From: Escherichia phage vB_EcoM_CRP22 | Direction: 5' to 3' (one strand) | Sequence record: OQ708377.1 | DNA length: 64,000 bases | Shown here: one piece after another, positions 1-64,000 of the stretch | How positions within the stretch are numbered: the first letter of the stretch is position 1 | How the letters are laid out: each line of letters begins with the position of its first letter | The notes under the pieces: generated by a model | Seen by the model: the letters and a program-made list of their open reading frames with translations, nothing else | The model's database searches: none | Told to the model about the DNA's origin: nothing | Position numbers and translations under genes: made by a program

Positions 1-1100
1 GCCCCCTTAACATCTTCTTAACAAATTCTTAACAATACCTACATAGTTATGCTTGTTAGAGACTTGTTAGCCCCTTGTTAAATCTCTGTTAAAACCACGT
101 AAAAGCTTTGTAAGAGTCTTTGACATAGCCTTAAAAGCTCCTGTAAAGCCTTATAAATAGGTGTCTGTATAGTTGGGGTGTAATTACTAGGAAGAGGTTT
201 AAAAGAGCTTACAAGGAGCTATAGAGAGCTTTTAAAAGGGCTATTTAGAGAATCACTAAGAGGGAAAGGGAACGATAAGAAAGAGATAGTGACCATGTTA
301 ATAGCTTGTTAAAAAGATTAAACACTTGTTAGGAACTTGTTAATTATCTTAACAAAATAACTCTTAAAAATTAACTTGTTAGCTCTTGTTAGTCATCCGT
401 TAAGACGCTGTAAAGCCCATGTAGCAACTGTTAAGAACTTGTTACAGCCTTGTTAGTTCTGTTAAGAGTCTGTTAAGACCTCTGAAGAGATGTTAAGAGG
501 ATGTAATAGCTGTTAAGAGATTGTTAAGGATATTTTAAAATTCTGCAAAGGGGATGTTACAGGGATGTTAAGGGCTACCAAGCAGATATACATCTTCTAC
601 AGATATTTTTGAGTTCCTTCAAAGACCCTAAAAAATGACTTGATAGTCCTATTTTATAAAAATTTTAAAATTCTGAATAATTACCTAGACAGTCTTTTAA
701 AAATACAGGCATAAACAGGCTTATAAGATACCTTGTTAGTACCGTGTTAGACCTTGTGAGATAAGGTCTGTAAAGATATTCCTGTTAAGTTTGTTAAAAC
801 AGTCTATATAGAGGCTTAGTAATATCTAGTGAACACCTATAGAGGGTAACATAGCTGACATAATGGGTTACTGTTAAGTAACACAGGTAACCTAGAGATT
901 AAGAGGTGTATAGGAGCTTCTAAGAGGGTATAGAGAGGTGGTTAAGGTGATTGTATAGGTTGTTAAGAAGGCTTGTTAGAAGAGTGTTTAGAAGGTTTAT
1001 ACAGAGGGCTATTAAGACCACTAGATAGATACTAAGATACTATATAGTACTATATAACTATATAGAGAGTAAGATTAAGAAGGTTGTTAAGAAGTGTGGA
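1..1100. repeat. Non-coding array of ~35 degenerate short repeats, consensus YTGTTAR / CTGTTAAG, in both orientations
   Basis: No ORF over 60 aa except a low-complexity one; motifs such as cttgttag, ctgttaag, atgttaag recur every 10-25 nt between 20-600 and again 720-1100. Confidence 0.6.
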
Positions 1101-1223
1101 TATTTTATTCACATATGATGGTGACCCAGAGGTTGGAACAACCGATAAAATTTTATAAAAATTATAAATTTCGTAAATTTTACTCAATAAAAAGCCCCCA
1201 ATTAAGGAGGCTCTTAAGGTATT

Positions 1224-1904
1224 TTAAATCAGTGTTTCCAGAACTGTTTTTAATGATGACTTGGTTGTCTGATAAAAATGAGTGAACCCATTGTTGTTAT
1301 CGAATATCAGCATCATGATATCATCTCCCTTGATTGGGTATACTCGGATATCATAGTGAGAGCCATTAAAGACAGCAGAACCATTACAGAATACACTAAA
1401 ATCATCCACTGAGATATACTCTTCATGGCTTGTGATTTTTATACAGACACCTTTACTCGGTCTCTTAGGGTTGATATCTTCCATCACAGACATACTCTGT
1501 CCACCAAGAGATACCATAGTGACCACTTTACGGTTCTTCTGTCTAAGGTACATTTTAGCTTTCTGTAAAGTATCTTCATAGAACGGATAAGACTTCTCTA
1601 CAAAGATTCCTTCAAGTGGCTCTTTACCATTCTTAACTTCTCTGATATGCCGTACTGTTAAGACAAGCTGCTCTAGTCTGTTAAGGCTTTCTTTGGATAA
1701 TGCTTCTTGAACATCATTCCAGTCAAGTACCAAGTACTTTCTCTCTAATTCAAACTGTTTTTCCATATCTATCAAATCCTGAAAATACTTCTTAGTGATT
1801 TTTGACCACTCAGCAAAATGAATCTTTTTCTTCTTCCGAAGGAGAACCATATCTTTCAAGTTCATCCAATTCATTCTGCGAAGGTGTCCCGTAAGATTCT
1901 TCAT
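1224..1904 (-). CDS. hypothetical protein
   Basis: 226-aa ORF starting at ATG; no motif recognised by eye. Confidence 0.45.
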   Translation of the reverse strand: MKNLTGHLRRMNWMNLKDMVLLRKKKKIHFAEWSKITKKYFQDLIDMEKQFELERKYLVLDWNDVQEALSKESLNRLEQLVLTVRHIREVKNGKEPLEGIFVEKSYPFYEDTLQKAKMYLRQKNRKVVTMVSLGGQSMSVMEDINPKRPSKGVCIKITSHEEYISVDDFSVFCNGSAVFNGSHYDIRVYPIKGDDIMMLIFDNNNGFTHFYQTTKSSLKTVLETLI

Positions 1905-2069
1905 CGTACAATTTCATAGTGTGGTATAGAGTAAGTTTTATTTCCAGATGACATAGCTAAATCTTCTTTAGTAGAGTTATTCAGTATTGCTTTACGAACA
2001 ATTTCTTTAAGTTTCATTTTCACTACCTTGTTTGGTTAAGAGGGGCTATCAAGTAACCCCTTCAAGATT

Positions 2070-2297
2070 TTACTCAGAATCCTCAGATTTCTTTTCAGTC
2101 TTCTTCGTTTTCTTTTCAGCTTTCTTCTCAACTTCTGGTTTTGATTCTACAGTAGCTTCAATAGCAATGTCCAGAAGTTTTGAAAGGTCATCTTTAAGAA
2201 CCGTTACAGGTTGTTCATTGTAGTAGTTCTTGTCAAGGTGCTCTTTCAGTTCGTTCAGAGAGCTAAAGCCGAATGGCTGGATAGGTGTCTTAATCAT
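2070..2297 (-). CDS. hypothetical protein, Lys/Glu-rich C-terminus
   Basis: 75-aa ORF in same orientation as neighbours. Confidence 0.35.
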   Translation of the reverse strand: MIKTPIQPFGFSSLNELKEHLDKNYYNEQPVTVLKDDLSKLLDIAIEATVESKPEVEKKAEKKTKKTEKKSEDSE

Positions 2298-2373
2298 TAC
2301 TTAGTTTCTCCATAAGCATCTTTCAAGATTGCCTTGTTAATCATTTCAGCGATTGCAAAACGAACACATACAG

Positions 2374-2907
2374 CTATAATTGTAGGTTGCATTCTTTACT
2401 TACCTCTTCAAGTTTAACCTCAGAATCCTTAAGTCGTTTCTTATGAACTCTGAATCTTATTAGTGAGATGATAATACCAGCTAAAGGGACAGCATACAAG
2501 TACCAAACATCATATACCTTTGCAGTAATTTGTGTAATGGTTAAGTCTTGAGCTATGGAACTGATTGCTGATACTGCCAGTAATGTTGCTAGGAAAAATG
2601 CCAGTACCATGACAATACTTAGACAACCTCTGGCACGGTGTTCATGCTTAATGCACTTATTCTTTTCGTCAACAACCCTGTTGTAGTCGTTTGTAAAGTC
2701 TCTGTAGAAGGCTTTCAAGTATTCTTGATTGTAGCCTTCAAAGCAACCTGTACCGTACCAATAATCACCACCAAAGTGTGCTATGATACCGGTATCTCCA
2801 TTTGGTTTGGTTACTCTTAAAGAGACGTGATGACCAGTCTTCTGGTAGTCTATTTTATATCTTTCTTCGTAAATCATTTCCCAACCCCTCTCAATCGTTT
2901 GTTCCAC
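2374..2907 (-). CDS. hypothetical membrane protein
   Basis: 177-aa ORF with two hydrophobic segments (LSIVMVLAFFLATLLAVSAISSIA and LYAVPLAGIIISLI). Confidence 0.45.
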   Translation of the reverse strand: MEQTIERGWEMIYEERYKIDYQKTGHHVSLRVTKPNGDTGIIAHFGGDYWYGTGCFEGYNQEYLKAFYRDFTNDYNRVVDEKNKCIKHEHRARGCLSIVMVLAFFLATLLAVSAISSIAQDLTITQITAKVYDVWYLYAVPLAGIIISLIRFRVHKKRLKDSEVKLEEVSKECNLQL

Positions 2908-3107
2908 TCAAGGTCAACAAGTCTTTGCAGGACTTTCCCTCTAGGTGTTACACCTTTTAAGTCTGCATCGTAGCAACGGTAAAAGTCACCTTCAGCGTGT
3001 TTACCATAGCATTTCCTGATATTCTGACTTCTACGATATTGTTCTAATAGAGACAGTCTGTAGTAATCTTCAACTGTAGTTAGTTTTTTCATTCTTTCAC
3101 CACGCAT
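2874..3107 (-). CDS. hypothetical protein
   Basis: 77-aa ORF overlapping downstream gene start. Confidence 0.35.
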   Translation of the reverse strand: MRGERMKKLTTVEDYYRLSLLEQYRRSQNIRKCYGKHAEGDFYRCYDADLKGVTPRGKVLQRLVDLEWNKRLRGVGK

Positions 3108-3175
3108 CTTCTTAAGAAACTAAAAAGGGAACCACCTCTCGATAGCCCCCATCATAGTTAACCTTGTATATTCGG

Positions 3176-3757
3176 TCAAGAGTATTTTTTAGGCAGTAAT
3201 GCACTACGTTTGTTGCTCTCTTCACTCAACAGTGCGATAAAATCGTCACCTTTGCCTTTCCACGGGCTGAATGAAGGGATATGTTCACGAATGGCTTCAA
3301 TCACCGTCTTAAGTGCTGTATTTTTCATCCACCAGTCAGAATCTGCTGATGCTACAACATAGTAGCCACCTTCATCAGTCAGGATTGGCTCTGAGATACA
3401 TGGTGAAATCAGAGTGGTGATGATTGAACCATTATTCATGTAGTATGTGCGCTTCATAACCTTTTCAAGAAGCTTGTGAAGGTCACCAAACAGTGTTACA
3501 AGCTCTTTATGGTCAATGTCTTTTTCAAGATTTGCTCGATACTTCAAAAGTGCAGCATCAACTTCTCTGTCATTAAACTTGAAGTACTGGACTTCTTCAA
3601 CAAGACAAACACTGATGTTGTTGACATTCATAGTCAACTTGCAGACTTTTGCAGGAGAATTGATATTTGGTTGAAAAAGTGCAATACACCCTTCAATGTT
3701 TCCAAAATGTTGTACTAATGTCACTTGTGGAGTGATACTTTGTTGCTCTTCGGACAT
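3176..3757 (-). CDS. hypothetical protein
   Basis: 193-aa ORF. Confidence 0.45.
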   Translation of the reverse strand: MSEEQQSITPQVTLVQHFGNIEGCIALFQPNINSPAKVCKLTMNVNNISVCLVEEVQYFKFNDREVDAALLKYRANLEKDIDHKELVTLFGDLHKLLEKVMKRTYYMNNGSIITTLISPCISEPILTDEGGYYVVASADSDWWMKNTALKTVIEAIREHIPSFSPWKGKGDDFIALLSEESNKRSALLPKKYS

Positions 3758-4101
3758 TACAGTTTCCTCATTAAATACTTTTTAAGTTGTGTGTTAGGTT
3801 TCTCAAAAACTTCTATAGAAGAAATCTTGACAGATTCACCACGCATACCAGTATGTTTGAATATGTAGTACTCTAACATCCCTATATACTTTGCTGGTAA
3901 GTCATGTTTGACATACACCGTTACAGAATCTTCAAATTCAACAACCTTTGTACCATCCTTGTAGTTAAACTCTTTAGGATGGTCGTAGTTGTCGATATCG
4001 TACATTAAAAAGAGTCTTTTCCGTTGCATATCAAGCTTATTTGTTAAAGACTCTTTGATATCTGAGAAGTTTTTGTACACTGTGACATGGAGCTTACTCA
4101 T
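3757..4101 (-). CDS. hypothetical protein
   Basis: 114-aa ORF, start/stop overlap with neighbours (operon-like packing). Confidence 0.45.
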   Translation of the reverse strand: MSKLHVTVYKNFSDIKESLTNKLDMQRKRLFLMYDIDNYDHPKEFNYKDGTKVVEFEDSVTVYVKHDLPAKYIGMLEYYIFKHTGMRGESVKISSIEVFEKPNTQLKKYLMRKL

Positions 4102-4387
4102 CGTTAAACTCTCTGACGAAGAAATAGTTGACTTTGTTATTACCTACCATAAGGTCAAAGCAGGTATTCTCAAAAGGTTTGTTGTAGGCATCATATGAAG
4201 TGTATGTATCAGCTACTTTTTTGGTGTTGAGCTTTTTACTTGATGGATTTAAGAGGCCACCATACAGTTTCTTGATAGCCTCTTCTACAACAGACCAGAT
4301 AATTTCGTCAGTAATTTCTTCGTACAGGTCAAGTTCACGCTCTAGTGAGAAGTCACAAATAGGGAAAATAACCTGTACTTTACTCAT
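4094..4387 (-). CDS. hypothetical protein
   Basis: 97-aa ORF. Confidence 0.45.
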   Translation of the reverse strand: MSKVQVIFPICDFSLERELDLYEEITDEIIWSVVEEAIKKLYGGLLNPSSKKLNTKKVADTYTSYDAYNKPFENTCFDLMVGNNKVNYFFVREFNDE

Positions 4388-4803
4388 TAACGAATAACCT
4401 GTGTGACTTGAATTGCTTCAGTTACGGACAATTCACCTACTTTCTCTTCTTTGATAAAAGTGAAGGTGAGTTCAACAGGTTCTCCCTCTTCTTCTTCTTC
4501 TTCTTCTTCTTGCTCAACTGGAACACCATTAAGCTCATCAAAGATTGATTGGGTTGTCCAGTCTTCACCACCATCTGGGTAGTGAATTGCGTAGAGAGGG
4601 AACTCCCTGTCAAACCAACCAAATACAGGGCAGCCATCTTCATCATCTCGCATTCGATGAAGGGTGCTTCCAGACCCTGTAAAACGAAGGAATAAATCTC
4701 CGTTGCACTTGAATATTACTGCGTCGGCAAAATCAATGTCTTCTCGACCATCATGACCAAATGTGTCCACCTTTACTTGGATATCTCTAACATCTTTATT
4801 CAT
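4387..4803 (-). CDS. hypothetical protein with poly-Glu tract
   Basis: 138-aa ORF; EEEEEEEE encoded by (TTC)n on plus strand ~4487-4511. Confidence 0.45.
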   Translation of the reverse strand: MNKDVRDIQVKVDTFGHDGREDIDFADAVIFKCNGDLFLRFTGSGSTLHRMRDDEDGCPVFGWFDREFPLYAIHYPDGGEDWTTQSIFDELNGVPVEQEEEEEEEEGEPVELTFTFIKEEKVGELSVTEAIQVTQVIR

Positions 4804-5194
4804 AAAAACCTCTCTCTGCTTGTTCGATTTTCGCTTTTAGAACTTCACACCGTTCAATGTGATATCTGGCTTCATGTTCATGCGTCGCCAAAGTTCTTTC
4901 AAGAATGGTTTTATAGTAACCTGCAAGTTGCTCTCTTGTCAATGGGTTCTCTGAAATAATATCAAGACCACTTTCACCTAGAGTATTAAACTGGCCATGT
5001 TCATTTACATGGTAAGTCTCAAATTTGAATAAACAGTTATTAGCAGCCTCAATAGGTGAGAGTTCAACCAACTCAACGGTGAACATTGTATGCACTCTAT
5101 CACCAACTGTAACAATGTTACTTCCAATGATGCGTACAAGCGAACCATTGCGAGTGTACTTAAAAGTCCCAAAGTCACTAGCCCAAAGCTTCAT
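4796..5194 (-). CDS. hypothetical protein
   Basis: Start trimmed from the track ORF (4796..5305) to the internal ATG (MKLWASDF...) preceded by AAGGAG and lying just downstream of the endolysin terminator. Confidence 0.45.
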   Translation of the reverse strand: MKLWASDFGTFKYTRNGSLVRIIGSNIVTVGDRVHTMFTVELVELSPIEAANNCLFKFETYHVNEHGQFNTLGESGLDIISENPLTREQLAGYYKTILERTLATHEHEARYHIERCEVLKAKIEQAERGFYE

Positions 5195-5208
5195 AGTTTT
5201 CTCCTTAG

Positions 5209-5237
5209 AAAATAAAAAAGGCTCCCAAAGGGAGCCT
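5209..5237 (-). terminator. Rho-independent terminator after endolysin gene
   Basis: Hairpin ggctccc-aaa-gggagcc followed on the minus strand by a T-run. Confidence 0.55.
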
Positions 5238-5246
5238 ATGAAGATA

Positions 5247-5711
5247 TTACTTTGGATATATGTTGTCAAGATAAATGGCAGCTTCCATTCTACGTCTGTT
5301 TGCAAGACCTTTGGAGACTACTTTCTTACCTTTGACTGTAACCTTGTTCCACCACTGCATAGCTTCTGCACAACCGACCTTATTACCAGCGTTGTGGTGC
5401 TTGATAAATGTAGAGTCCTGCATAGCCGTGATACCAATGTTGTATGTTTCACTTACAAGTGCATCAAACTCATTCTGAGAAGTTGGAACCTTGATGGCTT
5501 TGTTAACTGCTGCAACGAACTTCTCAACATCTGCGAGAAGATACTGTTCAGCTTGTTCAGCAGTAATTTTCATACCCATCTTAACAGGTTTTCCGTCAAT
5601 ACGGATTGTACCATACCCGATTGTTGGGATTCCGGCAGAGTCTTCGTAAGCCTCTAACTTCAGGCCTTCAAAGAACTTAATGGCTTCTAAGCCTTTTCTT
5701 GAGAGTTGCAT
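5247..5711 (-). CDS. endolysin, phage lysozyme (glycoside hydrolase family 24-like)
   Basis: 154 aa; N-terminal LEAIKFFEGLKLEAYEDSAGIPTIGYG matches the conserved catalytic region of T4/P22-type lysozymes. Confidence 0.85.
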   Translation of the reverse strand: MQLSRKGLEAIKFFEGLKLEAYEDSAGIPTIGYGTIRIDGKPVKMGMKITAEQAEQYLLADVEKFVAAVNKAIKVPTSQNEFDALVSETYNIGITAMQDSTFIKHHNAGNKVGCAEAMQWWNKVTVKGKKVVSKGLANRRRMEAAIYLDNIYPK

Positions 5712-6355
5712 TATACCTCCACTACTGTGATAACTGTAACTGTAACTGTAACTGTTGCCGCATTAGATGTTACAGAGCCACCTGCACCAGTCACTACACA
5801 AGTGTAGATTCCTTCATCAGCAGCAGTTGCACCTTCTTTGGTGTAAGTTGCAGTAGTTGCATCGAGGATGTCTTCCTCACCTTTCTTCCACTGGTAACCT
5901 GTTGCACCTGTTGCCACAACATTCAGCGTTAAGGTATCACCTTCAGTGATTTCTTGATTGGTTGGCTGTTGAGTAATTGATGGTGGCTTGATAGCACCCT
6001 TCAGCTTAGCATTCAGCATTGAGAAGGGCTTAACTCTTGCCAGCCCTTCACAATAAACTGTATCAACATCTTTACCATTGATAATTGCATATTGTAAGTC
6101 CATGAAGAAGTCAGAAGTTCTCATTTGAGCACCGATGCTGTAAAGCAACTCATCACTAAATGGGACTTTGTAGTCTGGTTTGTAGTCAAACTTCTCAACT
6201 TCTGCAATATCAGCTTCAGGCCAATATGAACTATAGGTGAGTGGTAAAATAGCCTCTTGATATGTTCTAAAATCATATCTCTTACCAGCCTTTACATTTG
6301 CGATAAAGCCCTTCACAAACTCTTTGAAGTCTGGGTAAGTCTTTGCTTTAATCAT
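5711..6355 (-). CDS. hypothetical protein with C-terminal Ig-like domain; paralog of upstream gene
   Basis: 214 aa; C-terminal EGDTLTLNVVATGATGYQWKK...GIYTCVVTG is an Ig-like fold signature; N-terminal ~120 aa align with ORF 6352..6723 (FFMDLQYA vs FLMDIQYV); ends in TVTVTVTV from a hexanucleotide repeat. Confidence 0.55.
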   Translation of the reverse strand: MIKAKTYPDFKEFVKGFIANVKAGKRYDFRTYQEAILPLTYSSYWPEADIAEVEKFDYKPDYKVPFSDELLYSIGAQMRTSDFFMDLQYAIINGKDVDTVYCEGLARVKPFSMLNAKLKGAIKPPSITQQPTNQEITEGDTLTLNVVATGATGYQWKKGEEDILDATTATYTKEGATAADEGIYTCVVTGAGGSVTSNAATVTVTVTVITVVEV

Positions 6356-6723
6356 TTCTTTTTAGCCTCTAAATGTGCGTTTAGTCTAAAATAACCTTTG
6401 TGATGCGGAGATACATCACCAACAACAATGCCTTTAACCTTATAACCTTTACCAAGTACATACTGGATATCCATAAGGAATCTTCCAAGACCAACAATAT
6501 GGAACATGGGATATAATAGCTTCTCAGAGTCTGGAATATTGATTTCAGGTTTGTAGGTGCATTGTTCGCTTGTTGGTGTGATATCTTCTTCAGGCCATTT
6601 ACTGAGTCTCCATGTCAAAGGTGTTGGGATAACATCATTAAGGTTGTACCTTTCACCATTTTGCACGGAATTGATATAGGATTGTAGGAAGCAATAAAAG
6701 TCTTTTGCACTCTTAGCTTTCAT
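6352..6723 (-). CDS. hypothetical protein, paralog of N-terminal domain of 5711..6355
   Basis: 123 aa; conserved blocks KWPEEDI, YKPE, LLY, FLMDIQYV shared with downstream gene; ATGA start/stop overlap. Confidence 0.5.
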   Translation of the reverse strand: MKAKSAKDFYCFLQSYINSVQNGERYNLNDVIPTPLTWRLSKWPEEDITPTSEQCTYKPEINIPDSEKLLYPMFHIVGLGRFLMDIQYVLGKGYKVKGIVVGDVSPHHKGYFRLNAHLEAKKK

Positions 6724-6770
6724 TAAATATCCTTATAAATAGTTAAAGGGGCATCAGCCCCTATTCACAC

Positions 6771-7361
6771 TTAAGTCTTGGTCTTAAGTAGGTTCTTAAG
6801 TTTTTTAAGATTCATACTCTCATCAAACTTAAAACCAAATCCATTGACATAATCAATGAACTCGGATTTCTTACTAAGTGACAATGCGTAACTCATATCA
6901 AAGTTCTTACTTGTTTCTGCGTCTGGACTAGAGTTCACATCAAATGAAATTTCTGTAGATTCTTGCTTACTTTTTCTCATATTATCAACCAACAAACATG
7001 TATAGTTTGCTGGATAGAAGTTAACACTACCATCAACGTAGCTATACTTATTATTGTGAATAAGATTGAAAAATACATTAAAGAATGTTTCTGAGTCGTG
7101 GCACACAAGTTTGAATTGGCTGCTCTCTCCAAGCGCAACTAATGAGTACGGACTTTCACTATCAAAGTCATAATTTGGATTAGATGCCGTTACTGTTACA
7201 CGCATCAAGTTATTAGCAATAGTCTTCTGTTTAAAAGAATTTGGGACATAGTGAAGACCTCTATCACACTGATTGACTAGCTCTTTAAGTAGGTCATTTG
7301 CATATGGCGAATTAATTGATACAGAACCATCACTATTGTAATTAAAACTTACTGTTAACAT
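6771..7361 (-). CDS. hypothetical protein
   Basis: 196-aa ORF followed by hairpin aggggcatcagcccct. Confidence 0.45.
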   Translation of the reverse strand: MLTVSFNYNSDGSVSINSPYANDLLKELVNQCDRGLHYVPNSFKQKTIANNLMRVTVTASNPNYDFDSESPYSLVALGESSQFKLVCHDSETFFNVFFNLIHNNKYSYVDGSVNFYPANYTCLLVDNMRKSKQESTEISFDVNSSPDAETSKNFDMSYALSLSKKSEFIDYVNGFGFKFDESMNLKKLKNLLKTKT

Positions 7362-7588
7362 TTTTCAGTTCTCCTGCGATTTATAATTTTGCTGCAATAG
7401 AGAAACGAAGTAAACTCACTGGAAGAAACCATTAAGTGTTGTTCACTAGATTGAGCCATTGCCCTGAAATACATTCCAGTCAAAGCATCGTAGTGACTAT
7501 TCTTTCCAATTGAGGTTATATAGCCATGACTCTTTGCAGTTTTATATAAATCTATAATATCTGCGATTTCTAATTGGGAACTACACAT
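7355..7588 (-). CDS. hypothetical protein
   Basis: 77-aa ORF. Confidence 0.35.
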   Translation of the reverse strand: MCSSQLEIADIIDLYKTAKSHGYITSIGKNSHYDALTGMYFRAMAQSSEQHLMVSSSEFTSFLYCSKIINRRRTEKC

Positions 7589-7980
7589 AGATAATCCTCT
7601 TGTCTTCTGTAATTTTGAAAGAACAGGTACAGACCAATTTCAGAGGATGAATAGTAGAGTAACTCTACCCTTTTTGATTCCTTACAGTGATTGGTATTTT
7701 TACCTTTCTTCGGGTTGTTTGATTTTCTCATTAAGTCTCCTTTGTAGAACAAGGCAGACCTACAGCTTTAAGTAAGATGGTACAGTAATCCATACAACAA
7801 GTCAAGAACTATTGCAAGTTAAAAAAGTTGTTGACAAAGGACTTGACAAGGTGTAGGCTTATAAATACTTAGAAGATAACTTAAAAGGTTCCTCTAAAAA
7901 GGCTATTTAAACAGATATCTTTCTGGATATCTATCTTTTATCTTAAAAGCCTTTTAAGAGGTCTTATAAGAGGCATACCA

Positions 7981-8352
7981 ATGAAAAACAGAACAAACAA
8001 AGGCCAGTTTAAAAAAGGCCAGTCTGGAAACCCATCTGGAAGACCAAAAGGCTCTCGTAACAAAAGCTCACTTGTAAAAGCTCAACTGACCATTGATAAT
8101 TCTGCTGAGTTTGCTGCAAAGTTGTTTGAGGCGATTGTTACAAGGGACGCTGCTAAGCTTGCAGAGTTCGGTTTGACGACTGACGATGTAAACCTGAAGT
8201 CAATGATGGAAGCTGGTAAAACTATCATGACTCACTCAGCAGGTGAGATGAAAGCAATTGCAGCAGACACTAAGAAAACCACTGATAATGGTGGTCAGCC
8301 ACAGACAGATAACAAACCGACGTTCTCTGCTGTAGCGACTCTCAAAAAATAA
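7981..8352 (+). CDS. hypothetical protein with basic Gly/Pro-rich N-terminus
   Basis: 123 aa; ATG preceded by AAGAGG; N-terminal GNPSGRPKGSRNK motif. Confidence 0.45.
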   Translation: MKNRTNKGQFKKGQSGNPSGRPKGSRNKSSLVKAQLTIDNSAEFAAKLFEAIVTRDAAKLAEFGLTTDDVNLKSMMEAGKTIMTHSAGEMKAIAADTKKTTDNGGQPQTDNKPTFSAVATLKK

Positions 8353-8433
8353 TTTTAAAAGGTGTTGACAGACTCTACAAAGTTGCTCTAAAGTCTGTCA
8401 CATCAAACAACAAATGAGAGAAGAGAGTAAAAT

Positions 8434-9849
8434 ATGAGCGAGTTATTTAAACATGCGCACCTTCATGTAGGTCGAACTGAAAATGGTGCTGTAAACCATA
8501 CTTCATCAATGTCTGCTCTGGTAGACTTCTACAAAGCCGCTGGCTCAAGCCGTAGCAATGTAGAAATCTTACCAGACCTGTTCTACAAAGCTTTGCGTGA
8601 GGATGTTGATGTTGCAGTTCGTATTTTACTGCATATGCGAGATGTACGAGAAGGTATGGGTGAGCGTAAAGCTTTCCGAACTGTTTTGCTTCAAACGATT
8701 GAAGATAAGGTTTTAGAACCTACACAGGTTCTTCGCATTATGGATAAGATTGCAGAACTTGGTCGTTTTGATGACTTCAAAATCTTCGTAGGTACTCGTT
8801 TCGAGACAGATGCCTTCAAACATTTAGAAGCAGCATTACTAGACCCTGCAACAGCAGGTTTAGCGGCTAAGTGGTTACCACGAGTAAAACCACGCCACAA
8901 ACAGTTTGTAAAACGTTTCTGTAAGTTTGCAAACTTAAGCGAGAAGGAGTATCGCACACTGTTATCTGCACTGTCTGATACGGTTGAGCAAAAAATCTCT
9001 GCTAATGAGTTTGGTAAGATTGACTACAGCAAGATTCCTTCACTCGCTGCTGCACGTTACCAAAAACTCTTTAACCGTAAAGATGGGGAACGTTACAAAG
9101 CTTACATCGAGTCCCTCTCAAAAGGTGAGGCTAAGATTAACGCTGGTGCTGTTTACCCATATGATGTGATTAAATCTATTAAGTATGGTAATGCAGATGT
9201 TGCTAACGAGCAGTGGAAAGCACTACCAAACTGGATGGCAGAAGGTGAAAACATCTTGTGTATGACTGATGTTTCAAGCTCAATGTCTTGGGTGAATCTT
9301 GGCTCAATTACTGCCCTTGATATTGGTGTATCACTTGCCTTGTATGTAGCAGAACGCAATACAGGTTGCTTTAAAGATGAGTTAATGGTCTATTCAACAA
9401 ACCCTCATTTCATTGAACTGAGTGGTGATTTACGAAACCGTCATCGTCAGGTGATGCGTCATGTTGAATATGGTTCAACTAACTTACAAGCAGCCTTTGA
9501 CCGCATTCTTGAGACAGGTAAGAGAAACAACTTGACTCAGAAAGATATGCCAAGTAAGCTTATCATCTTCTCCGATATGGAGTTCAATCAGGTTGATGGA
9601 GCTAACGGTCGTACAAACTTTGAAGCAATTCAGAGCAAGTACAAAAAAGCTGGATATGAGATGCCACAACTGGTATTCTGGTACTTAGCAAACCGTAATG
9701 GCACTTGCGAAGTGTCTGTTAAGGATAATGGTGTAGCAATGGTATCAGGGTTCTCTCCAGCCACTTTAAAAGCTCTGCTTGGTGGTGAGAAGTTTGACCC
9801 AATCAGCGTAATGCTCAAAGCAGTAATGATTGACCGTTACATCTGGTAA
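8434..9849 (+). CDS. von Willebrand factor A (vWA) domain protein; possible Ro60/TROVE-like protein
   Basis: 471 aa; MIDAS-type DxSxS motif (CMTDVSSSMSW) after a ~270-aa N-terminal region; Ro60 assignment is inference from context only. Confidence 0.6.
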   Translation: MSELFKHAHLHVGRTENGAVNHTSSMSALVDFYKAAGSSRSNVEILPDLFYKALREDVDVAVRILLHMRDVREGMGERKAFRTVLLQTIEDKVLEPTQVLRIMDKIAELGRFDDFKIFVGTRFETDAFKHLEAALLDPATAGLAAKWLPRVKPRHKQFVKRFCKFANLSEKEYRTLLSALSDTVEQKISANEFGKIDYSKIPSLAAARYQKLFNRKDGERYKAYIESLSKGEAKINAGAVYPYDVIKSIKYGNADVANEQWKALPNWMAEGENILCMTDVSSSMSWVNLGSITALDIGVSLALYVAERNTGCFKDELMVYSTNPHFIELSGDLRNRHRQVMRHVEYGSTNLQAAFDRILETGKRNNLTQKDMPSKLIIFSDMEFNQVDGANGRTNFEAIQSKYKKAGYEMPQLVFWYLANRNGTCEVSVKDNGVAMVSGFSPATLKALLGGEKFDPISVMLKAVMIDRYIW

Positions 9850-9867
9850 AAAGTTTTGAAAAGGGTA

Positions 9868-9896
9868 TTGACAATGTGTTTAATACCCTTTAATAT
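9868..9896 (+). promoter_or_regulatory. sigma70-like promoter embedded in an inverted repeat, upstream of tRNA array
   Basis: TTGACA - 17 nt - TAATAT; flanked by aagggtatt ... aataccctt. Confidence 0.5.
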
Positions 9897-10014
9897 GTTC
9901 TACATAGAAACGAAATGAGAGCTTTTCTAAGATACTGAAAAATATTTTAAAAAAGTTCTTGACAACCACTAAAAAATAATGTTAAAGTGGTTACATAGAG
10001 TTTGAAAAGTTTAT

Positions 10015-10091
10015 CTCTGTTTAGCTCAGCTTGGTAGAGCGTTCCGTTTGGGGCGGTAAGGCCGGAGGTTCAAGTCCTCCAACAGAGACCA
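10015..10091 (+). tRNA. tRNA-Pro (anticodon TGG)
   Basis: 7-bp acceptor ctctgtt/aacagag, D-arm GCTCAGCTTGGTAGAGC, T-arm ggagg-ttcaagt-cctcc, CCA encoded. Confidence 0.75.
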
Positions 10092-10098
10092 AATTAAT

Positions 10099-10176
10099 GT
10101 TCCAGTAGACAAAATGGTATAGTCACCACTCTTTCAAAGTGGATATTTGAGGGTTCAAATCCCTTCTGGAACGCCA
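10099..10176 (+). tRNA. tRNA-Glu (anticodon TTC)
   Basis: Acceptor gttccag/ctggaac, anticodon stem ccact/agtgg with loop ctTTCaa, T-loop ttcaaat, CCA. Confidence 0.75.
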
Positions 10177-10267
10177 GTTTTGACAGAAGACCAATTACAG
10201 CAAGTTTAATCTTATTCATCTGACACGAAATCGGACAAAGAAGAGATTTGGTCTGGTCATTAAGAAT

Positions 10268-10344
10268 TGCGGGTATAGAGAAAGGGCGTCTCACATGTCT
10301 CATTAGCATGGTATCGGCAGGTTCGACTCCTGCACCCGCCTCCA
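10268..10344 (+). tRNA. tRNA-Met (anticodon CAT)
   Basis: Acceptor tgcgggt/acccgcc, anticodon loop ctCATta, T-arm gcagg-ttcgact-cctgc, CCA. Confidence 0.65.
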
Positions 10345-10421
10345 ATTTTGCAGAAGACCGTATTCAGCAACAAACTACTTTTTGCGGATAAAAGAAAAAA
10401 CACGGTCTGGCAATGTATTAA

Positions 10422-10497
10422 GGTTAGGAAGCACATAAGGTATGTGCGGTCGCCTGTTAAGCGAATGGCACAGGGTTCGAATCCCTGACTAACCGCA
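10422..10497 (+). tRNA. tRNA-Asn (anticodon GTT)
   Basis: Anticodon loop ctGTTaa, T-arm caggg-ttcgaat-ccctg; acceptor has one mismatch. Confidence 0.6.
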
Positions 10498-10506
10498 AAA
10501 TTAAAT

Positions 10507-10594
10507 GTGTCGTTATCCCGTAGATGGTAGCGGTGGGGACTGTAAATCCCTTGTCATTGAGACTCGGTAGGTTCGACTCCTACACGGCACACCA
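10507..10594 (+). tRNA. tRNA-Tyr (anticodon GTA), long variable arm
   Basis: Acceptor gtgtcgt/acggcac, anticodon stem gggga/tccct with loop ctGTAaa, long extra arm, T-arm gtagg-ttcgact-cctac, CCA. Confidence 0.7.
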
Positions 10595-10616
10595 ACACTT
10601 AGCGAGATACTTAGTT

Positions 10617-11045
10617 ATGAGAGATGAAGTATACAAATCACAACTTGGTATGAGTTTAGGAACTGCACAAAACAGACTAGTAAAAGATTTGCTATTCGAT
10701 TTTATATGTAAAACAAATCAAAATAGATGTTTTCAGTGCGGAAAAGAAATGACTAGGGATGATTTCTCCATCGAGCATAAGGTTCCGTGGAGACATAGTG
10801 AAAACGCAAAAGAGCTTTTCTTTTCACTGGATAATATCTCTTATAGTCATCTTAAATGTAATATGAAAGCAGCAAGACCAGCACAGATAAGTGAAAGAAA
10901 ACATAAAACAGTTGAACACGGAACTGCGTATAGCTATTACAAAGGCTGTAGATGCGAGGAGTGTAGGTTGGCTAAGAATGCTGCTAGCAGGAAGAACTAT
11001 AGCCCAGAAAGGCGTAGGAAGAAGTATTTAAGAAATGGCACATAG
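10617..11045 (+). CDS. HNH endonuclease (free-standing, inside tRNA array)
   Basis: 143 aa from internal ATG; CFQCGKEM...EHKVPW...HLKCN zinc-binding HNH-like motifs; the track ORF start at 10524 overlaps tRNA-Tyr and is rejected. Confidence 0.7.
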   Translation: MRDEVYKSQLGMSLGTAQNRLVKDLLFDFICKTNQNRCFQCGKEMTRDDFSIEHKVPWRHSENAKELFFSLDNISYSHLKCNMKAARPAQISERKHKTVEHGTAYSYYKGCRCEECRLAKNAASRKNYSPERRRKKYLRNGT

Positions 11046-11049
11046 TTTT

Positions 11050-11125
11050 GGGGTATTAGTTTAGACGGTTAAAATACGGGATTGTCTCTCCTGAGCCGCG
11101 AGTTCGATTCTCGCATACCTCGCCA
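11050..11125 (+). tRNA. tRNA-Asp (anticodon GTC)
   Basis: Acceptor ggggtat/atacctc, anticodon stem cggga/tcctg with loop ttGTCtc, T-arm gcgag-ttcgatt-ctcgc, CCA. Confidence 0.7.
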
Positions 11126-11273
11126 ATTTTGAGAGGGCTATTTAGCCCCTCCCTTAAAGAGTTATTACGAGTATTCTTTAAAGGAGCAGAAGACCAAATT
11201 CAGCAAGTTACTTAAAATTTCAAGCCAATTTAATTTTGAAAAATTTAAAACTTGGTCTGGCTTAACAAATTTA

Positions 11274-11404
11274 CAGAAGACCGTTTACAGCAAAACTTAA
11301 ACAATCTATTTCTCGGTAAAGAAAAGGCGAAGGTTCGATTCCTTCACTCGGCAGATGTCGAGTTGGTGTAATGGTAGCACTTAAGATGATAAACAACGGT
11401 CTGG
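11274..11404 (+). ncRNA. Candidate structured ncRNA: circularly permuted tRNA-like module enclosed by an 8-bp stem (possible Y-RNA/YrlA-like element)
   Basis: Linear order is stem strand agaccgtt, T-arm gaagg-ttcgatt-ccttc, acceptor 3' strand actcggc, 4-nt loop, acceptor 5' strand gtcgagt, D-arm gtgt-aatggta-gcac, stem strand aacggtct; the acceptor halves pair over 7 bp. Confidence 0.35.
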
Positions 11405-11405
11405 T

Positions 11406-11551
11406 AATTATCTTTGCAGTAGCTTATGTGGCTAATTATGTCGTCCCATGAGTGCCGATGAATTTCCTTAGCATGATTCTAGATTAGCTTAATAGGGAAT
11501 GACTCTACAGACCCTTTAGCAAGGTCTGCGTAGGTTACTGCAAAGATAATT
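11406..11551 (+). ncRNA. Candidate structured RNA domain closed by a 16-bp stem
   Basis: aattatctttgcagta (11406-11421) is the perfect reverse complement of tactgcaaagataatt (11535-11550), enclosing ~112 nt with an internal cagacc...ggtctg hairpin. Confidence 0.3.
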
Positions 11552-11555
11552 TAAT

Positions 11556-11631
11556 GGAAGTGTAGCAGAATGGTGATGCGGCAGACTTTTAATCTGACAG
11601 GCGATGGGTTCGAATCCATCCACTTCTACCA
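11556..11631 (+). tRNA. tRNA-Lys (anticodon TTT)
   Basis: Acceptor ggaagtg/cacttct, anticodon loop ctTTTaa, T-loop ttcgaat, CCA. Confidence 0.6.
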
Positions 11632-11635
11632 ATAT

Positions 11636-11712
11636 GGTTCAGTCGCAGATAAGGTAATGCAGGGGTCTCATAAGCCCTATGAATGTGGGTTCGATTCCCA
11701 TCTGAACCTCCA
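11636..11712 (+). tRNA. tRNA with anticodon CAT (Met, initiator-like, or Ile2)
   Basis: Acceptor ggttcag/ctgaacc, anticodon loop ctCATaa on a stem with three consecutive G-C pairs, T-loop ttcgatt, CCA. Confidence 0.7.
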
Positions 11713-11714
11713 AT

Positions 11715-11790
11715 GCTGTGAAAGCACATATGGATGTGCATTCGGCTGATAACCGAAAGGAAGAAGGTTCGAATCCTTCTCACAGTACCA
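11715..11790 (+). tRNA. tRNA-Ile (anticodon GAT)
   Basis: Acceptor gctgtga/tcacagt, anticodon stem ttcgg/ccgaa with loop ctGATaa, T-arm gaagg-ttcgaat-ccttc, CCA. Confidence 0.7.
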
Positions 11791-11805
11791 ATTTCAATAA
11801 AGTTG

Positions 11806-11834
11806 TTGACATTGAGATGTGACCACTTTATAGT
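11806..11834 (+). promoter_or_regulatory. sigma70-like promoter inside the tRNA array
   Basis: TTGACA - 17 nt - TATAGT, preceded by A-rich tract aaagttg. Confidence 0.5.
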
Positions 11835-12126
11835 AACTAAAATACTTCATAATATGTATAATTCAAACACCAATACATGAGTATTAGACGTAATGCAATG
11901 TGGGGAAATTTGTTGTACATATTCTGAATAGTTTTCGTTGCGTAGCGTCTATTTTGCAAATTTAAAATAAATGCAAACGACAATGTTTTTCTGGCAGTAG
12001 CTTGATAGGCTAAACACCAGTGAGGTCTTCCAATCCCTCATCAAAGAATTTGGCGTACTCGCCCACGGTATGATTAATAAGGTGGGCATCTTTAAGGGTT
12101 TTTAAGAGAGTCTTTAAAGATAATTA

Positions 12127-12208
12127 CGGGGCGTATCTCAGCTGTCTTCTAAACAGCCGTTAACCGAGTAAGTGGAGTATGCGGGTTCGAGTCCTGCCGC
12201 CTCGACCA
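12127..12208 (+). tRNA. Atypical tRNA-like gene, possibly Arg (anticodon TCT); D-arm not resolvable
   Basis: Acceptor cggggcg/cgcctcg, T-arm gcggg-ttcgagt-cctgc, CCA; clean stem gctgt/acagc with loop ctTCTaa but no canonical D-arm by eye. Confidence 0.4.
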
Positions 12209-12222
12209 ATTTTGGAGAAATC

Positions 12223-12570
12223 ATGAAAACTTGTATTAGGTGCAAACTTAGCAAGGATGAAAATGATTTCTACATGAAAGATGGTAGAAGAACTCATTCA
12301 TACTGTAAAAAGTGTGTTAATGAGCAAACCATAGAAAGACAAAGAGCACTTAAACTCTCAGCTATTGAGTACAAAGGTGGTGTTTGTCAGGATTGTGGTA
12401 AAAGGTATCATCCAGCAGTGTATGACTTCCATCATTTGAATCCTTCAGAGAAAGATTTTAACATTGCTCATAGAAGAAGTCTTAAGTTCTCTCAGGAGCT
12501 TAAGAACGAACTTGACAAATGTGTTTTGCTATGTTCAAATTGCCATAGGGTAAGACATGCAAAGTATTAG
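12223..12570 (+). CDS. HNH endonuclease (free-standing, inside tRNA array)
   Basis: 115 aa from internal ATG (MKTCIRCK...); CxxC pairs and FHHLNP...LLCSNCHRVRH HNH motif; the track start at 12172 overlaps the preceding tRNA-like gene. Confidence 0.7.
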   Translation: MKTCIRCKLSKDENDFYMKDGRRTHSYCKKCVNEQTIERQRALKLSAIEYKGGVCQDCGKRYHPAVYDFHHLNPSEKDFNIAHRRSLKFSQELKNELDKCVLLCSNCHRVRHAKY

Positions 12571-12707
12571 TTAGCAGATTGCTTAGACGACCTTATCGGG
12601 TCTCCGTGTAAGGAGGTGGTCTGTATCTCATGTTTTCCAGAACATGTAAATAATCTGAGAAGGGGCTTTACAGTGTTGAGATAATACGGTAAGCTTCGAA
12701 TTATAAT

Positions 12708-12790
12708 ATGGGACGATGTTAAGACTCTAAGGCATGAGCAACGGCTTCCAACACCGTTTCAAAGGGGTTCAACTCCTCCGTCCCATGCCA
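12708..12790 (+). tRNA. Atypical tRNA-like gene with an apparent 9-nt anticodon loop
   Basis: Perfect acceptor atgggac/gtcccat, T-loop ttcaact, CCA; best anticodon helix aacgg/ccgtt encloses cttccaaca (9 nt); D-region longer than canonical. Confidence 0.4.
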
Positions 12791-12803
12791 AAGTCTTATT
12801 AGG

Positions 12804-12893
12804 GGTAGGTAGCGGCTAATGGTAGCCAAACTGTCTTGAAAACAGTTGCCACTGTAGAGATACGGTGAGGGTTCGACTCCTTTACTTACCGCC
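12804..12893 (+). tRNA. tRNA-Ser (anticodon TGA), long variable arm
   Basis: Acceptor ggtaggt/acttacc, anticodon stem actgt/acagt with loop ctTGAaa, long variable arm, T-loop ttcgact. Confidence 0.7.
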
Positions 12894-13148
12894 TAATAAG
12901 ATTTAAAGCCAAGCTTCATTCGGATGTTGCTTTGGTATCCCTCGTGTATTGTCGTACACACTGATAAAGCACCTGGTAGGTGTCACGGAGAAGAGATAAT
13001 ATCAAGCTCTCCAAAGGTTCTAGTCACCGGATTAAACAAGACTATGCAAAGACCAATTTAGGTCTTTTTAGAGGGCTTCTAAGGTTATTACAGCTTGTTG
13101 TGGAACCTTGTTGCTTAGGTTCTTAGAAGTTCTCTAAAAAGATTTAAT

Positions 13149-13225
13149 GCACCTATAGCCCAATTGGTAGAGGCAGCAGACTTAGAATCTGTTCAGTGTG
13201 AGTTCGAATCTCTCTAGGTGTACCA
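13149..13225 (+). tRNA. tRNA with anticodon TAG (Leu-type), short variable arm
   Basis: Acceptor gcaccta/taggtgt, anticodon stem gcaga/tctgt with loop ctTAGaa, T-loop ttcgaat, A73, CCA. Confidence 0.6.
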
Positions 13226-13232
13226 AATTAAT

Positions 13233-13308
13233 GCAGGTGTAGCAAAATGGTTATGCGGCTGACTCTTAATCAGTAAGACGATGGGTTCAATTCCCTCCAC
13301 CTGTACCA
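13233..13308 (+). tRNA. tRNA-Lys (anticodon CTT)
   Basis: Acceptor gcaggtg/cacctgt, anticodon stem gctga/tcagt with loop ctCTTaa, T-loop ttcaatt (weak T-stem), CCA. Confidence 0.55.
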
Positions 13309-13314
13309 AACATT

Positions 13315-13390
13315 GGGGTCATAGTTTATATGGTTAAAATTCGAGTTTTGCAAACTTGGGAACTGAGTTCAATTCTCAGTGACTCCACCA
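13315..13390 (+). tRNA. tRNA-Ala (anticodon TGC)
   Basis: Acceptor ggggtca/tgactcc, anticodon stem cgagt/acttg with loop ttTGCaa, T-arm ctgag-ttcaatt-ctcag, CCA. Confidence 0.7.
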
Positions 13391-13396
13391 ATTAGT

Positions 13397-13471
13397 GCAT
13401 CCATAGTTTAAACGGGAAAATTACAGTCTTCCAAACTGAGGTTGAGGGTTCGATTCCCTCTGGATGCTCCA
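13397..13471 (+). tRNA. tRNA-Gly (anticodon TCC)
   Basis: Acceptor gcatcca/tggatgc, anticodon loop ctTCCaa, T-arm gaggg-ttcgatt-ccctc, CCA. Confidence 0.7.
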
Positions 13472-13478
13472 AATTAAT

Positions 13479-13555
13479 GCTGCTTTCGTATAATTGGCTA
13501 TTACACATCCCTTGTAAGGATGGAAATGCAGGTTCGAGTCCTGTGAGCAGCACCA
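13479..13555 (+). tRNA. tRNA-Thr (anticodon TGT)
   Basis: Acceptor gctgctt/gagcagc, anticodon stem catcc/ggatg with loop ctTGTaa, T-arm gcagg-ttcgagt-cctgt, CCA. Confidence 0.7.
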
Positions 13556-13651
13556 ATTCAGAGGTCAAGTGAAAGACCGCTTTGAGTCAACTGAAGACCG
13601 TAACAAATCCCACGGAGTTGAGTTAGCGGCACAACTTCAGACCTCTTTCAT

Positions 13652-13726
13652 ACTCGCTTAGTTTATATGGTAAAACATCAACCTTACAAGATGAAGAAAA
13701 AGGTTCAAGTCCTTTAGTGAGTACCA
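13652..13726 (+). tRNA. tRNA-Val (anticodon TAC)
   Basis: Acceptor actcgct/agtgagt, D-stem gttt/aaac, anticodon loop ctTACaa, T-arm aaagg-ttcaagt-ccttt, CCA. Confidence 0.65.
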
Positions 13727-13727
13727 T

Positions 13728-13805
13728 GTTCCAGTATCCCAATTGGCAGAGGATGCAAGCTCAAACCTTGTATTAGTGACGGTTCGAATCCGTCTTGGAA
13801 CACCA
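13728..13805 (+). tRNA. tRNA with anticodon CAA (Leu-type), short variable arm
   Basis: Acceptor gttccag/ttggaac, anticodon stem gcaag/cttgt with loop ctCAAac, T-arm gacgg-ttcgaat-ccgtc, A73, CCA. Confidence 0.6.
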
Positions 13806-13810
13806 ATTTT

Positions 13811-13885
13811 GCAGGATTAGTTCAAATGGATAGAGCAACAGTCTACGAAGCTGTTAATAGGGGTTCGAATCCCTTATCCTGCGCC
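13811..13885 (+). tRNA. tRNA-Arg (anticodon ACG)
   Basis: Perfect acceptor gcaggat/atcctgc, D-arm TAGTTCAAATGGATAGAGC, anticodon loop ctACGaa, T-loop ttcgaat, CCA. Confidence 0.75.
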
Positions 13886-13892
13886 AATTAAA

Positions 13893-13969
13893 TAGGGGAT
13901 TAGTTTACAAGGTTAAAACCTCGGTCTTTGAAATCGAAGAAGTTGGTTCAATTCCAACATCCCCCGCCA
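13893..13969 (+). tRNA. tRNA-Gln (anticodon TTG)
   Basis: Acceptor aggggat/atccccc (1-72 mismatch), D-stem gttt/aaac, anticodon stem tcggt/atcga with loop ctTTGaa, T-arm gttgg-ttcaatt-ccaac, CCA. Confidence 0.65.
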
Positions 13970-13971
13970 AT

Positions 13972-14050
13972 GCTCCATTACTCCAATTGGCAGAGAGGCC
14001 AGACTTAAAATCTGTGTTATGTATCGGTTCGAATCCGATATGGAGTACCA
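13972..14050 (+). tRNA. tRNA with anticodon TAA (Leu-type)
   Basis: Acceptor gctccat/atggagt, anticodon loop ctTAAaa, T-arm atcgg-ttcgaat-ccgat, A73, CCA; D-arm parse ambiguous. Confidence 0.55.
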
Positions 14051-14055
14051 AATTT

Positions 14056-14131
14056 AGCGGTATAGCATAACTGGCAATGCAGCAGTCTCTGAAGCTGTCT
14101 TATTAAGGTTCAAATCCTTATGCCGCTGCCA
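14056..14131 (+). tRNA. tRNA-Gln (anticodon CTG)
   Basis: Acceptor agcggta/tgccgct, D-stem gcat/atgc, anticodon stem gcagt/gctgt with loop ctCTGaa, T-loop ttcaaat, CCA. Confidence 0.65.
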
Positions 14132-14162
14132 CTTCTAAGGGTTCTTACGAGAGTCCTTAAAT

Positions 14163-14238
14163 GTGGCCTTATCATAAAAGGTAATGACCCATGCTGTGAA
14201 CATGGTCTATACGGGTTCAAATCCCGTAGGTCACCCCA
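14163..14238 (+). tRNA. tRNA-His (anticodon GTG)
   Basis: Acceptor gtggcct/aggtcac, anticodon stem ccatg/catgg with loop ctGTGaa, T-arm acggg-ttcaaat-cccgt, CCA. Confidence 0.7.
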
Positions 14239-14243
14239 ATTTA

Positions 14244-14320
14244 TAGTCCAAGTAGCTTATATGGTTAAAGCGCGTGTCTGAAAAACATGAGAAGAGGGTT
14301 CAAATCCCACTGGACTACCA
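14244..14320 (+). tRNA. tRNA-Phe (anticodon GAA)
   Basis: Acceptor tagtcca/tggacta, D-stem gctt/aagc, anticodon stem cgtgt/acatg with loop ctGAAaa, T-loop ttcaaat. Confidence 0.6.
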
Positions 14321-14337
14321 ATTTCAAAGGTGCTTAA

Positions 14338-15071
14338 TGAAAGAGATGACAGAACAAGGTAAGGAGATTTTTAATCTCTTAAAAACCGGTAGAGGGTTTT
14401 CTAATCCCCTTATTACTGGTGCAGCAGTTCTCGGTGGAACCGTAGCTACCTCTACATCACTTGTAAACTCTATTAGCTCTGTAACAGACCCTACAATAAA
14501 GGATAAACTTGTTGCTGCTGGACTTACAACAGTTCTGCTTAACAGCTTTACAACGAGTCTGACAAGCACTACATCAACCACTAAAACACCGACAGATTAC
14601 GGTCAAAAGTCCATTGATGAGTTTTCATCACGTATGCAGGTAGCAAAAGGATACTCTAATGTTATGGGTGCAGCAGGAGAGCAAGTTGGTTGTACACCAT
14701 TTAGTGGTATTATGGGTGTTGCTACAGAGTATGGTCAAAAAGCTATTGACACAATTAACAGTGCACTAGACGGTGTTAATGATGTATTAAGTGACTTACA
14801 AGATGCTATTGATAAAGGTCTTGATACTATTTCTGATTTAGCTAACCAAGCTGTTAGTAAGATTAATGAAGGTATTTCGAAGATTACAGCTTATGCAGAT
14901 GAAGTTGTGCAGATGATTGAAGAAGAAGCTGCCCTTATTGCAGAGTACCTTAAAACGAATATCAATGGGTTCTTAGCAGGTATCTTACCAGACTGGTTTG
15001 ACGATGCTTGTAAAACTGGTGTGATTGATACTATTGCAACACCAGAAATGAAGAACGCATTACAGAAATAA
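14338..15071 (+). CDS. hypothetical Ser/Thr-rich protein encoded inside the tRNA array
   Basis: 244 aa from internal ATG (MKEMTEQGKEIF...); the track start at 14274 overlaps tRNA-Phe; long S/T-rich region followed by a helical C-terminus. Confidence 0.45.
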
Positions 15072-15072
15072 T

Positions 15073-15165
15073 GGAAGATTAACCCTAAAAGGTAAGGGAG
15101 CAGTTTGCTAAACTGCCAGTAGCTGAGAAATCGGTGTACCAGTTCAAGTCTGGTATCTTCCTCCA
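15073..15165 (+). tRNA. tRNA-Ser (anticodon GCT), long variable arm
   Basis: Perfect acceptor ggaagat/atcttcc, anticodon stem gcagt/actgc with loop ttGCTaa, long variable arm, T-arm accag-ttcaagt-ctggt, CCA. Confidence 0.75.
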
Positions 15166-15169
15166 ATTT

Positions 15170-15245
15170 GAATCCGTGACAGAAATGGCTATGTGCCTGT
15201 CTGCAAAACAGGTTTATAAGGGTTCGAGTCCCTTCGGATTCTCCA
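15170..15245 (+). tRNA. tRNA-Cys (anticodon GCA)
   Basis: Perfect acceptor gaatccg/cggattc, anticodon stem cctgt/acagg with loop ctGCAaa, T-arm aaggg-ttcgagt-ccctt, CCA. Confidence 0.75.
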
Positions 15246-15284
15246 AGTTATTTTACTCTCTCTCTCAATTAAAATAATAATAAT

Positions 15285-15345
15285 GCCCTGCTATAAGTAT
15301 TCTTCCTTTCGCTACCGAAGAGTATTTTTAGACAGGGCTTTTTTA
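15285..15345 (+). terminator. Rho-independent terminator with nested hairpin, after tRNA array
   Basis: gccctg ... cagggc followed by TTTTTT. Confidence 0.5.
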
Positions 15346-15409
15346 CAGAGTTATACTTTATAAGAAGACTTATACAGTATGTCTCTGACGTACATTGTGG
15401 TTTCTCCTT

Positions 15410-15433
15410 GACGGTCTCTGTACCGTCTTTTTT
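15410..15433 (+). terminator. Rho-independent terminator
   Basis: gacggt-ctctgt-accgtc followed by TTTTTT. Confidence 0.6.
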
Positions 15434-15469
15434 AAGGAGAAACATAATTAATTATTTGGAGAAAACATA

Positions 15470-15670
15470 ATGAGTGAGACCGTTTATAAAGAACTTTATG
15501 AAGCTAACAAAAAGCTGGAATTTATGCAGAACACTATCATGGCAATTGCAGACAGATTATCTGTAGCAACAGGTATTGATATTAAAGAGGCATCTATGGA
15601 TGCGCTTCTTGATGCTGTTGATGCTAAATTCGAAGTTAAGAAAGAAGAGACTGCTACAGACTCTGAATAA
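15470..15670 (+). CDS. hypothetical small protein upstream of large terminase
   Basis: 66 aa; ATG preceded by GGAGAAA; position is compatible with a small terminase subunit but the size is atypical. Confidence 0.4.
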   Translation: MSETVYKELYEANKKLEFMQNTIMAIADRLSVATGIDIKEASMDALLDAVDAKFEVKKEETATDSE

Positions 15671-15691
15671 TTCTATTTGCGGAGGTGCTTA

Positions 15692-17293
15692 ATGGATTTA
15701 AATGCTGTTAAGCAGAAGCGAGTGGAAGATGTTAGGAAAGTCCTAGCTGGAGAGTTGGGGCTTTCTGATGAAGTAAAAGAAATTATCAAATCATTCGGTA
15801 AAGACCCCTCTAAATTCCTTCCAACTCAAATTCTGACTTTATTAAGATACACACCAGACCAAGTTAGACTTATCTTCAAATTGATGACTGATAAGAACTA
15901 TGTAGCCCCTCAACCGGGTTCTCAAGAGGTGTTTTTAAATACTAATGCTGACTTGGTTTTATATGGTGGTGCTGCTGGTGCTGGTAAAACTGCTGCATTG
16001 TTAATGGACTCTTTAAGGTTTATTGAAGACCCTAACTATAATGCTGTATATTTCCGTCGAAATACAACACAGTTACAAGGTGGTTTATGGCCTGCTGCAA
16101 AGAAACTATTTGGTAAGTTTGGTGGGGTTCCTCACGAGCAGAAGATGACTATCACATTCCCTTCTGGGGCAACTATCAAGTTTACCTACCTAGAACTTGA
16201 AAAGCACGCTGAAGGTCATCAGGGTATTGAATACTCAGCTATTTACTTTGACGAAGGTACGCACTTCTCTGCTTCACAGATTTCATACCTACAGACTCGT
16301 CTACGTTCTGGGGCTGAAGGTGATTCATACATGAAGATTTCTATGAACCCAGACAGAGACCACTTCATTTATGATTGGGTAGAGCCATTCTTAGATGAAG
16401 AAGGTTACCCAGACCCTGAGAAATGTGGTCGTATTCGTTGGTATGTTATGAATGATGGTGTGATGGTTTCTGATTGGGAGAGAGACAAGATTCTTGAAAT
16501 GTTCCCTCTTGAGATTCCTCAGACATACACCTTCATCTCTGGTACGATTGATGATAACCCAATTCTTGACTTCTTAGAACCTAAATATCGTGGTAAGTTG
16601 GAAAACAACACACCTGTAAACGTTGCAAGACTTCGTTTCGGTAACTGGAAGGCTCGTGCAGAAGGTTCAAACTATTGGCAAAGACAGTGGTGTGAAATTG
16701 TTGATTCACTCCCAGAAGATGTGTTTGATGTCAGAGCATGGGACTTAGCAGCGACTTTACCATCTGAAATTAACCCTAACCCAGACTGGACAGCGGGTGT
16801 TAAGATGGGTAAATCTAAAAAAGACGGTTGCTATTATATCATTGATGTAGTAAGATTTAGAGATAGACCCTCTGGAGTCGAAACACAAATTAATTTGACT
16901 GCTGAAAGTGACGGTAAGCGAACTGGTATTTTTATCCCTCAAGACCCAGGCGCTGCTGGTAAATCCTATGCAACATCCCTCATCAGGAAACTTGCCGAGA
17001 AAGGTTATCGCGCAAGAGCTAAACCAACAAATAAAGATAAAGTTACCCGCTTTGCGGGATTTTCTGCTGCTTCTGAAGCTGGACTTGTAAAAGTCTTGAG
17101 AGGTAGTTGGAACGAAGCTTACTTTCAAGAACTTGAAGGTTTTTGTGGTGATGGTAAAACTAAAGATGACCAAGTGGATGCTACCAGTGATGCTTTCAAC
17201 AGTCTTAACGAAGTTAAATTATTCAAGCCACCATCAATGGGTGCTCACACAGACTTAGTGAGAGGAAACCCATATGAGGGGCTTAGACGTTGA
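15692..17293 (+). CDS. terminase large subunit
   Basis: 533 aa from ATG after GGAGGTG; Walker A LYGGAAGAGKT; C-terminal nuclease-like region; the track ORF begins at an upstream TTG. Confidence 0.85.
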   Translation: MDLNAVKQKRVEDVRKVLAGELGLSDEVKEIIKSFGKDPSKFLPTQILTLLRYTPDQVRLIFKLMTDKNYVAPQPGSQEVFLNTNADLVLYGGAAGAGKTAALLMDSLRFIEDPNYNAVYFRRNTTQLQGGLWPAAKKLFGKFGGVPHEQKMTITFPSGATIKFTYLELEKHAEGHQGIEYSAIYFDEGTHFSASQISYLQTRLRSGAEGDSYMKISMNPDRDHFIYDWVEPFLDEEGYPDPEKCGRIRWYVMNDGVMVSDWERDKILEMFPLEIPQTYTFISGTIDDNPILDFLEPKYRGKLENNTPVNVARLRFGNWKARAEGSNYWQRQWCEIVDSLPEDVFDVRAWDLAATLPSEINPNPDWTAGVKMGKSKKDGCYYIIDVVRFRDRPSGVETQINLTAESDGKRTGIFIPQDPGAAGKSYATSLIRKLAEKGYRARAKPTNKDKVTRFAGFSAASEAGLVKVLRGSWNEAYFQELEGFCGDGKTKDDQVDATSDAFNSLNEVKLFKPPSMGAHTDLVRGNPYEGLRR

Positions 17294-17309
17294 TAGCTAG
17301 GTGAGAAGA

Positions 17310-18776
17310 ATGGCAGAAATTACAGAAACACAAGAAAGCTTACCACCATTTAGAATGGGTGAAGTAGGTTCTTTGGGTCTGAAGGTTAAGAATGGTAGAA
17401 TCTATGAAGAACCTCGTCAGGCACTAAGGTTCCCTGAAAGTATTAAAACTTTCCAATTAATGATGCGTGACCCTGCTGTAGCAGCATCTGTAAATATTAT
17501 TAAGATGTTTGTCAGAAAAGTCAACTGGAGATTCGTACCTCCAAAGGGAAAAGAGCAAGACCCTAAAATGCTTGAAAGAGCAGACTTCTTTAATTCTTTA
17601 ATGGATGACATGGAGCATGATTGGGCAGATTTTATTAACTCTGTAATGTCATTCTGCACTTATGGGTTCTGTGTTAACGAAAAGGTTTATAAGAAACGTC
17701 AGGGTAAAAAAGGAAAGTACCAGTCAAAATTTGATGATGGTCTAATTGGGTGGGCTAAATTACCAATCAGAAACCAATCAACACTTGATAAGTGGTATTT
17801 TGACGAAGACTTTAGAAAAGTTACTGGTGTCAGACAAAATCTAAGAAATGTTTCACATATTGCTGGAGCAATTAATCTTGGAGAAAGACCACTAACAAGA
17901 AAACTCCCACGAGCTAAATTCATGCTGTTTAAGTATGATGACGAGTATGGTAACCCAGAAGGCCGTTCACCATTACTTAACGCTTATGTACCGTGGAAGT
18001 ATAAAGTACAGATTGAAGAGTATGAAGCTGTTGGTGTTTCAAGAGACTTGGTAGGTATGCCAAAGATTGGTCTACCACCAGATTATCTGGATGAAAATGC
18101 AGAACCTGAAAAGAAAGCTTTCGTACAATACTGCAAAACTGTTGTTAATGATATGATTGCTAACGATAGAGCAGGTTTAATCTGGCCTAGATATATCGAC
18201 CCAGATACTAAAGAGGATATTTTTGAGTTCTCATTAGTTTCTAGACAGGGTGCTAAAGCATATGACACAGGCTCTATTATTGACAGGTATTCTAAGCAGA
18301 TTATGATGGCATTTATGTCAGATGTTCTTGCTATGGGCCAGTCAAAATACGGTTCATTCTCTCTTGCAGATTCTAAGACAAGCTTATTAGCAATGTCAGT
18401 AGATATTCTGCTGAAGCAAATTAAGAACGTAATTAACCGTGACTTAGTTGCACAGACTTATGCTCTTAATATGTGGGATGATGAAGAACATGTGCAAATC
18501 ACATATGATGATATCGAAACTCCAGACCTTGAAGCAATTGGTTCTTATATTCAGAAGACTGTTGCAGTAGGTGCTTTGGAAGTTGACAAAGAGCTATCTA
18601 ACAAACTTAGAGAGCATATTGGTCTTCCTCCTGCTGATGAGTCTCAGCCAGTATCTGAAAAGCTTTCTCCGAATAGCCAAAGCCGTTCAGGAGATGGTTA
18701 TAAGACCGCTGGAGAAGGTACTGCAAAGACACCTTCAGCGAAAGACCCAAGCACAGCAAATAAGGCAAATAAATAA
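17310..18776 (+). CDS. portal protein
   Basis: 488 aa; immediately follows large terminase and precedes prohead protease; acidic/basic C-terminal tail; the track start is GTG at 17301. Confidence 0.65.
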   Translation: MAEITETQESLPPFRMGEVGSLGLKVKNGRIYEEPRQALRFPESIKTFQLMMRDPAVAASVNIIKMFVRKVNWRFVPPKGKEQDPKMLERADFFNSLMDDMEHDWADFINSVMSFCTYGFCVNEKVYKKRQGKKGKYQSKFDDGLIGWAKLPIRNQSTLDKWYFDEDFRKVTGVRQNLRNVSHIAGAINLGERPLTRKLPRAKFMLFKYDDEYGNPEGRSPLLNAYVPWKYKVQIEEYEAVGVSRDLVGMPKIGLPPDYLDENAEPEKKAFVQYCKTVVNDMIANDRAGLIWPRYIDPDTKEDIFEFSLVSRQGAKAYDTGSIIDRYSKQIMMAFMSDVLAMGQSKYGSFSLADSKTSLLAMSVDILLKQIKNVINRDLVAQTYALNMWDDEEHVQITYDDIETPDLEAIGSYIQKTVAVGALEVDKELSNKLREHIGLPPADESQPVSEKLSPNSQSRSGDGYKTAGEGTAKTPSAKDPSTANKANK

Positions 18777-19276
18777 TGGCTGAAGTTATCTCTATTTCAA
18801 ATGCTACACGAGTGCATTCGTATAGGGGTGTCCTTATCATTACTGATAAGCTATCTGTAGAGGCTGGCTCAAGGGTCAGCCTTTCAGGTTATGTTAGTGA
18901 TGGTGGAATCTCTGACGTTTTCACTATTTGCAGGTTACTTGATGCACCAATGAGTGGAAAACCGTTTATTTCAAGAAATTGTAGTGAAATTGTTAAAATT
19001 CCATTTGACAGTTCATGCCTTTTGGGTGTAAAGTTATATAACTGCGAGAATAAACGTATCAATGTTAAAAGCATTGAAGCCGCTTTCATTACCCTCAACA
19101 CTGCATTTCAATCTCCAATGACAGTTAATAAAGAAACAAACAGACTTGAATACATTTTCTCACAAAATGATTACAAAGTACTTGTCAAAGGTAAAGTATA
19201 TGATATGATTGTAAATGTGGTAGATGAATCTGGTAACCATTCAACAGTCCTTAAACAAAAAGTAAGGTTTAATTAA
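18776..19276 (+). CDS. hypothetical protein (head module)
   Basis: 166-aa ORF overlapping portal stop (ATAATG). Confidence 0.45.
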   Translation: MAEVISISNATRVHSYRGVLIITDKLSVEAGSRVSLSGYVSDGGISDVFTICRLLDAPMSGKPFISRNCSEIVKIPFDSSCLLGVKLYNCENKRINVKSIEAAFITLNTAFQSPMTVNKETNRLEYIFSQNDYKVLVKGKVYDMIVNVVDESGNHSTVLKQKVRFN

Positions 19277-19608
19277 TGGGAACATTAACTATTGATGGTA
19301 AGAACAAAATCCTCGCCACGCTAACCCCAACGACTATTATTTTACACAATGTAGACCCAACGGCAGACCCTACAGCAAATAAGGTTACTCAGCCAGTGGC
19401 TATTTATTTTTCTGAACCGGATAATGGCTTAATTGCCTCAGAAGACACAGTTAACATTACTGTCCCAGCTTCTGCAACGGTCTCACACTATAGCTTGTGG
19501 GATGCTAACGATAAATGCGTGGCAACTGGTGCTCTTAGTAAACCTCAATTCTTTGCTGAAGAAGGTATCTATGTTATCTCTTCAGTCTCTGTAGATTTAA
19601 ACAAATAG
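19276..19608 (+). CDS. hypothetical protein (head module)
   Basis: 110-aa ORF. Confidence 0.45.
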   Translation: MGTLTIDGKNKILATLTPTTIILHNVDPTADPTANKVTQPVAIYFSEPDNGLIASEDTVNITVPASATVSHYSLWDANDKCVATGALSKPQFFAEEGIYVISSVSVDLNK

Positions 19609-19619
19609 GGTGAGTAAAA

Positions 19620-20966
19620 ATGAGTTCGAATATCTTCAGACTTGCTGATAGATTATTCAACCAACCTTTACTAGCCACTGAATCATTAGCTCACTCAGCA
19701 GCAACTTATGTGAATAACAGATTGCTGGGTGATGTCCAAGCAGCAGTAAACTTTGATAAGCCCAAAGGTGACGCAAGAAGTCTTTTAAAAGTAAGAGATG
19801 ATATTGCTATTATCCCTATTATGGGTGGTTTAACTCATCGTATGACATTCATTGATGCAATGTGTACAGGTGGTTTAAGCTCTTATGAAGGTTTACGCAG
19901 AGGCTTTGACGAAGCTTTAGCAGATGAGTCAATTAAGACTATTGTTCTGCATATTGATTCTGGTGGTGGTGAAGCTTCAGGTTGCTTTGAATTAGCACGT
20001 CACATCATGGCTTCAAGAGGCCAAAAGAAAATTATTGCTTATGTAGATGAGTTCGCTTGTTCCGCTGCATATGCTCTTGCATCTTCTGCTGAAGAAATTA
20101 TTGCATCACCAGATGCAGATGTTGGTTCTATTGGTGTAATCATGGTTCATCAGGAATTAACTAAGGCATTTGAAAAGAATGGCGTAACAATTAACGTCAT
20201 CAAAGCTGGTGAGTTTAAAGGTATGGGTTCACCATTCCAAGCACTTTCAGAAGAAAGCAAAGAAAGACTTCAAAAGAGAATTAATGATACCTACGCAACC
20301 TTTACAGGTTTTGTAGCCGAATCTCGTAATCTCTCTGAAGAAGCTGTAAAGAATACTGAGGCGAATGTTTATTCTGCTCAGGAAGCTCTTGAACTTGGTT
20401 TAATTAACTCAATCATGTCTCAAGATGATTTCTTAAATTACTTACAAGGTTCTGAAGAGGCTCCTGTAAGTTTAAACGTTAACAATTCAGGTGAAGAAAT
20501 GACTGAACAAGAAAAGCAAGAACTAGAAGCTTTGCGTCTTCAGGTTGCTCAAATGAAAGCTAAAGAACAGGAAGCTGCTTTGTCAGATTTGACTAATAAG
20601 ATTTCTGCTTCTGCTGAAGCTTTTGGATTTGATGCAAAAGAAGCTGCAACGACTATTTTAGGTGCTGGTCTTGATAACCCTCTGAGTGTTCTGTTTATGA
20701 ATGCTATGGAAGGTGCTAACCAGAAACTTAATGAAACTATCGCATCCCATGCTTCTGCAATGGAAGAAAAAGAATCAGAAATTACCAAGCTAAAAGAAAC
20801 TGCTGGTGCTGTTCTTGAACATTCCAACGCTATGGAAGAAATGGGTAATGACGGCGAAGCTGATTTGGTTGAAGAAGAAAAAGAACCAGCTAAGAATGCT
20901 TCCGAAGACACCGCTGAACAACGCAAACTGGCTCTCCAGAATGCTCTAAAATCTCTTATCAAATAA
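19620..20966 (+). CDS. prohead protease (S49/ClpP-like serine peptidase) fused to scaffold-like C-terminal domain
   Basis: 448 aa; IVLHIDSGGGEASG and DEFACSAAYALA are S49 signatures as in lambda gpC; C-terminal ~170 aa are Ala/Glu/Lys-rich. Confidence 0.75.
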   Translation: MSSNIFRLADRLFNQPLLATESLAHSAATYVNNRLLGDVQAAVNFDKPKGDARSLLKVRDDIAIIPIMGGLTHRMTFIDAMCTGGLSSYEGLRRGFDEALADESIKTIVLHIDSGGGEASGCFELARHIMASRGQKKIIAYVDEFACSAAYALASSAEEIIASPDADVGSIGVIMVHQELTKAFEKNGVTINVIKAGEFKGMGSPFQALSEESKERLQKRINDTYATFTGFVAESRNLSEEAVKNTEANVYSAQEALELGLINSIMSQDDFLNYLQGSEEAPVSLNVNNSGEEMTEQEKQELEALRLQVAQMKAKEQEAALSDLTNKISASAEAFGFDAKEAATTILGAGLDNPLSVLFMNAMEGANQKLNETIASHASAMEEKESEITKLKETAGAVLEHSNAMEEMGNDGEADLVEEEKEPAKNASEDTAEQRKLALQNALKSLIK

Positions 20967-20977
20967 GGAACACAATA

Positions 20978-21355
20978 ATGGCATATCAAGGTTTTACTAA
21001 GTTAGGTAAAAGAGAACCTCTGAATGATATCATTCTTTGGGAACAGGTTACCCCAACAGGCCACTCTCGTAAAGAGTACACTCCAGTTGCTTCAACAGAA
21101 TACCGTGTAGGTGAAGTTCTGAAAGCAGATGGTACTAAGGTACAAGCTGGGGAAGAAACTCAGGCTGATTCTGTATGTATCGTTAACTTTTATGCAGACC
21201 TGCAACTGTCTTACCACGGTCAGTTGAAAGTTGTTGGTATTTACCGTGATGCAGAATTAAAAGACATGCTTACTCTTGAATCAAGCGTTGATGCTGCCGC
21301 AGTCAAGAAAGCTCTGGCTGCTAAAGGTATTGATTTCGTACCAACTGGCCTGTAA
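20978..21355 (+). CDS. head decoration protein (lambda gpD-like position)
   Basis: 125 aa between protease and major capsid gene; assignment by gene order and size. Confidence 0.45.
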   Translation: MAYQGFTKLGKREPLNDIILWEQVTPTGHSRKEYTPVASTEYRVGEVLKADGTKVQAGEETQADSVCIVNFYADLQLSYHGQLKVVGIYRDAELKDMLTLESSVDAAAVKKALAAKGIDFVPTGL

Positions 21356-21388
21356 TAACAATAATAAGACATTCTGGAGAATTTTACA

Positions 21389-22495
21389 ATGTTGACTAAT
21401 TCTGAAAAAAGCAGATTTTTCCTTGCTGACCTGACTGGTGAAGTCCAGTCTATCCCAAATACTTATGGGTATATTTCCAACTTAGGTCTGTTCCGTTCAG
21501 CACCAATCACCCAAACTACTTTCCTTATGGACTTGACTGATTGGGATGTTAGCTTGCTTGATGCGGTAGACCGTGATAGCCGTAAAGCAGAGACTAGCGC
21601 ACCTGAGCGTGTTCGTCAAATCAGCTTCCCAATGATGTACTTCAAAGAAGTTGAAAGCATCACTCCTGATGAAATTCAGGGTGTACGTCAGCCAGGCACT
21701 GCAAACGAACTGACTACTGAAGCTGTAGTACGTGCTAAGAAGCTGATGAAGATTCGTACCAAGTTCGATATTACTCGTGAGTTCCTGTTTATGCAAGCTC
21801 TGAAGGGTAAAGTTGTTGATGCTCGTGGTACGCTGTATGCTGACCTGTACAAGCAGTTCGATGTTGAGAAGAAGACTATTTACTTCGACCTTGATAACCC
21901 TAATGCGGATATCGACGCTTCTATCGAAGAACTGCGTATGCACATGGAAGATGAAGCTAAGACTGGCACTGTAATCAACGGTGAAGAAATTCACGTAGTT
22001 GTTGACCGTGTGTTCTTCAGCAAGCTGACTAAACACCCTAAGATTCGTGACGCTTATCTTGCACAGCAGACTCCACTGGCTTGGCAACAGATTACTGGTT
22101 CTCTGAGAACTGGTGGTACTGACGGCGTTCAGGCTCATATGAACACTTTCTACTACGGTGGTGTTAAGTTTGTCCAGTACAACGGTAAGTTCAAAGACAA
22201 GCGTGGTAAGGTTCACACTCTGGTGAGCATTGATAGCGTAGCAGACACTGTTGGTGTTGGTCATGCTTTCCCTAACGTTTCTATGCTGGGTGAAGCAAAC
22301 AACATCTTCGAAGTTGCATATGGTCCATGTCCTAAGATGGGTTATGCAAATACACTTGGTCAGGAACTGTACGTATTCGAATACGAAAAAGACCGTGACG
22401 AAGGTATTGACTTCGAAGCTCACTCTTACATGCTGCCATACTGTACTCGTCCTCAGTTGCTGGTCGATGTTCGCGCTGACGCTCAAGGTGGCTGA
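21389..22495 (+). CDS. major capsid protein (lambda gpE-like)
   Basis: 368 aa; position after protease/decoration genes; ATG after GGAGA. Confidence 0.75.
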   Translation: MLTNSEKSRFFLADLTGEVQSIPNTYGYISNLGLFRSAPITQTTFLMDLTDWDVSLLDAVDRDSRKAETSAPERVRQISFPMMYFKEVESITPDEIQGVRQPGTANELTTEAVVRAKKLMKIRTKFDITREFLFMQALKGKVVDARGTLYADLYKQFDVEKKTIYFDLDNPNADIDASIEELRMHMEDEAKTGTVINGEEIHVVVDRVFFSKLTKHPKIRDAYLAQQTPLAWQQITGSLRTGGTDGVQAHMNTFYYGGVKFVQYNGKFKDKRGKVHTLVSIDSVADTVGVGHAFPNVSMLGEANNIFEVAYGPCPKMGYANTLGQELYVFEYEKDRDEGIDFEAHSYMLPYCTRPQLLVDVRADAQGG

Positions 22496-22515
22496 TAAAC
22501 TTAGGAGGGTTATGA

Positions 22516-22965
22516 ATGTGTTATACAGGCGACCCAGCCAATAACCCTCTTGATAGAGTAAGAATCCTCTGCACAGACACCAATAATGATGAAATTCTTA
22601 TTGAGCAGTCTGTGCTAGAGTGGTTCTATCTAGAATCTGGAAAGGATGAAAAGAAAGCAGCCATCAAAGCTCTTAAATATTTACTCTTTCAAGTAGCCAA
22701 GATGGGAGATGAGAAGGTTGGTGGTGTTTATTTACGTAACTCTTCCAGATTCAAATCTCTGAAAGCTGTTTATGACGACCTTGTTAAAAGCTCTGTTTCA
22801 GGACTACCCTATGCAGGTGGTATTAATCAGTGTGACATTGATATGCGTCGTCAGAATCCTTGCTCTGTCAAGAAATACACAGAATATGGTGATGCTGCCA
22901 GATACGAAGGCAGAGATTACTGCAACCGTGTTAATGGCGTATTTATTATCGAGCGAGATGAATAA
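22516..22965 (+). CDS. hypothetical protein (head-tail joining region)
   Basis: 149 aa; ATG 8 nt after AGGAGG. Confidence 0.45.
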   Translation: MCYTGDPANNPLDRVRILCTDTNNDEILIEQSVLEWFYLESGKDEKKAAIKALKYLLFQVAKMGDEKVGGVYLRNSSRFKSLKAVYDDLVKSSVSGLPYAGGINQCDIDMRRQNPCSVKKYTEYGDAARYEGRDYCNRVNGVFIIERDE

Positions 22966-23447
22966 TGGTTAAAAGGGTTATTCACCCCGCTAGAGCAAAA
23001 TTAGTCGGGGCTATGAAGAACTTGCAAACGGCTAATGCTCAAGTTGGGTATTTTCAAGAACAAGGTCAACATAGCTCTGGTTTTTCTTATCCTGCTTTAA
23101 TGTATTTACAAGAAGTTATTGGGGTTCCTTCAGCTTCTGGTAAAGTATATCGTAGGTTGTTTGAAATCACTATGATGCTAAACAGACAGACCTTGTTAGA
23201 GCAGACTAAGAAGAATCTATATAAGCAACTTAGCAGTCTCAACACAGACCCTTCAAATACCTTAGAAGCATTTGCAAAGAATGCTCAGAAGGCAATTAAA
23301 AGAGGTTTTGGTAATTCTGCTATCCTCCCTCCTAACGCACCTTCCACAGTCAAGAAAAAAGGCTTTAACGCACCTCTTGTTGAGACAGGTGACTTAAGAG
23401 ATAACCTTGCTTATAAAATTTCTACTAAGAAGGGTATTAAAAAATGA
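22965..23447 (+). CDS. hypothetical protein (head-tail joining region)
   Basis: 160 aa, ATGA overlap with upstream gene. Confidence 0.45.
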   Translation: MVKRVIHPARAKLVGAMKNLQTANAQVGYFQEQGQHSSGFSYPALMYLQEVIGVPSASGKVYRRLFEITMMLNRQTLLEQTKKNLYKQLSSLNTDPSNTLEAFAKNAQKAIKRGFGNSAILPPNAPSTVKKKGFNAPLVETGDLRDNLAYKISTKKGIKK

Positions 23448-23845
23448 GACTCTTAAACAGACACAGCTTTGTAGTAAAGCGTAAAGTCTCTGAAGACGGT
23501 TATTATAACGATGATGGTGATTGGGTAGCTTCACAAGATATTGTAGAGGTTAACTGTAAAGGTAATATCCAGCCATATATCAAAGGTTCTGTAAAGAATG
23601 GTACACAGATTGCTTTACCGGAAGGTATTAGGCTTACCGATACAAGAATCCTGTATACCACATATAAACTTAGAACTTCAGATGATGTAGAGTGGAATGA
23701 GTCTGATATTGTTATGATTGATGGTCATGAGTATGAAGTATTTATGACTATGGATTGGTCACAGCAATTAGCCCATACGTCCCATTATGAATATATCATT
23801 ATTAGAAGGGATAAAATGAATGCAGTTAGAAACAGCAGAACTTGA
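23444..23845 (+). CDS. hypothetical protein (head-tail joining region)
   Basis: 133 aa. Confidence 0.45.
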   Translation: MRLLNRHSFVVKRKVSEDGYYNDDGDWVASQDIVEVNCKGNIQPYIKGSVKNGTQIALPEGIRLTDTRILYTTYKLRTSDDVEWNESDIVMIDGHEYEVFMTMDWSQQLAHTSHYEYIIIRRDKMNAVRNSRT

Positions 23846-24419
23846 AAAAGGTCTAGTTAGAACCTTAGTGGATGTTATTGGTCACAGACTAGCTCGTGAT
23901 AAGAATAATAGACCAAACGTAATTAGAGCTTACCCTTCTGATAACTCAAATGACAAAGGTTTAAAACCTGACCAGCCATTTATTACCGTATATTGTCAAG
24001 ATGCTGCAACACCTTATGGTTGGGTTCTTGATAAGTTTGTTGAGGATGATGTAGTTTGCTACAGAATTGCTTTTCAGATTCCAGTATTGATTACGGTGAA
24101 TGGTAAAGGTGCTCACAGTATTATGCTTGAGCTTAAACAACGATTAGAGATGAGTTCAGTCAGAGATTTAATCCTTGAAGAAACAGGAGCTACAGTACTA
24201 GATACTGGAGCAATCCCTAATGACTACACTTATCTCAATACAGATTTCGAAAATTCTGCACCTCTTGTTGTAACTCTTGTAAAAAACTCAGTCCTGAAAG
24301 ATGAACGTGGAAGTATCATTGAGCGTGTCATTGTCGATGGTGAGTTGGTTTATGAGGAAGGACAAGAGCCACCAGAATATACTATCCATCTAGATGTAGA
24401 CTCCAAAGGGGTAAAATAA
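23820..24419 (+). CDS. hypothetical protein (neck / tail completion region)
   Basis: 199 aa. Confidence 0.45.
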   Translation: MQLETAELEKGLVRTLVDVIGHRLARDKNNRPNVIRAYPSDNSNDKGLKPDQPFITVYCQDAATPYGWVLDKFVEDDVVCYRIAFQIPVLITVNGKGAHSIMLELKQRLEMSSVRDLILEETGATVLDTGAIPNDYTYLNTDFENSAPLVVTLVKNSVLKDERGSIIERVIVDGELVYEEGQEPPEYTIHLDVDSKGVK

Positions 24420-25772
24420 ATGTGGAATCCAATTGTTAATGTAGATATTACATTGAACACCGCAGGAACTACAAGAGAAGGTTTTGGTTTGCCACTATTC
24501 TTAGCTTCAACAGATAACTTTGAAGAAAGAGTACGTGGTTACACTTCCTTAACTGAAGTTGCTGAAGATTTCGATGAGAATACTGCTGCATATAAGGCTG
24601 CTAAACAACTTTGGAGTCAGACTCCTAAAGTAACTCAGCTTTATATTGGTAGACGTGCTATGCAGTACACTGTATCAATTCCTGATGCCGTTACCAAAAG
24701 TACAGACTACTCGATTACTGTAGCTGCTGGCGGTGGAATTTCTCAACCATACCAGTATACAGCACAAGGCTCAGACACTGCTGAAGTAGTGTTGCAACAG
24801 TTTAAAACACAGATTGAAGCTGACCCAACAATCAAAGATAAGGTTTCTGTGAACGTAACTGGTAGCAATGGTTCTGCCACAATGATTATTACCAAAGCTG
24901 GTGATAATGACTTTGTGAAAGTAACAACTACAGCACAGACTGTATCTATTGCAAGCACAACTGCCGATACAGCATCAACTGCTCTGGCAGCCATTGAAGC
25001 TTATTCTACTGACTGGTATTTCATTGCAGCAGAAGATAGAACTCAACAGTTTGTCCTAGCAATGGCTTCTGAGATTCAGGCTCGTAAGAAAATCTTCTTC
25101 ACTGCTAACTCTGATGTATCAGCACTACAAGGTACAGAATTAAACAGTGCAAACGATGTTCCAGCACAGCTTGCTAAGAGTATGTATACTCGCACAGTTT
25201 GCTTGTGGCATCACACAGCAGCAGAAGACTATCCAGAGATGGCATACATTGCTTATGGTGCTCCATACGATGCAGGGTCAATTGCTTGGGGTAATGCTCA
25301 GTTGACTGGTGTAGCTGCTTCTCTACAGCCAGCTAATAAGAGACCTCTGACAAGTATTCAGAAGTCAGCTTTAGATGCACGTCACTGTAACTTTATTGAC
25401 CTTGATGGTGGTGTTCCAGTGGTTCGTAGAGGGATTACTTCTGGTGGGGAATGGATTGATATCATCCGTGGCGTTGACTGGTTGGAATCAGACCTGAAAA
25501 CTTCTCTGAGAGACTTGCTAATTAACCAGAAGGGTGGTAAGATTACTTATGATGATACTGGTATTACCCGTATTCGTCAAGTCATTGAAACCTCTCTACA
25601 AAGAGCAGTCAACAGAAACTTCCTGTCATCTTACACAGTTAATGTTCCTAAAGCCTCTCAAGTTGCTTTGGCAGACAAGAAAGCTCGTATCCTGAAAGAT
25701 GTTACCTTCTCAGGTATCTTAGCAGGGGCTATCTTGGATGTTGACTTGAAAGGTACAGTGGCTTACGAATAA
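24420..25772 (+). CDS. tail sheath protein
   Basis: 450 aa immediately upstream of a ~150-aa tube-sized gene; assignment by size and order. Confidence 0.65.
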   Translation: MWNPIVNVDITLNTAGTTREGFGLPLFLASTDNFEERVRGYTSLTEVAEDFDENTAAYKAAKQLWSQTPKVTQLYIGRRAMQYTVSIPDAVTKSTDYSITVAAGGGISQPYQYTAQGSDTAEVVLQQFKTQIEADPTIKDKVSVNVTGSNGSATMIITKAGDNDFVKVTTTAQTVSIASTTADTASTALAAIEAYSTDWYFIAAEDRTQQFVLAMASEIQARKKIFFTANSDVSALQGTELNSANDVPAQLAKSMYTRTVCLWHHTAAEDYPEMAYIAYGAPYDAGSIAWGNAQLTGVAASLQPANKRPLTSIQKSALDARHCNFIDLDGGVPVVRRGITSGGEWIDIIRGVDWLESDLKTSLRDLLINQKGGKITYDDTGITRIRQVIETSLQRAVNRNFLSSYTVNVPKASQVALADKKARILKDVTFSGILAGAILDVDLKGTVAYE

Positions 25773-25787
25773 TAGAGGTAAATTGGA

Positions 25788-26234
25788 ATGGCTATGTATC
25801 AGCAATATTCCCCTAAAGACGTTGTATGTAGCTGGAATGGTATTGCCATTGAAGGCTTTGCTCCAGACTCATTCTTACGTCTACAGAGAACATCACCACT
25901 TATTACACCAGTTGTAGGTGCAGGTGGTCAAGTTGCTCTGACAAGAAATGCAGATAAGACAGGTACTATTGAGATTGAGCTAATGCAGACTTCTCTCTCT
26001 AATCAGATGCTTTCTGCAATTCAAGCTAAACAAGACAATATGGAACTTGAAGAAGATATCTCTTCTAACTTCGTAATCTACGACCCATCAGGCTCTGTTC
26101 TGGCAACTGGTATTAATGCTTGGTTGCAGGAACTACCACAGATTGAACTTGGTCGTGACCAGAACTCTAAAACTTGGATTTTTGGTTGTGAGAAGCTAGA
26201 CTACACTTCTACAATTCCAGCGTCAAGTGTTTAA
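25788..26234 (+). CDS. tail tube protein
   Basis: 148 aa following sheath gene; followed by a strong terminator. Confidence 0.6.
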   Translation: MAMYQQYSPKDVVCSWNGIAIEGFAPDSFLRLQRTSPLITPVVGAGGQVALTRNADKTGTIEIELMQTSLSNQMLSAIQAKQDNMELEEDISSNFVIYDPSGSVLATGINAWLQELPQIELGRDQNSKTWIFGCEKLDYTSTIPASSV

Positions 26235-26246
26235 TAAATCCTATAA

Positions 26247-26279
26247 GGGGGAGACTTTAAAAGGTCTTCCCCTTTTTTG
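26247..26279 (+). terminator. Rho-independent terminator after tail tube gene
   Basis: ggggagac-ttttaaaag-gtcttcccc followed by TTTTTT. Confidence 0.7.
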
Positions 26280-26307
26280 TTTCTTTTAAAAGTATTAAGG
26301 AATCACA

Positions 26308-26706
26308 ATGAAAACAGAATCTAGAGTAATTAATGGTAAGAAAGTAAATATCGTTCTGCTTGGGGCAAGAGATGGTATTAAGATGTCTATGAAGTTGGGT
26401 AAAATTGTTGTTCCAACTTTTGCACAGATGCTATCAAGTCTGACTGATAAAGATAAGAAAGAAGCACCGATGGTTCCATTTAAAGAACTTGTTGAAGCTT
26501 GTTTTGACAGAATTGAAGAAATTAACCTTGAAGAAATGGCTACCCTATTATTTCAAGGGGCAACTGTTGATGACTTCCCACTTAATATTGATACATACTT
26601 CCAAGCAAACTATGGTGAATTTATTGATTACTTAGCATTTGCGCTGGAGGCAAATTTCGGAAGTTTTTTCGAAGCAAGCATTTTCAAAAGCCTAACTTCT
26701 CAGTAA
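26308..26706 (+). CDS. tail assembly chaperone (putative)
   Basis: 132 aa between tube and tape measure genes. Confidence 0.45.
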   Translation: MKTESRVINGKKVNIVLLGARDGIKMSMKLGKIVVPTFAQMLSSLTDKDKKEAPMVPFKELVEACFDRIEEINLEEMATLLFQGATVDDFPLNIDTYFQANYGEFIDYLAFALEANFGSFFEASIFKSLTSQ

Positions 26707-26708
26707 AC

Positions 26709-26947
26709 ATGGGTAACACTCTACAGACACCACTGACTGATGCTGCTGTAGAGGCAACCTATGAAGAAGCAGACGAGATGAAATTTGTGCTTGCTATTTA
26801 TGGTATGGAAGGGTGTAAAGAAACACTTGACCAACTCTTTGCTATGACATTCTCTGATTTATTATCATTGAGACAATTTCTTGAAATTCAGAGGTCGTAT
26901 AAAGAGGAAATTGCTTACAACGAACTTAGAAGAGCAGGAAAAATGTA

Positions 26948-26948
<1 letters not shown>
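26709..26948 (+). CDS. tail assembly chaperone (putative, second)
   Basis: 79-aa ORF directly upstream of tape measure gene. Confidence 0.4.
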
Positions 26949-34964
<8,016 letters not shown>

Positions 34965-34966
34965 TA

Positions 34967-36154
34967 ATGGCAGTAGGTGAAATTCAAATTAGTGCCTTGC
35001 CTCAAGCAGCCTTACCAATTGACCTTAGTGATATCTTCCATCTTAAGCAGGGTATTGAGGATAAGAGGTGTACTCTTGAGCAATTACTTGCTCCACACTC
35101 AAGTCTAAAAAATAACCCTCATGGTGTTACTAAAACACAAATTGGTTTAGATAATGTTATTAATGCTCTTCAATTAGTTGCTGCAAATAACTTATCAGAT
35201 ATTGTTAATGTAGCTGAGGCAAGAGCAAATCTACAGATTATGTCTTCAGAAGAGGTTAATAACCTTGTCCAGCAACATACCAAGGACAAGAGTAACCCAC
35301 ACAATACAACTAAGGCACAGGTTGGTTTAAGTAATGTCCAGAACTGGACAACATCTAATCTGTATAACGAAGATGCAGATAAGTATGCTACAGCAAGAGC
35401 AGTAAATAACTTGTACAAGGCTGTTCAGGCTTCTTATCCAGTAGGTACTATCCATCTTTCTATGAACTCTGCAAACCCTTCTACATACTTAATTTGTGGA
35501 GGTACTTGGGAGTTAGTTTCAAAAGGTAGGGCATTGGTTGGTTATGACTCTGAGACAAGGCCAGCAGGTTCTGTATTTGGTGCTTCAACTGTCACTTTGT
35601 CAGTTAATAACATGCCTCAACACTCACACTCTGTATCTCTTAGTGGTGGTGGTCACACTCATAATGCAACTGTTTCAATTTCAGCTTTTGACTATGGGAC
35701 TAAGACTACCAACTCTTTTGACTATGGGACTAAGACTACTAACACAACTGGTAACCACAACCATGTTGGTAGTGGGTCAACAAGTGCTGCTGGTGCTCAC
35801 AACCACAGATTAACCTATGAAGCGGGTGGTGGTCTATCGGAAAGACCTGCAATGGTCTGGTCTTCAAGGAATGACCAATCGTGGTACTCAGCAGATGTTG
35901 TCTGTGAAGTCGCTGGTGCGCACACCCACTCTTTCAGTGTTACCACCAACACAACTGGTGACCACAACCATACGGTGGGTATTGGTGCTCACAGTCACAC
36001 AGTTGGTATTGGTTCGCATACGCACAATGGTACTGTGACAGTTTCTTCTTCTGAGCATACGCATAGTGGAAACACGAACAGTGTTGGTGGAGGTCAGGCT
36101 GTGAATATTGAGCAGCCATCCTTTGTACTTTATGTATGGCAGAGAACAGCTTAA
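34967..36154 (+). CDS. tail fibre protein with His-rich C-terminal repeats
   Basis: 395 aa; C-terminal HxH motifs ([38 protein letters not shown]) typical of tail fibre tips; contains a 30-bp tandem duplication. Confidence 0.65.
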   Translation: MAVGEIQISALPQAALPIDLSDIFHLKQGIEDKRCTLEQLLAPHSSLKNNPHGVTKTQIGLDNVINALQLVAANNLSDIVNVAEARANLQIMSSEEVNNLVQQHTKDKSNPHNTTKAQVGLSNVQNWTTSNLYNEDADKYATARAVNNLYKAVQASYPVGTIHLSMNSANPSTYLICGGTWELVSKGRALVGYDSETRPAGSVFGASTVTLSVNNMPQHSHSVSLSGGGHTHNATVSISAFDYGTKTTNSFDYGTKTTNTTGNHNHVGSGSTSAAGAHNHRLTYEAGGGLSERPAMVWSSRNDQSWYSADVVCEVAGAHTHSFSVTTNTTGDHNHTVGIGAHSHTVGIGSHTHNGTVTVSSSEHTHSGNTNSVGGGQAVNIEQPSFVLYVWQRTA

Positions 36155-36164
36155 TTTCTTTACA

Positions 36165-36186
36165 GGGGCTTGAAAGCCCCTTTTTA
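36165..36186 (+). terminator. Rho-independent terminator
   Basis: ggggcttgaaagcccc followed by TTTTT. Confidence 0.7.
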
Positions 36187-36200
36187 GAGGAAAATTTATA

Positions 36201-38582
36201 ATGGCAGATTACAAGTTGAGTGAATTAAACTCAATCGACACAATCCGTTCAGATGACCTTCTTCATGTCAGGGTTAAAAAGAGACCTGAAATGCTGGGTG
36301 ATGAAGACCGTCGAATGACCTATCAAGACTTCTTAGCATCTTTTAAACTTGAAAGATTTGTTCAGATTGCTGGTAGCACCATGACGGGCGACTTAGGGAT
36401 TGTTAAGTTACTTTATGGTGGTAAGGCAGTATTTGACCCAACAGGCTCTTCTGAGATTACTATTGGGGATGTTTTAAAGACTTTTAAAATCAACGCAAAT
36501 GGTCTTAAACTAACTATTGCAGACGCTTCAAGGTCGGCAACTGTTTATCATACTCTGAATAAGCCAAGTCCTAATGAGCTTGGGATGAGAACTAATGAAG
36601 AGAATGACGCAAGATACTCAAGATTAACGGCAAATAACATCTTCACCTTCCAGCAAATTATCCAAGCAAATGGTGAAGCTCTTAGGGTAAAAAACTCTTC
36701 TGAGAACTCACCGTTGTATATCAGAGGTCAGGATAGTGCTGGGAATAATAGGTGGTATGTAGGTAATGGCTCAGGGAGTGATGATGTTACTATCTCCAAC
36801 TACAAGACTGGTTCCTATGTTAATCTTGCTAACGATATTGCTATCAATAAAACACTAAAAATCACTGGTCAAGTTCAACCTTCTGATTTCTCTAACTTAG
36901 ATGCTAGATATTTTACTCAGACAGTAGCTAATCAGAGATTTGCACAGTTAGCTGGCAATAATACATTTAGTGGCGTTAATACATTTAACCAAATCTTATC
37001 GATTCAGACGAATAATGCAGCTTTAAGACTGAAAAGCACTGTAGCAAGTGGTGCGCTATACATTAAAGCTGAAACCAATGATGGTGCTGGCAGATGGTAT
37101 GTAGGTAATGGCGATAATACACCTTCTGTATTAATCCACAACTATACGTATGGCTCTAATCTTAGACTTGATAATGGTTATGTTGAAGTTAACAAGCAGC
37201 TTAGGGTTGTTGGTCAAATTCAACCTTCTGATTGGACTAACATTGACTCTAGATATATTCCGGCGGGAACTTTGAGTAATCTTGCTAAGTTAAGTGATGT
37301 AAACACTTTTAGGATGGCACAGATTATTAATCAGAATGGCTCATTGTTACAGCTAAAGAACACTACACAAGACAGAGAGCTATACTTTGCTGGTCATAAT
37401 GCTGATGGTGTTAGAAGGTGGTACATCGGTAATGGGGAACCATCCAATCCAACAAGACTTACTATCCGCAACGACAGAACTGCAACTACGCTTTATATGC
37501 AAGATGATTTCTTGTTGGATAAAAATGTAAGAATCACTGGTCAAGTTCAACCTTCTGATTTCTCTAACTTAGATGCTAGATATTTCGTAAAAACAAAACT
37601 GTTAAGCCAATCTTTAATGACAAGGACAGCTAACAGGCTTGAGAGCGCGTCATCATTTAACAAAGATTATTCGGGATTTGTAAGAAACAACGGTATTGAG
37701 CAGGGTCTGAAAGATTTAGCCATCCATGTAGCACATTCTGCTGGTATTGCTCATGCCAGAGGTATTGCTTTTACATATGGGTCTAAAGGTCTTGATGTCT
37801 TCACATATGCTTATGGGTCAGGTGGAACATATGTTGGAGAGGCACAGTTGTATTCAACGGCATTTAAACCAACCCCTTCAGATATTGGTGCATACACTAA
37901 AACAGAAACTGACCAGAAAATTGCAACAGCAATTAGTGACTCTACAGACCTTAATAAAATCTATCCAGTAGGTATTGTAACGTGGTTTAACAGTAATGTT
38001 AACCCTAATACAGCACTTCCTGGTCTAACTTGGACATACCTAAACAATGGTGTTGGTAGAACTATCAGAATCGCAGCAGCAAACGGTTCAGATGTTGCTA
38101 CAACTGGTGGTTCAGACTCTGTAACGTTAGCTGTTGGTAACTTACCATCACACACTCACAGTTTCTCTGCTACCACTTCATCTTTTGATTATGGTACAAA
38201 GGGAACTAACAGTACTGGTGGACATACTCACTCTGTAAGTGGTACAACAAGTGCTGCTGGTAACCATGCTCACCACTTAGGTCTGCTATTGGTTAATGGT
38301 GGTGATGCTTTGTACGGATATACAACAGTTGGTAACAGTCTCCCTAGAACGCTTGACTGGCTTGAGAGAAGAGATAACAAGTTCCCTAACACTAACACAA
38401 CTGGTAACCATACACACACATGGTCTGGTACTACAAGCGGTGCTGGTGACCATTCCCACTCTGTAGGCATTGGTGCTCACAGCCACACAGTTAGTGGTAA
38501 CACTGGTAGTACAGGTTCTGGTTCAGCATTTAGTGTTACTAACCAGTTCTATAAATTAATGGCTTGGGTGAGAACTGCTTAA
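36201..38582 (+). CDS. long tail fibre protein with internal repeats and His-rich C-terminal module
   Basis: 793 aa; three ~115-aa internal repeats ([18 protein letters not shown]); C-terminal HTHS/HSHS motifs ending ...WVRTA, matching the end of 34967..36154 (...WQRTA). Confidence 0.7.
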
Positions 38583-38589
38583 TCCCTTA

Positions 38590-38618
38590 TTGACTGATTG
38601 TTAAGATGGTGTTAATAT
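38590..38618 (+). promoter_or_regulatory. sigma70-like promoter
   Basis: TTGACT - 17 nt - TAATAT, followed by inverted repeat aagatggtg ... caccatctt. Confidence 0.5.
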
Positions 38619-38661
38619 TCTTTATGGGTATTCTCACCATCTTGGCTGATGAGGTGATTAA

Positions 38662-38859
38662 ATGCCTACAATCCTAGCAATTCTTCTAAAAAATCTAGGT
38701 AGCTTCTTCTGGAAACTCATTTTATCCCTTCTAAGTGAATACATGATTGAGAAAGTGTTCTTTAGGCTTGCAAGGTATCTTGCAAGTAAAACAGACACAC
38801 CTATTGATGATGAGTTCGTAGATAACTTAGAAAAAGCTTTTAAGGGGGAGAATAAATGA
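38662..38859 (+). CDS. small membrane protein (holin-like candidate)
   Basis: 65 aa with N-terminal hydrophobic segment ILAILLKNLGSFFWKLILSLL and charged C-terminus. Confidence 0.35.
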   Translation: MPTILAILLKNLGSFFWKLILSLLSEYMIEKVFFRLARYLASKTDTPIDDEFVDNLEKAFKGENK

Positions 38860-39227
38860 AGTGGCTAGAGGAAGCTTTTAAAAATAATATTGGTGCAATT
38901 GTAGTTGGTATTTTTAGTGTTATTGGGATGTATACCACCATGCAAGTCTCGGATGGTAAGCAAGAAGTGTCTATCACAACAAAGTTACAGCAGTTAGATA
39001 ATTATTCCAAAAGTAATTATTCAGCTATTCGTGATTTACAGTCTGATGTGAGGCTGCTTCAGCTAGGGATGGAGAACCAGAAAGTCCAGTTAGAGAATGT
39101 TAAGGGTGAGAACGCAAAACTTACTAAGACTCTTGATAAATTCTCTGATAGTGTGAACAATCTGGCTCAATCAGTATCAGCCCTCCAAGCTATTACTGAA
39201 AAGAACACAAAGAATACTGAAAAGTAA
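38856..39227 (+). CDS. membrane-anchored coiled-coil protein (spanin-like or lysis-associated candidate)
   Basis: 123 aa; N-terminal TM IGAIVVGIFSVIGMY followed by heptad-like Q/L-rich region. Confidence 0.35.
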   Translation: MKWLEEAFKNNIGAIVVGIFSVIGMYTTMQVSDGKQEVSITTKLQQLDNYSKSNYSAIRDLQSDVRLLQLGMENQKVQLENVKGENAKLTKTLDKFSDSVNNLAQSVSALQAITEKNTKNTEK

Positions 39228-39234
39228 AGTTTAA

Positions 39235-39262
39235 GGCTCCTTTTTACGGGAGCCTTTTTTGT
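39235..39262 (+). terminator. Rho-independent terminator at convergent gene junction
   Basis: ggctcc-ttttta-cgggagcc followed by TTTTTT; lies between the converging genes ending at 39227 and 39264. Confidence 0.65.
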
Positions 39263-39263
39263 T

Positions 39264-40163
39264 TTATTTACCTACTGACAAAGGTGCTTCAATCTTTCCT
39301 GCATGTTGGTAGTTGTTAATTCCACCAATAAAGTCACTTGCAGTGAGATGTTTTAGGTCACTTAAGGTGTTAAGTGGGATACCAATCTCAAAAGTTGGTG
39401 CGTGGAACTCTTCATTGTTCATCAGTTCATAAACCTGCTTCATATGATTCTGATAAATCTGAGTATCTCCAAAGACACCTATCAAGTACCGTGGAGTGTA
39501 TCCAGTCATCTTACAAAGAACTTCCAGAATAAAACCATAAGATGCAATATTAAACGGAAGTCCTAAAAAGGTGTCTACAGAACGCTGATACCATTGTAAG
39601 TCAACTTCACCCTCGTTAGTAATATAAATCTGAAACAGAACATGACAAGGTGCTAGAGCCATTGAGTTTGCTGCAATATCTGCTGCATTCCAAGCATTAA
39701 CAAGCATATAACGGTCTGTGATATCACCCTTCATCTTCGTTACTAAGGTCTCTAACTGGTCTACAACACAACCATTATGACCTTCAAAGTTTCTCCACTG
39801 AACCCCGTAGATTCTTCCACCTGCATCTTCTAACCAATCTTGTTCAGAAGAGTAATTAGAGCTTAACCAGCGTTTAAAATCATCTGACCAGATAGTCCAG
39901 CGTTCTCCGTCATTTTCACCCCAAGTACGGTAACGGAGTTCACCAAGCTTATTCTCGCCATTTAGGAACCATAAAGCTTCCCCAATAACTTGCCGTGTAA
40001 ACACCTGTTTAGATGTTAAGAGCGGGAAACCAGTTCGCATATCAAAACGAAACTGAGGTGGAGCAAAAGCAGAGATAACATCTCCAGTTCGTGTAGTACG
40101 CAGTTCACCAACGGATAAAACATGGTTCAGGATATTTTTGTAACTTGAATCTGCTTGTGACAT
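39264..40163 (-). CDS. thyA: thymidylate synthase (ThyA-type)
   Basis: 299 aa; RTGTGD, active-site MALAPCH, DLQWYQRSVDTFLGLPFNIASY match E. coli ThyA conserved blocks. Confidence 0.9.
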   Translation of the reverse strand: MSQADSSYKNILNHVLSVGELRTTRTGDVISAFAPPQFRFDMRTGFPLLTSKQVFTRQVIGEALWFLNGENKLGELRYRTWGENDGERWTIWSDDFKRWLSSNYSSEQDWLEDAGGRIYGVQWRNFEGHNGCVVDQLETLVTKMKGDITDRYMLVNAWNAADIAANSMALAPCHVLFQIYITNEGEVDLQWYQRSVDTFLGLPFNIASYGFILEVLCKMTGYTPRYLIGVFGDTQIYQNHMKQVYELMNNEEFHAPTFEIGIPLNTLSDLKHLTASDFIGGINNYQHAGKIEAPLSVGK

Positions 40164-40164
40164 A

Positions 40165-40710
40165 TCAAAAGTGTCCTTTTACTTGTGGAACATAAATTTC
40201 AAAAGTTGCTTTACCATCCTCTGATGGTTTTGACTGTACCTTTGTAAATACACGGTTATCATACAGCTTCTCAAAGAAGTTTTCAAAAGGTAAATGCACA
40301 GTGGCCTCTTCAGTAACTTTATGGAAAACAGTATGGAACACCACACTAGCATATGGTAAAGCATTGACAAGGACACCTGCACCACCAATTACAAAGACAT
40401 CTTCATCAATAGAGCTATCAAGATACTTCAAAAATGCTCCAAATGAATCTTTACTGGCTTTAGCATACATTACATCATCTTTACCAAAGTCTATGCCTAA
40501 ATATGGTACAGAATTTGTTAAGATGAGGTTTGCACGTTCTGGTAAAGGTTTACTACCCAGAGTCTTAAAAGTCTCATTACCCATCACTACTAAGTTATTT
40601 TTAGTGAGTCTCTTAAACTCTTGCATGTCCTGTTTATGTCGAGGCCACGGCATACCAGTTGGAGTACCAAACTCACCATTTTCACCACTTGCAAAGATTA
40701 ATTTAATCAT
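40165..40710 (-). CDS. folA: dihydrofolate reductase
   Basis: 181 aa; N-terminal IKLIFA...GMPW and VVMGNETFKTLG resemble DHFR signature regions; adjacent to thyA. Confidence 0.8.
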   Translation of the reverse strand: MIKLIFASGENGEFGTPTGMPWPRHKQDMQEFKRLTKNNLVVMGNETFKTLGSKPLPERANLILTNSVPYLGIDFGKDDVMYAKASKDSFGAFLKYLDSSIDEDVFVIGGAGVLVNALPYASVVFHTVFHKVTEEATVHLPFENFFEKLYDNRVFTKVQSKPSEDGKATFEIYVPQVKGHF

Positions 40711-40967
40711 TTTGTAAACCCTTTCTTAATGAACCAGTTGATAACATTCTTCACAGCTTTATTGCTATGGTAGATTAAGTGCGGTGTAGGTTGGTATGAA
40801 CCATAAGCCCAGAAAGCAATAATTTCACTACACCCTGTACATCTTGTACTCTCTTCAGCAATATGACCGTTGACTATTTCACTCACCTCACCTTGTAAGT
40901 CTGTACACCCACAATGTGGACAACGAATAGGTGTTCCATCAGACTCATAGCAGTGTTCAATTTTCAT
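40707..40967 (-). CDS. hypothetical zinc-ribbon protein
   Basis: 86 aa with CPHCGC ... CTGC cysteine pairs. Confidence 0.45.
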   Translation of the reverse strand: MKIEHCYESDGTPIRCPHCGCTDLQGEVSEIVNGHIAEESTRCTGCSEIIAFWAYGSYQPTPHLIYHSNKAVKNVINWFIKKGFTK

Positions 40968-41483
40968 TTATTTAACCTCAAAAACTGGCTCAAGAGCCAA
41001 TATAAAGTCTACACAGTCATCTTCTTCATCCAGAATACCATCAAAGTTCTTAGGAACGAAGTCGAAGAGGTTCATAACAAAGCAGTCAGAAGTAACCCTT
41101 ATAGTCCCTCCCATATTCTCTACAGTCAACACTGTACGGCTTTCTTTTACCTCTCTCAGAAGATTGCTCACAAAGTCATCTAGGAAGTACTTCATTAGTG
41201 ACTTAAAACCTTTAGGGTAATCTGTACCAGAGTATGTTTCAATCTGAGGTACAAGCTTAACATTTATACTAGTCTTTGCTAAGAACGTGCTAGAGAACAT
41301 ACTATCAGGTAACTTGCAAACAGTCTTTCCAGTGCCTTCATGTTCAATCTCAACAAAACCAGCTTCATCGCCACACGTAACTATTTTAAAAGATGCTTCA
41401 TTCTCATACTGTGAAGCCATAAACTTTTTAAGCATGACTTTAAGGAAGTCTGCATGAGCATCTTGTAAGTAGATATCAATCAT
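40968..41483 (-). CDS. hypothetical protein
   Basis: 171-aa ORF. Confidence 0.45.
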   Translation of the reverse strand: MIDIYLQDAHADFLKVMLKKFMASQYENEASFKIVTCGDEAGFVEIEHEGTGKTVCKLPDSMFSSTFLAKTSINVKLVPQIETYSGTDYPKGFKSLMKYFLDDFVSNLLREVKESRTVLTVENMGGTIRVTSDCFVMNLFDFVPKNFDGILDEEDDCVDFILALEPVFEVK

Positions 41484-41496
41484 AGTTAATCACCTA

Positions 41497-41856
41497 TTAT
41501 GGGAACAGACACTTAATGTCATCGTTTTTGAAAACGAAACTTGTGTAGTTGTGACCATCAACATCCAGCCAAACAGCCTGAACATCTACACCATCAAGAT
41601 TCTGGTAAAGCTCTTTGATGAAGTGGTCTTTTACAATCTGACTGCTAGTTGTTTCCAGCTTAATGTTAGAGATTGCTGAACCTACAGCCATATAACCCAT
41701 GACACGTTTCTTCTCAGTATGCTTAATCTTACCATCTTTGTAAGCCATAATGAGATTGGAAAGAATCTTCACACCATAATACTTTTCAAGGTGAGTCGGT
41801 ACACCATAAAAACCTAATGCGAAGTTTTCAGAGTGGATAATGTTTTCACGTTTCAT
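41497..41856 (-). CDS. hypothetical protein
   Basis: 119-aa ORF. Confidence 0.45.
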   Translation of the reverse strand: MKRENIIHSENFALGFYGVPTHLEKYYGVKILSNLIMAYKDGKIKHTEKKRVMGYMAVGSAISNIKLETTSSQIVKDHFIKELYQNLDGVDVQAVWLDVDGHNYTSFVFKNDDIKCLFP

Positions 41857-41857
41857 A

Positions 41858-42157
41858 TTAATCTGCCAGCCTTAAATTAAAATTAACACCAAATTTTTCA
41901 CATACTTCCAACATAAACTCAAGAGAGACATTACCAGTGAGATTAATTATGTTGGATACACGAGCCTGAGAGATACCACAAATTTTAGCAACTTGCTCTT
42001 GAGAAAGACCTCTGGATTTAATCTCTCTCTTAAAACGATGTGCAACGAAATCTCTCATTTCGTCTACATCCATTGGACAAATATAACTCTCCATTTCAGC
42101 CTCTCTGTCAGCCTCCCAATCATCTTGTGGAGCATAAGGGTCAAAAACCTCATTCAT
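41858..42157 (-). CDS. helix-turn-helix (XRE-like) DNA-binding protein
   Basis: C-terminal LSQEQVAKICGISQARVSNIIN is an HTH signature; start set to the internal ATG (MNEVFD) which has a GGAAG RBS. Confidence 0.55.
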   Translation of the reverse strand: MNEVFDPYAPQDDWEADREAEMESYICPMDVDEMRDFVAHRFKREIKSRGLSQEQVAKICGISQARVSNIINLTGNVSLEFMLEVCEKFGVNFNLRLAD

Positions 42158-42362
42158 CTTTCTTCTTCCGTTTACGTGAAGTGTCAATCAATGAATCTAT
42201 GTTTGTAGCCCTAACCTTTTCACGTTCATCGTTAAGATAATCGTCAAGAGCCTTTTCAATCTGTGAATCATCTTGGCAGATAACTGTAAAGACTGTAAAG
42301 CCATCTGTATCGTCAATTATCTTACCATAACCGCTTCTGGGATGTAACTTTTTAAGAGCCAT
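42150..42362 (-). CDS. hypothetical protein
   Basis: 70-aa ORF. Confidence 0.3.
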   Translation of the reverse strand: MALKKLHPRSGYGKIIDDTDGFTVFTVICQDDSQIEKALDDYLNDEREKVRATNIDSLIDTSRKRKKKDE

Positions 42363-42363
42363 A

Positions 42364-42747
42364 TCAAATACCTGTGCAGCTTCTGTTTTCTAAGAAATAC
42401 TCAACACCATACATAGCTTTTTGCATCAAGTCTTCTTTAAACTGAATACGATGATTGAGCATAGCCTGTACATCAATATCTTCATGGTGCTTCTCTTTAA
42501 TGTTTGCAGATTGCAGGAAATACTCTGCAAGAACACGATACTGATAGTCAGTTACCTTATCAGTCATCTCTGTCAAAGACTCTTCAGAGATTGGTTTAAG
42601 TAACTCACCATTAGCTAGAGCAACACCTTTAACAATCTGGCAAGTGTCTTCTGGAACACCTGATAAGTCCACATTGGGAAGTTCTGTTGCATTGACTGGT
42701 AAATTCATTGCCATAACCATTGCAGCAGCTAATAAAATCTTTTTCAT
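42364..42747 (-). CDS. secreted/periplasmic hypothetical protein
   Basis: 127 aa; N-terminal signal peptide MKKILLAAAMVMAMNLPVNA. Confidence 0.5.
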   Translation of the reverse strand: MKKILLAAAMVMAMNLPVNATELPNVDLSGVPEDTCQIVKGVALANGELLKPISEESLTEMTDKVTDYQYRVLAEYFLQSANIKEKHHEDIDVQAMLNHRIQFKEDLMQKAMYGVEYFLENRSCTGI

Positions 42748-42860
42748 AATGACCTCAAAGTTATATTAAATTTTGTATTACGATGAGTATAAAAATAAGC
42801 TATAACACCTGACTTGTCAACAGATTTTATAGCTTATTTGGCAGATTTTTTATAAGGCTA

Positions 42861-43140
42861 CTGCCATCCTTCCATACTTTACCGAACATCACCCTACTGA
42901 ACCCGACCCTACCTCACCCGACCCAACCGAACCGTACCGAGCACAGCCTTATTAAAAGACCCTGTTTAAAGACCTTTTAAAAAGGTAAGTCTCATTTTAA
43001 TGTAGCTGAGACTAACTACCCATACTTCACATCACCGCACCATACTACACCTGACACCACCTTACACCACCGCACCATACCTGACCAAGCTACACATCAC
43101 TTAAAAACCCTCTTAGAAGACTCTTAAGTGATGCTGGTGA
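42861..43140. repeat. Strand-asymmetric C/A-rich intergenic tract with short direct repeats
   Basis: Plus strand nearly G-free: acccgaccctacctcacccgacccaaccgaaccgtaccg and caccgcaccatac repeated; minus strand carries GGG-N2-GGG-N7-GGG-N2-GGG. Confidence 0.5.
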
Positions 43141-43197
43141 GTACCCGTTGGTTTATGCTGCTCAGTATACTCACCAAATTTTCTATGTCAACAACTT

Positions 43198-44301
43198 TTA
43201 TTCATAATCTCGTATAACTAGACCAACAGGGAACTGTAAAGACCCCTTACGAGTCATCTTCTGGAACTGTACCGTTAAAGGTTTTCCGATAAACTCTTCA
43301 GGATGCTCAGCAAGATACTGTTTCTTCTCATGAGTGGTTTTCCATGAGACATCCACAAAGACGTTAGGAAGAGTCTCTACAACGAACTTGCCATGACCAC
43401 GCTTATCAGTCTTTACACCAGTCACTTTAAACTCTTCAGTGTGCATCTTCTTGTGCTTAATCAAGAAGTATGAACGGTGACAACACTCATAGAAGGAGTT
43501 TTCAGAGATTGAACGGTACATTGCACCTTCAAACTTAGCTTCAACCCACTTATCATGAGCTTCATCGAACTCTTCCCAAGAATTTACACGACGAGACTTA
43601 ACAGGGACAACTTTACAGCCATCTCTAAAGTCATTCAATGGTGAAGTCTCAATGATATCTCTACGCTCAGGCCACGTCTTAGTACTGTCACAGATATCAT
43701 ACCAGTAAAACTTGAGTAGGTGTCTGTCAGGATTGTCTTCATTTTTAATCATGGAGACGATATCTTCTAAGTCCCACCCATGAGCATAAATCTCTCCATC
43801 AAATTCATCAACATCTTTGTGGAGCCTTAACATTGCCATAATGTCATGTATTAGTTCAGTAGGGATTTTGTAAACAGTATTTTCACGAGAGTATGCTGTG
43901 AATACACTGCCAATACTTAAGTGCCTTGAAATCCTACAACGAACACCATCAAGTTTTGGTTGAGCATCAGCAGGGAATATCAAATACTTTGCATGACTAA
44001 CTTTTGCAGCATCATGAGCAAGCTGTACACCTACCTTTTCAGTGTTCTGTGCAGACTCTTTTGTGTAAGCATAACCTTTACGGTCAACTTGCTTTTTATA
44101 CTTAGCAGCAACTTCAAAGAGAGCTTGCTGTTCAGCATTACGCTCATTCTTTTTACCGATGTTTTTCGGTTCTGCTGTGTACTCTTCAAACATCATCTTG
44201 CCATTTTCTTTACCGTAGGTTGTAATAACTTTGTCACCTACAGCAACGCATGACCAGACGTTAAAAGAGCCATCTTTATTTTGTTTGTATAGAATTGTCA
44301 T
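43198..44301 (-). CDS. ATP-dependent DNA ligase
   Basis: 367 aa; adenylation motif KLDGVR (KxDG) and downstream nucleotidyltransferase-like blocks. Confidence 0.85.
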   Translation of the reverse strand: MTILYKQNKDGSFNVWSCVAVGDKVITTYGKENGKMMFEEYTAEPKNIGKKNERNAEQQALFEVAAKYKKQVDRKGYAYTKESAQNTEKVGVQLAHDAAKVSHAKYLIFPADAQPKLDGVRCRISRHLSIGSVFTAYSRENTVYKIPTELIHDIMAMLRLHKDVDEFDGEIYAHGWDLEDIVSMIKNEDNPDRHLLKFYWYDICDSTKTWPERRDIIETSPLNDFRDGCKVVPVKSRRVNSWEEFDEAHDKWVEAKFEGAMYRSISENSFYECCHRSYFLIKHKKMHTEEFKVTGVKTDKRGHGKFVVETLPNVFVDVSWKTTHEKKQYLAEHPEEFIGKPLTVQFQKMTRKGSLQFPVGLVIRDYE

Positions 44302-44603
44302 TTTCTCTTACCACCAATCTCTACGTCGATAACCTGAACATCACCAGCAACATCGAACTTATGGATGATGCTTTCCACAGTGTAAGTCCAACCATCAATG
44401 CGAACCAACTCACCTTCCCGTGGGACTATTGGATTACGTTGAGCTACGGTTGTAGTGGAGTGAACAACATCATAACAGTAGATATAGTTTACTAGGACTT
44501 CCATCTTGAAAACCTCACTCAATAACAGTAGTGTGTGATTGACCATTTTTGCCATAGCTATAAGATGTTGTTGTTTGAGAGTTTGGACATCTGACCACAA
44601 CAA
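44298..44603 (-). CDS. hypothetical protein
   Basis: 101-aa ORF overlapping ligase start. Confidence 0.4.
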   Translation of the reverse strand: MLWSDVQTLKQQHLIAMAKMVNHTLLLLSEVFKMEVLVNYIYCYDVVHSTTTVAQRNPIVPREGELVRIDGWTYTVESIIHKFDVAGDVQVIDVEIGGKRK

Positions 44604-44751
44604 TATCCCTACTTATAGCATCGCCATGTAACTTGTATACTCTGCAATCTTGCATCTCTGGTGGGAGGCTGTAAGAAGCATTTTTATCTTCATAAGAAGG
44701 GTTGCAGCCAGATAGAAAAATAACACCAAGTGCAATTACTGCTTTCCACAT
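44515..44751 (-). CDS. putative lipoprotein
   Basis: Signal peptide with lipobox (MWKAVIALGVIFLSGC); start trimmed to internal ATG. Confidence 0.4.
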   Translation of the reverse strand: MWKAVIALGVIFLSGCNPSYEDKNASYSLPPEMQDCRVYKLHGDAISRDIVVVRCPNSQTTTSYSYGKNGQSHTTVIE

Positions 44752-44937
44752 AATACCTCTCCTATTACTGTTCACGATGTTCTACTTCTCTGTACGTTCG
44801 TCGATAGTATATAATAAGCTGTGCTAACTCGTTGCTTTTAACATCTGAACGTAGTAGTTGCCAATCAAAACCTTTACCGACTCTTCCATACAAACTAAAT
44901 AATTTTACTTTGCGTTTCATTTTGGTACTCCAAATAC

Positions 44938-45150
44938 TCAGAGGCCAATGCTAATACGTTCACCCTTAAGGACTCCTGTACGGTCTCTTGCAATCTTACC
45001 GTCAACAATAAGGATATGCGCAGACTTTAAAGATTCACTATTAAAACCTTTTACGAACTTACTAGGCATCACCACAATAAGCATCTCTTGAATCAACTCT
45101 GGAGTATAGCAGTTGTCGTGAAGTTGCTTAATAACGTCTGCAAGTGTCAT
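44938..45150 (-). CDS. hypothetical protein
   Basis: 70-aa ORF. Confidence 0.35.
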   Translation of the reverse strand: MTLADVIKQLHDNCYTPELIQEMLIVVMPSKFVKGFNSESLKSAHILIVDGKIARDRTGVLKGERISIGL

Positions 45151-45201
45151 ATAACCTCCTATATAAGATATTGTATAAGGTACTCTTCCATGAGCACCTT
45201 G

Positions 45202-45735
45202 TCAAGATAGTTTTGCAAACTCTCCGTGGAGTTTCACAGCAGCTTCACAGTAAGCTTTATGGGCTTCTTCTGGTGTGTCATGGTAACCTAAAAACATCTT
45301 CTTACCTTTATAACTTATCTGTGCGACCCACTTACCAGACTTCTTCTTAAGACTTACACCCTTGTACCCAGATTTATTGGTGACTAGTTTACCTTTATTC
45401 CAAGCACTTTGAAAGTCATCTGCCTCCCTTAAGTTTACAATCCTGTTGTCAAGTGAATCTCCGTTGATATGGTCAATGATACCTTTTGGCATCTTGCCAT
45501 ACACGTAAAGCCATGCGAGTCTGTGTGCTTTATGTGCTTTCTTGTCAAAATAGATACTAATCTGTTTATGACCACTTGAATCAGTCTGGATATTACCTGC
45601 CACCTTTCCTGCATAATTACTATTAAAAACACTAACAGCTCTTGATTTACCTTCTCTACGAAGCCAAGTAAAGACCCCTGTTTCGGGGTCATAGTGCAGC
45701 AGCTCCTTTAAACGTTTTTGTAAAATTAAATCCAT
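45202..45735 (-). CDS. HNH homing endonuclease with AP2-like DNA-binding domain
   Basis: 177 aa; HNH motif IDHINGDSLDNRIVNLR and AP2-like GYKGVS...GKWVAQISYKGKKMFLGYHDTPEEAHKAY. Confidence 0.75.
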   Translation of the reverse strand: MDLILQKRLKELLHYDPETGVFTWLRREGKSRAVSVFNSNYAGKVAGNIQTDSSGHKQISIYFDKKAHKAHRLAWLYVYGKMPKGIIDHINGDSLDNRIVNLREADDFQSAWNKGKLVTNKSGYKGVSLKKKSGKWVAQISYKGKKMFLGYHDTPEEAHKAYCEAAVKLHGEFAKLS

Positions 45736-45738
45736 TAA

Positions 45739-48438
45739 TCAATGTACCTCATACCAGCTCTTACCAACCTTTGCTGTACCAGTTACAAGTGTTTCTTTCC
45801 TCAAACCTAAGTTTTTTGAAGCTTGTCCATACATCCAGTCAGCAATTGCTTTCATATCATGTGTCATACCCTCTGGACATTCCCAACTATTTTCATCGTG
45901 ATATGCCAGAAGTAACCTTGCTCCGATAGCTGGTTTTCGAGCATTCAGTTTTGTCAGGCCATCTTCACAGGCTTTTCTTGCTGCTAGGTTGATGGCCTCA
46001 TTCTGAATCTGTGCTTCCGAACTCATCAGGAGGTAGTTCAGTAGTTTATGTGGAGATTTGCACCATATCCATGCTCCAGCGACCCTGATATAACCACCTT
46101 TAGCAATTGAAGAGTTCTTCCCAAAAACCTCTTCCAGAGCCTTTTTAGACGCCTTAAAATCAGCTTCTAAGCTATCAAGTAACTTCTTAATCTTTGGCAA
46201 ACGCATATAGTAAGTTTGTTTAGTCAATGCACCTTCTTCCGTAGATGATGCCTTGATAGTTTTTGCAAACTTCTCGTCTCCGGCTCCAAATAACAGGGCG
46301 TAGATGCCATTTTTGCTCTTCTTACGACCTTTTGTAATCTCGTGAAGAAGTTCCTCATCCTGTGTCTCCCTGCAACGAACAATATCTTCTTCCTTGTTCA
46401 GACCAAAGTAAATACTATTCAGTGTATGTGCATCAGTACCTGTGTAGACTTCGTAGAGGTCATTCTCAGCATCATAACGAAGATACTTATCAGTTTCTGG
46501 ATTGAGGTACTTATCGAGATGCTTGCAATAGTATCTCCCATCCTCTTGCTTGGTAAATTCTACTGACTCTTTACCTTCAGTTACCGCTTTGGTGAAGTCT
46601 TTATCACCCATAAAGTTACACAGTAAAACAAGCTGTGCAGAGTTCTGGTCAACTGAAACGATATTAGTCCCTTCCTCGCAAATCCAAACCTCCCTCATAG
46701 GCGCTCCATAGACAGCAGCACCAGACGGTACGTTTACAATACCATATTGTGTCATACGTCCAGTTGAAGTACCAAACACCATTGCACCAGCACTAAGGCG
46801 ACCATCAGGACGAATCTGGTTCAACCAACCTTTTTCATCATCCTTTGAGTTCTCAATAGTCCTACGTCGGTGCATCAAAGTATAGTATTTAGCAATCTTC
46901 TGTCCAAGCTCACCTTCAATCGTATCATAAGATGATTCAGTAAGTTTTGGTGAAGTACGGATTAAGCAAGGCTCAAGCAAATCTGTGTACTTCTTCACAG
47001 ACCAGTTATGTTCAATGTACTGGACACCTTCGTGTTCAACATAACTCAAACCACACCGTTCCACCATCTCATCCCACTTAGGATGTTTTGTAATCATCTT
47101 TTTGTTGTCTTTGAAGCGACAAACCTTAACAGGACGACCATCAGAGTCTTTCTTATAGTTCCAGTCATCTGGAATCCAACCAACTGATTTCAAGTAGTCT
47201 TTGACAACTGCTACCTGAGTCATACGAGAAACTTCGAACTCAATTGGTGTATATGGTGCATCAATCAAACCTGTGTAGCGACTTGACTCAAGCTCAAAGT
47301 GGTTAACAACATGGCTGTTATAGTACTTCACAGTTTTAACTGTTTTTACTGGCTTCCAGTCTTTGCACTTCTTACCAATCTTTGCATTCAACTCATTGCA
47401 AATTGCACGAGCATCCTTCATTGCTACAAAGCCTTCCTTGTACTCTTCACCAGTTACAGAGTTGGTTGGTGTATAGCAATTCCGCTTTTCAATGTTAAAA
47501 ATCTTGGTAGTTGGTTTACCAAATGGCTTGATTTCATATGTCTGCATCTCACCGTTGCGTACCTGTTGACGATACTTTGTCTTAGGGTACTTGGTAATCC
47601 TCTTCAGTCCATCTGCATGGCCAAATGCTTCAACATACTCATTCCAAGCTTTTGCAAATTCTTCTCCAGTGACTTTACCTTTAGTCTTAATAGTTGGAGG
47701 AAGATGTGGTTCAACTTCTGAAGCAAGCTCATTAGTCAACTTGTCAAGTTCCTTTACATGAAACTCCATAAGCTCTTTATCAGCTTTCCAACCATTGATA
47801 GCCTGTTGACTCATCCAGAAAGATGTTTCTTTAGCTCGCATGTAGGTTTCATAGGTGTCTACGCCACACTTCTTTAGCTTCAGATATTCATTATCCAATG
47901 CACGTTTAGTTTTGGCGTTGATACGGATATCTTCTACAACACGAGTGAAGATTTCTGCATTCCACACACCCCAATGTTCAATCTCTGGTTTACGGACACC
48001 AACACGAGCACCCCATGCTGCCAAGCCATGAGCACCTTTATAGCCTTTTGGAGTTGGCCTATCCATCCACTGAACACGAGACTGGATAAGAGAATCCTGA
48101 AAGAAATTACTCCACGGCTTACACTTTGGATTATCAAAGTTCCACAAATCAGGTGCAATGTGATTGAAAACCCACCAGTCATACCCTAAACCATTATGGA
48201 TGCAAAGTCGTTTTGCCTTTAACGCAAACTCAACACCTTCACGCAAGCCACCCTTAATGTACTTGGTATACTTGTGACCGAGGATAGGCTCATCTGTAAA
48301 GACCCATACAGGTGGCTCTTCATCGTCAGATTTATAGTCTGCGAAAGCCATTACGTGTACTTTAGTGAACTCAAGGAGTAAACCATCAGTTTCTGTATCA
48401 CCAACTAAATGTAAGTTTTTAAAATCTACGTTTTCCAT
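45739..48438 (-). CDS. DNA polymerase, family A (Pol I-like) with 3'-5' exonuclease domain
   Basis: Exo I motif LVGDTETDG near N-terminus; polymerase motifs KSKNGIYALLFGAG and LLAYHDE; start set to second ATG (MENVDF) preceded by GAGGGAG (track ORF extends to 48471). Confidence 0.9.
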   Translation of the reverse strand: MENVDFKNLHLVGDTETDGLLLEFTKVHVMAFADYKSDDEEPPVWVFTDEPILGHKYTKYIKGGLREGVEFALKAKRLCIHNGLGYDWWVFNHIAPDLWNFDNPKCKPWSNFFQDSLIQSRVQWMDRPTPKGYKGAHGLAAWGARVGVRKPEIEHWGVWNAEIFTRVVEDIRINAKTKRALDNEYLKLKKCGVDTYETYMRAKETSFWMSQQAINGWKADKELMEFHVKELDKLTNELASEVEPHLPPTIKTKGKVTGEEFAKAWNEYVEAFGHADGLKRITKYPKTKYRQQVRNGEMQTYEIKPFGKPTTKIFNIEKRNCYTPTNSVTGEEYKEGFVAMKDARAICNELNAKIGKKCKDWKPVKTVKTVKYYNSHVVNHFELESSRYTGLIDAPYTPIEFEVSRMTQVAVVKDYLKSVGWIPDDWNYKKDSDGRPVKVCRFKDNKKMITKHPKWDEMVERCGLSYVEHEGVQYIEHNWSVKKYTDLLEPCLIRTSPKLTESSYDTIEGELGQKIAKYYTLMHRRRTIENSKDDEKGWLNQIRPDGRLSAGAMVFGTSTGRMTQYGIVNVPSGAAVYGAPMREVWICEEGTNIVSVDQNSAQLVLLCNFMGDKDFTKAVTEGKESVEFTKQEDGRYYCKHLDKYLNPETDKYLRYDAENDLYEVYTGTDAHTLNSIYFGLNKEEDIVRCRETQDEELLHEITKGRKKSKNGIYALLFGAGDEKFAKTIKASSTEEGALTKQTYYMRLPKIKKLLDSLEADFKASKKALEEVFGKNSSIAKGGYIRVAGAWIWCKSPHKLLNYLLMSSEAQIQNEAINLAARKACEDGLTKLNARKPAIGARLLLAYHDENSWECPEGMTHDMKAIADWMYGQASKNLGLRKETLVTGTAKVGKSWYEVH

Positions 48439-48497
48439 TTGCACTCCCTCTAATTCATTAACCTCATACATTACTGCAAAAAATTATAAAAAGCAAG

Positions 48498-48527
48498 TTG
48501 ACAATGTGCTTGACAAGGTGTTAATCT
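48498..48527 (+). promoter_or_regulatory. sigma70-like promoter in divergent intergenic region
   Basis: TTGACA - 17 nt - TTAATC, after an A-rich tract. Confidence 0.4.
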
Positions 48528-48694
48528 TTGCGAAGTGGGTTTTTACTTAAAAGGTTACTTAACAGTTTAACTATACAGCTACTTTAAAACTCTTAAAAGA
48601 TTATTTAATAGCTTTTAAAAAGCTTTAAAGTATAACGTATAGAATACGTTAAGATAAAAGATTAAAACTTAACAGTTACTTAAAAGAGGCTTAC

Positions 48695-49117
48695 ATGCAG
48701 AAAATGTTTGTTCACCCAGACATAGCTGACTTTGTTAGAGCTTTGCAGAAGTTGGAAGAACTTGACATTGCTGCTCAACGGGAATATGCTCACCATCACA
48801 GGAGAATGGTTGATATACAACATGAAATAGAGTTGTCTGAAAACTATGAGGATGACTTAAAATGCTCTGTATTTGAGCATATGAAAGATGTTGCTACAGC
48901 GAGGCGTAAAGCTAAAGACACAGTTGCTTTACTAGATTCTCTTAAAAAGAGGTTGCAAAGTGGTACAGACCTGTGTAATCTAGCGTCACTGATTAACGAT
49001 GTTGAAACTTCTTGGGATAGACATTACTATCCACGTTCTGAAAAGACACTTGACTTTTCTTCATCAGAAAACTTAAAATGTTCTAGAAAGAAACTTAACC
49101 AACTGAGAGAGAAATAA
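48695..49117 (+). CDS. hypothetical protein
   Basis: 140-aa ORF. Confidence 0.45.
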   Translation: MQKMFVHPDIADFVRALQKLEELDIAAQREYAHHHRRMVDIQHEIELSENYEDDLKCSVFEHMKDVATARRKAKDTVALLDSLKKRLQSGTDLCNLASLINDVETSWDRHYYPRSEKTLDFSSSENLKCSRKKLNQLREK

Positions 49118-49118
49118 T

Positions 49119-49919
49119 ATGAATAACGATGTAGAAAAGATGCTTGAAGAGAAAGGTGTTGATGAAGCATTCTTAATAAATGCCGTAGAAAGCATGGCTA
49201 TGATTCTTCGTGGAAACAACTACACAGAACAGTTTATGCCTGCAAGCTATAACTTGCCTAAAGACAAGTCTGATAACGGTGCTTTTGCAGAGCAGGTTAA
49301 TATGATGTTGACAGACACTACACTTGCTCTGGCATCTATTGCGGTTGGTGTTGATGCACTTGCTGAGTTCATTTTTTATGAAATGCAAAAGAATGACTAT
49401 ATCAGGATGTCAGACGAAGATAAGGAACTGTTGCTGACTAAGGACACTGATTTCATTATTGATACGCTTATCTCATCAACGAGTGCTGTTATGGCTGTTC
49501 TTGAGAAGCGTATGGAAGAGAAACTTTCACGATATGAAAAACTTGATTGGGGCGTAGAAGAATTAAACCCACGAATCAAAGAGATTATCCAGCAAACTAA
49601 AGAGTCTTTGGAAGAAGCTGTTGAAAATGACTCTGTAGCTGACATTGAACCACTTCAGGTGAAAGTTGCACTGATGATTCAAGCTATATCTACGATGATG
49701 TATATCGTTGCACTAATCCAACTGTCACAGATGATGGGTGTGAGTATTGAGTTCATTGAGGAGATGACTGGTGGTGCTAGTATGCAAGCAATCAATGATG
49801 TTTTGGTGAATATTGGTGCTTCAATCATTGAAGAGAAGCTACGCATTAACTTCGGTGATGATTTTGTGAAGCAAATCTCAACTATGGCTGAAAAAGAGTA
49901 TGCTGACCAACTGCACTAA
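49119..49919 (+). CDS. hypothetical protein
   Basis: 266 aa with hydrophobic central segment. Confidence 0.45.
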   Translation: MNNDVEKMLEEKGVDEAFLINAVESMAMILRGNNYTEQFMPASYNLPKDKSDNGAFAEQVNMMLTDTTLALASIAVGVDALAEFIFYEMQKNDYIRMSDEDKELLLTKDTDFIIDTLISSTSAVMAVLEKRMEEKLSRYEKLDWGVEELNPRIKEIIQQTKESLEEAVENDSVADIEPLQVKVALMIQAISTMMYIVALIQLSQMMGVSIEFIEEMTGGASMQAINDVLVNIGASIIEEKLRINFGDDFVKQISTMAEKEYADQLH

Positions 49920-49937
49920 GTCTTTATAAATCTTACA

Positions 49938-49961
49938 AGCCTCCTTAGTTGGGGGCTTTTT
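49938..49961 (+). terminator. Rho-independent terminator
   Basis: agcctcc-ttagtt-gggggct followed by TTTTT. Confidence 0.6.
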
Positions 49962-49980
49962 AGTAATTAAGGGAGACAAA

Positions 49981-50724
49981 ATGAGTAATATTATCGCATT
50001 TACTGGAAAGGCACGTTCTGGAAAAGATACCTCATGCTCTATTGTTAAGAATATCCTAGAAGATGAGTATGGCTACAATGTTGCAGTAATGGCCTATGCA
50101 GACAATCTTAAGCTATCTGCATCAAAGATATTTGACTTGACGTGGAATGACCTGTACGGTGAAACTAAAGAGACTCCACAGGTTTTTGATTTATCATACT
50201 CTGAACTTATGTTTAAAGTTACAGAAGCTATGGAGTTTACCTTCAGGGGCGAGCGTTATCATACGGACTTCAAACTTATGTCAGAGTTAACCGGACGATT
50301 AATTATGGAGCTTAAGAAGGTTGCTAAACCAACTCTATTGACACGTCTGGGATTTAGTAAAAAGTATAAATTCTCGTCAAGGCAAATTCAACAGATTTGG
50401 GGTACTGAAGTTATCCGTAAAGTTATGGGTGACAAATTCTGGGCTAAAGACCTCGAAAAACGAATGGCAAATTTCTTTGACGTTTGCTCACTTAGGAATC
50501 AAGAAGGTGTTGTTTTAATCAGTGACTTAAGGTTTGACTCTGAAGCTGAGTGGTTGAGCAGATTTGCACACCAAATTGTTGAAGTAAAAAGAAACAATGT
50601 GGATAAGGTTTCGTCACATGTTTCAGAAAATGGAATTTCTACCAAATATGCGCGTGACATTATCCATAATAATGGTACTCTTGCAGACCTTGAAAGCAAG
50701 CTAAGAGCTATCCTGAAAATTTAA
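49981..50724 (+). CDS. deoxynucleoside monophosphate kinase-like P-loop protein
   Basis: 247 aa; N-terminal IIAFTGKARSGKDT resembles T4 gp1 dNMP kinase N-terminus as I recall it. Confidence 0.6.
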   Translation: MSNIIAFTGKARSGKDTSCSIVKNILEDEYGYNVAVMAYADNLKLSASKIFDLTWNDLYGETKETPQVFDLSYSELMFKVTEAMEFTFRGERYHTDFKLMSELTGRLIMELKKVAKPTLLTRLGFSKKYKFSSRQIQQIWGTEVIRKVMGDKFWAKDLEKRMANFFDVCSLRNQEGVVLISDLRFDSEAEWLSRFAHQIVEVKRNNVDKVSSHVSENGISTKYARDIIHNNGTLADLESKLRAILKI

Positions 50725-50732
50725 AAGAGAGG

Positions 50733-50933
50733 ATGAAGATGAGAGTAAAAGATAATTTTAAAGTTATTGACCATCGTTTAGTGGAACTCTCATCTCTTTC
50801 CGATGAGGTAATGATTGAACGTCTTAAGAGAGTTGAATCACGAAGGAAAGAGATTGCAGATGAAATTCATGAACTGGACAAGATTGAAAATGGATTGAAG
50901 GCAGAACTACAACGAAGAGGTGCTAATGTCTAA
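50733..50933 (+). CDS. hypothetical small coiled-coil protein
   Basis: 66-aa ORF. Confidence 0.4.
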   Translation: MKMRVKDNFKVIDHRLVELSSLSDEVMIERLKRVESRRKEIADEIHELDKIENGLKAELQRRGANV

Positions 50934-52911
50934 AGGTCGTAAATTGAAAGAGGCTGGTCAGTTTGTTGGTCATTGTGCATGTCCACGTTGTGGTTCATCA
51001 GATGCTGGTTCAATCTATCATCATGACGATGATTCTTATTCAATGACTTGCTTTAGTTGTAACAAAGGTTTCCCAGAGTGGGATTTTGATAAAGGACAAA
51101 TCGTGAGCACTTATTCTACTGGTTCAGACAATAAAAACCGTACTTTCCGTGGAATGGATTTAGACGATGTGAAAGAAAACCTTGAAGCAATGGACTTGAA
51201 AGACAGGAAAATCCCTGCAAAAGTCCTTGAACGTTTAGGTATCAAGGTTGACATTGACAGTGATGGTGAAATTGACGCACATTTCTACCCAACTTACAAA
51301 CGTAATGAAGATGGCAAGCTAGAGCATGTTGGCTACCGTGTTCGTCACCGTTACCCAGAAGACCATCCAAAAGAACACCTACGTGGTAAGCTAAAAGACT
51401 TTTCAGGTGGTGTTGGAGACATTAAAGGTGAACTGGCAATGTTCGGTTCATGGATTGCTCCAGAAGGTGGCAACCGTCTATTCATCTGGGAAGGTGAGAT
51501 GGAATGTGCGACAGCAATCTACATGACTTCTTTGGCGATTAAAGATAAATCTCGTCGTAAGAATTACTGTCACGTATCTGTTCCATCAGGTGCAAACATT
51601 AAGTCTATCAAAGACAACTATCAGTACATCACATCATTTGATGAAATTTACTTGTGCTTTGATAACGATGAAGCAGGTGCTAAAGCCACTAAAGAGGCTG
51701 CTGGTATCCTACCTATTGAGAAGGTCCGTTTATTCCAGTATCCAGAAGGTGTAAAAGACCTTAACGAGTGGTGGACAAAGTTCTATAAAGAGAAAGATAC
51801 AGTTCTGGAAGGATTTAAGCAGCGTATCTACAACGCACCTCGTTACTGCCCTGCTGGTATCAAGAACTTTGCAGATGGTTTTGAGGCAATGAAGAATCGT
51901 GGTCAGATTCCATTGATTCCTTTCCCAGAATCTTTCGGGGATTTGAACAGGCTGACTTATGGTGGTTACGGTTTAGGTGAGATTACAACTCTGGCAGCAC
52001 CATCTTCAGTAGGTAAATCGGCATATACCCGTGAAATGATTTACACTGCTTGGAAGGAAACCGATTACAATATTGGTGTAATTCCTGTAGAAGATACCTA
52101 TGAAGAGTTGATGGAGATGCTCTGTGCAATTCACCTGAGCAAGCAGATTTCTGAGATTCCTTATGATGAACGGGATTGGGATGAATTAAAAGGAGCACAC
52201 GCAGAACTATCTAAAGGTCGTCGTATCCATATCGTTGACCATCAAGGGGCAATTGACCAAGATAACCTGCTGGAATTTGTTGACTACCTTGTTAACAGTT
52301 TAGACTGTAAGATTATTATTCTTGACCCTATTACGTTGGCTCTGTCACGTTCTGATACGGATGAAGAAGAAGTCTTGTCTGAGTTATTGCGTCGTTGCAA
52401 ACGCTACCAGTATGCACAGGTAAACGTATGTCACGTTCGTAAGAGTGCAGGTGGTCAGAAAGCTAACTCTGAAGGCGGGGATATCTCTGAAGAGGATATT
52501 AAGGGTTCTGGTGCGTATTTCCAGATTTCCATGAACAACATCCTGTTAATGCGTAACAAGGTTGACCCAGACCCTGTTAAGAAAAACTTGACAAAAATCA
52601 AGTTAACTAAGTGTCGTCGTCATGGTAAGTCAACAGGTATTGCTGGTCATACTTGGTACAATCCAGATACAGGACGTCTTATCAAAGCTTCTGGATGTGG
52701 TGTTGATATTGATGGTGCAGCAGAAAATATTCGTCAACAGTTTGGTATTGGTGAAGCTGAAGACCATTACGATGACTCTTTACCTCATTATGAGGATGAA
52801 GTGTTTGACCGTGAGACTGGTGAAGTCTATACTGAAGAACAGCGTCAAAGCTCAACGATTCCACCTGTATTAAGTGAGGATGCAGATGACTGCCCGTTTG
52901 AAACTGAGTGA
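50926..52911 (+). CDS. bifunctional DNA primase / DnaB-like helicase
   Basis: N-terminal zinc ribbon CACPRCG...CFSCNKGF, TOPRIM-like FDNDEAGAKA, C-terminal helicase Walker A APSSVGKSAY; ATG after GAGGTG (track start is GTG at 50920). Confidence 0.85.
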   Translation: MSKGRKLKEAGQFVGHCACPRCGSSDAGSIYHHDDDSYSMTCFSCNKGFPEWDFDKGQIVSTYSTGSDNKNRTFRGMDLDDVKENLEAMDLKDRKIPAKVLERLGIKVDIDSDGEIDAHFYPTYKRNEDGKLEHVGYRVRHRYPEDHPKEHLRGKLKDFSGGVGDIKGELAMFGSWIAPEGGNRLFIWEGEMECATAIYMTSLAIKDKSRRKNYCHVSVPSGANIKSIKDNYQYITSFDEIYLCFDNDEAGAKATKEAAGILPIEKVRLFQYPEGVKDLNEWWTKFYKEKDTVLEGFKQRIYNAPRYCPAGIKNFADGFEAMKNRGQIPLIPFPESFGDLNRLTYGGYGLGEITTLAAPSSVGKSAYTREMIYTAWKETDYNIGVIPVEDTYEELMEMLCAIHLSKQISEIPYDERDWDELKGAHAELSKGRRIHIVDHQGAIDQDNLLEFVDYLVNSLDCKIIILDPITLALSRSDTDEEEVLSELLRRCKRYQYAQVNVCHVRKSAGGQKANSEGGDISEEDIKGSGAYFQISMNNILLMRNKVDPDPVKKNLTKIKLTKCRRHGKSTGIAGHTWYNPDTGRLIKASGCGVDIDGAAENIRQQFGIGEAEDHYDDSLPHYEDEVFDRETGEVYTEEQRQSSTIPPVLSEDADDCPFETE

Positions 52912-53320
52912 TAGTTATAAAAGAGAGGGGTTCACTCCCTTCTTTGAAGAAAAAAGTTTAAATGAATTTCAGGAAGAGTGTTTGACAAAGGTTGATAGGT
53001 TCTATAGAATGCTTCTCATGAAATGCGATGGAGAGGTTGCTATAAAAGAAGATTCCTACCAAAGCACGATTACAGTCATCATTACACTGCCTCAGCATAA
53101 TATTAGTTGGCTGTTTATAATTAAAGAAAATGTGTTTGAATATCAAGTATATCGGAGAATATCATGAAACACTCTAAAGCATTTGAAAAAGTTTTTGGTG
53201 ATTCCTTAAAAGCCACTGCTGGAAAACCAGCAAAATACTATGAAGAAAAACGTGTAAGAACTGGAAAAACTGCACGTAAAGCAGCTTCTAAAGATAAGCA
53301 CAACTTCCAGTAATTAGTAT

Positions 53321-53349
53321 TTGACAATAGAGTATCAACAAACTAGAAT
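53321..53349 (+). promoter_or_regulatory. sigma70-like promoter overlapping a palindrome
   Basis: TTGACA - 17 nt - TAGAAT; gagtatcaa ... ttgatactc inverted repeat spans the spacer and -10. Confidence 0.5.
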
Positions 53350-53385
53350 TGATACTCTTCATAAATTGAGATAGAGGTTTAAATA

Positions 53386-54243
53386 ATGTCTAAAGTTGTT
53401 AAAATGAAAGCTCCGGTAGAGAAGTACAATGGTACTGAACGTCAAACTCTGCGTTACCTGCTGAAAGATGTCTGGTTTTATTACCTGAACACTTCACCAC
53501 GTCCGGGAAAAGGTAAATCCATTGATAAGAAATTCCCAGGAAAAGACTGTAACTACAGCGTATCAATCCTGGCAGAAGACGGTAACAAGCTCTTTAAAGA
53601 GTTTACTAAGTCTAAGAAGAATCCAGAAGGTTGGGATAAAGTTACTACTGAAGCAGTTGATGCAGACGACTTTGAAGAGAAGTTTGGTTGCAAACCACCA
53701 TTTGAAGCAGATACTTACTACATCTTGAAAGTAAGTCGTGCAGCAGCTTATAAAGATGGTGCTGTGTGGACAGCTAAACAGTCATTCCCTGTAATGCTGA
53801 TTGAAGAAGTAAATGGTAAGCGTGTAGCTGTTAAACAGCCGATGAAGAAAATCAAAGCTCAAGCATCTGATGAACATGAAGATGACAAGAACTATGATGT
53901 AATTCATCCAGATATTGCAGTCGGTAATGGTTCTTTTGGTAGTGTGATTCTTTCTACTCACTTCTACACTTTTGAGAACAATGTTCTGACAAAACCTATT
54001 CAGGAACAGTTTATCATTGATACTCTTGTACCTTACACTGGTGGTAACGGTGCTAACGGCGAACCTGAACTGGATGAAGATGAACTGGCTATGCTTGGTC
54101 TTGATGGTGTTGAAGATAACGGTGAAATCACTGAAGAAGATGCAACAGACCACAAACCTTCGAATGCTTCTGATGATGGTGATGATGAAGACTTGCCAGA
54201 CCCAGATGATGAAGAAGATGAAGACTTCGATACAGAAGACTAA
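53386..54243 (+). CDS. putative single-stranded DNA-binding protein with acidic C-terminal tail
   Basis: 285 aa; extremely acidic C-terminus (DDGDDEDLPDPDDEEDEDFDTED); sits between replication genes; assignment is inference. Confidence 0.4.
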   Translation: MSKVVKMKAPVEKYNGTERQTLRYLLKDVWFYYLNTSPRPGKGKSIDKKFPGKDCNYSVSILAEDGNKLFKEFTKSKKNPEGWDKVTTEAVDADDFEEKFGCKPPFEADTYYILKVSRAAAYKDGAVWTAKQSFPVMLIEEVNGKRVAVKQPMKKIKAQASDEHEDDKNYDVIHPDIAVGNGSFGSVILSTHFYTFENNVLTKPIQEQFIIDTLVPYTGGNGANGEPELDEDELAMLGLDGVEDNGEITEEDATDHKPSNASDDGDDEDLPDPDDEEDEDFDTED

Positions 54244-54262
54244 TCTCTAAAAGTTACTTTAA

Positions 54263-54290
54263 AGCCCTGTACTTAGTATGGGGCTTTTTC
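54263..54290 (+). terminator. Rho-independent terminator
   Basis: agcccc ... ggggct followed by TTTTT. Confidence 0.6.
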
Positions 54291-54305
54291 ATATGGAGAG
54301 CCATA

Positions 54306-55352
54306 ATGGAGAAGTACACATTAACAAAACTTCCCGATTCAGTTACACATGTTTTTATTGACTCTGACAGTATTGCCTATAAAGGTGCTTGTGTAGTTGA
54401 GAAAGCAAAATATAAATATGTCAATAAACTCACAGCAGAAGAGTCTGAGCCATTTGATAATGCGAAAGATGCTGCAAGATGGTTATCAGACCAGAGAATC
54501 CTTGTGGAAGAGCTTGGCCTGACATTTGATGAAGATGAATGGGAAAGACAGACTTGGAAAGAAGCTAAGAGTGAAAAAGAAGCTATCATGGCTACTCAAC
54601 AGGTGCTTCAGGAATGGCTTAAGATTGTTGGTAAAGAAAGAACTTGGGTAGGTTATTTAACAGAGAAAGGTGTGCATAAGCATAAAGACATTAAAGGTCT
54701 TGAGCACCAATATCAAGGTAACCGTAAAGATGCTGTCACACCAACACACTTAGTTGCTTGTCGTGAGTATCTTCTGTCAAGACCAGAGTTTAAATTGATT
54801 CTTGATGGATTTGAAGCTGACTCTATCGTTATTGCTAAAGCTGAAAAGATGGGTAAAAAGGCTGCCTTAATGAGTATTGATAAAGACCTTCGCCAAGCTG
54901 AAGGGACTTACTGCATTGATATGACCTATGAGAAGTCACCTTTGATTTTCATTGCTGATAACAACGTTGGTGAAATTTGGGATTGTCCAATAAAATCGAC
55001 ACCAAAAGCTAAGAAGACAGTTGGGGTAGGTTTTAAATTTCTTTGTTACCAAGCTGTGGCTGGTGATAATGCAGATAACTATTTTGGTTTAAAGGGCGTT
55101 GGTAAGGTTGCTGTAATGAAAGCCCTTGAAGGTAAAACTACTTACAAAGAGTGTCTTGATGCAATTTATGAGCTTTATGCTAAGAAAGAGTCATACACTT
55201 ATGTCTCGTGGGATGGTCAAACAATTACCAGAACACCCTTAGAGTTAATGCAGCAACACTTTTTCTTAGCTTATCAGGAAAGAAATAAGAAAGACGATTT
55301 TACTTTTGATAAGTATGGGTGGACACCAAATGTTAACTCAACAAACTCTTAA
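54306..55352 (+). CDS. putative 5'-3' exonuclease / RNase H (FEN-like)
   Basis: 348 aa; N-terminal VFIDSDSIAYKG resembles the flap-endonuclease/T4 RNase H N-terminal motif. Confidence 0.45.
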   Translation: MEKYTLTKLPDSVTHVFIDSDSIAYKGACVVEKAKYKYVNKLTAEESEPFDNAKDAARWLSDQRILVEELGLTFDEDEWERQTWKEAKSEKEAIMATQQVLQEWLKIVGKERTWVGYLTEKGVHKHKDIKGLEHQYQGNRKDAVTPTHLVACREYLLSRPEFKLILDGFEADSIVIAKAEKMGKKAALMSIDKDLRQAEGTYCIDMTYEKSPLIFIADNNVGEIWDCPIKSTPKAKKTVGVGFKFLCYQAVAGDNADNYFGLKGVGKVAVMKALEGKTTYKECLDAIYELYAKKESYTYVSWDGQTITRTPLELMQQHFFLAYQERNKKDDFTFDKYGWTPNVNSTNS

Positions 55353-55366
55353 AGAATACCTACACT

Positions 55367-55822
55367 ATGACCCCGAAACAGGGGGTCTTTACTTGGATTA
55401 AGAAGTCTGCTAAGCACACAAAAATTGGTTCTGTTGCAGGTACAAACTTAAGGGGATACATCAGAATCTATTTGTTTGGTAAGGGTTATTATGCACATAC
55501 ACTGGCTGTTCTGTATATGGATGGTTACCTCCCTGAGTGTGTTGACCATAAAAATCATGTAACCCTAGATAATCGCTGGATAAATCTTAGGGCATGTACG
55601 TTATCAGAGAACCAATGTAATAGGTTACTCAATAAGAATAATAAATCAGGTGTTAAAGGTGTGTACTACAAAAAACAGTATGGTAAGTGGTCTACACAGA
55701 TAACTTTTAAGAAGAGAGTTTACTTCTTCGGCAACTATGACACGATTGCTGAAGCAGCAGAGGTTGTAAATAGGGAACGTCAACGGTTACACAGAGAGTT
55801 TGCTAATAAAGGTGATGAATGA
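55367..55822 (+). CDS. HNH homing endonuclease with AP2-like domain
   Basis: 151 aa; VDHKNHVTLDNRWINLR HNH motif and SGVKGVYYKKQYGKWSTQITFKKRVYFFGNYDTIAEAA AP2-like region; paralog of 45202..45735. Confidence 0.75.
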   Translation: MTPKQGVFTWIKKSAKHTKIGSVAGTNLRGYIRIYLFGKGYYAHTLAVLYMDGYLPECVDHKNHVTLDNRWINLRACTLSENQCNRLLNKNNKSGVKGVYYKKQYGKWSTQITFKKRVYFFGNYDTIAEAAEVVNRERQRLHREFANKGDE

Positions 55823-56319
55823 GAAAAATAAAAGGTTTTGGCAATTGCCCTGAATATGGACATTGGACTTCACTATGTGGTGAGGTTGACCCAGCAAAGC
55901 ACTTTGGTTTTGTCTACCTAGTGTACTGCAAAAAGACTGGACAGTACTATTTGGGTAAAAAACAGCTTAATAGCGTGACCAAAAGAAAAGTTGCTGGTAA
56001 GACTCGGAAGAAGGTAGTCACTAAGGAGAGTGATTGGATGACTTATGAGACTTCTTCTGAGTATATTAAAAAAGATATTGAGAGCTTTGGAAAAGAATTT
56101 TTTGACTTTTACATTATTCAGACCTACTACACAAAAGGTGGCCTAGTCTATGGTGAAGCAAACCTTCAACATAAATTCGATGTAATGACAAAAAGGATTG
56201 ACTCGAAGCTCAGACTCTTCTACAATGCCAATATTGCAGCAATTAAGTTTATCACTAAAGAAACTTATGAAGATGCTGAAAAAAGAATCCATAAGGTAAT
56301 GAAAGCAAATCGTGCTTGA
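55819..56319 (+). CDS. hypothetical protein, possible GIY-YIG-like nuclease
   Basis: 166 aa; FVYLVYCKKTGQYYLGKK loosely resembles a GIY-(10-11)-YIG spacing; weak. Confidence 0.3.
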   Translation: MRKIKGFGNCPEYGHWTSLCGEVDPAKHFGFVYLVYCKKTGQYYLGKKQLNSVTKRKVAGKTRKKVVTKESDWMTYETSSEYIKKDIESFGKEFFDFYIIQTYYTKGGLVYGEANLQHKFDVMTKRIDSKLRLFYNANIAAIKFITKETYEDAEKRIHKVMKANRA

Positions 56320-56325
56320 TAACTA

Positions 56326-56589
56326 TTGAGAGAGAATAAAATGTTTAACAAAAGTAAAGCTGTGAGTCATGTAGCAAAAGTTGACAGCAAGATTGAAGAA
56401 CTTGAGCGCATCCTTGCAAATGCTAGAGAGTCAATAATTAAAGAAGTTGAAGCTGTTGAATCTCAAATGCAGCACCTAATGCTTAAACGCCAAGAGCTAC
56501 GTGAGCATCTTGAATATATTGAAACACGAGAGCTAAAGGTTAACAAATATTTTAAGGAGTACGAATGTTTAACTCAAGAGAATCAGTAA
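56326..56589 (+). CDS. hypothetical coiled-coil protein
   Basis: 87-aa ORF. Confidence 0.4.
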   Translation: MRENKMFNKSKAVSHVAKVDSKIEELERILANARESIIKEVEAVESQMQHLMLKRQELREHLEYIETRELKVNKYFKEYECLTQENQ

Positions 56590-57320
56590 AAAACTGGAAC
56601 CTTCGTTGTGGAAACACTCAAAAGCAACCTTACAGTGATGAGTATTGGGAATCTTTAAAATCTCAATCTCTGTGTATGCTTGAAGAGGCAAAAGAGCTTG
56701 TAAAAGCAATTGAAGAGAAAGACCCCATTGAGACACTGGATGCTCAGGCAGATTTACAATATGTTCTTGACGGTTTGATTTACCTGTCACAACATGACCA
56801 TAACGGTGCTATGGAAGCTGTTTGCCATAATAATGACCTGAAGTACACAGATGACTATGAAGAAGCTTTAAAACGTCTTGCAGATATTGAGAAGCGCACT
56901 GGTCAAGATTGTATTGTCAGAATGTCAGTGGTTGATGGCAAAGAATGGTATGCAATTGTTCGTGCAGCCGATGGGAAGATTATGAAGCAATCAAATCTTC
57001 CTAAAGTGCAGCTTGGTGAATACATTGTAGAACTTGAAAGCCAAGAACTTTTTGTGGTAGTATCTGAGACATGCGTTATCTGCAAAGGTCTTGTAGGTAG
57101 CTTAAAGGATTTGGGTGTAGATGGTTTTGTAGAAGTTAATCCAATTACCTCTAAGGCAGATAAAGACTTCTGTAAAGAGAATGGACTATGGATTGCAGAT
57201 ATTGTCTACTATGATGGTGAGCAGTTCCATGTAACCTCATACCCGAAACTGAATTATGATGCTAATAACCTGAAGTGCTGGTTAAAAGGGGTTGGTTATA
57301 ATGGATTCACAGAACATTAA
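56565..57320 (+). CDS. hypothetical protein, possible MazG-like pyrophosphohydrolase domain
   Basis: 251 aa; LEEAKELVKAIEEK...DAQADLQYVLDGL has the ExxE...ExxD spacing seen in MazG/HisE-type enzymes; weak. Confidence 0.3.
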   Translation: MFNSRESVKNWNLRCGNTQKQPYSDEYWESLKSQSLCMLEEAKELVKAIEEKDPIETLDAQADLQYVLDGLIYLSQHDHNGAMEAVCHNNDLKYTDDYEEALKRLADIEKRTGQDCIVRMSVVDGKEWYAIVRAADGKIMKQSNLPKVQLGEYIVELESQELFVVVSETCVICKGLVGSLKDLGVDGFVEVNPITSKADKDFCKENGLWIADIVYYDGEQFHVTSYPKLNYDANNLKCWLKGVGYNGFTEH

Positions 57321-57624
57321 TAAAGAAGGTGTGGCTCAGAAGAGCCACTTCTCAAACTACAATATTTCTATGACGGTGTTTATGAATGACCCGTTACTTG
57401 AGAAGTATGGTGAGACTCCAGATACACTTCTGGATAATGAACAAGTTTTAAAAGCAGTTCTGTACAAATACGGGATTGATATTGAGAAAGAGTATTCTTT
57501 TGAAATCTGTCAACACAGGAATACTTTTGGTAAAGTTGTAATGGCTCCACTCTTCATGGGTGTAGAAAGAACTGACTATGGTTGGTTATATCTAAAAAGA
57601 AACTTGGAGAAATACCGTGTCTAA
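57292..57624 (+). CDS. hypothetical protein
   Basis: 110-aa ORF. Confidence 0.4.
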   Translation: MVIMDSQNINKEGVAQKSHFSNYNISMTVFMNDPLLEKYGETPDTLLDNEQVLKAVLYKYGIDIEKEYSFEICQHRNTFGKVVMAPLFMGVERTDYGWLYLKRNLEKYRV

Positions 57625-57955
57625 AGCAAAAAAGTTATCTTATGATGACATTATCTCAGGTGCTAAGTTAGGTGTTGATAGTATCGGACAAGACGTTAAG
57701 CACGGAGACACAGTTATGTACTGTGATGACCGAAGAGGGAGAAGTGCAATCTTGTTTGGAAGAATTGTTTGCAATATGCGAGGCAATTACGTTGTTGCAG
57801 ACATGGATGTGAACGTTACACAAAAACTTGAAACACTTATGGATGATAATCCATCATCATGGTTCTCCCTGAACTGTATGCACACTTCATCAGTCACAAA
57901 AGTAAGTGATAAGTTTTACGATATGTGGCAGAATGAGCAAATTTTCAAGATTTAA
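57617..57955 (+). CDS. hypothetical protein
   Basis: 112-aa ORF followed by terminator. Confidence 0.4.
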   Translation: MSKAKKLSYDDIISGAKLGVDSIGQDVKHGDTVMYCDDRRGRSAILFGRIVCNMRGNYVVADMDVNVTQKLETLMDDNPSSWFSLNCMHTSSVTKVSDKFYDMWQNEQIFKI

Positions 57956-57958
57956 ACT

Positions 57959-57984
57959 AGGGAGCCTCTTCGGGGGCTCTTTTC
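57959..57984 (+). terminator. Rho-independent terminator
   Basis: gggagcc-tcttc-gggggctc followed by TTTT. Confidence 0.65.
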
Positions 57985-58000
57985 ATCTGTAGGATTCAAA

Positions 58001-60235
58001 ATGATTAAGACAATTAAAAAATCAAACGGTACAGTAGTAAGCTTTGACCCAGAAAGACTGAATAAGTGGGCATCATGGGCAGATAAACGTGGAATTATCT
58101 GGTCAGAAGTCACTATGGAAGCTATGAAACGTGTCTATGAAGGTTGCACTACAAAAGAGATGCACCAAGCCATGATTGATGTTTGTGTTGATAAGCAAAC
58201 TCAAGAGTACTCAGATATGGCTGGACGGCTACTTCTGGGAATTATCTACAAAGAATCCTTTGGAGGCTTTACTAAGGTTCCTACGCTGGTTACCTTCGTT
58301 AAAAATATGGAGAGAGCAGGACTTTGGGAGAAGATGGACTATTCACAGGAAGAGCTTGAATACCTGCAAGGGTACATTGTGCACTCAAAAGATATCTCTT
58401 ACGGTTATGCAGTACTGAAACAGTTTAGAGACAAGTATGGTATCCGTGATATTAAAACGGGAAGACTTTTTGAGTCACCACAGTTTATGTTTATGGGTAT
58501 GGCTATGAAAGCCTTCGAGAAGCAACCAAAGCACCGTAGACTGCAAGATGTTATCAAGCTGTACACTTACCTATCTGACCTGAAGATTAATGCTCCTACG
58601 CCTTATCTGAATGGTTTAAGAGCTACTAAATCAGGTTATGCGTCATGCTGTTTGATTAAGGCAAATGATACTGCTGAATCTCTAGGTATTGCTGCAAAGG
58701 TTGCTTATGATATGACTACAAAGCAAGCTGGTATTGGGATGCTGATGGAGACTCGCACTATTGGTGATGGTATCCGTCAAAATACTATTGAGCATATGGG
58801 TAAACTACCTTATTACAAGCTTGTACGTTCATCTGTAGAGGCAAACAAACAAAAGAGCCGTGGTGGTTCAGCTAACAACTTCTACACCGCTCTAGACCCG
58901 CAGATTGAAGATTTACTGCGTTTGAAGCACCCTACAACGGTTCCTTCGAAACGTATTAACGAGATGGACTACTCATTTGGTACAAATGATTATTTCTGGC
59001 AGTGTGTTCAATATGATACAGACTGGTTGCTATTCTCTTACAAGGATGCACCAAAGCTCTATGACATGTTCTACACAGCATCTGCTGATGAGTTTGCTAT
59101 GGCAGTTGGTCACGCAGTGCATTCAGGTGTTAAGCACAGACGAGTAAAGGCTCGTGAAATTGCTAAACTGTTTATCCAGCAGCGTTATGCAACAGGCCGT
59201 GTGTACCCATTCTTCACAAATAATGCAAACACACATACACCATTTAAAGAGCCTTTGAAGATGTCAAATCTTTGTATGGAAATTGTGTTGCCAGTGTACG
59301 GTTTTGAGAAAGAGACAGACCTTTACAGAGATGATGCTGTGAAAGAGGATGGTGAGGTAGCTCTTTGCTTCCTAGCTAGTTTGGTTGCAGGGAGAATTTC
59401 AGAAGATGAATACGCTGACGTTGCTTATTATGCTCTTGCAATGGTTGACTCCGTTATTGACCTTATGGATTATCCGTATCCGTCGATGTGTAACCATGTT
59501 CAGAAGCGTCGTTCTGTTGGGATTGGCCTTACAAATGTGGCTCATTACCTTGCAAAAAACTACGTGAACTACTCTTCAAGAGCAGGTAAGACGAAGCTTC
59601 ATGAGCTTGCTGAAATGCACTCTTACTACTTACACGAAGCTTCTTTAAGACTTGCTAAAGAACGTGGTGTACCTGAGTATATGCAGTTCACTAAGTATCC
59701 TGAAGGTTGGGTTCCTCCGAAGACAGCTAACAGGAAGATTGATGAGAAGCATGATGCAAAACTTCGTTATGATTGGGATGACTTAGCACAACGTATTAAA
59801 GAAAATGGTGGAATCCGCAACTCTGTATTAGAAGCTTACATGCCTAATGAGAGTTCTTCACTGGCAACTAATACGACAAACGGCTTGTACCCAATTCGTG
59901 ACTTTATTTTAACTAAAAAGTCTGCAACTGGTAACGTACTGTTTATTGTTCCAGATTACGAAGAGTTGAAGTATGTCTATGAAATTGCTTGGGATATTGA
60001 CACCTTTGACCTAATTGATTGCTATGCAATTGTTCAAAAGTTCACTGGTCAAGCTATCTCTTCAGATTTCTATGTTGACTACGCAAAAGCTAAGAAGGTA
60101 TCATTGGCTCAAGCTTTGAAGTACATGATTTATGCCAACTCAGTAGGTATGAAAACCATGTACTACCTTAACAGTCGCATCGGTGTAGGTAAATCTGCAC
60201 TGCAAGATGCTTATTGCGAGGGTTGTGGTGTTTAG
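58001..60235 (+). CDS. nrdA: ribonucleoside-diphosphate reductase large subunit (class I, NrdA)
   Basis: 744 aa; N-terminal ATP-cone-like region, C-terminal tail ending CEGCGV with Cys pair; followed by nrdB. Confidence 0.9.
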   Translation: MIKTIKKSNGTVVSFDPERLNKWASWADKRGIIWSEVTMEAMKRVYEGCTTKEMHQAMIDVCVDKQTQEYSDMAGRLLLGIIYKESFGGFTKVPTLVTFVKNMERAGLWEKMDYSQEELEYLQGYIVHSKDISYGYAVLKQFRDKYGIRDIKTGRLFESPQFMFMGMAMKAFEKQPKHRRLQDVIKLYTYLSDLKINAPTPYLNGLRATKSGYASCCLIKANDTAESLGIAAKVAYDMTTKQAGIGMLMETRTIGDGIRQNTIEHMGKLPYYKLVRSSVEANKQKSRGGSANNFYTALDPQIEDLLRLKHPTTVPSKRINEMDYSFGTNDYFWQCVQYDTDWLLFSYKDAPKLYDMFYTASADEFAMAVGHAVHSGVKHRRVKAREIAKLFIQQRYATGRVYPFFTNNANTHTPFKEPLKMSNLCMEIVLPVYGFEKETDLYRDDAVKEDGEVALCFLASLVAGRISEDEYADVAYYALAMVDSVIDLMDYPYPSMCNHVQKRRSVGIGLTNVAHYLAKNYVNYSSRAGKTKLHELAEMHSYYLHEASLRLAKERGVPEYMQFTKYPEGWVPPKTANRKIDEKHDAKLRYDWDDLAQRIKENGGIRNSVLEAYMPNESSSLATNTTNGLYPIRDFILTKKSATGNVLFIVPDYEELKYVYEIAWDIDTFDLIDCYAIVQKFTGQAISSDFYVDYAKAKKVSLAQALKYMIYANSVGMKTMYYLNSRIGVGKSALQDAYCEGCGV

Positions 60236-60290
60236 TTTTAATAACTATGAGGGTCGTAAAAGACCCTCTAAAATTAACTTTGGAGAGACC

Positions 60291-60548
60291 ATGAAAGATT
60301 TAATAGAAAAACATGAGCGACCTATATACTTGCTCCACAAGCCTCGGAAAACGATGTACTATGTGAGTAGCACAGATATGATGATAAAACAAAAGGATGA
60401 CTCATGGGTTGCTGGTATCTCTTACATCTCTACAGCAGATGGTAAAATCTACGCAAGACCTTATGAGATGTTCAACAAAGAAAATTGGGAAGTTTTAGAC
60501 AGAAAACAAGCCTTAGAAATGATAAAGAAAGGAGAAATCACGCTATGA
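60291..60548 (+). CDS. hypothetical small protein between nrdA and nrdB
   Basis: 85 aa from internal ATG after GGAGAG; overlaps nrdB start by ATGA. Confidence 0.35.
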   Translation: MKDLIEKHERPIYLLHKPRKTMYYVSSTDMMIKQKDDSWVAGISYISTADGKIYARPYEMFNKENWEVLDRKQALEMIKKGEITL

Positions 60549-61618
60549 TTAACCAGCACCCAATCTTTTTAGGTGGTGAGAGAAAAACTTTTGACTCACT
60601 TAATAAACACTACCCAAAAATCTTTGAGCTTTATAAACAACAAAAAGCACAAGATTGGTCAGAAGATGAGTTCCCTTTTGAACAATCACGTCTTGATTTT
60701 GAGAGTGTTCCAGCATCAATGTCAGGTGTAATGCTTGAGATTCTTAAGTGGCAGTGGGAAGCAGATACTCAAGTTGCTAAGAGCTTGGCATTTGCCTTTG
60801 CACCCTTTATCTCTGATGATATCTATGCAACTGCAATTATGAAGCAGTCTGAGATTGAAAACCTACATGCTCTTACTTACTCAGAGATTGTAAGGCAATG
60901 TATTAAAAACCCTGAAACAATCTTAGATGAGATTAACCAGAATGTTGCTGTACAAGACCGATTAAAAACTGTGAATCGTGTTCTTGAAGAATTGCTGGAT
61001 GAAGGTATAAACTACCGACTGAGTTATGTCCGTGACTCACTTCTGGACAAAGACCCTTTACACTTCCATAAAGTGATTCTAAAAGGTCTATTTGCAGTGA
61101 CTGCACTTGAAGGTATTTCTTTTATGGCATCCTTTGCATGTACTTTTGCACTTGATGCTCAAGATAAATTTCAAGGTATTGCTCAAGCTGTCCAGAAAAT
61201 TATGCTTGACGAAATCCTTCACACTAAAATTGATATTGAAGTTTTAAAAGAAACTTTAAGAGATGATGAGTGGCAAAAAGCTTTCCAACAAATTCTTCCA
61301 GAGATTAAAGTAATCTTAGATGAAGTAGTTGAAAGTGAAGAGAAATGGTCGTATTATATCTTCTCCGAAGGACGTGCTGTAGTTGGGTTAAATACAAAGC
61401 TTCTTCATGAGTGGGTTTACTATAATGCTGCCCCACTGTATGATATGTTTGGCATTCCCAGAGATTTTGTAGCTCCTAAAGAACCACCTTTGAAGTACAT
61501 GATTAAGAAGATGGAAATTGATAAAGAGCAGAATGCTAATCAGGAGCAACAGAACGGTGCGTACCTGTTGAATACTGTTGTAGATGATTTGAATAGTGGA
61601 TTTTTAGAGGTTCCTTAA
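60545..61618 (+). CDS. nrdB: ribonucleoside-diphosphate reductase small subunit (NrdB)
   Basis: 357 aa from ATG (MINQHP); ferritin-like di-iron fold residues (EILHT, LEGISFMASFA). Confidence 0.85.
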   Translation: MINQHPIFLGGERKTFDSLNKHYPKIFELYKQQKAQDWSEDEFPFEQSRLDFESVPASMSGVMLEILKWQWEADTQVAKSLAFAFAPFISDDIYATAIMKQSEIENLHALTYSEIVRQCIKNPETILDEINQNVAVQDRLKTVNRVLEELLDEGINYRLSYVRDSLLDKDPLHFHKVILKGLFAVTALEGISFMASFACTFALDAQDKFQGIAQAVQKIMLDEILHTKIDIEVLKETLRDDEWQKAFQQILPEIKVILDEVVESEEKWSYYIFSEGRAVVGLNTKLLHEWVYYNAAPLYDMFGIPRDFVAPKEPPLKYMIKKMEIDKEQNANQEQQNGAYLLNTVVDDLNSGFLEVP

Positions 61619-61860
61619 TGACTTATGTAATTTACTCCAAAACTGGATGCCCTCAATGTGAGACTGCAAAGAATTTTGCAAAAGCTCGTGGTATTGACCA
61701 TGTTGTGAGAATGTTGGGGCAGGATTATGAACTGTCAGACCTGATTGATATTGCACAGATGCCAGTTCGTCAGATGCCATTCATCATGAAAACTGATGGT
61801 CAAAATCTAAAACCTGTTGGAATGCTACAGAATTTCATGGCAGAGGTGAATAATGCTTAA
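61618..61860 (+). CDS. glutaredoxin-like redoxin
   Basis: 80 aa; active site CPQC near N-terminus (KTGCPQCETAK), thioredoxin-fold size. Confidence 0.8.
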   Translation: MTYVIYSKTGCPQCETAKNFAKARGIDHVVRMLGQDYELSDLIDIAQMPVRQMPFIMKTDGQNLKPVGMLQNFMAEVNNA

Positions 61861-62059
61861 ACGCCTTTGGGAAGGCTTGGTTGTTGATGCACCAGCTATT
61901 GTGATTGGTATGCTTATTGTTAACCTATTTACTGACTTTGAACAAGGTTCATTGTTTGGAGCCATGTTACTATGGGTTATCTTCGAAATATTAGAGATAC
62001 AGCTAGGTATCACTGAAAAACTAAGAGAACTCTTTGCGAAGTTTTCTAAAAAGATTTAA
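61853..62059 (+). CDS. hypothetical small membrane protein
   Basis: 68 aa with hydrophobic segments. Confidence 0.3.
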   Translation: MLKRLWEGLVVDAPAIVIGMLIVNLFTDFEQGSLFGAMLLWVIFEILEIQLGITEKLRELFAKFSKKI

Positions 62060-62066
62060 AATGAAA

Positions 62067-62088
62067 GGGTCTCTTCGGAGACCTTTTT
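62067..62088 (+). terminator. Rho-independent terminator
   Basis: gggtctc-ttcg-gagacc followed by TTTTT. Confidence 0.65.
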
Positions 62089-62107
62089 AGCATGTAAAGG
62101 GGCAATA

Positions 62108-63304
62108 ATGAACAAAGTACAGATTATTAAAAAGAATGGCTCACTCGAAGAACCTGATATCAAAAAAGTTTTAGCAGCAGTCACAAAGTCAGCTAACAGG
62201 GTTGGATATAAAGAACTCCCACCAGATGTTACCCAAGCTCTTGAGTCAGCATTTATGAGGATTCTGGTAAAATCTACTAAACAGAATAATTTGCTAATTT
62301 CTGTAAATGATATTCACAGTATTGTTGAGGGTGCTTTGGCAGAAGTCAATCACGAGATTTATGAGTCTTACTCAACATATAGAAATTACCGTAAAGAAGT
62401 TGCTCAAAATTGGGATGAGCTTTACCAGAAGACCAAAGACACACTCTTCTTAGGTGACAGAGAGAATGCTAACTTTGATAGCAGTTTAATTTCTACAAAA
62501 GGTTCAATTATTCGTGGTTATCTGACTAAAGAAATCTTTAAACAGTACCACTTAACACCAGAGGAACTTGAAGCCATTGAAAAAGGGTTTATCTACATCC
62601 ATGACTTAAGAGACCTAATTTTTGGTGGTATCAACTGTTGCCTGTTCGACATTGGTAAAGTCCTGAAAGGTGGCTTTGAAATGTCCGGCATCGAATATTG
62701 TGAACCAAAGTCTGTGCTGTCGGCATTACAGGTTATTGGTGACGTAGTTCTTTCAGCAACTGCACAGCAATTTGGTGGATTTACTTTAGCAGAGATTGAT
62801 AAGGTACTTGTACCGTATGCTAAGAAGTCTCTACGCTATCATGCTGAGAAAGCAGCATCTTATGGTATTCCTAAAGAGCATTACCACAATTATGTCATGG
62901 AGCAGCTACAGATTGAGCTAACTCAAGGTTTCCAGTCACTTGAAATGAAACTAAATACTGTACCTTGTAGTCGTGGGGATTTTGCATTCACAACTTTGAC
63001 ATTCGGGTTACTTGACTCAGATATGTCCAATGAAGATAACCGACTGCAATATATAATTGCAAGTACTCTCCTAGATGTTCGTATGAATGGACAAGGTAAG
63101 AGCAAAAAGCCTGTTGTATTCCCTAAACTGGTTTATATTTATGACCAGAAGAGACATAATGAGAATATCTGTCAAGGACACCTGTACAGTAAAGCCATTG
63201 AGTGTTGCTCTAAAGCAATGTATCCAGATTTCTTAAGTGTATCTGGTCATGGTGCTGTAGCAGAGGCTTTTGAGCGTTCTGGCAAGGTAATTTCACCGAT
63301 GGGT
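62108..63304 (+). CDS. nrdD: anaerobic ribonucleoside-triphosphate reductase (NrdD), exon 1 only
   Basis: ATP-cone N-terminus; IHDLRDLIFGGINCCLFDIGKVLKGGFE and ...SPMG align with T4 NrdD as I recall it, where the protein continues CRSFLS; here the frame stops right after PMG at an intron-like sequence. Confidence 0.8.
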
Positions 63305-64000
63305 TAACAAGCTCTATAGCTCATCTAAAACGTGCCTAAACAGGGAAACTCTACAGGTGTAGACAATCCTGTGCTAAATGATGTACGATGTAAGAAACTA
63401 TATAAATAGGAGTATTACATGCCAAATTATCATGTTACTGAGGACGGAAGAGTCTTTAGGAAAAATGGTGTAGAACTTACGCAGTGGAAATCCAACACTG
63501 GTTATATGAAAGTAAGGTTTTATGGAAGGAAGAATCGTGACATGTATGTCCATAGGTTAGTTGCTGAAAAGTATGTACCTAACCCTAACAATCTTCCAAT
63601 TGTAAAACACAAAGATGATAACAAACTGAACAACCATGCTTCTAACTTAGAATGGGGAACTCATTCTGAGAATGTTAAAGAGGGTTATGAAAACGGTTGC
63701 TACAAGTTTTGTAAGCGTTCATATGCTGTGAAGGCTACACACAAAGTGACAAAAGAAGTTATTGTTGCTAAGTCAATACGAGAGTTATCCAACATACTCG
63801 GATATAATCGCAAGACTATCTCTTCAATATTGAAGGGTGTAAAAGAGCATAATAACTTTGAACATGAATTTGAGTACATTTAAATGCCGAACGACTAACC
63901 GTGATGAATGTAGCGGTGTAGGGTCAAGCGACTCGAAATGGTACGCTACTTAGAAATAAGTAGAAGATATAGTCTGGACTTACTGGTGACAGTAAGCAGC
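63305..64000 (+). mobile_element. Group I self-splicing intron in nrdD carrying an HNH endonuclease ORF; extends beyond window end
   Basis: 5' part ctaaacagggaaactctacaggtgtagacaatcctgtgctaaat closely resembles the T4 td intron core as recalled (CUAAACGGGGAACCUCU...UAGACAAUCCCGUGCUAAAU); 3' part has gggtcaagcgactcgaaa and atagtctgg; no downstream exon within window. Confidence 0.7.
63419..63883 (+). CDS. intron-encoded HNH homing endonuclease
   Basis: 154 aa; YVHRLVAEKYVPNP...VKHKDDNKLNNHASNLEWGTHSEN HNH motif; ATG after AGGAG; lies inside the intron. Confidence 0.75.
   Translation: MPNYHVTEDGRVFRKNGVELTQWKSNTGYMKVRFYGRKNRDMYVHRLVAEKYVPNPNNLPIVKHKDDNKLNNHASNLEWGTHSENVKEGYENGCYKFCKRSYAVKATHKVTKEVIVAKSIRELSNILGYNRKTISSILKGVKEHNNFEHEFEYI

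What the first reader, a model, noticed from the sequence alone, without database searches (positions are those of the whole stretch)
10184..11404. Family of four conserved CAGAAGACC...GGTCTGG hairpins in tRNA spacers
Four spacers share a conserved 5' arm CAGAAGACC-RWWTT-MCAGCAA and 3' arm (W)ACGGTCTGG or TTGGTCTGG, forming 7-8 bp stems around variable 45-110 nt loops: 10184-10256, 10351-10410, 11187-11260, 11274-11404. Each begins a few nt after a tRNA 3' end. Related (C/T)GAAGACCGT motifs occur at 13591-13600 and in hairpins at 13049-13066 and 11509-11530. This level of conservation in non-coding spacers suggests function: a processing signal, a protein-binding stem, or small-RNA genes.
Basis: seen in the sequence. 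Interest (0 to 1): 0.7.

Follow-up and report, generated by a model that had tools for sequence, protein, structure and literature searches.

The report
Phage Y-like small RNAs beside Ro60-like gene
The four hairpins are genes for small structured RNAs of a widespread, unannotated phage family that always sits next to a Ro60-like RNA-binding protein gene and closely resembles both bacterial Y RNAs and the enigmatic 'Class I' RNAs of social amoebae.

Summary
Four paralogous elements (10181-10259, 10348-10413, 11184-11263, 11271-11407, + strand) share one fold: a 4-bp outer helix, a 5' AGA bulge opposite a G, a 7-8 bp helix (AGACCRW/WYGGUCU) and a single-stranded UW(A/U)CAGCAA.

The window is a FelixO1-like phage. 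The gene just upstream (8434-9849, DUF2828+DUF7788/vWA) models as a Ro60 ring; its 12 best PDB matches are all Ro60.

The same RNA design (AAG-stem-UUACAGCAA ... stem-CUG(U), median 63 nt) lies beside homologues of this gene in phages of Klebsiella, Mycobacterium, Campylobacter, Listeria, Staphylococcus, Bacillus and many metagenomic viruses. A covariance model gave 95 hits on the gene strand and none opposite. Many of these loci have no tRNA nearby.

Copy 4 carries a permuted tRNA-like module (V-T-closed acceptor-D), as in bacterial YrlA. Relatives of it hit Rfam YrlA below threshold.

The short copies hit Rfam 'Dictyostelium Class I RNA', which has the same motif, termini and size and was thought unique to social amoebae.

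Best reading: Y-RNA-like partners of a divergent phage Ro60. They are not tRNA processing signals. Binding and function are inferred, not shown.

The parts
8434..9849 (+). Gene for a 471-aa Ro60-fold protein (N-terminal helical-repeat DUF2828 plus C-terminal vWA-like DUF7788); the proposed protein partner of the RNAs
   Evidence: Pfam PF11443 and PF25043. PHROG 850 'RNA-binding protein'. AF2 model pLDDT 87. The Foldseek PDB top 12 hits are all Ro60/Rsr/phage phiLo Ro60, E about 1e-7, TM 0.5-0.66. 33% identical to mycobacteriophage 'Ro-like RNA binding protein'.
9868..9988 (+). Two sigma-70-like promoter matches (9868-9896 and 9959-9988) just upstream of the first tRNA; probable start of the tRNA/small-RNA transcription unit
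   Evidence: Consensus scan, 10/12 matches each; no terminator-like site on the + strand before 15410. These are consensus matches only.
10181..10259 (+). Copy 1, a short Class-I/Y-like RNA. Outer helix 10181-10184/10256-10259, AGA bulge 10185-10187, inner helix 10188-10194/10248-10254, motif UUACAGCAA 10195-10203, unpaired G 10255. Lies between tRNA-Glu and tRNA-Met
   Evidence: 37.3 bits.
10348..10413 (+). Copy 2, a short Class-I/Y-like RNA. Outer helix 10348-10351/10410-10413, inner helix 10355-10361/10402-10408, motif AUUCAGCAA 10362-10370. Lies between tRNA-Met and tRNA-Asn
   Evidence: 43.5 bits. Rfam Dicty_Class_I_RNA 21.4 bits over the full model. The outer-helix pair switches A-U/G-C among orthologues.
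11184..11263 (+). Copy 3, a short Class-I/Y-like RNA. Outer helix 11184-11187/11260-11263, inner helix 11191-11197/11252-11258, motif AUUCAGCAA
   Evidence: 38.4 bits. Rfam Dicty_Class_I_RNA 14.9 bits.
11271..11407 (+). Copy 4, a long YrlA-like RNA. It has the same closing helices and UUACAGCAA motif, enclosing a permuted tRNA-like module: V arm about 11305-11327, T arm 11329-11345, loop-closed acceptor-like stem 11346-11363, D arm 11365-11381
   Evidence: RNAfold. Orthologue alignment and RNAalifold: T and D arms invariant, acceptor-like stem with 3 compensatory pairs. The Rfam tRNA model matches the T arm. ARAGORN calls the un-permuted construct a tRNA once the V arm is trimmed, with 0 calls in 600 shuffles. 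Model R1 18.2 bits although not in the seed.
11508..11528 (+). Mini-hairpin CAGACC-CUUUAGCAA-GGUCUG that resembles a loop-less copy of the element. It is embedded in a separate 150-nt structured RNA (11406-11551). It may be an extra binding site; membership is uncertain
   Evidence: G-C to A-U compensatory change in orthologues. Not hit by model R1.

Best explanation
The four elements are genes for small non-coding RNAs. They are made as part of the phage tRNA polycistron and probably released by the enzymes that trim the flanking tRNAs. I propose they are the RNA subunits of a ribonucleoprotein formed with the Ro60-fold DUF2828/vWA protein encoded immediately upstream. The protein would recognise the terminal helix, flanked by AAG at the 5' end and CUG at the 3' end, together with the single-stranded UUACAGCAA at the top of the 5' strand. 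This is analogous to Ro60 binding the conserved stem of Y RNAs. The variable loop would be the effector end. In copies 1-3 it is a short A-rich loop or hairpin. In copy 4 it is a permuted tRNA-like module, as in bacterial YrlA. By analogy with Rsr-Y RNA-PNPase, the RNA would gate the protein's RNA-binding ring, or tether it to a host enzyme such as a 3'-5' exoribonuclease or a tRNA-handling or repair enzyme. The likely purpose is RNA quality control, repair or counter-defence during infection. What is shown: the conserved fold, covariation, strand-specific genomic coupling to the protein gene across very distant phages, the Ro60 fold of the protein, and the tRNA-like module. What is inferred: expression as stable RNAs, physical binding, and the downstream function.
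For: (1) The four paralogues share one fold, with helices that covary between copies and between orthologues aligned by synteny (copy 2 outer helix A-U/G-C; copy 4 acceptor-like stem, 3 compensatory pairs). One-sided changes give G-U wobbles that pair only on the + strand. (2) The neighbouring protein has a Ro60 fold: the top 12 PDB matches are all Ro60. (3) The same RNA design sits within about 1.5 kb of homologues of that gene in 10 of the 11 GenBank phages inspected, from 10 host genera; the Vibrio phage gave only a weak candidate. It also sits there in most of 80 IMG/VR loci. CAGCAA with a canonical stem of at least 6 bp occurs 189 times on the gene strand against 43 opposite and 8-54 for control hexamers. 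Covariance model R1 gives 95 hits at E<=1 in 549 kb, all on the gene strand. (4) Coupling is to the protein gene and not to tRNAs: only 26 of 77 loci have any tRNA within 3 kb. (5) The Rfam YrlA model matches long relatives over its full length (41.4, 39.6, 38.2 and 37.8 bits), and un-permuted constructs are called tRNAs by ARAGORN. (6) The architecture V-T-AS-D and the location next to a Ro60 gene match published YrlA (PMC4201824). A phage Ro60 has been shown to bind adjacent Yrl RNAs and host PNPase (PMC12135203).
Against: There are no expression, end-mapping or binding data. The published Ro60-binding motif (GNCGAAN0-1G, or CGAA) is absent. The window's copies do not reach any Rfam gathering score, and copy 4 gets no YrlA hit at all. 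The protein matches Ro60 only by predicted fold, with no TROVE Pfam hit and no PDB sequence hit. About a third of the DUF2828 loci gave no detectable element within 3 kb. The pairing statistics on descriptor-selected elements are circular. Genomic linkage does not prove physical interaction.
Confidence: 0.7

Rival explanations
1. The elements are cis-acting tRNA-processing or spacer signals (RNase P/E/Z guides, or structural insulators) within the tRNA polycistron, with no life of their own.
For: Copies 1 and 2 sit between tRNAs, starting 4-7 nt after a CCA end. The DUF2828 gene often lies in or beside phage tRNA clusters, and all 139 flanking tRNAs are on the same strand.
Against: The same elements occur beside the DUF2828 gene in at least 25 loci with no tRNA within 3 kb, for example mycobacteriophage Crossroads. 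Most tRNA spacers in this window lack them. Copies 3 and 4 are not adjacent to tRNA ends.
Confidence: 0.05
2. The elements are cis-regulatory operators on the mRNA of the Ro60-like gene. The protein would bind its own leader or trailer to autoregulate, so the elements would not be separate small RNAs.
For: In many loci the elements lie within 300 nt upstream or downstream of the coding sequence on the same strand.
Against: In this window they lie 330-1560 nt downstream, beyond two promoter-like sites and interleaved with tRNAs. There are up to 6 tandem copies per locus, some with tRNA-like modules. The Dictyostelium look-alikes are free, abundant RNAs (PMC7919456).
Confidence: 0.1
3. The elements are genuine small RNAs, but they work independently of the neighbouring protein. 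They could be decoys for host tRNA-targeting nucleases or sponges for a host factor (host Rsr, PNPase, an RRM-type protein). The linkage to DUF2828 would then reflect co-regulation only.
For: There is no direct binding evidence. Dictyostelium Class I RNA is known to bind an RRM protein directly. The tRNA-like module could mimic substrates of anticodon nucleases.
Against: Very tight, strand-specific linkage is kept across phages of Gram-negative, Gram-positive and actinobacterial hosts, whose host factors differ. The partner has the fold of the one protein family known to use such stem-plus-module RNAs.
Confidence: 0.12
4. The elements are DNA-level repeats, such as protein-binding sites, recombination or homing-endonuclease targets, MITE-like insertions or decayed tRNA genes, and have no RNA function.
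For: Two HNH endonuclease genes interrupt the cluster. Copy 4 contains tRNA-like pieces.
Against: The strand bias is absolute (95:0). The helices tolerate G-U pairs and compensatory changes while their sequence drifts. A single-stranded motif is invariant across distant phages. Relatives that lack the HNH gene keep the flanking region.
Confidence: 0.03

Closest known systems
Bacterial/phage YrlA and YrlB Y RNA-like RNAs bound by Ro60 (Rsr) (Rfam RF02553; Chen et al. 2014, PMC4201824; Thermus phage phiLo Yrl1/2, PMC12135203)
   Same: Encoded next to a Ro60-fold/vWA protein gene, often in two or more copies. The 5' and 3' ends pair in a bulged terminal helix. One copy carries a tRNA-like module in the permuted order V-T-closed acceptor-D. 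Shorter partners lack it, like YrlB. Long relatives are matched end to end by the Rfam YrlA model (38-41 bits).
   Different: The protein is DUF2828, not Pfam TROVE; the similarity is by fold only. The GNCGAAN0-1G/CGAA motif is replaced by AAG...CUG termini plus UUACAGCAA. All scores are below the gathering cut-off of 69, and the window's copy 4 gets no YrlA hit. The genes are embedded in a tRNA polycistron.
Dictyostelium Class I RNAs (Rfam RF01414; Aspegren 2004, Avesson 2011, Kjellin 2021, PMC7919456)
   Same: About 60 nt long. A 6-7 bp terminal helix whose structure, not sequence, is conserved. Termini AAG...CUG(U). A (CC)UUACAGCAA motif immediately 3' of the 5' strand and unpaired. A variable A-rich remainder. 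Many paralogues. The Rfam model aligns phage elements end to end (21-30 bits; copy 2 of this window 21.4), and every hit coincides with an independently defined element.
   Different: Eukaryotic genes with a DUSE promoter, against phage genes co-transcribed with tRNAs. Scores are below the gathering cut-off of 41.5. The FelixO1-type copies add an outer helix and an AGA bulge. Class I RNAs were reported as unique to Dictyostelia, with an RRM protein (Rnp1A/CIBP) as the only proven direct binder. No link to Ro60 or DUF2828 has been reported in the papers I could search.
Metazoan Y RNAs with Ro60 (Rfam RF00019)
   Same: A terminal bulged helix formed by the two ends as the proposed protein-binding site, a variable effector loop, and a ring-shaped HEAT+vWA partner.
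   Different: No GGUCCGA/bulged-C helix, no Pol III terminator or La site, and no detectable sequence similarity.

Membership tests
YrlA (Rfam RF02553) | Score at or above the curated gathering cut-off (69 bits) | tested here: not met
   No YrlA hit on window 11170-11560 even at E<=10. Relatives in other phages score 37.8-41.4 bits over the full model.
YrlA (Rfam RF02553) | tRNA-like domain with T arm, loop-closed acceptor-like stem and D arm in that order, preceded by a V arm | tested here: met
   Met by copy 4 only: fold, alignment with compensatory acceptor-like stem, Rfam tRNA T-arm match, and ARAGORN on the un-permuted construct with trimmed V arm. Copies 1-3 lack it.
YrlA (Rfam RF02553) | GNCGAAN0-1G motif near the 5' end (putative Rsr contact) | tested here: not met
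   The sequence is (N)NC-A-GAAG (for example GACAGAAG), with an extra A. GAAG is absent in the mycobacteriophage and Campylobacter-phage relatives, while CAGCAA is invariant.
YrlA (Rfam RF02553) | Encoded adjacent to a Ro60 orthologue | tested here: inconclusive
   Adjacent to a protein with a Ro60 fold. That protein is not detected as TROVE by Pfam or by PDB sequence search.
Dictyostelium Class I RNA (Rfam RF01414) | Score at or above the gathering cut-off (41.5 bits) | tested here: not met
   Window copy 2 scores 21.4 bits and copy 3 scores 14.9 bits. Relatives score 23.1-29.6 bits.
Dictyostelium Class I RNA (Rfam RF01414) | Short terminal helix joining the 5' and 3' ends, conserved in structure but not in sequence | tested here: met
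   A 7-bp helix in all copies. 33 diverse elements show 2-4 pair types at every position (pairing is circular by selection).
Dictyostelium Class I RNA (Rfam RF01414) | 11-nt motif CCUUACAGCAA adjacent to the 5' strand of the helix, largely unpaired | tested here: met
   UUACAGCAA in copies 1 and 4, AUUCAGCAA in copies 2 and 3. Logo of 79 phage elements: U62 U84 A57 and C A G C A A all at 100%, though CAGCAA was the search anchor. The first two C's of the 11-mer are not conserved.
Dictyostelium Class I RNA (Rfam RF01414) | Conserved termini AAG...CUGU and length about 42-65 nt | tested here: met
   Phage consensus is A A G ... C U G U with median length 63 nt. The window copies have AAG...CUGG cores of 54-68 nt, extended by an outer helix. 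Mature ends were not mapped.
Dictyostelium Class I RNA (Rfam RF01414) | DUSE promoter about 60 nt upstream; restricted to Dictyostelia | tested here: not met
   This is a phage locus with sigma-70-like promoters upstream of a tRNA polycistron.
Ro60/TROVE protein family (for the neighbouring gene) | HEAT-repeat ring plus vWA/MIDAS domain | tested here: met
   AF2 model. Full-length Foldseek matches to 2i91, 1yvr, 2nvo, 9kop, 9l5y and 9nfa.
Ro60/TROVE protein family (for the neighbouring gene) | Pfam TROVE (PF05731) sequence signature | tested here: not met
   Only PF11443 and PF25043 are found, even at E<=10.
Ro60/TROVE protein family (for the neighbouring gene) | Binds Y RNA and misfolded RNA | not testable with these tools
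   Needs EMSA or RIP.

The most novel reading that the evidence does not exclude
The phage elements and the Dictyostelium Class I RNAs are one ancient RNA family whose cognate partner is the DUF2828/vWA Ro60-fold protein. Class I RNAs, reported as unique to social amoebae and of unknown mechanism, would then be Y-RNA-like subunits of a DUF2828 RNP. DDB_G0281243, the unknown-function protein that was pulled down with Class I RNA DdR-21, would be predicted to be that protein. DUF2828 proteins form about 8,800 clusters at 50% identity. They would be defined as a second, Ro60-like branch of RNA-surveillance RNPs with its own RNA code (AAG-helix-UUACAGCAA...CUGU).
Probability: 0.45. Interest if true: 0.9.

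Novelty: new variant of a known kind. Interest (0 to 1): 0.8.

Why it matters
If confirmed, this assigns a partner RNA and a plausible role to DUF2828/DUF7788, a very large family of unknown function: 8,784 clusters at 50% identity, mostly phage and metagenomic. It adds an unannotated but very common class of phage non-coding RNA genes, some of which are currently mis-annotated as tiny ORFs. It shows that Ro60-type RNPs with tRNA-mimicking RNAs are routine equipment of tRNA-carrying virulent phages such as FelixO1, A511/P100-like Listeria phages and Campylobacter phages. Finally, it offers a concrete, testable hypothesis for the mechanism of Dictyostelium Class I RNAs, an open question since 2004.

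Tried and rejected
(1) Sequence searches of the protein against PDB, single sequence and profile, found nothing relevant. Only the fold search showed Ro60.

(2) The Rfam scan of copy 4 gave no YrlA hit. ARAGORN did not call the un-permuted copy 4 with its full 27-nt V arm, only with the V arm trimmed.

(4) The terminator reading was rejected: there is no U-tract and no terminator-like call at the elements.

(5) I tried to find the Dictyostelium DUF2828 homologue and to identify DDB_G0281243. The AFDB fold library was unavailable. The profile search of 1.84 billion representatives and a second homologue search, seeded with the Campylobacter phage protein, listed only phage-like proteins in their capped top lists. 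Paper searches were exhausted. This link is therefore untested.

(6) The supplementary tables of Chen et al. 2014, which list the phages with YrlA, are not held. I cannot exclude that a few DUF2828-type mycobacteriophages were in their set. The weak YrlA score on Crossroads (21.6 bits) suggests they were not.

(7) My regex for D arms was too strict to classify all the long elements.
Full report
CONTEXT. The window is a FelixO1-like (Ounavirinae) phage, 95.8% identical over this region to Salmonella phage BPS17W1. ARAGORN finds 25 tRNA genes on the + strand between 10015 and 15245. Two sigma-70-like promoter matches (9868-9896 and 9959-9988) precede the first tRNA. No terminator-like site appears on the + strand before 15410. 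These are consensus matches only.

THE OBSERVATION. Exact CAGAAGACC occurs six times in 64 kb, four of them within 1.2 kb. GGTCTGG is about three-fold over-represented.

Folded separately, all four adopt one architecture:
- a 4-bp outer helix that differs in sequence in each copy but always pairs (UGAC/GUCA, UUGC/GCAA, GAGC/GCUU, UUAC/GUAA);
- a 5' AGA bulge opposite a single G;
- an inner helix AGACC(AA|GU)/(UU|AC)GGUCU, in which the two variable pairs change in a compensatory way between copies;
- an unpaired UW(A/U)CAGCAA.

Orthologues aligned by synteny, and so not selected for pairing, add further support. Copy 2 shows an A-U/G-C switch in the outer helix and an A-U to G-U change in the inner helix. 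G-U wobbles pair only if the + strand RNA is what folds. Only copies 1 and 2 directly follow tRNAs.

THE NEIGHBOUR. The ORF at 8434-9849 ends 330 nt upstream of copy 1. It is DUF2828 (PF11443) plus DUF7788 (PF25043) and belongs to PHROG 850, 'RNA-binding protein'. It is 33% identical to proteins that mycobacteriophage annotators call 'Ro-like RNA binding protein'. Sequence searches against PDB find nothing. An AlphaFold2 model (pLDDT 87, pTM 0.87) has Ro60 structures as its 12 best PDB matches: Xenopus and human Ro60, Deinococcus Rsr and Thermus phage phiLo Ro60. These align over the full length with E about 1e-7 and TM 0.5-0.66. Isolated vWA domains follow. The protein is therefore a divergent Ro60-fold ring protein.

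THE RNA FAMILY ELSEWHERE. I read the DNA around homologues of this gene in 11 GenBank phages. Beside the gene, on its strand, in one to six tandem copies, I found the same design: a 7-9 bp helix, two nucleotides, then (A/U)CAGCAA, a variable loop, the 3' strand, then G. It is present in Shigella Sf14, Klebsiella FBKp34, Mycobacterium Crossroads, Campylobacter F357, Aeromonas LAh_6, Ralstonia RSP15, Enterococcus VRE9_1, Staphylococcus 6ec, Listeria LMSP-25 and Bacillus PBC2. Vibrio V09 gave only a weak candidate.

Eighty further IMG/VR loci show the same pattern. CAGCAA with a stem of at least 6 bp in the canonical register occurs 189 times on the gene strand. It occurs 43 times on the other strand, and 8-54 times for eight control hexamers. 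The hits pile up within 1.5 kb of the gene.

The logo of 79 non-redundant elements is A-A-G-R-N-Y-N-N-U-U-A-CAGCAA ... A-rich ... N-N-R-N-Y-C-U-G-U, with a median length of 63 nt.

I built a covariance model from 33 short elements:
- In the window it finds only the four copies. The fourth was not in the seed.
- In 549 kb of 77 loci it finds 95 hits at E<=1. All 95 are on the gene strand and none on the opposite strand. At least 48 loci have a hit at E<0.01, many of them not in the seed.

Every helix position shows two to four pair types. Pairing there is circular, because the elements were selected for it; the strand and control statistics are not circular.

Only 26 of the 77 loci have any tRNA within 3 kb. 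The elements therefore track the protein gene, not tRNAs.

COPY 4 AND YrlA. Inside its closing helices, copy 4 contains four elements in order:
- a V-like hairpin;
- a canonical T arm (GAAGG-UUCGAUU-CCUUC), which the Rfam tRNA model matches;
- a 7-bp acceptor-like stem closed by a tetraloop;
- a D arm (GUGU-AAUGGUA-GCAC).

This V-T-AS-D order is exactly the one described for bacterial YrlA (PMC4201824). Among Ounavirinae the T and D arms are invariant, while the acceptor-like stem has three different sequences that all pair.

Equivalent long elements occur in other phages, and the Rfam YrlA model matches some of them end to end. Scores are L045 41.4, Klebsiella phage 39.6, L029 38.2 and Bacillus phage 37.8 bits, all below the cut-off of 69.

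I un-permuted three constructs in silico: cut in the acceptor loop, rejoined, and supplied with an artificial 7-nt anticodon loop. ARAGORN at default settings calls the Klebsiella and L029 constructs as complete cloverleaves. It calls the FelixO1 construct once its long V arm is trimmed. It makes no calls in 600 shuffles.

A few loci instead enclose a standard-order tRNA-like unit (D then T) within the helix. This recalls the different topology of Deinococcus Yrn1.

THE SHORT COPIES AND DICTYOSTELIUM CLASS I RNAs. Rfam's Dicty_Class_I_RNA model (RF01414) aligns end to end with short elements:
- Aeromonas phage: 29.6, 28.0 and 25.7 bits;
- Klebsiella phage: 25.2 and 23.6 bits;
- Listeria phage: 23.1 bits;
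- window copy 2: 21.4 bits, and copy 3: 14.9 bits.

All scores are below the cut-off of 41.5. However, every hit coincides with an element I had defined independently, and none falls elsewhere.

The Rfam consensus is GaUcuC-CUUACAGCAA-...-AAAAA-...-GagAuC-UG. The published description (PMC7919456) lists a length of 42-65 nt, a 6-bp terminal stem conserved in structure but not in sequence, termini AAG...CUGU, and an unpaired 11-nt motif next to the 5' strand. This matches the phage logo almost point for point.

That paper found no Class I RNA outside Dictyostelia, and their mechanism is unknown. Its preprint lists the proteins pulled down with Class I RNA DdR-21: GuaB, NdkC, the RRM protein CIBP/Rnp1A, and DDB_G0281243 of unknown function. 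I could not determine whether DDB_G0281243 is a DUF2828 protein.

INTERPRETATION. The best-supported reading is that the four elements are Y-RNA-like small RNAs that partner the adjacent divergent Ro60.
- The AAG/CUG-flanked helix plus UUACAGCAA is the conserved part and presumably the protein-binding part.
- The loop is the variable effector part. One paralogue mimics tRNA.
- The precedent is direct. Ro60/Rsr binds Y RNAs encoded next to it. YrlA is a tRNA mimic. A phage Ro60 (phiLo) binds two adjacent Yrl RNAs and host PNPase (PMC4201824; PMC12135203).
- The Listeria phage locus also encodes an RtcB ligase nearby, echoing the bacterial rsr-yrlBA-rtcBA operon.

Being flanked by tRNAs, the FelixO1 copies could be released by RNase P and 3' trimming. 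That step is inference.

The rival readings fit the data worse, for the reasons given under each: tRNA-processing signals, autoregulatory operators, protein-independent decoys, and DNA repeats.

NOVELTY. Ro60-Y RNA modules in phages are known for TROVE-type proteins. I found no paper linking DUF2828 proteins, FelixO1-like phages or Class I-type RNAs to them. No Rfam family reaches threshold. GenBank records leave the elements unannotated or call tiny ORFs over them. The protein family is very large: 8,784 clusters at 50% identity at E<=0.001. I rate this a new variant of a known kind, with a potentially far-reaching link to Dictyostelium Class I RNAs that remains to be tested.

Noticed in passing
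window 11406-11551 (+): A roughly 150-nt structured RNA between copy 4 and tRNA-Lys. It has a 22-bp closing stem and three internal hairpins, is conserved in Ounavirinae with 4 compensatory pairs, and has no Rfam match. One arm is the CAGACC-CUUUAGCAA-GGUCUG mini-hairpin that resembles the Y-like elements.
   Followed up: partly
window 13556-13651, 13058-13148, 11131-11184 (+): Other tRNA spacers fold far better than shuffles (z -3.8, -4.4 and -3.7). None belongs to the CAGCAA family. Their identity is unknown.
   Followed up: partly
window 12127-12205 (+): A tRNA-like sequence found by the Rfam tRNA model (31.2 bits) but not by ARAGORN. Its 3' part overlaps the listed ORF 12172-12570; the HNH-matching part of that ORF starts at 12214, after the tRNA-like sequence. 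Shigella phage Sf14 has tRNA-Arg(TCT) at the corresponding place. There are also weak tmRNA-like hits at 11879-12125, far below threshold.
   Followed up: no
window 10611-11045 and 12214-12570 (+): Two HNH endonuclease genes are inserted in the tRNA cluster. Many close relatives lack the first one: their matches cover only about 70% of the query.
   Followed up: partly
L002 (Klebsiella phage vB_KpM_FBKp34) 8003-8116: A tRNA-Asp annotated at 114 nt carries a roughly 40-nt insertion between the D arm and the anticodon stem. The insertion contains AACUUCU-uag-AGAAGUU followed by UUACAGCA, that is, the family motif inside a tRNA.
   Followed up: no
L010 (Listeria phage LMSP-25) 1431-1982 and 5811-7022: A ROOL RNA (88.5 bits, just under the cut-off of 99.1) and an RtcB-type RNA ligase gene lie within 3 kb of the DUF2828 gene and its three CAGCAA elements.
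   Followed up: no
L011 1269-1391; L077 5328-5428: Elements whose AAG...CUG helix and CAGCAA motif enclose a standard-order (D-anticodon-T) tRNA-like unit instead of the permuted one. In L011 it coincides with an annotated tRNA-Ile. The annotation table lists the L011 tRNAs on the opposite strand to Rfam and ARAGORN.
   Followed up: partly
window 10371-10401 versus L003 (Mycobacterium phage Crossroads) 5464-5490: The loop of copy 2 and the loop of a mycobacteriophage element share UUUGCGGAUAA(A/CA)AGAAAA. Other loops recur across distant phages, for example GCAUAGAAA in copy-1 orthologues and in the Klebsiella phage. This suggests conserved loop subtypes.
   Followed up: no
L008 (Enterococcus phage VRE9_1) 2826-2942; GenBank relatives of the window (e.g. 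PV659053, LC473039): Small 'hypothetical protein' CDSs are annotated over the RNA elements and tRNA spacers. These are probably mis-annotations.
   Followed up: no

Follow-up and report, generated by a model that had tools for sequence, protein, structure and literature searches.

Six homing-type endonuclease genes in a Felixounavirus genome segment and the tRNA-Asp allele that accompanies one of them

[quoted passage not shown] HNH-AP2 endonucleases of phages and cyanobacteria have been proposed as the source of the plant AP2/ERF domain. In phage T4, homing by SegB co-converts the tRNA region (PMC2330249). Multiple HNH genes, an nrdD intron and a polymerase intron have already been published for Felixounavirus. 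FelixO1 has six HNH copies (PMC3185647). In phage Meda, nrdD is interrupted by an HNH gene, where an intron is implied by the next sentence of that paper, and the DNA polymerase gene contains an intron without an ORF (PMC6486253).

The window analysed here is a stretch of 64,000 nucleotides from Escherichia phage vB_EcoM_CRP22 (OQ708377.1). It is part of a FelixO1-like genome (Felixounavirus) and shares 94–97% identity with hundreds of records. Six homing-type genes were found in it, five HNH genes and one GIY-YIG gene. This load of selfish genes is genuine, but of a kind already known in Felixounavirus. The features are as follows.

HNH1, 10617..11045, plus strand: free-standing HNH gene between tRNA-Tyr (10507-10594) and tRNA-Asp; phrog_23251, 1.6e-81
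Alternative tRNA-Asp(GUC) allele, 11050..11125, plus strand: found by ARAGORN; Rfam 55.4 bits
Atypical tRNA, 12127..12208, plus strand: tRNA-Arg in the annotation of relatives; Rfam tRNA 31.2 bits; anticodon loop CUUCUAA
HNH2, 12223..12570, plus strand: free-standing HNH gene with a GGAG ribosome-binding site; phrog_2255, 2.8e-39
HNH3, 45202..45735, minus strand: free-standing gene with HNH_3 (9e-15) and AP2 (1.7e-11) domains; phrog_99, 2.1e-71
Last 184 polymerase codons, 45739..46296, minus strand: part of the intron-less gene 45739-48471, bounded by the HNH3 insertion and the intron site 46295/46296
HNH4, 55330..55822, plus strand: HNH_3 and AP2 paralogue flanked by the 5'-3' exonuclease and GIY-YIG genes; intact ORF 55367-55822; PHROG 3.9e-58
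SegE-like GIY-YIG gene, 55819..56319, plus strand: Pfam SegE_GIY-YIG 9.2e-27; phrog_7363 homing endonuclease, 2e-15
nrdD exon 1, 62108..63304, plus strand: Pfam NRDD profile positions 1-250 of 562, plus the ATP-cone
Group I intron in nrdD, 63305..64000, plus strand: first 696 nt of about 742, the 3' end lying about 45 nt past the window
HNH5, 63419..63883, plus strand: intron-encoded, I-HmuI-like HNH_3 (2.6e-10) with weak NUMOD1; phrog_59, 1.3e-43

All five HNH reading frames listed by the first-pass annotation were present, and the PHROG families that they match are annotated as HNH endonuclease. That list of at least five endonucleases was right for the HNH genes but left out the GIY-YIG gene at 55819-56319. 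HNH3, HNH4 and HNH5 pass the Pfam HNH_3 profile, and a DH/KH...N...NL...EN motif is visible in their translations. HNH1 (1.4e-3, 19.2 bits) and HNH2 (2e-3, 18.6 bits) are matched in PHROGs and stay below the Pfam HNH cut-off of 21.4 bits. Pfam HNH is matched by nine of the 12 HNH1 homologues, the best at 1.3e-5. The CxxC...EH...N...HxxCN motif is invariant among these homologues, and residues C38, C41, H54, N73, H78, C81 and N82 of HNH1 are invariant or nearly so. A search among solved structures found no sequence match for HNH1. HNH2 aligns to the HNH domain of McrA with the pattern CxxC...HH...N...CxxCH..H.

At each of the five HNH loci, some close relatives carry the gene and others do not. 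Every gene corresponds to an exact ORF-sized gap in the many relatives that lack it, and the empty site is intact. BPS17W1 has HNH1, HNH3, HNH5 and the polymerase intron and is devoid of HNH2 and HNH4. HY02 has HNH3 and HNH4 and no introns, and FelixO1 has HNH2 and no HNH1. The elements thus assort independently across genomes of 94–97% identity. Such a variable occurrence of ORF-sized insertions in very close relatives is characteristic of mobile elements. The active invasion described earlier is shown for the genus but not for this particular genome, in which HNH4 is frameshifted.

The two HNH genes of the tRNA array are mutually unrelated, free-standing and located in spacers, and they share the strand of the tRNAs. 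Homologues of both were found inside tRNA arrays of unrelated phage genera. About 22 of 259 relatives carry HNH1. The copies in BPS17W1 and P219 are 100% identical to it and already bear the annotation HNH endonuclease. HNH1 had been described as directly abutting a tRNA 3' end; it does lie beside tRNA-Tyr, but starts 22 nt past it. Its stop codon is 4 nt from tRNA-Asp. At the empty site of FelixO1, tRNA-Tyr and tRNA-Asp are 5 nt apart. The tRNA-Asp of the window replaces the FelixO1-type tRNA-Asp, with 67% identity between them, and the alternative allele and HNH1 occur in exactly the same records (22/22). Homologues of HNH1 were sampled from Vequintavirinae, Stephanstirmvirinae, Ounavirinae, Otagovirus, Lahexavirus and from Vibrio and Bacillus phages. 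Eleven of the 12 are located within tRNA arrays or at an array edge, and in most of the array-located ones the stop codon is at most 30 nt from the next tRNA. As a tentative proposal, for which we see less than an even chance, HNH1 and tRNA-Asp may form a two-gene mobile module, and the HNH1 lineage may be specialised for phage tRNA arrays. In such a module, the target of HNH1 would be the resident tRNA-Asp region of FelixO1 type, and the tRNA-Asp gene there would be exchanged by homing for the module's own resistant allele. A lineage specialised for arrays could therefore move tRNA alleles from phage to phage, which might affect escape from tRNA-cleaving host defences.

Compared with BPS17W1, the HNH2 insertion is clean and 354 bp long (about 12213-12566), and the empty site of this type reads CCAAT/TTAGTTAGC, with the slash marking the point of insertion. 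It is carried by about 25 of 265 relatives. FelixO1 ORF44 and ORF47 are paralogues of HNH2 at other inter-tRNA sites, and in a T5-like phage a homologue (35% identity) directly follows tRNA-Phe. HNH2 had also been placed directly against a tRNA; the atypical tRNA does precede it, but 14 nt separate the CCA end from the start codon. This tRNA was missed by ARAGORN, and its anticodon stem differs between relatives by a compensatory change. The array HNH copies had been suggested as the cause of the atypical tRNA-like pieces nearby. This origin fails because the pieces at 11126-11555, 11791-12208 and 12571-12803 are conserved in relatives without the adjacent HNH gene, namely FelixO1 (no HNH1) and BPS17W1 (no HNH2). 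A tblastn search of the spacers with 11 endonuclease proteins found no decayed endonuclease gene. The sole real link between the HNH genes and the tRNAs is the replaced tRNA-Asp allele, which always accompanies HNH1.

HNH3 follows the DNA polymerase stop codon by 3 nt and is a 530-bp insertion, consisting of the ORF only, relative to phage EC6. Its AP2 domain scores 44.7 bits, above the Pfam gathering score of 33.3 bits, and matches plant AP2/ERF structures (7WQ5, 6.8e-7). The polymerase gene is intron-less in the window, and relatives have a group I intron at 46295/46296. In BPS17W1 the intron at this site is ORF-less (Rfam 62 bits), and in EC6 it carries an Endonuclease_7 ORF. Between the HNH3 insertion and the intron site, the polymerase is only 76% identical to EC6 at the nucleotide level, compared with 94% and 90% in the flanks. 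The last exon has 82% amino-acid identity, and all of the ten codons around the intron site contain synonymous differences.

The first-pass annotation had paired HNH3 and HNH4 as AP2-domain paralogues. They are indeed paralogues (39% identity, E 3e-30), but the AP2 match of HNH4 is sub-threshold (1e-3, 19.7 bits), and the domain is recognised by alignment to HNH3 across it. The HNH_3 match of HNH4 is 6e-11. The gene directly follows the exonuclease gene, and in BPS17W1 31 nt stand in place of window positions 55308-55824. Although an ORF is present at 55367..55822 as had been reported, a 5' frameshift was missed and the gene starts at 55330. A run of five G at 55381-55385 breaks the frame, where relatives have four (compared with HY02). 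The ORF at 55367 is thus what remains of a longer gene whose native start was lost. The start of the GIY-YIG gene overlaps the HNH4 stop codon (ATGA). This gene is mislabelled 'NAD synthetase' in RefSeq relatives. It is present in nearly all relatives, and its near-fixation in the genus is more in keeping with domestication or immobility than with spread.

The nrdD gene is interrupted one codon ahead of a conserved Cys. Exon 1 has 399 codons and ends ...PMG before the conserved CRAF codons; in HY02, nrdD is uninterrupted (714 aa). By its core score and splice-site features, the interruption is assigned as a group I intron. In the window, Rfam Intron_gpI matches in two pieces (38.1 and 16.5 bits), below the gathering score of 50. 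The core is divided by the ORF, and about 45 nt of the 3' end, beyond the region matched by the model, fall outside the window. With 55.4 bits, the ORF-less homologue in REP9 exceeds the gathering score. The junctions read ...AUGGGU/UAACAAG...CAACAAG/UGUAGAGCG; the last nucleotide is U in exon 1 and G in the intron, and GAUGGGU is complementary, with G-U pairing, to GCUCAUC. Joining the exons gives PMG-CRAFLSPY, the same as in HY02. The intron core, the splice-site features and the intron-less HY02 gene agree with the earlier call of HNH5 as intron-encoded. HNH5 sits in a peripheral loop of the intron, and its residues 3-145 align to residues 12-163 of I-HmuI (PDB 1U3E, E 4.5e-10). Relatives show three nrdD states, namely the intron with the ORF, the intron without it and no intron. 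In the REP9 intron, only the first 3 and the last 10 HNH5 codons remain.

From these sequence comparisons, the window is very probably a Felixounavirus stretch with six selfish homing-endonuclease genes, for which spread by homing is the proposed mechanism. During co-infection with a relative lacking the gene, the nuclease would nick or cut the empty allele. The relative would then acquire the endonuclease gene, with some of the DNA beside it, through recombinational repair. The flanks of HNH1 and HNH3 are replaced or unusually diverged, which in a static comparison is consistent with co-conversion, as are the synonymous changes around the polymerase intron site. The swapped tRNA-Asp and the diverged polymerase exon may be nuclease-resistant variants of the target carried along in this manner. 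The nucleases are predicted to cleave the empty alleles, and the genes may still be active. Presence and absence alone could also come from deletions in relatives. The elements would then be vertically inherited, immobile relics, deleted in many relatives, in a process of decay rather than ongoing invasion. The frameshift in HNH4, the loss of the REP9 intron ORF by an internal in-frame deletion, the nearly universal GIY-YIG gene and the differences of up to 25% among HNH1 proteins of Felixounaviruses, which imply long residence, point in this direction. However, the empty sites are clean and without scars, being inter-tRNA spacers of 2-7 nt or uninterrupted genes, and the elements assort independently among genomes of 94–97% identity. 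Besides, the flanks beside the genes have been replaced or have diverged much further than the backbone, as predicted by co-conversion from a foreign donor and not by deletion. Decay is the least probable of the readings, and we consider it very unlikely.

Spread by homing can also be compared with two more specific readings. The tRNA-array endonucleases might be kept for the benefit of the phage, spreading or amplifying tRNA genes against host tRNA-cleaving defences, and so would not be purely selfish. SegB homologues are enriched beside phage tRNAs, and amplification of tRNA-Tyr driven by them, with escape from Septu, has been reported for SegB in T6 (PMC13096335). The array habit of HNH1 homologues in different phage genera and the strict linkage of HNH1 to the alternative tRNA-Asp allele agree with such a role. 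However, HNH1 or HNH2 is found in only about 8–10% of Felixounavirus records, a frequency not indicative of a strong general benefit, and tandem tRNA gene amplification was not seen within the window. This reading is improbable, although less so than decay. A slightly better chance, still a small one, is given to HNH3 as the trans-acting nuclease of the polymerase intron, the ORF-less intron and the gene moving together by 'collaborative homing'. In polymerase alleles without an intron, HNH3 would cut at the point where the intron inserts. It lies about 560 bp from that site, no segment is more diverged than the exon between the two, and the ORF-less intron and the HNH-AP2 gene occur together in BPS17W1 and Meda (PMC6486253). 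The free-standing endonuclease mobE, which promotes homing in trans, is a precedent (PMC2790892). On the other hand, HNH3 occurs with an intron-less polymerase in the window and in HY02, and in other relatives the intron carries an Endonuclease_7 ORF of its own and the HNH-AP2 gene is missing. Since HNH3 sits beside an intron-less polymerase here, it is not cutting that exact allele.

The main value of these findings lies in annotation and comparative work. The endonuclease genes explain the split nrdD, and the 'NAD synthetase' mislabel was exposed. They also mark sites of DNA exchange in Felixounavirus, where local identity is unreliable for phylogeny. The pairing of HNH1 with tRNA-Asp, together with the array habit of the HNH1 lineage in different phage genera, offers a small lead that ties to recent work in which tRNA-cluster endonucleases can aid phage escape from tRNA-targeting defences.

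Compared with known systems, HNH1 and HNH2 resemble the tRNA-cluster endonuclease genes of T4 and T6 (SegB) and of T5 in being free-standing and lying between tRNA genes of the same strand. SegB is a GIY-YIG enzyme, whereas the two genes here have the HNH fold. No description was found of the tie of HNH1 to a replacement tRNA-Asp allele. HNH3 has the HNH_3 domain followed by the AP2 domain, as in HNH-AP2 endonucleases of phages and cyanobacteria; in HNH4, unlike in those enzymes, AP2 is below the Pfam threshold and rests on homology to HNH3. HNH5 aligns over nearly its full length with I-HmuI of Bacillus phage SPO1. Both are located in a phage group I intron and share the HNH_3 catalytic domain and a C-terminal helix-turn-helix (NUMOD1), but the I-HmuI intron is in a DNA polymerase gene and that of HNH5 is in nrdD. 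The T4 nrdD (sunY) intron with I-TevIII is likewise a group I intron with an HNH-type ORF in the anaerobic ribonucleotide reductase gene, and a 41-nt stretch of the window intron is about 98% identical to a T4-like phage intron. However, the insertion site differs from the T4 type (exon 1 of about 181 codons in T4-like HY03 and 399 here), and the endonuclease of the window intron is I-HmuI-like, unlike that of the T4 nrdD intron. Unlike the published Felixounavirus elements, the window is free of the polymerase intron and of the Met/Ile and Gly/Thr HNH genes, and it has its own combination, in which the HNH1, HNH2, HNH3, HNH4 and HNH5 sites are all occupied.

Over 300 phage records, nearly all of them from Felixounavirus, aligned at 94-97% identity with the window's tRNA region (9800-15400) and with its replication region (40000-64000). 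By this sequence likeness, the window is assigned to Felixounavirus (FelixO1-like, Ounavirinae). The stretch 10015-15245 contains 25 tRNA genes by ARAGORN, every one on the + strand, and the remaining gene order was as in FelixO1, BPS17W1 and HY02. The first-pass annotation had reported five HNH endonuclease genes, and all of them were found where it had placed them. A sixth homing-type gene was also identified. The genes are as follows.

10617-11045, + strand: HNH#1, free-standing HNH endonuclease gene in the tRNA array
12223-12570, + strand: HNH#2, free-standing HNH endonuclease gene in the tRNA array
45202-45735, - strand: HNH#3, HNH_3 and AP2 gene next to the DNA polymerase gene
55367-55822, + strand: HNH#4, HNH_3 and AP2 gene
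63419-63883, + strand: HNH#5, HNH gene of the nrdD intron
55819-56319: SegE-like GIY-YIG endonuclease gene, overlapping the stop codon of HNH#4

All five HNH proteins fell into PHROG families annotated as HNH endonuclease (E-values from 1.6e-81 to 2.8e-39). In Pfam, HNH_3 matched HNH#3, HNH#4 and HNH#5 clearly, AP2 was clear in HNH#3 and weak in HNH#4, and a weak NUMOD1 match appeared in HNH#5. HNH#1 and HNH#2 reached the Pfam HNH family at about 1e-3 only, slightly under the curated cut-off. Profile searches with Pfam and PHROGs taken together confirmed the HNH motifs in all five; therefore, the observation of five HNH genes stands. The AP2-type proteins of HNH#3 and HNH#4 are paralogues, as had been proposed (39% identity, E 3e-30). 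A domain scan of 20 other window ORFs of unknown function found no nuclease domains. RefSeq relatives and PHROG 447 label the SegE-like gene 'NAD synthetase', apparently a misannotation that has been propagated.

HNH#5 had been described as intron-encoded, and Rfam searches bore this out: pieces of a group I intron flank the ORF (38.1 and 16.5 bits). Almost the entire protein aligns with I-HmuI (1U3E, E 4.5e-10). The nrdD frame stops at 63304-63307 after 399 codons, covering positions 1-250 of 562 in Pfam NRDD, and the nrdD of HY02 runs uninterrupted for 714 codons. In BPS17W1, nrdD is interrupted at this position by 742 nt. The exon ends with U and the intron with G, GAUGGGU pairs with GCUCAUC, and the joined exons give PMG-CRAFLSPY as in HY02. 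A whole-window Rfam search at gathering thresholds returned no group I intron; this one was detectable only by a local E-value search and in its ORF-less homologue. The REP9 version, which keeps only the first three and the last ten codons of the ORF, scored 55.4 bits, over the curated threshold. Among about 300 matched records, the intron carried the ORF in 59 and lacked it in others, and intron-less records formed the largest group. The intron extends about 45 nt beyond the window end. A 41-nt part of it matches the nrdD intron of T4-like phages at about 98% identity, but theirs is inserted at a different site.

HNH#3 begins 3 nt past the stop codon of the DNA polymerase gene. It is absent from EC6, where 3 nt correspond to window 45206-45735. 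Three states of the polymerase locus were found.

Intron-less polymerase with HNH#3: window and HY02
ORF-less group I intron (Rfam 62 bits) at the equivalent of 46295/46296, with HNH#3: BPS17W1
Intron with an Endonuclease_7 ORF, without the HNH-AP2 gene: EC6 and others

From the intron site to HNH#3, the window's exon shares 76% identity with that of EC6, compared with 94% and 90% for the adjoining sequence on its two sides. Comparison of the window with BPS17W1 shows synonymous differences in 10 of 10 codons around the intron site. Such divergence is what would be expected of endonuclease-linked alleles that compete and whose flanks have been co-converted. Nearby, 713 bp are inserted in BPS17W1 where the DNA ligase gene begins (locus L003 of this phage, 7273-7985; about 44300 in the window); this insertion is absent from the window, and its small ORFs are annotated as ligase pieces. 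The ligase gene start is thus another polymorphic insertion site.

At HNH#4, relatives showed an exonuclease with HNH and GIY-YIG genes, an exonuclease with the GIY-YIG gene only, or a diverged exonuclease 3' end. BPS17W1 has 31 nt in place of window 55308-55824, including a different exonuclease C-terminus. The HY02 gene starts at an ATG equivalent to 55330. In the window, one extra G in the run 55381-55385 (G5) puts this start out of frame, and the long ORF can be opened only from the internal ATG at 55367. Since the G5 form was not found in IMG/VR and the G4 form occurs there in 4 contigs, the extra G may be either a homopolymer sequencing error or a real inactivating or truncating change. 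The 5' ends of HNH#3 (45699-45734, - strand) and HNH#4 (55353-55389, + strand) also share a near-identical 36-nt patch, CTGCACTATGACCCCGAAACAGGGGTCTTTACTTGG, containing a CCCC-GAAACA-GGGG hairpin, and elsewhere the two proteins are 39% identical. The patch points to either gene conversion or a regulatory element that has been conserved.

In the tRNA array, HNH#1 starts 22 nt past tRNA-Tyr and stops 4 nt ahead of tRNA-Asp. The motif CxxC...EH...N...HxxCN was invariant in an alignment of HNH#1 with 11 homologues, and 9 of these 12 sequences matched Pfam HNH. Sequence searches of solved structures with HNH#1 alone and with the 12-member profile gave nothing useful. In FelixO1, which lacks HNH#1, the two tRNA genes are 5 nt apart. 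The tRNA-Asp beside HNH#1 is not the FelixO1 gene: the two are about 67% identical in alignment, and homology picks up again only at the final bases of the tRNA. Judged by alignment, the difference between the two loci exceeds a simple insertion. The HNH#1 insert was found in 21 of 259 relatives by megablast with flanks. The alternative tRNA-Asp (11050-11125) is present in 22 Felixounavirus records, and tblastn found close HNH#1 homologues in exactly those 22, with the protein diverged down to 75% identity; in BPS17W1 and P219 it is 100% identical. The same tRNA-Asp has U rather than a purine at anticodon-loop position 37, as do tRNA-Asp genes of several unrelated phages (loci L012, L013, L017 and L023).

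Of 12 homologues of HNH#1 sampled outside the genus (42-54% identity), 11 are located within or bordering a tRNA array and share its strand; in most, the stop codon is at most 30 nt from the next tRNA (Asp, Ile, Leu, Gly, Gln, Thr or Asn). A homologue (47% aa) together with a similar tRNA-Asp (about 79% nt) was seen only in the Seunavirus phages SalP219 and NINP13076. This at most hints that the pair may move between genera as a unit, because the closest homologues in other genera lie upstream of tRNA-Ile or tRNA-Asn.

HNH#2 has the ribosome-binding site GGAG, starts 14 nt past the CCA end of an atypical tRNA, and aligns to the HNH domain of McrA. That tRNA is the following.

12127-12208: atypical tRNA, anticodon loop CUUCUAA (UCU, Arg), little or no D-arm, long variable region

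It scored 31.2 bits in Rfam, was missed by ARAGORN, and is annotated as tRNA-Arg in several relatives. Its anticodon stem shows a compensatory change among relatives (GCUGU/ACAGC vs GCGGU/ACCGC). At the HNH#2 site, BPS17W1 lacks exactly 354 bp and is otherwise collinear (junction ...CCAAT|TTAGTTAGC...); about 25 of 265 relatives have the gene. FelixO1 carries paralogues at 33-46% identity, ORF44 between tRNA-Met and tRNA-Ile and ORF47 between tRNA-Gly and tRNA-Thr. In the window neither of these sites holds a gene, the tRNAs being separated by 2 and 7 nt. Therefore, the genus has at least three inter-tRNA sites where members of this lineage reside. Homologues also occur in the tRNA arrays of Pakpunavirus PAK_P2 and a T5-like phage.

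The first-pass annotation had also suggested that the HNH genes explain the tRNA-like pieces nearby. This part did not hold: 11126-11555, 11791-12126 and 12571-12803 are conserved in relatives without an adjacent HNH gene, which rules out the fragments as by-products of insertion. A tblastn search with 11 endonuclease proteins, taken from this phage and from relatives, found no decayed endonuclease genes in the long spacers of the array. Therefore, the HNH genes do not account for these pieces, and from the sequence comparisons no tRNA change other than the tRNA-Asp swap is linked to an HNH gene.

Several other features of the array were observed. At 11329-11381, within a segment (11100-11714) 89% identical in FelixO1, three hairpins follow in order: T-arm-like (GAAGGUUCGAUUCCUUC), a closed 7-bp 'acceptor' (ACUCGGC-AGAU-GUCGAGU) and D-arm-like (GGUGUAAUGGUAGCAC). 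A circularly permuted tRNA would show this order, as would a fusion of two tRNA fragments. A tRNA-like fold at 12708-12789 carries a 3' CCA and combines an acceptor-type stem of 8 bp with a T-arm-like hairpin; it had no Rfam match, and its folding energy is only slightly better than that of shuffled sequence (z = -1.7). A 558-bp DUF7338 ORF lies between tRNA-Arg(ACG) and tRNA-Gln in FelixO1, SME50 and BPS17W1 (L002 5277-5834 and L010 2113-2670 in the phage loci) and is missing at the corresponding window site, 13887-13893. An ORF of the same length adjoins tRNA-Gln in Pseudomonas phage PPSC2, a likeness in length and place. Possibly, the DUF7338 ORF is a further mobile gene of tRNA arrays, one that encodes no nuclease. 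A DUF7217 ORF of 265 aa (14274-15071; Pfam 4.6e-88) between tRNA-Phe and tRNA-Ser(GCU) was present in all four phages examined (SME50, FelixO1, BPS17W1 and the window), and Pfam and PHROG profiles found no nuclease domain in it.

Ordinary homing is the best-supported reading of the endonuclease genes. In a mixed infection, the nuclease would cut or nick the allele without the nuclease gene, and repair would then copy the gene and adjoining DNA into the cut allele. Comparison of the insertion points with endonuclease-free relatives gave clean presence or absence at fixed sites. The elements assort independently among near-identical genomes, all three states of the nrdD intron were found, and flanks beside the endonuclease genes are replaced or diverged. 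Alongside these observations, it is very unlikely that the genes are relics, no longer mobile. SegB has been shown to benefit phage through tRNA-gene spread or amplification (PMC13096335); by analogy, such a benefit could be added to homing here, and we consider it unlikely. That HNH#3 acts in trans for the polymerase intron, with which it coexists as an ORF-less form in BPS17W1, is also unlikely.

Endonucleases are encoded in the tRNA cluster of T5. SegB of T4 is likewise an endonuclease gene in a phage tRNA cluster (PMC2330249). Six HNH copies were described in the FelixO1 genome paper (PMC3185647), and the Meda announcement described an HNH gene interrupting nrdD, implying an intron, as well as a polymerase gene with an ORF-less intron (PMC6486253). 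Besides, window-type ORFs are already annotated as HNH endonuclease in GenBank relatives. Given the published HNH copies, introns and tRNA-cluster endonucleases, the finding is therefore already known: the five-HNH observation is real, was read correctly in the main, and is ordinary for Felixounavirus. The literature searched held no description of the strict HNH#1/tRNA-Asp pairing or of the tRNA-array habit of the HNH#1 lineage across phage genera. Both fit a known kind of element.

Follow-up and report, generated by a model that had tools for sequence, protein, structure and literature searches.

Conserved RNA hairpins at RNA-unit junctions of a Felix O1-like phage resemble RNase III substrates

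Escherichia phage vB_EcoM_CRP22 carries a family of conserved, strand-specific RNA hairpins that sit at the junctions of RNA units and resemble known RNase III substrates. The stretch of DNA analysed (64,000 nt of record OQ708377.1, hereafter the window) is that of a Felix O1-like phage (Felixounavirus). It contains five copies of this single family, A, B, C, E and F, with stems of 10-19 bp. Felix O1-like phages are in wide diagnostic and therapeutic use for Salmonella and E. coli. By analogy with sites in other phages, we lean towards the view that the hairpins are putative host RNase III processing signals, at which long phage transcripts would be cut to release tRNAs and other small RNAs. 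The element is of a known kind. Here, as judged from sequence likeness, it is common to Felix O1-, T5- and T4-like phages. A preliminary description of this DNA had named processing sites, protein-binding sites and alternative promoters as options. The first of these is the one we favour, since the elements are sense-strand RNA hairpins at RNA-unit junctions and resemble the RNase III sites of T4 and T7.

The copies were scored with a covariance model, R1, which was seeded with A, B, C and their T5 relatives and searched against the full 64 kb without filters. The elements of the window, including a longer hairpin D, are as follows.

11149-11186, plus strand: hairpin copy A (CUCCCUUAAAGAGUUAUUACGAGUAUUCUUUAAAGGAG); R1 57.4 bits; fold -20 kcal/mol, z -2.9.
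12086-12123, plus strand: hairpin copy B, 15 bp; R1 51.1 bits, and folding.
13058-13147, plus strand: long hairpin D, about 40 bp with a branched tip; -37.6 kcal/mol, z -5.45 (opposite strand -26.9).
14129-14166, plus strand: hairpin copy C, core stem 14136-14159 with a UACG loop; R1 59.6 bits.
43095-43133, minus strand: hairpin copy E, 19 bp; R1 27.7 bits, E 3e-4; strand-specific fold.
42947-42985, minus strand: hairpin copy F, 12 bp, absent from the preliminary list; R1 36.9 bits, E 1e-6.

The near-identical elements first reported at A, B and C are present where they had been placed, with the letters cccttaaagagttattacgagtattctttaaagg verified at 11151-11184, ctttaagggtttttaagagagtctttaaag at 12090-12119 and cttctaagggttcttacgagagtccttaaatg at 14132-14163. 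They are also enriched over shuffled sequence. A degenerate 26-nt pattern that spans B and C matches twice in the window and not once in 100 dinucleotide shuffles, and R1 adds the copy near 43.1 kb as well as F. The R1 seeds score 51-60 bits in the window. Besides the seeds, E and F, the search of the 64 kb gave nothing with E < 0.5 except the opposite strands of the same palindromic sites. Rfam 15 covariance models at E <= 1 matched only tRNAs and chance-level sequences, and no family matched the hairpins. All six window elements (A-F) and every copy found in other phages are oriented in the sense of local transcription, and both plus and minus strands are represented. The stem ends 0-5 nt 5' of a tRNA for C, B and D, for the Michonne counterpart of B, and for the hairpins of phiEa21-4, T5/BF23, a second T5-like copy and T4.

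The elements had been described as lying between tRNAs, and this holds strictly for C, which occupies the entire 31-nt spacer between tRNA-Gln (ending at 14131) and tRNA-His (starting at 14163). Its stem has a 10-bp core and four outer pairs beyond two mismatches. Copy A lies 24 nt 3' of tRNA-Asp and overlaps a small G+C hairpin (11132-11152). Copy B is 3'-terminal in an RNA that has a promoter and no ORF, and stands 2 nt 5' of a tRNA-like gene (12126-12205), while E and F lie in an intergenic region away from tRNAs. The homologous spacers of relatives carry the hairpins too. Copy C is identical in sequence in FelixO1 and Michonne. About 30 loci in Felixounavirus and Mooglevirus have an orthologue of A, with one pair swapped from A-U to G-C. 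Orthologues of B are found in Felixounavirus, Michonne and phiEa21-4, each with a tRNA of varying identity 1-2 nt downstream.

A separate observation concerns the region just upstream of copy B, where we noticed an unannotated, tmRNA-like, tag-encoding RNA. It is promoter-driven, and its tag ORF (ANDNVFLAVA*) is of the resume-codon style. The RNA occurs, without annotation, in over 600 genomes of phages from unrelated families.

The related copy initially noted at 13067-13140 does share a CTTCTAAGG/CTTAGAAG segment with the family. It is not a plain copy, and is instead part of the much longer hairpin D, whose 26-nt arms are 85% complementary and which ends 1 nt 5' of tRNA-Leu (13149). D is tied to the family through this UAAG/CUUA segment, and the R1 search of the 64-kb window did not detect it. 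The hairpin is kept in Michonne with compensatory changes, and an HNH gene is inserted there between hairpin and tRNA-Leu. Its one match in the Rfam 15 search, to a plant miRNA family (26.7 bits), falls well under the threshold of that family.

The copy proposed at 43108-43135 is real, with its place at 43095-43133 and its strand corrected to minus, where it folds at -19.6 kcal/mol on the transcribed strand vs -9.2 kcal/mol on the other. A strong sigma-70-like promoter (43191-43164) precedes copy E, which begins about 25 nt past the start inferred for that promoter, and about 110 nt of ORF-free, GGU-rich RNA come after the hairpin. Two diverged units, each a hairpin and a GGU-rich stretch, stand in tandem, and copy F opens the second. 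The tandem is an internal duplication of about 103 nt with 69% identity. Copy E is kept in FelixO1, ASO1B and Moogle, and for F one or two copies are found in ASO1B and Moogle.

Conserved G·U pairs and compensatory changes indicate that the hairpins act as RNA and that selection is on RNA pairing rather than on DNA sequence. In an alignment of 24 distinct sequences, fitted to the model and with many closely related rows, pairing holds in 90% of cells and 11 of 17 pairs show changes on both sides. None of 500 shuffles reaches these values, and slid controls are 35-65% paired. One G·U pair is kept in 21 of the 24 sequences, and B, D and E fold clearly better on the transcribed strand. It is highly improbable that the element works at the DNA level, be it as a phage factor's operator or promoter or as the target or recombination site of HNH homing endonucleases in the tRNA cluster. 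Such a role would fit the partly palindromic TTAAG/CTTAA half-sites, the nearby HNH genes (10524-11045 and 12223-12570), the exact insertion of the Michonne HNH gene between D and tRNA-Leu, and the differing tRNA after copy B among genomes. However, a G·U pair becomes an A·C mismatch on the opposite strand, the compensatory changes keep RNA pairing, the orientation always follows transcription, and the remaining FelixO1 HNH insertions are not adjacent to a hairpin. The copies also lack a promoter consensus. No sigma-70 -35/-10 hexamers at 16-18 nt spacing occur within any copy, and promoter-like sites were found outside them (11806-11834, 9868-9896, 43191-43164 and 42820-42792). The idea of alternative promoters is not supported, given also that C fills a 31-nt inter-tRNA gap in a polycistronic array. 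That of protein-binding sites survives only in the form of a target for an RNA-binding nuclease, a DNA-binding role being unlikely.

Copy C was labelled a terminator by the annotators of Citrobacter phage Michonne, as was copy E by those of Escherichia phage ASO1B. The copies share with intrinsic terminators the form of stable intergenic stem-loops, and the two labels come from automatic terminator finders. Weak intrinsic termination or pausing nevertheless has very little probability in our judgement. A U-tract is missing after every copy, C included, and the stems, which lie within tRNA arrays, are rich in A/U and G·U. A terminator scan flagged none of the six elements (downstream letters AAAUGUGG, AGAUAAUUAC, GCAGAAGACC and UGUGUAGC). 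Copy C stands mid-array among 14 uninterrupted tRNAs, where termination would lose the downstream tRNAs. The evident terminators of this phage, by comparison, are G+C-rich stems with U tails (e.g., 62062-62089 and 57959-57982).

The base pairs of the stem resemble those of RNase III substrates. As given in PMC1540722, the proximal-box consensus of the E. coli enzyme, adjacent to the cleavage site, is GC, AU/UA, AU, AU/UA, with GC or CG disfavoured at positions 2 and 4 as antideterminants; the measured minimum stem of a T7 minimal substrate is 11 bp, and the loop sequence is not read. The four most invariant pairs of the 24 distinct sequences, located 7-10 bp from the loop, equal this consensus: G-C in 18 (GU in 4 and AU in 2), A-U in 24, A-U in 24, and U-A in 13 plus A-U in 10 (23/24). 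Antideterminant positions 2 and 4 are thus A-U or U-A in 24/24 and 23/24 sequences, with no GC or CG. Of the 66 perfect hairpins with 10 bp or more in the window, only 4 have the proximal box, vs about 0.3 in a shuffled window. Position 1 is G·U and not G-C in copies B and E. Stem lengths are 15 bp for B, 19 for E, 12 for F, 17 for T5 and about 40 for D, and the stems of A (9-13 bp) and C (10-bp core) are at or just under the 11-bp minimum. The loop-adjacent pairs are U-A in 24/24 sequences and then C-G (15) or U·G (8), with a second U-A/U·G step two pairs lower. The distal box of RNase III substrates (U-A, U·G) lies roughly one helical turn away from the cut, and its register relative to uR1.1 is ambiguous here.

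A second covariance model, R2, was built solely from eight T7 RNase III sites. The RefSeq record has no annotation of these sites, and the hairpins taken at their presumed coordinates have the consensus known to be common to T7 sites. The best 11 R2 matches in 128 kb include C, B and E, with family copies at ranks 3, 6 and 11 in the window, all at 10-14 bits and individually non-significant (E 0.3-7). With scores in the same non-significant range, the phiEa21-4 and BF23 copies rank 1st in their own loci and the T4 hairpin ranks 2nd. In the reverse direction, R1 does not detect the T7 RNase III sites.

The hairpins could instead be passive structures uncut by RNase III, acting as exonuclease barriers that stabilise the upstream RNA once RNase P or RNase E has cut, or as insulators against mispairing of tRNA and spacer. 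The BF23 hairpin, located 3'-terminally in an annotated stable RNA, the position of hairpins directly 5' of RNase P sites, and the short stems of A and C would all suit this account. We hold it to be unlikely, because it leaves unexplained why four proximal-box pairs stay fixed among paralogues and in three phage lineages when covariation is free at the other pairs. Moreover, a stable hairpin 4 nt past the tRNA-Gln CCA would impede 3' trimming unless an endonuclease removed it.

RNase III alone does not explain the conserved UACG/UAAG loop and apical stem of the Felix O1/T5 group because the enzyme ignores loop sequence. The common apical stem and loop (UUCU-UACG-AGAG) would instead suit another sequence-specific RNA-binding factor that binds or cleaves the hairpins, such as another host nuclease (RNase E or the RNase P holoenzyme) or some protein of the phage itself. 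The gene for a Ro-like RNA-binding protein (DUF2828+DUF7788) lies immediately 5' of the tRNA cluster. This possibility is a rather improbable one. The loops of T4-like phages vary freely while the stem is kept, and the hairpins match no Rfam family. T4- and T5-like phages lack a homologue of the Ro-like protein, which indicates a shared host factor. The loop and apical stem conservation within the Felix O1/T5 group may reflect simple common descent.

If RNase III is the enzyme, it would bind the 10-19 bp stem via the conserved G-C/A-U/A-U/U-A proximal box near the stem base and would cut at the foot of the stem. The cut would detach the downstream tRNA, with a leader of a few nucleotides left on it for RNase P, from the RNA that precedes it, be that another tRNA or a stable non-coding RNA. 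A cut on the 3' side only, as at T7 sites, would let the upstream RNA keep a 3'-terminal hairpin as a shield against exonucleases. By analogy with T7 uR1.1, cuts are predicted at 11155/11156 and 11181/11182 for A, at 12092/12093 and 12118/12119 for B, and at 14135/14136 and 14161/14162 for C. The last pair would leave tRNA-Gln with a trailer of 4 nt and tRNA-His with a leader of 1 nt.

A broader and more tentative reading is that the hairpins punctuate a phage system of stable non-coding RNAs. The putative RNase III-type sites would release and 3'-cap the tRNAs, the tmRNA-like RNA and the tandem GGU-rich E/F RNAs, and together would form a portable RNA-release module swapped among T4-, T5- and Felix O1-like phages. 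Were the RNase III reading true, Felix O1-like phages would have concrete candidate cleavage sites for the maturation of their 25-tRNA array, the terminator labels in relatives would be corrected, and one RNase III-type hairpin would be seen to be kept or exchanged across three unrelated coliphage lineages, in each of them next to tRNAs. It would also offer a possible explanation for the accumulation of T5/BF23 RNAX as a stable RNA. The covariance model could be used to mark processing junctions and hence to delimit phage small RNAs that lack annotation, among them the tmRNA-like RNA by copy B.

Cleavage at T7 RNase III sites leaves a 3' hairpin on the upstream RNA. The T7 early and late sites R0.3, R0.5, R1.1, R1.3, R4.7 and R18.5 share with our family an upper stem of about 10 bp opening A-U, A-U, G-C (CAAGG...CCUU), a loop of 4-5 nt, the proximal-box consensus and a location at RNA-unit junctions of polycistronic transcripts. 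They differ in having an internal loop and lower stem and in separating mRNAs and not tRNAs, and homology to them is undetectable with R1, the R2 matches being weak and non-significant.

About 30 T5-like genomes carry UAUUUUUAAGAGUUUUUACGAGAGUUCUUAAAAAUA before tRNA-Arg. In BF23 (NC_042564) this hairpin lies inside the 3' end of the annotated "RNAX, stable RNA" and is a true member of the family (R1 59 bits), 5 nt 5' of tRNA-Arg and with a promoter upstream. It shares with copy B the layout of promoter, non-coding RNA, hairpin and tRNA. The record differs in that its annotation spans the 784-nt RNA as a whole, with no separate entry for the hairpin, and gives neither function nor processing enzyme.

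T4 has CAAGGGUUCUU-GUUA-GAGAGCCUUUG 5' of tRNA-Gln, with a gap to the gene of 1 nt from the R1 match (15.4 bits, E 0.06 in 10 kb) and about 10 nt from the core stem. We take this leader hairpin to be the RNase III site of the T4 tRNA cluster. E. coli RNase III is needed for T4 tRNA maturation, according to the review PMC4810235 (citing McClain, 1979; Gurevitz and Apirion, 1983). In T4, a single copy heads the cluster behind a middle promoter, whereas the Felix O1-like window has several copies inside and outside the array. The T4 loop is unlike that of the Felix O1-like copies, and among T4-like phages it varies (GUUA, AUUU, UCCU, GUUU, AACA) with the stem kept. The T4 stem is AAGGGUUCUU / GAGAGCCUUU and that of copy C is AAGGGUUCUU / AGAGUCCUUA. 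The 10-mer AAGGGTTCTT and GAGAG-CCTT are common to both, a pattern for which our rough calculation expects about 1e-5 chance matches in 169 kb. Like copy C, the T4 hairpin has about 11 bp and a 4-nt loop, and stands in sense orientation a few nucleotides before the 5' end of a tRNA.

The repeated spacer motif of about 30 nt that the preliminary description placed between tRNAs is confirmed. Six elements, all in the sense orientation, now make up the set, and T5- and T4-like phages contain relatives of them. The three strings quoted for the motif are found at the coordinates reported for them, as hairpin copies A, B and C, and the copy reported near 43.1 kb is copy E. A degenerate 26-nt pattern that covers B and C matches those two sites only, with 0 matches in 100 shuffles. 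The seeds of R1, a covariance model of the hairpin family, were the window copies A, B and C together with three variants orthologous to A and C and a pair of T5-like sequences; the model was run over the entire window with filters off. It scores A at 57 bits, B at 51, C at 60 and E at 27.7 (E-value 3e-4), and it reveals copy F, absent from the earlier list (36.9 bits, E-value 1e-6). It gives no further match below an E-value of 0.5 in the window except the weaker reverse strands of partly palindromic sites. The segment at 13067-13140, listed before as a related copy, does have a UAAG/CUUA segment in common with the others, but it belongs to a much longer hairpin, D, which R1 does not call and which has 26-nt arms (-37.6 kcal/mol, z -5.45).

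Hairpin elements of the window
11149-11186 (+), copy A, 24 nt 3' of tRNA-Asp
12086-12123 (+), copy B, 2 nt before a tRNA-like gene at 12126-12205
13058-13147 (+), the related long hairpin D, 1 nt before tRNA-Leu
14129-14166 (+), copy C, its core stem ending 3 nt before tRNA-His
42947-42985 (-), copy F
43095-43133 (-), copy E

Every copy folds into a stem of 10-19 bp with a loop of 4-5 nt. Several pairs in B, D and E are G·U, so that one strand gives a much better fold than its complement. E and F are minus-strand elements, co-directional with the flanking genes and with a strong sigma-70-like promoter at 43191-43164 (11/12 matches). Relatives were gathered from an IMG/VR pattern scan and from annotated records, and the R1 alignment contains 38 matches, with 24 distinct sequences among them. 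Across these 24, in an alignment that is fitted to the R1 model and has many close relatives among its rows, paired cells reach 90%, against 78% in shuffles and 35-65% with partners slid, both sides change in 11 of 17 pairs, and the observed covariation is reached by 0 of 500 shuffles. Even so, the paralogues A, B, C and F and the T5 and phiEa21-4 copies are diverged enough to show real pair exchanges, for example from G-C to A-U at the pair of alignment columns 12 and 31. Comparison of the window with Citrobacter phage Michonne shows covariation in D too. One G·U is retained in 21 of the 24 sequences. The copies form their hairpins in RNA, from the transcribed strand, and roles at the DNA level are unlikely.

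The earlier suggestion of alternative promoters is not supported, as no copy carries -35/-10 hexamers and a promoter scan marks other sites. Annotators have labelled copy C in Michonne and copy E in ASO1B as a 'terminator', but termination is unlikely: no U-tract follows any copy, a terminator scan marks other sites, and C sits among 14 tRNAs that follow one another without a break. No Rfam family for the hairpins came up in scans covering the tRNA region and 42.65-43.3 kb.

At most sites the extended stem ends 0-5 nt 5' of a tRNA start. Beyond the window, the gap is 1 nt to tRNA-Arg for copy B of Michonne, 2 nt to tRNA-Leu for the phiEa21-4 copy, 5 nt to tRNA-Arg for the T5/BF23 copy and 0 nt to tRNA-Lys for a second T5-like copy. 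The gene that follows B, at 12126-12205 (+), is an aberrant tRNA-like gene that scores 31 bits with the Rfam tRNA model and receives no ARAGORN call. Its acceptor stem is 7 bp long and includes G3·U70; ACCA, a UCU anticodon arm and a long variable region are also present, and the D arm is absent. It is 85-88% identical to 'tRNA-OTHER' genes of unrelated Klebsiella and E. coli phages, and in Michonne an ordinary tRNA-Arg(UCU) takes its place. E and F are found in a different setting, an ORF-free region of 450 nt.

42748-43197 (-), strong promoter followed by two diverged tandem units

Each unit consists of a hairpin (E or F) and then about 100-110 nt of GGU-rich, ORF-free RNA with repeats such as UAUGGUGCGGUG. 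Relatives differ in how many units they have, with one hairpin in FelixO1 and three in Moogle. The region may specify non-coding RNAs or be an R-loop-prone origin.

Unexpectedly, about 30 T5-like genomes came out of the IMG/VR scan, each with a 17-bp version of the hairpin and the same UACG loop. In the BF23 tRNA-region record, promoter P16-17 precedes the family hairpin and tRNA-Arg follows it directly; the hairpin itself falls in the final 40 nt of an entry named 'RNAX, stable RNA with unknown functions'. In T4, a hairpin CAAGGGUUCUU-GUUA-GAGAGCCUUUG is located just 5' of tRNA-Gln, with which the tRNA cluster begins. It has the 10-mer AAGGGUUCUU in common with copy C, and R1 scores it at 15.4 bits, the second-best match in 10 kb; among T4 relatives the loop varies and the stem is retained. 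A BLAST search with copy C found 0 matches in 5,426 complete E. coli genomes, and the motif therefore has no host copy.

We lean modestly towards the reading that the hairpins are sites at which host RNase III processes phage transcripts. Processing sites were among the options offered in the preliminary description, and this one is supported by a proximal-box match, by the tRNA-adjacent placement and by the T4 and T5 relatives. In rnc- cells the tRNA-Gln of T4 is lost, and the RNase III cut is presumably in the leader 5' of this tRNA. T4 tRNA maturation involves E. coli RNase III (review PMC4810235, citing McClain 1979; Gurevitz & Apirion 1983). The determinants of a minimal T7-derived RNase III substrate were defined by Pertzev & Nicholson (PMC1540722; PMC3867540). 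They are an 11-bp helix under a tetraloop of irrelevant sequence and a proximal box adjoining the scissile bonds, with the pairs G-C, A-U/U-A, A-U and A-U/U-A, where G-C/C-G is forbidden at positions 2 and 4 (PMC1540722; PMC3867540). The four most invariant pairs of the hairpin family, 7-10 pairs from the loop, are G-C (18/24), A-U (24/24), A-U (24/24) and U-A/A-U (23/24). These equal the RNase III proximal box, in the right orientation, and they correspond to the 'TTAAG...CTTAA' of the original motif. If copy C behaves like the T7-derived substrate, the predicted cuts are at 14135|14136 and 14161|14162; tRNA-Gln would then keep CUUC 3' of its CCA, and tRNA-His a leader of one nt.

Several features weaken the RNase III reading. 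In length, A and C stand at the lower limit, placement of the distal box is uncertain, and B and E show G·U at position 1 of the proximal box. The loop and apical stem are kept between the Felix O1 and T5 groups, which is not an RNase III requirement and may reflect shared ancestry. Hairpins that stay uncut and protect or insulate the neighbouring RNA are the leading alternative, though an unlikely one, and a site for another RNA-binding factor is less likely still; these two take most of the remaining probability. The Ro-like protein encoded next to the tRNA region was considered as a common binding partner and ruled out: it is not the RNA-binding factor because T4- and T5-like phages are absent among its sampled relatives, in which the Escherichia-phage count of 119 equals the Felixounavirus count.

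8434-9849 (+), 471-aa protein with DUF2828 and DUF7788, directly upstream of the tRNA/small-RNA cluster
10015-15245 (+), 25 tRNA genes with HNH endonuclease genes interspersed

This protein, whose relatives are annotated as 'Ro-like RNA-binding protein' or 'vWFA protein', could have Y-RNA-like partners in the spacer RNAs. The tRNA region of the window shares 94% identity with Felix O1-like myoviruses (Felixounavirus; SME50, FelixO1). A second repeated spacer family, CAGAAGACC(A/G)nnUnCAGCAA ... GGUCUGG, occurs at about 10183, 10351, 11186, 11273 and 13556-13651 (+). The Glu-Met, Met-Asn, Asp-Lys and Thr-Val spacers contain long-range stems formed by its elements, which are kept in FelixO1 and Michonne. 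More tRNA-like fragments and structured spacers are found at 11300-11555 and 12700-12795 (+). They include a T-arm-like GAAGGTTCGATTCCTTC near 11330 (+), a 17-nt long-range stem at 11405-11421 / 11536-11553 (+) that encloses about 115 nt directly 5' of tRNA-Lys, and a tRNA-like GGGACGATG...GGTTCAACTCCTCCGTCCCATGCCA near 12710-12790 (+) that has no ARAGORN call. In Michonne (4818-5283), an HNH gene lies precisely between D and tRNA-Leu, corresponding to 13147/13149 of the window, with ATTTAAT at both junctions. The 5' boundaries of tRNAs appear to be favoured insertion points of HNH cassettes. The hairpins as remnants or targets of such cassettes were rejected, as D is intact beside the HNH gene in Michonne and other HNH insertions have no nearby hairpin.

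The most interesting by-product of the analysis is not a hairpin. It is a tag-encoding, tmRNA-like RNA in the 150 nt upstream of copy B.

11935-12088 (+), tmRNA-like 'mRNA-like domain', with a promoter at 11806-11834

Its tag reading frame is ...AAAAUAAAU GCA AAC GAC AAU GUU UUU CUG GCA GUA GCU UGA, or ANDNVFLAVA*; the tmRNA tag of E. coli is ANDENYALAA. An in-frame stop lies 8-12 codons upstream in 7 of 9 variants, 6 of which have no ATG between that stop and the tag. The tag stop codon is inside a hairpin, and conserved covarying hairpins are found downstream. The Rfam tmRNA model matches at positions 56-295 only (15 bits), ARAGORN calls no tmRNA, and there is no evident tRNA-like domain inside the element. 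Copy B as a tmRNA helix was rejected, as the model aligns it as a generic hairpin only, with low posterior probability. By BLAST, 626 phage records carry the element, and none of them annotates it as an RNA. Hosts of the element include Ounavirinae, Kuttervirus, N4-like Gamaleyavirus, Klebsiella and Vibrio siphoviruses of 46-49 kb, a T5-like phage and a lambdoid phage, in which it lies downstream of Q. The tag varies conservatively (ANDAQFLAVA, ANDNTFLAVA, ANDDQFLAVA, ANEEMYLAVA, ANEEVYLAVA). The literature searched contains no description of this candidate element, which is conserved and unannotated across hundreds of unrelated phages.

The RNase III reading of the hairpins can be compared with T7. 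At the T7 RNase III site positions, which we take to be those of Dunn & Studier, the extracted sequences contain the familiar common hairpin CAAGG...CCUUUAU|GAU. R1 gives 0 matches on T7, so that by sequence the hairpin family is no homologue of the T7 sites; a reverse model, R2, was therefore built from eight T7 RNase III sites alone. R2 has no significant match in any sequence searched. Among its non-significant matches in 128 kb, C ranks 3, B 6 and E 11, and in other loci the phiEa21-4 copy ranks 1, the BF23 copy is best and the T4 hairpin is second. It is very unlikely that family copies recur among the best R2 matches by chance, which speaks for resemblance and not for membership. Other top R2 matches are at 54676-54705 (-), 62202-62246 (-) and 9860-9891 (+), where hairpins such as GCUCAAGAC...GUCUUUAUGCUUAU resemble the T7 RNase III consensus; these could mark additional sites of processing beyond the tRNA region. 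Searches of the literature turned up no data on how T5/BF23 stable RNAs or Felixounavirus transcripts are processed. The hairpins of the window would belong to a known kind, the RNase III-type processing hairpins of phages, with this family as a putative new member.

What the first reader, a model, noticed from the sequence alone, without database searches (positions are those of the whole stretch)
11274..11404. Circularly permuted tRNA-like element
The T-arm (gaagg-ttcgatt-ccttc) and acceptor 3' strand (actcggc) come before the acceptor 5' strand (gtcgagt) and D-arm (gtgt-aatggta-gcac). The two acceptor halves pair perfectly over 7 bp with one G-U. No matching 5' half lies upstream of the T-arm and no T-arm follows the D-arm, so this is not two ordinary adjacent tRNAs. 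Besides the Y-RNA reading, it could be a permuted tRNA gene needing circularisation, or a recombination scar.
Basis: seen in the sequence. Interest (0 to 1): 0.75.

Follow-up and report, generated by a model that had tools for sequence, protein, structure and literature searches.

The report
Phage Y-RNA-like tRNA mimic
The "back-to-front tRNA" is real: it is the tRNA-shaped part of a small non-coding RNA of the Y-RNA type, one of four or five sister RNAs lying just downstream of a Ro60-like ring-protein gene in a Felix O1-like phage, and the same RNA-protein pairing turns up in very different phages.

Summary
Window 11271-11407 (+) folds into a closing helix carrying a V hairpin, T arm, closed 7-bp acceptor hairpin and D arm, in that order. 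This is the topology of bacterial YrlA Y RNAs, which have been described as resembling circularly permuted tRNAs.

It is one of four paralogues (E1-E4) in the tRNA cluster. All share a "handle": CAGA-AGACC..-UWCAGCAA ... GGUCU-G plus a covarying outer helix.

About 1.4 kb upstream, on the same strand, ORF 8434-9849 (Pfam DUF2828+DUF7788) models as a Ro60/TROVE ring with a vWA/MIDAS domain.

The same handle sits beside DUF2828 genes in 64 of 80 unrelated viral contigs (173 hits on the gene strand, 17 opposite). It is also present in all four sampled phages of Mycobacterium, Listeria, Staphylococcus and Campylobacter.

A model built only from Felix-like copies finds full-length relatives in distant phages (E about 5e-11). 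In that alignment, 27 of 28 base pairs show compensatory change.

Canonical Ro60 phages carry a different motif (GNCGAA), so this is a new variant of a known kind.

It is not a permuted decoding tRNA and not a recombination scar. Binding to the protein and expression are inferred, not shown.

The parts
8434..9849 (+). Gene for a 471-aa Ro60-like protein (HEAT-repeat ring plus vWA domain with a MIDAS motif, DVSGSM). It is the proposed protein partner of the RNAs.
   Evidence: Pfam DUF2828 (2.8e-29) and DUF7788 (3.1e-43); no TROVE hit. PHROG 850 'RNA-binding protein'. AlphaFold2 model pLDDT 88, pTM 0.88. The top 11 Foldseek PDB hits are all Ro60/TROVE structures (E 2e-8 to 1.4e-6, TMq 0.49-0.67), followed by vWA domains. 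D279-V-S281-x-S283-M is invariant in 40 homologues.
9868..9988 (+). Two sigma-70-like promoter matches (9868-9896 and 9959-9988) between the Ro60-like gene and the first tRNA. They are the likely start of the tRNA/Y-like RNA polycistron.
   Evidence: Each matches 10 of 12 consensus positions. No + strand terminator-like site and no further + strand promoter-like site until 11806. These are consensus matches only; the total count equals the shuffle expectation.
10181..10259 (+). E1, a short Y-like RNA. Outer helix UGAC/GUCA; AGA/G internal loop; handle helix AGACCAA/UUGGUCU; UUACAGCAA motif.
   Evidence: R1 hit of 45.5 bits, E 1.6e-7. It lies 4 nt after tRNA-Glu and 8 nt before tRNA-Met.
10348..10413 (+). 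E2, a short Y-like RNA. Outer helix UUGC/GCAA; AGA/G loop; handle AGACCGU/ACGGUCU; AUUCAGCAA motif. Its insert contains UUUGCGGAUAAAAGAAA, which recurs in the Mycobacterium phage Crossroads element.
   Evidence: R1 hit of 41.3 bits. It lies 3 nt after tRNA-Met and 8 nt before tRNA-Asn.
11184..11263 (+). E3, a short Y-like RNA. Outer helix GAGC/GCUU; AGA/G loop; handle AGACCAA/UUGGUCU; AUUCAGCAA motif.
11271..11407 (+). E4, the finding itself: a YrlA-like RNA. Outer helix UUAC (11271-11274) / GUAA (11404-11407). Internal loop AGA (11275-11277) / G (11403). Handle helix AGACCGUU (11278-11285) / AACGGUCU (11395-11402). Motif UACAGCAA (11286-11293).
   Evidence: MFE folds. Model R1 and the covariation count.
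11296..11385 (+). tRNA-like module of E4. Anticodon-stem analogue CUUA (11296-11299) / UAAG (11382-11385). V hairpin 11305-11327. T arm 11329-11345. Acceptor hairpin 11346-11363 (loop AGAU, no CCA). U8-G9 at 11364-11365. D arm 11366-11380.
   Evidence: U8, A14, G18-G19, A21 and the T loop UUCGAUU are all present.
11404..11556 (+). A third conserved structured RNA: a roughly 148-nt long hairpin. It contains a mini-hairpin AGACC-CUUUAGCAA-GGUCU-G (11509-11528) that resembles a minimal handle (possible E5). It shares 2 nt with the outer helix of E4.
   Evidence: Fold z-score -5.84. RNAalifold on 7 Ounavirinae copies gives 9 pairs with compensatory change, including AGACC/GGUCU to AAACC/GGUUU in the mini-hairpin. 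The interior is swapped in L002/L004 but the mini-hairpin is kept.

Best explanation
The element (E4, 11271-11407, + strand) is a phage-encoded Y-RNA-type non-coding RNA built like bacterial YrlA.

Its 5' and 3' ends pair into a bipartite closing helix, the 'handle'. This consists of an outer 4 bp, an AGA/G internal loop, an 8-bp helix starting AG, then the single-stranded motif UACAGCAA. I infer that this handle is the docking site for the Ro60-like ring protein encoded 1.4 kb upstream (8434-9849).

The handle carries a tRNA-shaped effector module: anticodon-stem analogue, V hairpin, T arm, closed acceptor hairpin and D arm. This module folds into a tRNA elbow. I infer that it makes the RNA stable and lets it be recognised by tRNA-binding host factors, such as modification enzymes, RNase P or an exonuclease.

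E1-E3, and possibly a fifth copy inside 11404-11556, carry the same handle on other inserts. So the phage makes a small set of Y-like RNAs that tether or gate one protein.

The RNAs are probably co-transcribed with the tRNAs from promoters at about 9868 and 9959, and released by the tRNA-processing machinery. They sit 3-8 nt from flanking tRNAs.

Shown by computation here: the fold, the covariation, the paralogy, the Ro60-like fold of the protein, and the strand- and position-specific co-occurrence of handle RNAs with DUF2828 genes across phages.

Inferred only: transcription and processing, physical binding, and the biological role. The role is probably in RNA surveillance or counter-defence; the orthologous Bas63 gp130 counters the Ppl defence system.
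For: 1. Architecture. MFE folds of E4 alone and of the whole gap give the same 4-arm junction. Independent MFE folds of relatives from other phages recover it as well.

2. Paralogy. CAGAAGACC occurs on the + strand at 10184, 10351, 11187 and 11274, each paired with a downstream GGTCTGG. The outer helices covary among the paralogues: UGAC/GUCA, UUGC/GCAA, GAGC/GCUU, UUAC/GUAA.

3. Partner protein. The AlphaFold2 model (pLDDT 88) matches Ro60 structures over the full length, including Thermus phage phiLo Ro60, Xenopus Ro60 and D. radiodurans Rsr. Homologues in mycobacteriophages are annotated 'Ro-like RNA binding protein'.

4. Co-occurrence. A strict handle scan over 80 viral loci with DUF2828 homologues (39-99% identity) gives 173 hits on the gene strand against 17 on the opposite strand. 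64 of 80 loci have at least one. Density is 1.13 per kb within 1 kb downstream and 0.39 per kb within 1 kb upstream, against about 0.04 per kb beyond 2 kb. Handles also lie beside the gene in Mycobacterium phage Crossroads, Listeria phage LMSP-25, Staphylococcus phage 6ec and Campylobacter phage F357.

5. Homology and covariation. Model R1, built from Felix-like copies only, finds L019 (59.9 bits), L062 (59.7), L081 (41.8) and Crossroads (26.9). 42 of 43 hits in the search are on the gene strand. On the alignment, 93% of cells are paired against 61.7% shuffled, and 27 of 28 pairs have double changes. A hand-made structural alignment of 13 elements gives 98.6% against 62.3%.

6. True permutation. 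In L037 the Rfam tRNA model aligns end to end (56.9 and 40.9 bits) with a 55- or 52-nt insert in place of the anticodon loop. That insert is the same handle, closed by a GAYA loop. Window E4 is the same design opened at the handle and closed at the acceptor.

7. Literature. The YrlA definition and its T-AS-D order come from PMC4201824 and 10.1101/312249. Bas63 (a Felixounavirus) gp130 is Ro60-like, lies directly upstream of the tRNA genes and counters Ppl. Its authors only guessed that some annotated tRNAs might be Y RNAs (PMC11482910).
Against: - There are no expression, end-mapping or binding data of any kind. The promoter matches are no more frequent than in shuffled sequence.
- The YrlA/Y-RNA signature GNCGAAN0-1G is absent from the 5' region of E1-E4. 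The only literal match (11326) lies at the V/T junction and is not conserved.
- Pfam sees no TROVE domain in the protein.
- In PMC11482910, gp130 alone, expressed from a plasmid or from the T7 genome, restores plaquing on a Ppl host. So that activity does not need the phage RNAs.
- The Levitt pair 15:48 is non-canonical in the Felix-like copies (A15 with C or A), although it is G:C or A:U in the distant relatives.
- The covariation alignments were fitted to the structure, by Infernal in one case and by eye in the other. This inflates the percentage paired.
- Co-location with a gene does not prove binding.
Confidence: 0.75

Rival explanations
1. A free-standing tRNA decoy. The tRNA-like RNA would work without the Ro60-like protein, for example as a sponge or bait for a host tRNA-targeting nuclease or tRNA-binding defence protein. 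The shared handle would then be only a processing or stability element.
For: It sits in a 25-tRNA cluster. The elbow nucleotides U8, G18-G19 and the T loop are conserved. Many relatives encode N73-CCA after the acceptor strand (7 of 13). gp130 works without the RNAs against Ppl (PMC11482910).
Against: The handle is the most conserved part. It is shared by paralogues that have no tRNA module. It tracks the DUF2828 gene, on the gene's strand, even in contigs with no predicted tRNA.
Confidence: 0.12
2. A cis-acting signal. The handles would be RNase processing sites or autoregulatory operator hairpins for the Ro60-like mRNA or the tRNA precursor, not independent RNAs.
For: Handles cluster within 1 kb of the gene on its strand. 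In the window they sit 3-8 nt from tRNAs.
Against: In the window, promoter-like sites separate them from the gene. They carry large, independently folding and covarying modules, including complete tRNA bodies with CCA. This is unnecessary for an operator or a cleavage site.
Confidence: 0.08
3. A circularly permuted tRNA gene whose transcript is circularised and re-cut to give a decoding tRNA, as in the red alga Cyanidioschyzon merolae.
For: The 3' half (T arm and acceptor 3' strand) precedes the 5' half (acceptor 5' strand and D arm), and the acceptor helix is 7 bp.
Against: There is no 7-nt anticodon loop. The position is occupied by the internal loop, handle and outer helix. This copy has no CCA and only a 4-nt acceptor loop. 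ARAGORN and Rfam call nothing here. The handle is shared with non-tRNA paralogues. From general knowledge, bacteria lack the archaeal/eukaryal splicing endonuclease that this pathway uses.
Confidence: 0.02
4. A recombination scar or decaying tRNA pseudogene left by homing-endonuclease traffic in the tRNA cluster.
For: HNH endonuclease ORFs are interspersed in the cluster.
Against: The element is conserved at about 80-100% identity (lowest listed 79.7%) in 239 records. The acceptor helix is replaced by compensated variants within the subfamily: ACUCGGC/GUCGAGU, ACACG/CGUGU, ACCCUUC/GAAGGGU. The same architecture occurs in phages whose proteins are only 39-47% identical.
Confidence: 0.01

Closest known systems
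YrlA, the tRNA-mimic Y RNA of Salmonella Typhimurium, Mycobacterium smegmatis and more than 250 bacteria and phages (Chen et al. 2014, PMC4201824; crystal structure described in bioRxiv 10.1101/312249)
   Same: Modular design with a closing stem formed by the 5' and 3' ends. A tRNA-like effector module in the order (V)-T arm-acceptor hairpin-D arm, with the anticodon stem merging into the closing stem. Encoded within a few kb of, and on the same strand as, a Ro60-type gene. Accompanied by shorter sister Y RNAs. Some relatives have a 7-bp acceptor followed by CCA, like M. smegmatis YrlA, which is cut by RNase P.
   Different: It lacks GNCGAAN0-1G. It has its own conserved handle: a helix starting RG, YCAGCAA 2-4 nt after it, and an unpaired G after the 3' strand. 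The partner protein belongs to Pfam DUF2828/DUF7788, not TROVE. Canonical Ro60 phages ET08 and StarPlatinum have GNCGAA...CGGUUAYC elements and none of these handles. Model R1 does not find the ET08 YrlA. The family also contains non-permuted tRNA-like members.
YrlB / Yrn2-type short hairpin Y RNAs (PMC4201824)
   Same: E1-E3 are short stem-loops (66-80 nt) that share the protein-binding stem with the tRNA-like RNA. They are encoded in tandem with it. D. radiodurans Yrn2, tRNA-Asp and Yrn1 are likewise made as one precursor.
   Different: Different stem motif. There are four to five copies rather than one or two, and they are interleaved with genuine tRNA genes.
Thermus phage phiLo Ro60 with Yrl1/Yrl2 (PMC12135203; PDB 9KOP, 9L5Y)
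   Same: A phage-encoded Ro60 ring with adjacent phage-encoded Y-like RNAs. It is the best and fourth-best structural match to the window protein.
   Different: phiLo Ro60 was identified in that study as a recognisable Ro60 homologue (via a UniProt search). Its RNAs were identified by a CGAA motif in an internal bulge, and that paper, as far as read, mentions no tRNA-like module.
Bas63 gp130 (PhageMaP preprint, PMC11482910)
   Same: The same genus (Felixounavirus) and the same gene position directly upstream of the tRNA genes, so very probably the orthologue of 8434-9849. The similarity to Ro60 was noted there, and a role against the Ppl defence system was shown experimentally.
   Different: That work only speculated that some annotated tRNAs are Y RNAs. 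The candidates found here are not annotated tRNAs at all; they lie in unannotated gaps. gp130 worked without them in T7.
Circularly permuted tRNA genes (Cyanidioschyzon merolae) and two-piece permuted tmRNA genes (from my own knowledge)
   Same: In the gene, the T arm and acceptor 3' strand lie upstream of the acceptor 5' strand and D region.
   Different: No anticodon loop, no tag reading frame and no pseudoknots. ARAGORN finds no tmRNA. The acceptor is closed by a 4-nt loop.

Membership tests
YrlA-type bacterial Y RNA (Chen et al. 2014) | Encoded within about 4 kb of a Ro60 orthologue, on the same strand | tested here: met
   E4 starts 1.42 kb downstream of the stop codon of 8434-9849, on the same strand. 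The protein is Ro60-like by fold but not by the Pfam TROVE model.
YrlA-type bacterial Y RNA (Chen et al. 2014) | 5' and 3' ends pair into a long stem (the Ro60-binding module) | tested here: met
   An outer 4-bp helix and an 8-bp helix are predicted. Both covary: helices 1 and 2 have 11 of 12 pairs with double changes.
YrlA-type bacterial Y RNA (Chen et al. 2014) | GNCGAAN0-1G motif near the 5' end | tested here: not met
   A regular-expression search of the E1, E2 and E3-E5 gaps finds only GGCGAAGG at 11326, at the V/T junction. That site reads GGAGAAGG in L004, L011 and L013. There is no CGGUUAYC. Control loci ET08 and StarPlatinum do carry these motifs.
YrlA-type bacterial Y RNA (Chen et al. 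2014) | tRNA-like module in the order V, T arm, closed acceptor-like hairpin, D arm | tested here: met
YrlA-type bacterial Y RNA (Chen et al. 2014) | Nucleotides for tRNA tertiary contacts (U8, A14, G18-G19, A21, U54-U55-C56, A58) | tested here: met
   U8; D loop AAUGGUA; T loop UUCGAUU. The same positions are kept in 11-13 of the 13 distant and near relatives.
YrlA-type bacterial Y RNA (Chen et al. 2014) | Levitt pair 15:48 as G:C or A:U | tested here: inconclusive
   The window has A15 with C48, and other Felix-like copies have A with A. Distant relatives have G:C (4) or A:U (3).
YrlA-type bacterial Y RNA (Chen et al. 2014) | Bound by Ro60; carries pseudouridine 55 and dihydrouridine | not testable with these tools
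   Needs RIP/EMSA and modification mapping.
Curated RNA families (Rfam 15, including metazoan Y_RNA) | Scores above threshold against a curated model | tested here: not met
   Only tRNA hits reach the gathering score in the window and in 11 related loci. In 11100-11580 at E up to 10, only a T-arm fragment and chance snoRNA-type matches appear.
Ro60/TROVE proteins (the partner gene) | HEAT-repeat ring followed by a vWA domain with a MIDAS motif | tested here: met
   Foldseek aligns 513-545 columns to the Ro60 structures 9kop, 2i91, 1yvr, 1yvp, 9l5y and 2nvo with probability 1.00. The DxSxS motif is invariant.
Ro60/TROVE proteins (the partner gene) | Match to the Pfam TROVE domain (PF05731) or sequence-level similarity to solved Ro60 structures | tested here: not met
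   Pfam gives DUF2828 and DUF7788 only. phmmer against PDB sequences finds nothing relevant. tblastn with human Ro60 finds 357 phage records; the organism summary lists no Escherichia or Salmonella phage.
Circularly permuted decoding tRNA gene | Intact anticodon stem with a 7-nt loop, so that a normal tRNA results after re-joining | tested here: not met
   A 4-bp anticodon-stem analogue leads into a 10/14-nt internal loop and the handle helices. ARAGORN makes no call.
Two-piece (permuted) tmRNA | Alanine-type acceptor, tag reading frame, pseudoknots | tested here: not met
   ARAGORN, which searches for tmRNA genes, reports none in the window.
DUF2828-linked 'CAGCAA-handle' RNAs (family defined here) | Helix whose 5' strand starts [A/G/U]G, with C-N-G-C-A-A starting 10 nt after that start and an unpaired G after the 3' strand; next to a DUF2828 gene on its strand | tested here: met
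   E1-E4 all fit. The pattern is about 10-fold strand-biased and about 25-fold enriched within 1 kb of the gene.

The most novel reading that the evidence does not exclude
E4 and its neighbours may belong to a previously undescribed, pan-phage family of modular Y-like RNAs defined by a conserved handle: a helix starting RG, then YCAGCAA, then a 3' C(U/A)-G. These would be the cognate RNA partners of the DUF2828 branch of Ro60 proteins. That branch is present in more than 700 sequenced phages infecting Proteobacteria, Firmicutes, Actinobacteria and Campylobacterota, and DUF2828 is also named in several plant studies.

Within one family, the same handle is fused to complete tRNA bodies in both normal and circularly permuted topology. 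Many have a genomically encoded CCA, which suggests Y RNAs that pass through the tRNA-processing pathway and possibly the charging pathway. They could be used in phage-host conflict.
Probability: 0.5. Interest if true: 0.8.

Novelty: new variant of a known kind. Interest (0 to 1): 0.7.

Why it matters
Y RNAs and Ro60 are conserved from bacteria to humans, yet their function remains poorly understood, and phage versions have barely been studied.

This result gives concrete, testable RNA partners for a Ro60-like protein in an easily handled E. coli/Salmonella phage group. The protein in that group already has a genetic phenotype: its Bas63 orthologue gp130 counters the Ppl defence system.

It also defines a simple sequence-and-structure signature that finds such RNAs in hundreds of phages where the intergenic DNA is currently unannotated.

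The coexistence of normal and permuted tRNA-like members shows how a tRNA can be converted step by step into a protein-tethering RNA.

If the pairing holds, it also suggests what kind of ligand to look for with the uncharacterised DUF2828 proteins of plants.

Tried and rejected
- **ARAGORN and Rfam.** Gathering-threshold and E-value modes gave nothing in the gap beyond a T-arm fragment.
- **Supplement of Chen et al. 2014.** I looked for it to obtain YrlA sequences, but it is not held. The two Wolin reviews are also not held.
- **First handle scan.** A loose version (any YNGCA, variable spacing) was useless: 1055 hits on the + strand against 892 on the - strand. I replaced it with a fixed-register pattern.
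- **MAFFT on 16 diverged elements.** It mis-aligned the 3' halves. I used a hand parse (the first script crashed, and five entries were corrected by eye) and an Infernal alignment instead.
- **Model R1 and E3.** With default filters R1 did not list E3, although E3 fits the pattern. I did not pursue this.
- **K-turn reading of the AGA/G loop.** Rejected from the sequence, because there are no tandem G-A pairs.
- **Link to phage RNA repair genes.** Felix O1 has a polynucleotide kinase but no annotated RNA ligase. Only the Listeria phage has RtcB nearby.
- **Human Ro60 probe.** It served only to locate canonical Ro60 phages, which their own annotations confirmed.
- **Literature searches.** Searches for DUF2828, Ro-like, and Y RNA plus phage found no description of these RNAs. 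Absence from this library is not proof of novelty.
Full report
**Context.** The window is a Felix O1-like phage (Felixounavirus). The 430-nt gap that holds the finding matches 251 phage records, and is unannotated in nearly all of the best-matching records listed. Felix O1 itself has the same gene order. The finding lies between tRNA-Asp (11050-11125) and tRNA-Lys (11556-11631), inside a cluster of 25 tRNA genes, all on the + strand.

**The observation.**
- T arm GAAGG-UUCGAUU-CCUUC, 11329-11345
- acceptor 3' strand ACUCGGC, 11346-11352
- loop AGAU
- acceptor 5' strand GUCGAGU, 11357-11363, giving 7 bp with one G-U
- U8-G9
- D arm GUGU-AAUGGUA-GCAC, 11366-11380

ARAGORN and the Rfam tRNA model call no tRNA here. 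Rfam matches only the T arm. So these are not two neighbouring tRNAs.

**Anatomy.** Folding E4 alone, or the whole gap, gives one picture.
- An outer helix UUAC/GUAA.
- An asymmetric internal loop, AGA on the 5' side and G on the 3' side.
- An 8-bp helix AGACCGUU/AACGGUCU.
- An internal loop whose 5' side is UACAGCAA.
- A 4-bp anticodon-stem analogue.
- A junction carrying a V hairpin, the T arm, the closed acceptor hairpin and the D arm.

This is the published YrlA plan. In S. Typhimurium YrlA the order is anticodon-stem strand, T stem-loop, acceptor-like stem-loop, D stem-loop, anticodon-stem strand. [quoted passage not shown]

**Sister RNAs.** CAGAAGACC occurs four times on the + strand of the tRNA cluster (10184, 10351, 11187, 11274). 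Each is followed 50-120 nt later by GGTCTGG. These define four elements:
- E1, 10181-10259
- E2, 10348-10413
- E3, 11184-11263
- E4, 11271-11407

All four have the same AGA/G loop, the same helix start AGACC and the same U-W-CAGCAA. Their outer 4 bp and the inner end of the helix differ in a compensated way. Only E4 carries the tRNA-like insert. The elements sit 3-8 nt from flanking tRNAs.

Two promoter-like sites lie just after the upstream gene. No + strand terminator-like site follows before 11800. Co-transcription with the tRNAs and release by tRNA processing is therefore plausible, but it is inferred.

**The neighbouring gene.** ORF 8434-9849 (471 aa, + strand) is Pfam DUF2828 plus DUF7788, with no TROVE hit. 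It falls in PHROG 850, 'RNA-binding protein'. An AlphaFold2 model from 40 homologues has pLDDT 88. Its 11 best Foldseek matches in the PDB are all Ro60 proteins: Thermus phage phiLo, Xenopus, human complexes and D. radiodurans Rsr. They align over the whole length with E 2e-8 to 1.4e-6 and TM 0.49-0.67. vWA domains come next. An invariant DVSGSM is the MIDAS motif. Sequence-only comparison with the PDB sees nothing. Homologues occur in 709 phage records, and in mycobacteriophages they are annotated 'Ro-like RNA binding protein'.

**Do the RNA and the gene travel together?** I fetched 80 viral contigs encoding homologues at 39-99% identity. Orphan T arms followed by an acceptor hairpin and a D arm, and preceded by ...CAGCAA, appear in many of them. 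From these I derived a fixed-register pattern:
- a helix whose 5' strand starts [A/G/U]G
- C-N-G-C-A-A beginning 10 nt after that start
- the complementary 3' strand followed by G

This pattern hits 173 times on the gene strand and 17 times on the other strand. 64 of the 80 loci have at least one hit. Density on the gene strand is 1.13 per kb in the first kb downstream and 0.39 per kb in the first kb upstream, against about 0.04 per kb beyond 2 kb. Many of these contigs have no predicted tRNA at all, so the link is to the gene and not to tRNA clusters.

The same handles flank the gene in four further phages:
- Mycobacterium phage Crossroads: three directly downstream, the middle one tRNA-like
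- Listeria phage LMSP-25: three upstream, with an RtcB ligase 1.3 kb downstream
- Staphylococcus phage 6ec
- Campylobacter phage F357

**Homology and covariation.** A covariance model built only from seven Felix-like E4 copies with my structure finds full-length matches in distant contigs:

| Locus | Bits |
|---|---|
| L019 (5369-5515) | 59.9 |
| L062 | 59.7 |
| L019 (5749-5887) | 42.4 |
| L081 (5114-5246) | 41.8 |
| L037 | 35.3 |
| L081 (4073-4214) | 34.0 |

It also finds window E1 and E2 through the handle. 42 of 43 hits are on the gene strand. It finds the Crossroads tRNA-like element at 26.9 bits.

On the 23-sequence alignment, 93.0% of cells pair, against 61.7% in shuffles (0 of 500) and at most 45% when partners are slid. 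27 of 28 pairs have changes on both sides, and every helix contributes. A hand-made alignment of 13 distinct elements gives 98.6% against 62.3%. Both alignments are fitted to the structure, which inflates the percentage paired. Independent MFE folds of the individual sequences recover the same arms. Within the Felix subfamily the acceptor helix itself is replaced by compensated versions: ACUCGGC/GUCGAGU, ACACG/CGUGU, ACCCUUC/GAAGGGU.

**It is a true permutation.** In L037 the Rfam tRNA model aligns from position 1 to 71 (56.9 and 40.9 bits) with 55 and 52 nt in place of the anticodon loop. That insert is the same handle, closed into a hairpin: CAAACU-G-AYA-AGUUUG-UAUUCAGCA. L046, L052 and L069 are built the same way. 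So the family contains normal-order tRNA bodies with an open acceptor and CCA and a closed handle. It also contains permuted ones, like the window's, with a closed acceptor and an open handle. In E4 the G...AGA internal loop corresponds to the G-AYA hairpin loop, with the RNA ends and the outer helix inserted.

In 7 of 13 permuted relatives the acceptor loop begins with N73-CCA. This suggests RNase P cleavage and a free CCA end, as shown for M. smegmatis YrlA (PMC4201824). The window's copy has only AGAU.

**Is it YrlA?** It works like YrlA, but it fails one defining test. GNCGAAN0-1G is absent from the 5' region of E1-E4.

I located canonical TROVE Ro60 phages with a human Ro60 probe. This gave 357 records, mostly Mycobacterium cluster C and Streptomyces, and none from Escherichia or Salmonella. 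In ET08 and StarPlatinum, the RNAs next to Ro60 carry GNCGAA...CGGUUAYC and a permuted tRNA-like module, but no CAGCAA handle. Model R1 does not find the ET08 YrlA.

So there are two handle classes, each tied to its own branch of the Ro60 fold, sharing the same kind of tRNA-like effector module. Rfam 15 has no family for this handle.

**What it probably does.** By analogy with Ro60/Y RNA systems, the handle docks the ring protein. The variable module tethers a partner or gates access to the ring.

The only functional data are from the PhageMaP preprint. Bas63 gp130 is a Felixounavirus protein, Ro60-like, lying directly upstream of the tRNA genes, so very probably the orthologue. It is needed to plaque well on a host carrying the Ppl defence gene. 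It also rescues T7 when expressed alone. That last result shows the protein does not need these RNAs for that activity. The RNAs may therefore regulate the protein or extend its role rather than enable it.

The authors guessed that some annotated tRNAs are Y RNAs. The candidates found here are instead in the unannotated gaps. I found no paper in the held library that describes them.

**Verdict.** The decoding-tRNA and scar readings are rejected. The element is a new variant of a known kind. Binding, expression and function remain to be shown.

Noticed in passing
window 11404-11556 (+): A third conserved RNA directly after E4: a roughly 148-nt long hairpin (fold z-score -5.84) with 9 compensated pairs among Felix-like phages. 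The interior is swapped for unrelated sequence in L002/L004, but the mini-hairpin AGACC-CUUUAGCAA-GGUCU-G (11509-11528) is kept and covaries. It may be a fifth, minimal handle.
   Followed up: partly
window 12127-12208 (+): A tRNA-like gene missed by ARAGORN and Rfam. Acceptor CGGGGCG/CGCCUCG followed by ACCA; only 5 nt where the D arm should be; anticodon arm GCUGU-CUUCUAA-ACAGC (anticodon UCU); a 23-nt variable region; a normal T arm. The anticodon stem is compensated in other loci (GCGGU/ACCGC). The mechanical and annotated start of the HNH ORF overlaps its T arm.
   Followed up: partly
window 12708-12790 (+): Another uncalled tRNA-like gene. Acceptor AUGGGAC/GUCCCAU followed by G-CCA; T loop UUCAACU; a possible anticodon loop UUCCAAC (CCA, Trp). 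The 25 called tRNAs include no tRNA-Trp.
   Followed up: no
L037 7895-8015 and 8025-8137; L046 about 9850-9975; L052 about 10020-10135; L069: Normal-order tRNA-like genes (full-length Rfam tRNA matches in L037). Their anticodon loop is replaced by a 52-55-nt insert holding the closed handle, and the acceptor ends in CCA. These are the non-permuted counterpart of the window element.
   Followed up: yes
L062 8329-8428: A handle RNA whose insert is D arm, anticodon-like stem-loop and T arm in normal order (Rfam tRNA model positions 5-66). The handle takes the place of the acceptor stem. This is the orientation reported for D. radiodurans Yrn1.
   Followed up: no
L017 353-566 and 2595-2842; L018 864-1109; L020 7471-7722; L030 4793-5033; L042 7521-7763; L033/L034; L053/L068: Handle RNAs with large (130-250 nt) non-tRNA inserts. 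Several share long conserved stretches, for example ...GCCGAAGAUGUAAAAAGAGAUAUAGCUGCCGAGC.... No Rfam family matches them.
   Followed up: no
window E2 10362-10401; L082 (Mycobacterium phage Crossroads) 5448-5498; L062 5877-5934: The insert of the short E2-type RNA keeps a motif across very distant phages (UUUGCGGAUAA-AAGAAA, or UUUUGCAUAGAAA). This suggests a second conserved sub-class of these RNAs.
   Followed up: no
L013, L019, L037, L062, L081 acceptor loops: In 7 of 13 permuted tRNA-like relatives, the loop that closes the acceptor begins with a discriminator base plus CCA and is 8-19 nt long. This is as expected if RNase P and 3' trimming turn them into two-piece RNAs with a genuine tRNA end.
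   Followed up: partly
L083 (Listeria phage LMSP-25) 6811-8022: An RtcB-type 'tRNA-splicing ligase' gene lies 1.3 kb downstream of the DUF2828 gene, echoing the bacterial rsr-yrlBA-rtcBA operon. Felix O1 has a polynucleotide kinase but no annotated RNA ligase.
   Followed up: partly
window 10524-11045 (+) against tRNA-Tyr 10507-10594: An HNH-endonuclease ORF, read mechanically, starts inside tRNA-Tyr. This insertion pushes E3/E4 about 0.5 kb further from the Ro60-like gene than in Felix O1, where tRNA-Tyr is flagged as a pseudogene.
   Followed up: no
window 11131-11183 (+): Two hairpins between tRNA-Asp and E3: GAGAGGGCU-AUUU-AGCCCCUCCC, then CUUUAAAGAG...UUCUUUAAAG. Neither is followed by a U run, and their role is unknown.
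   Followed up: no
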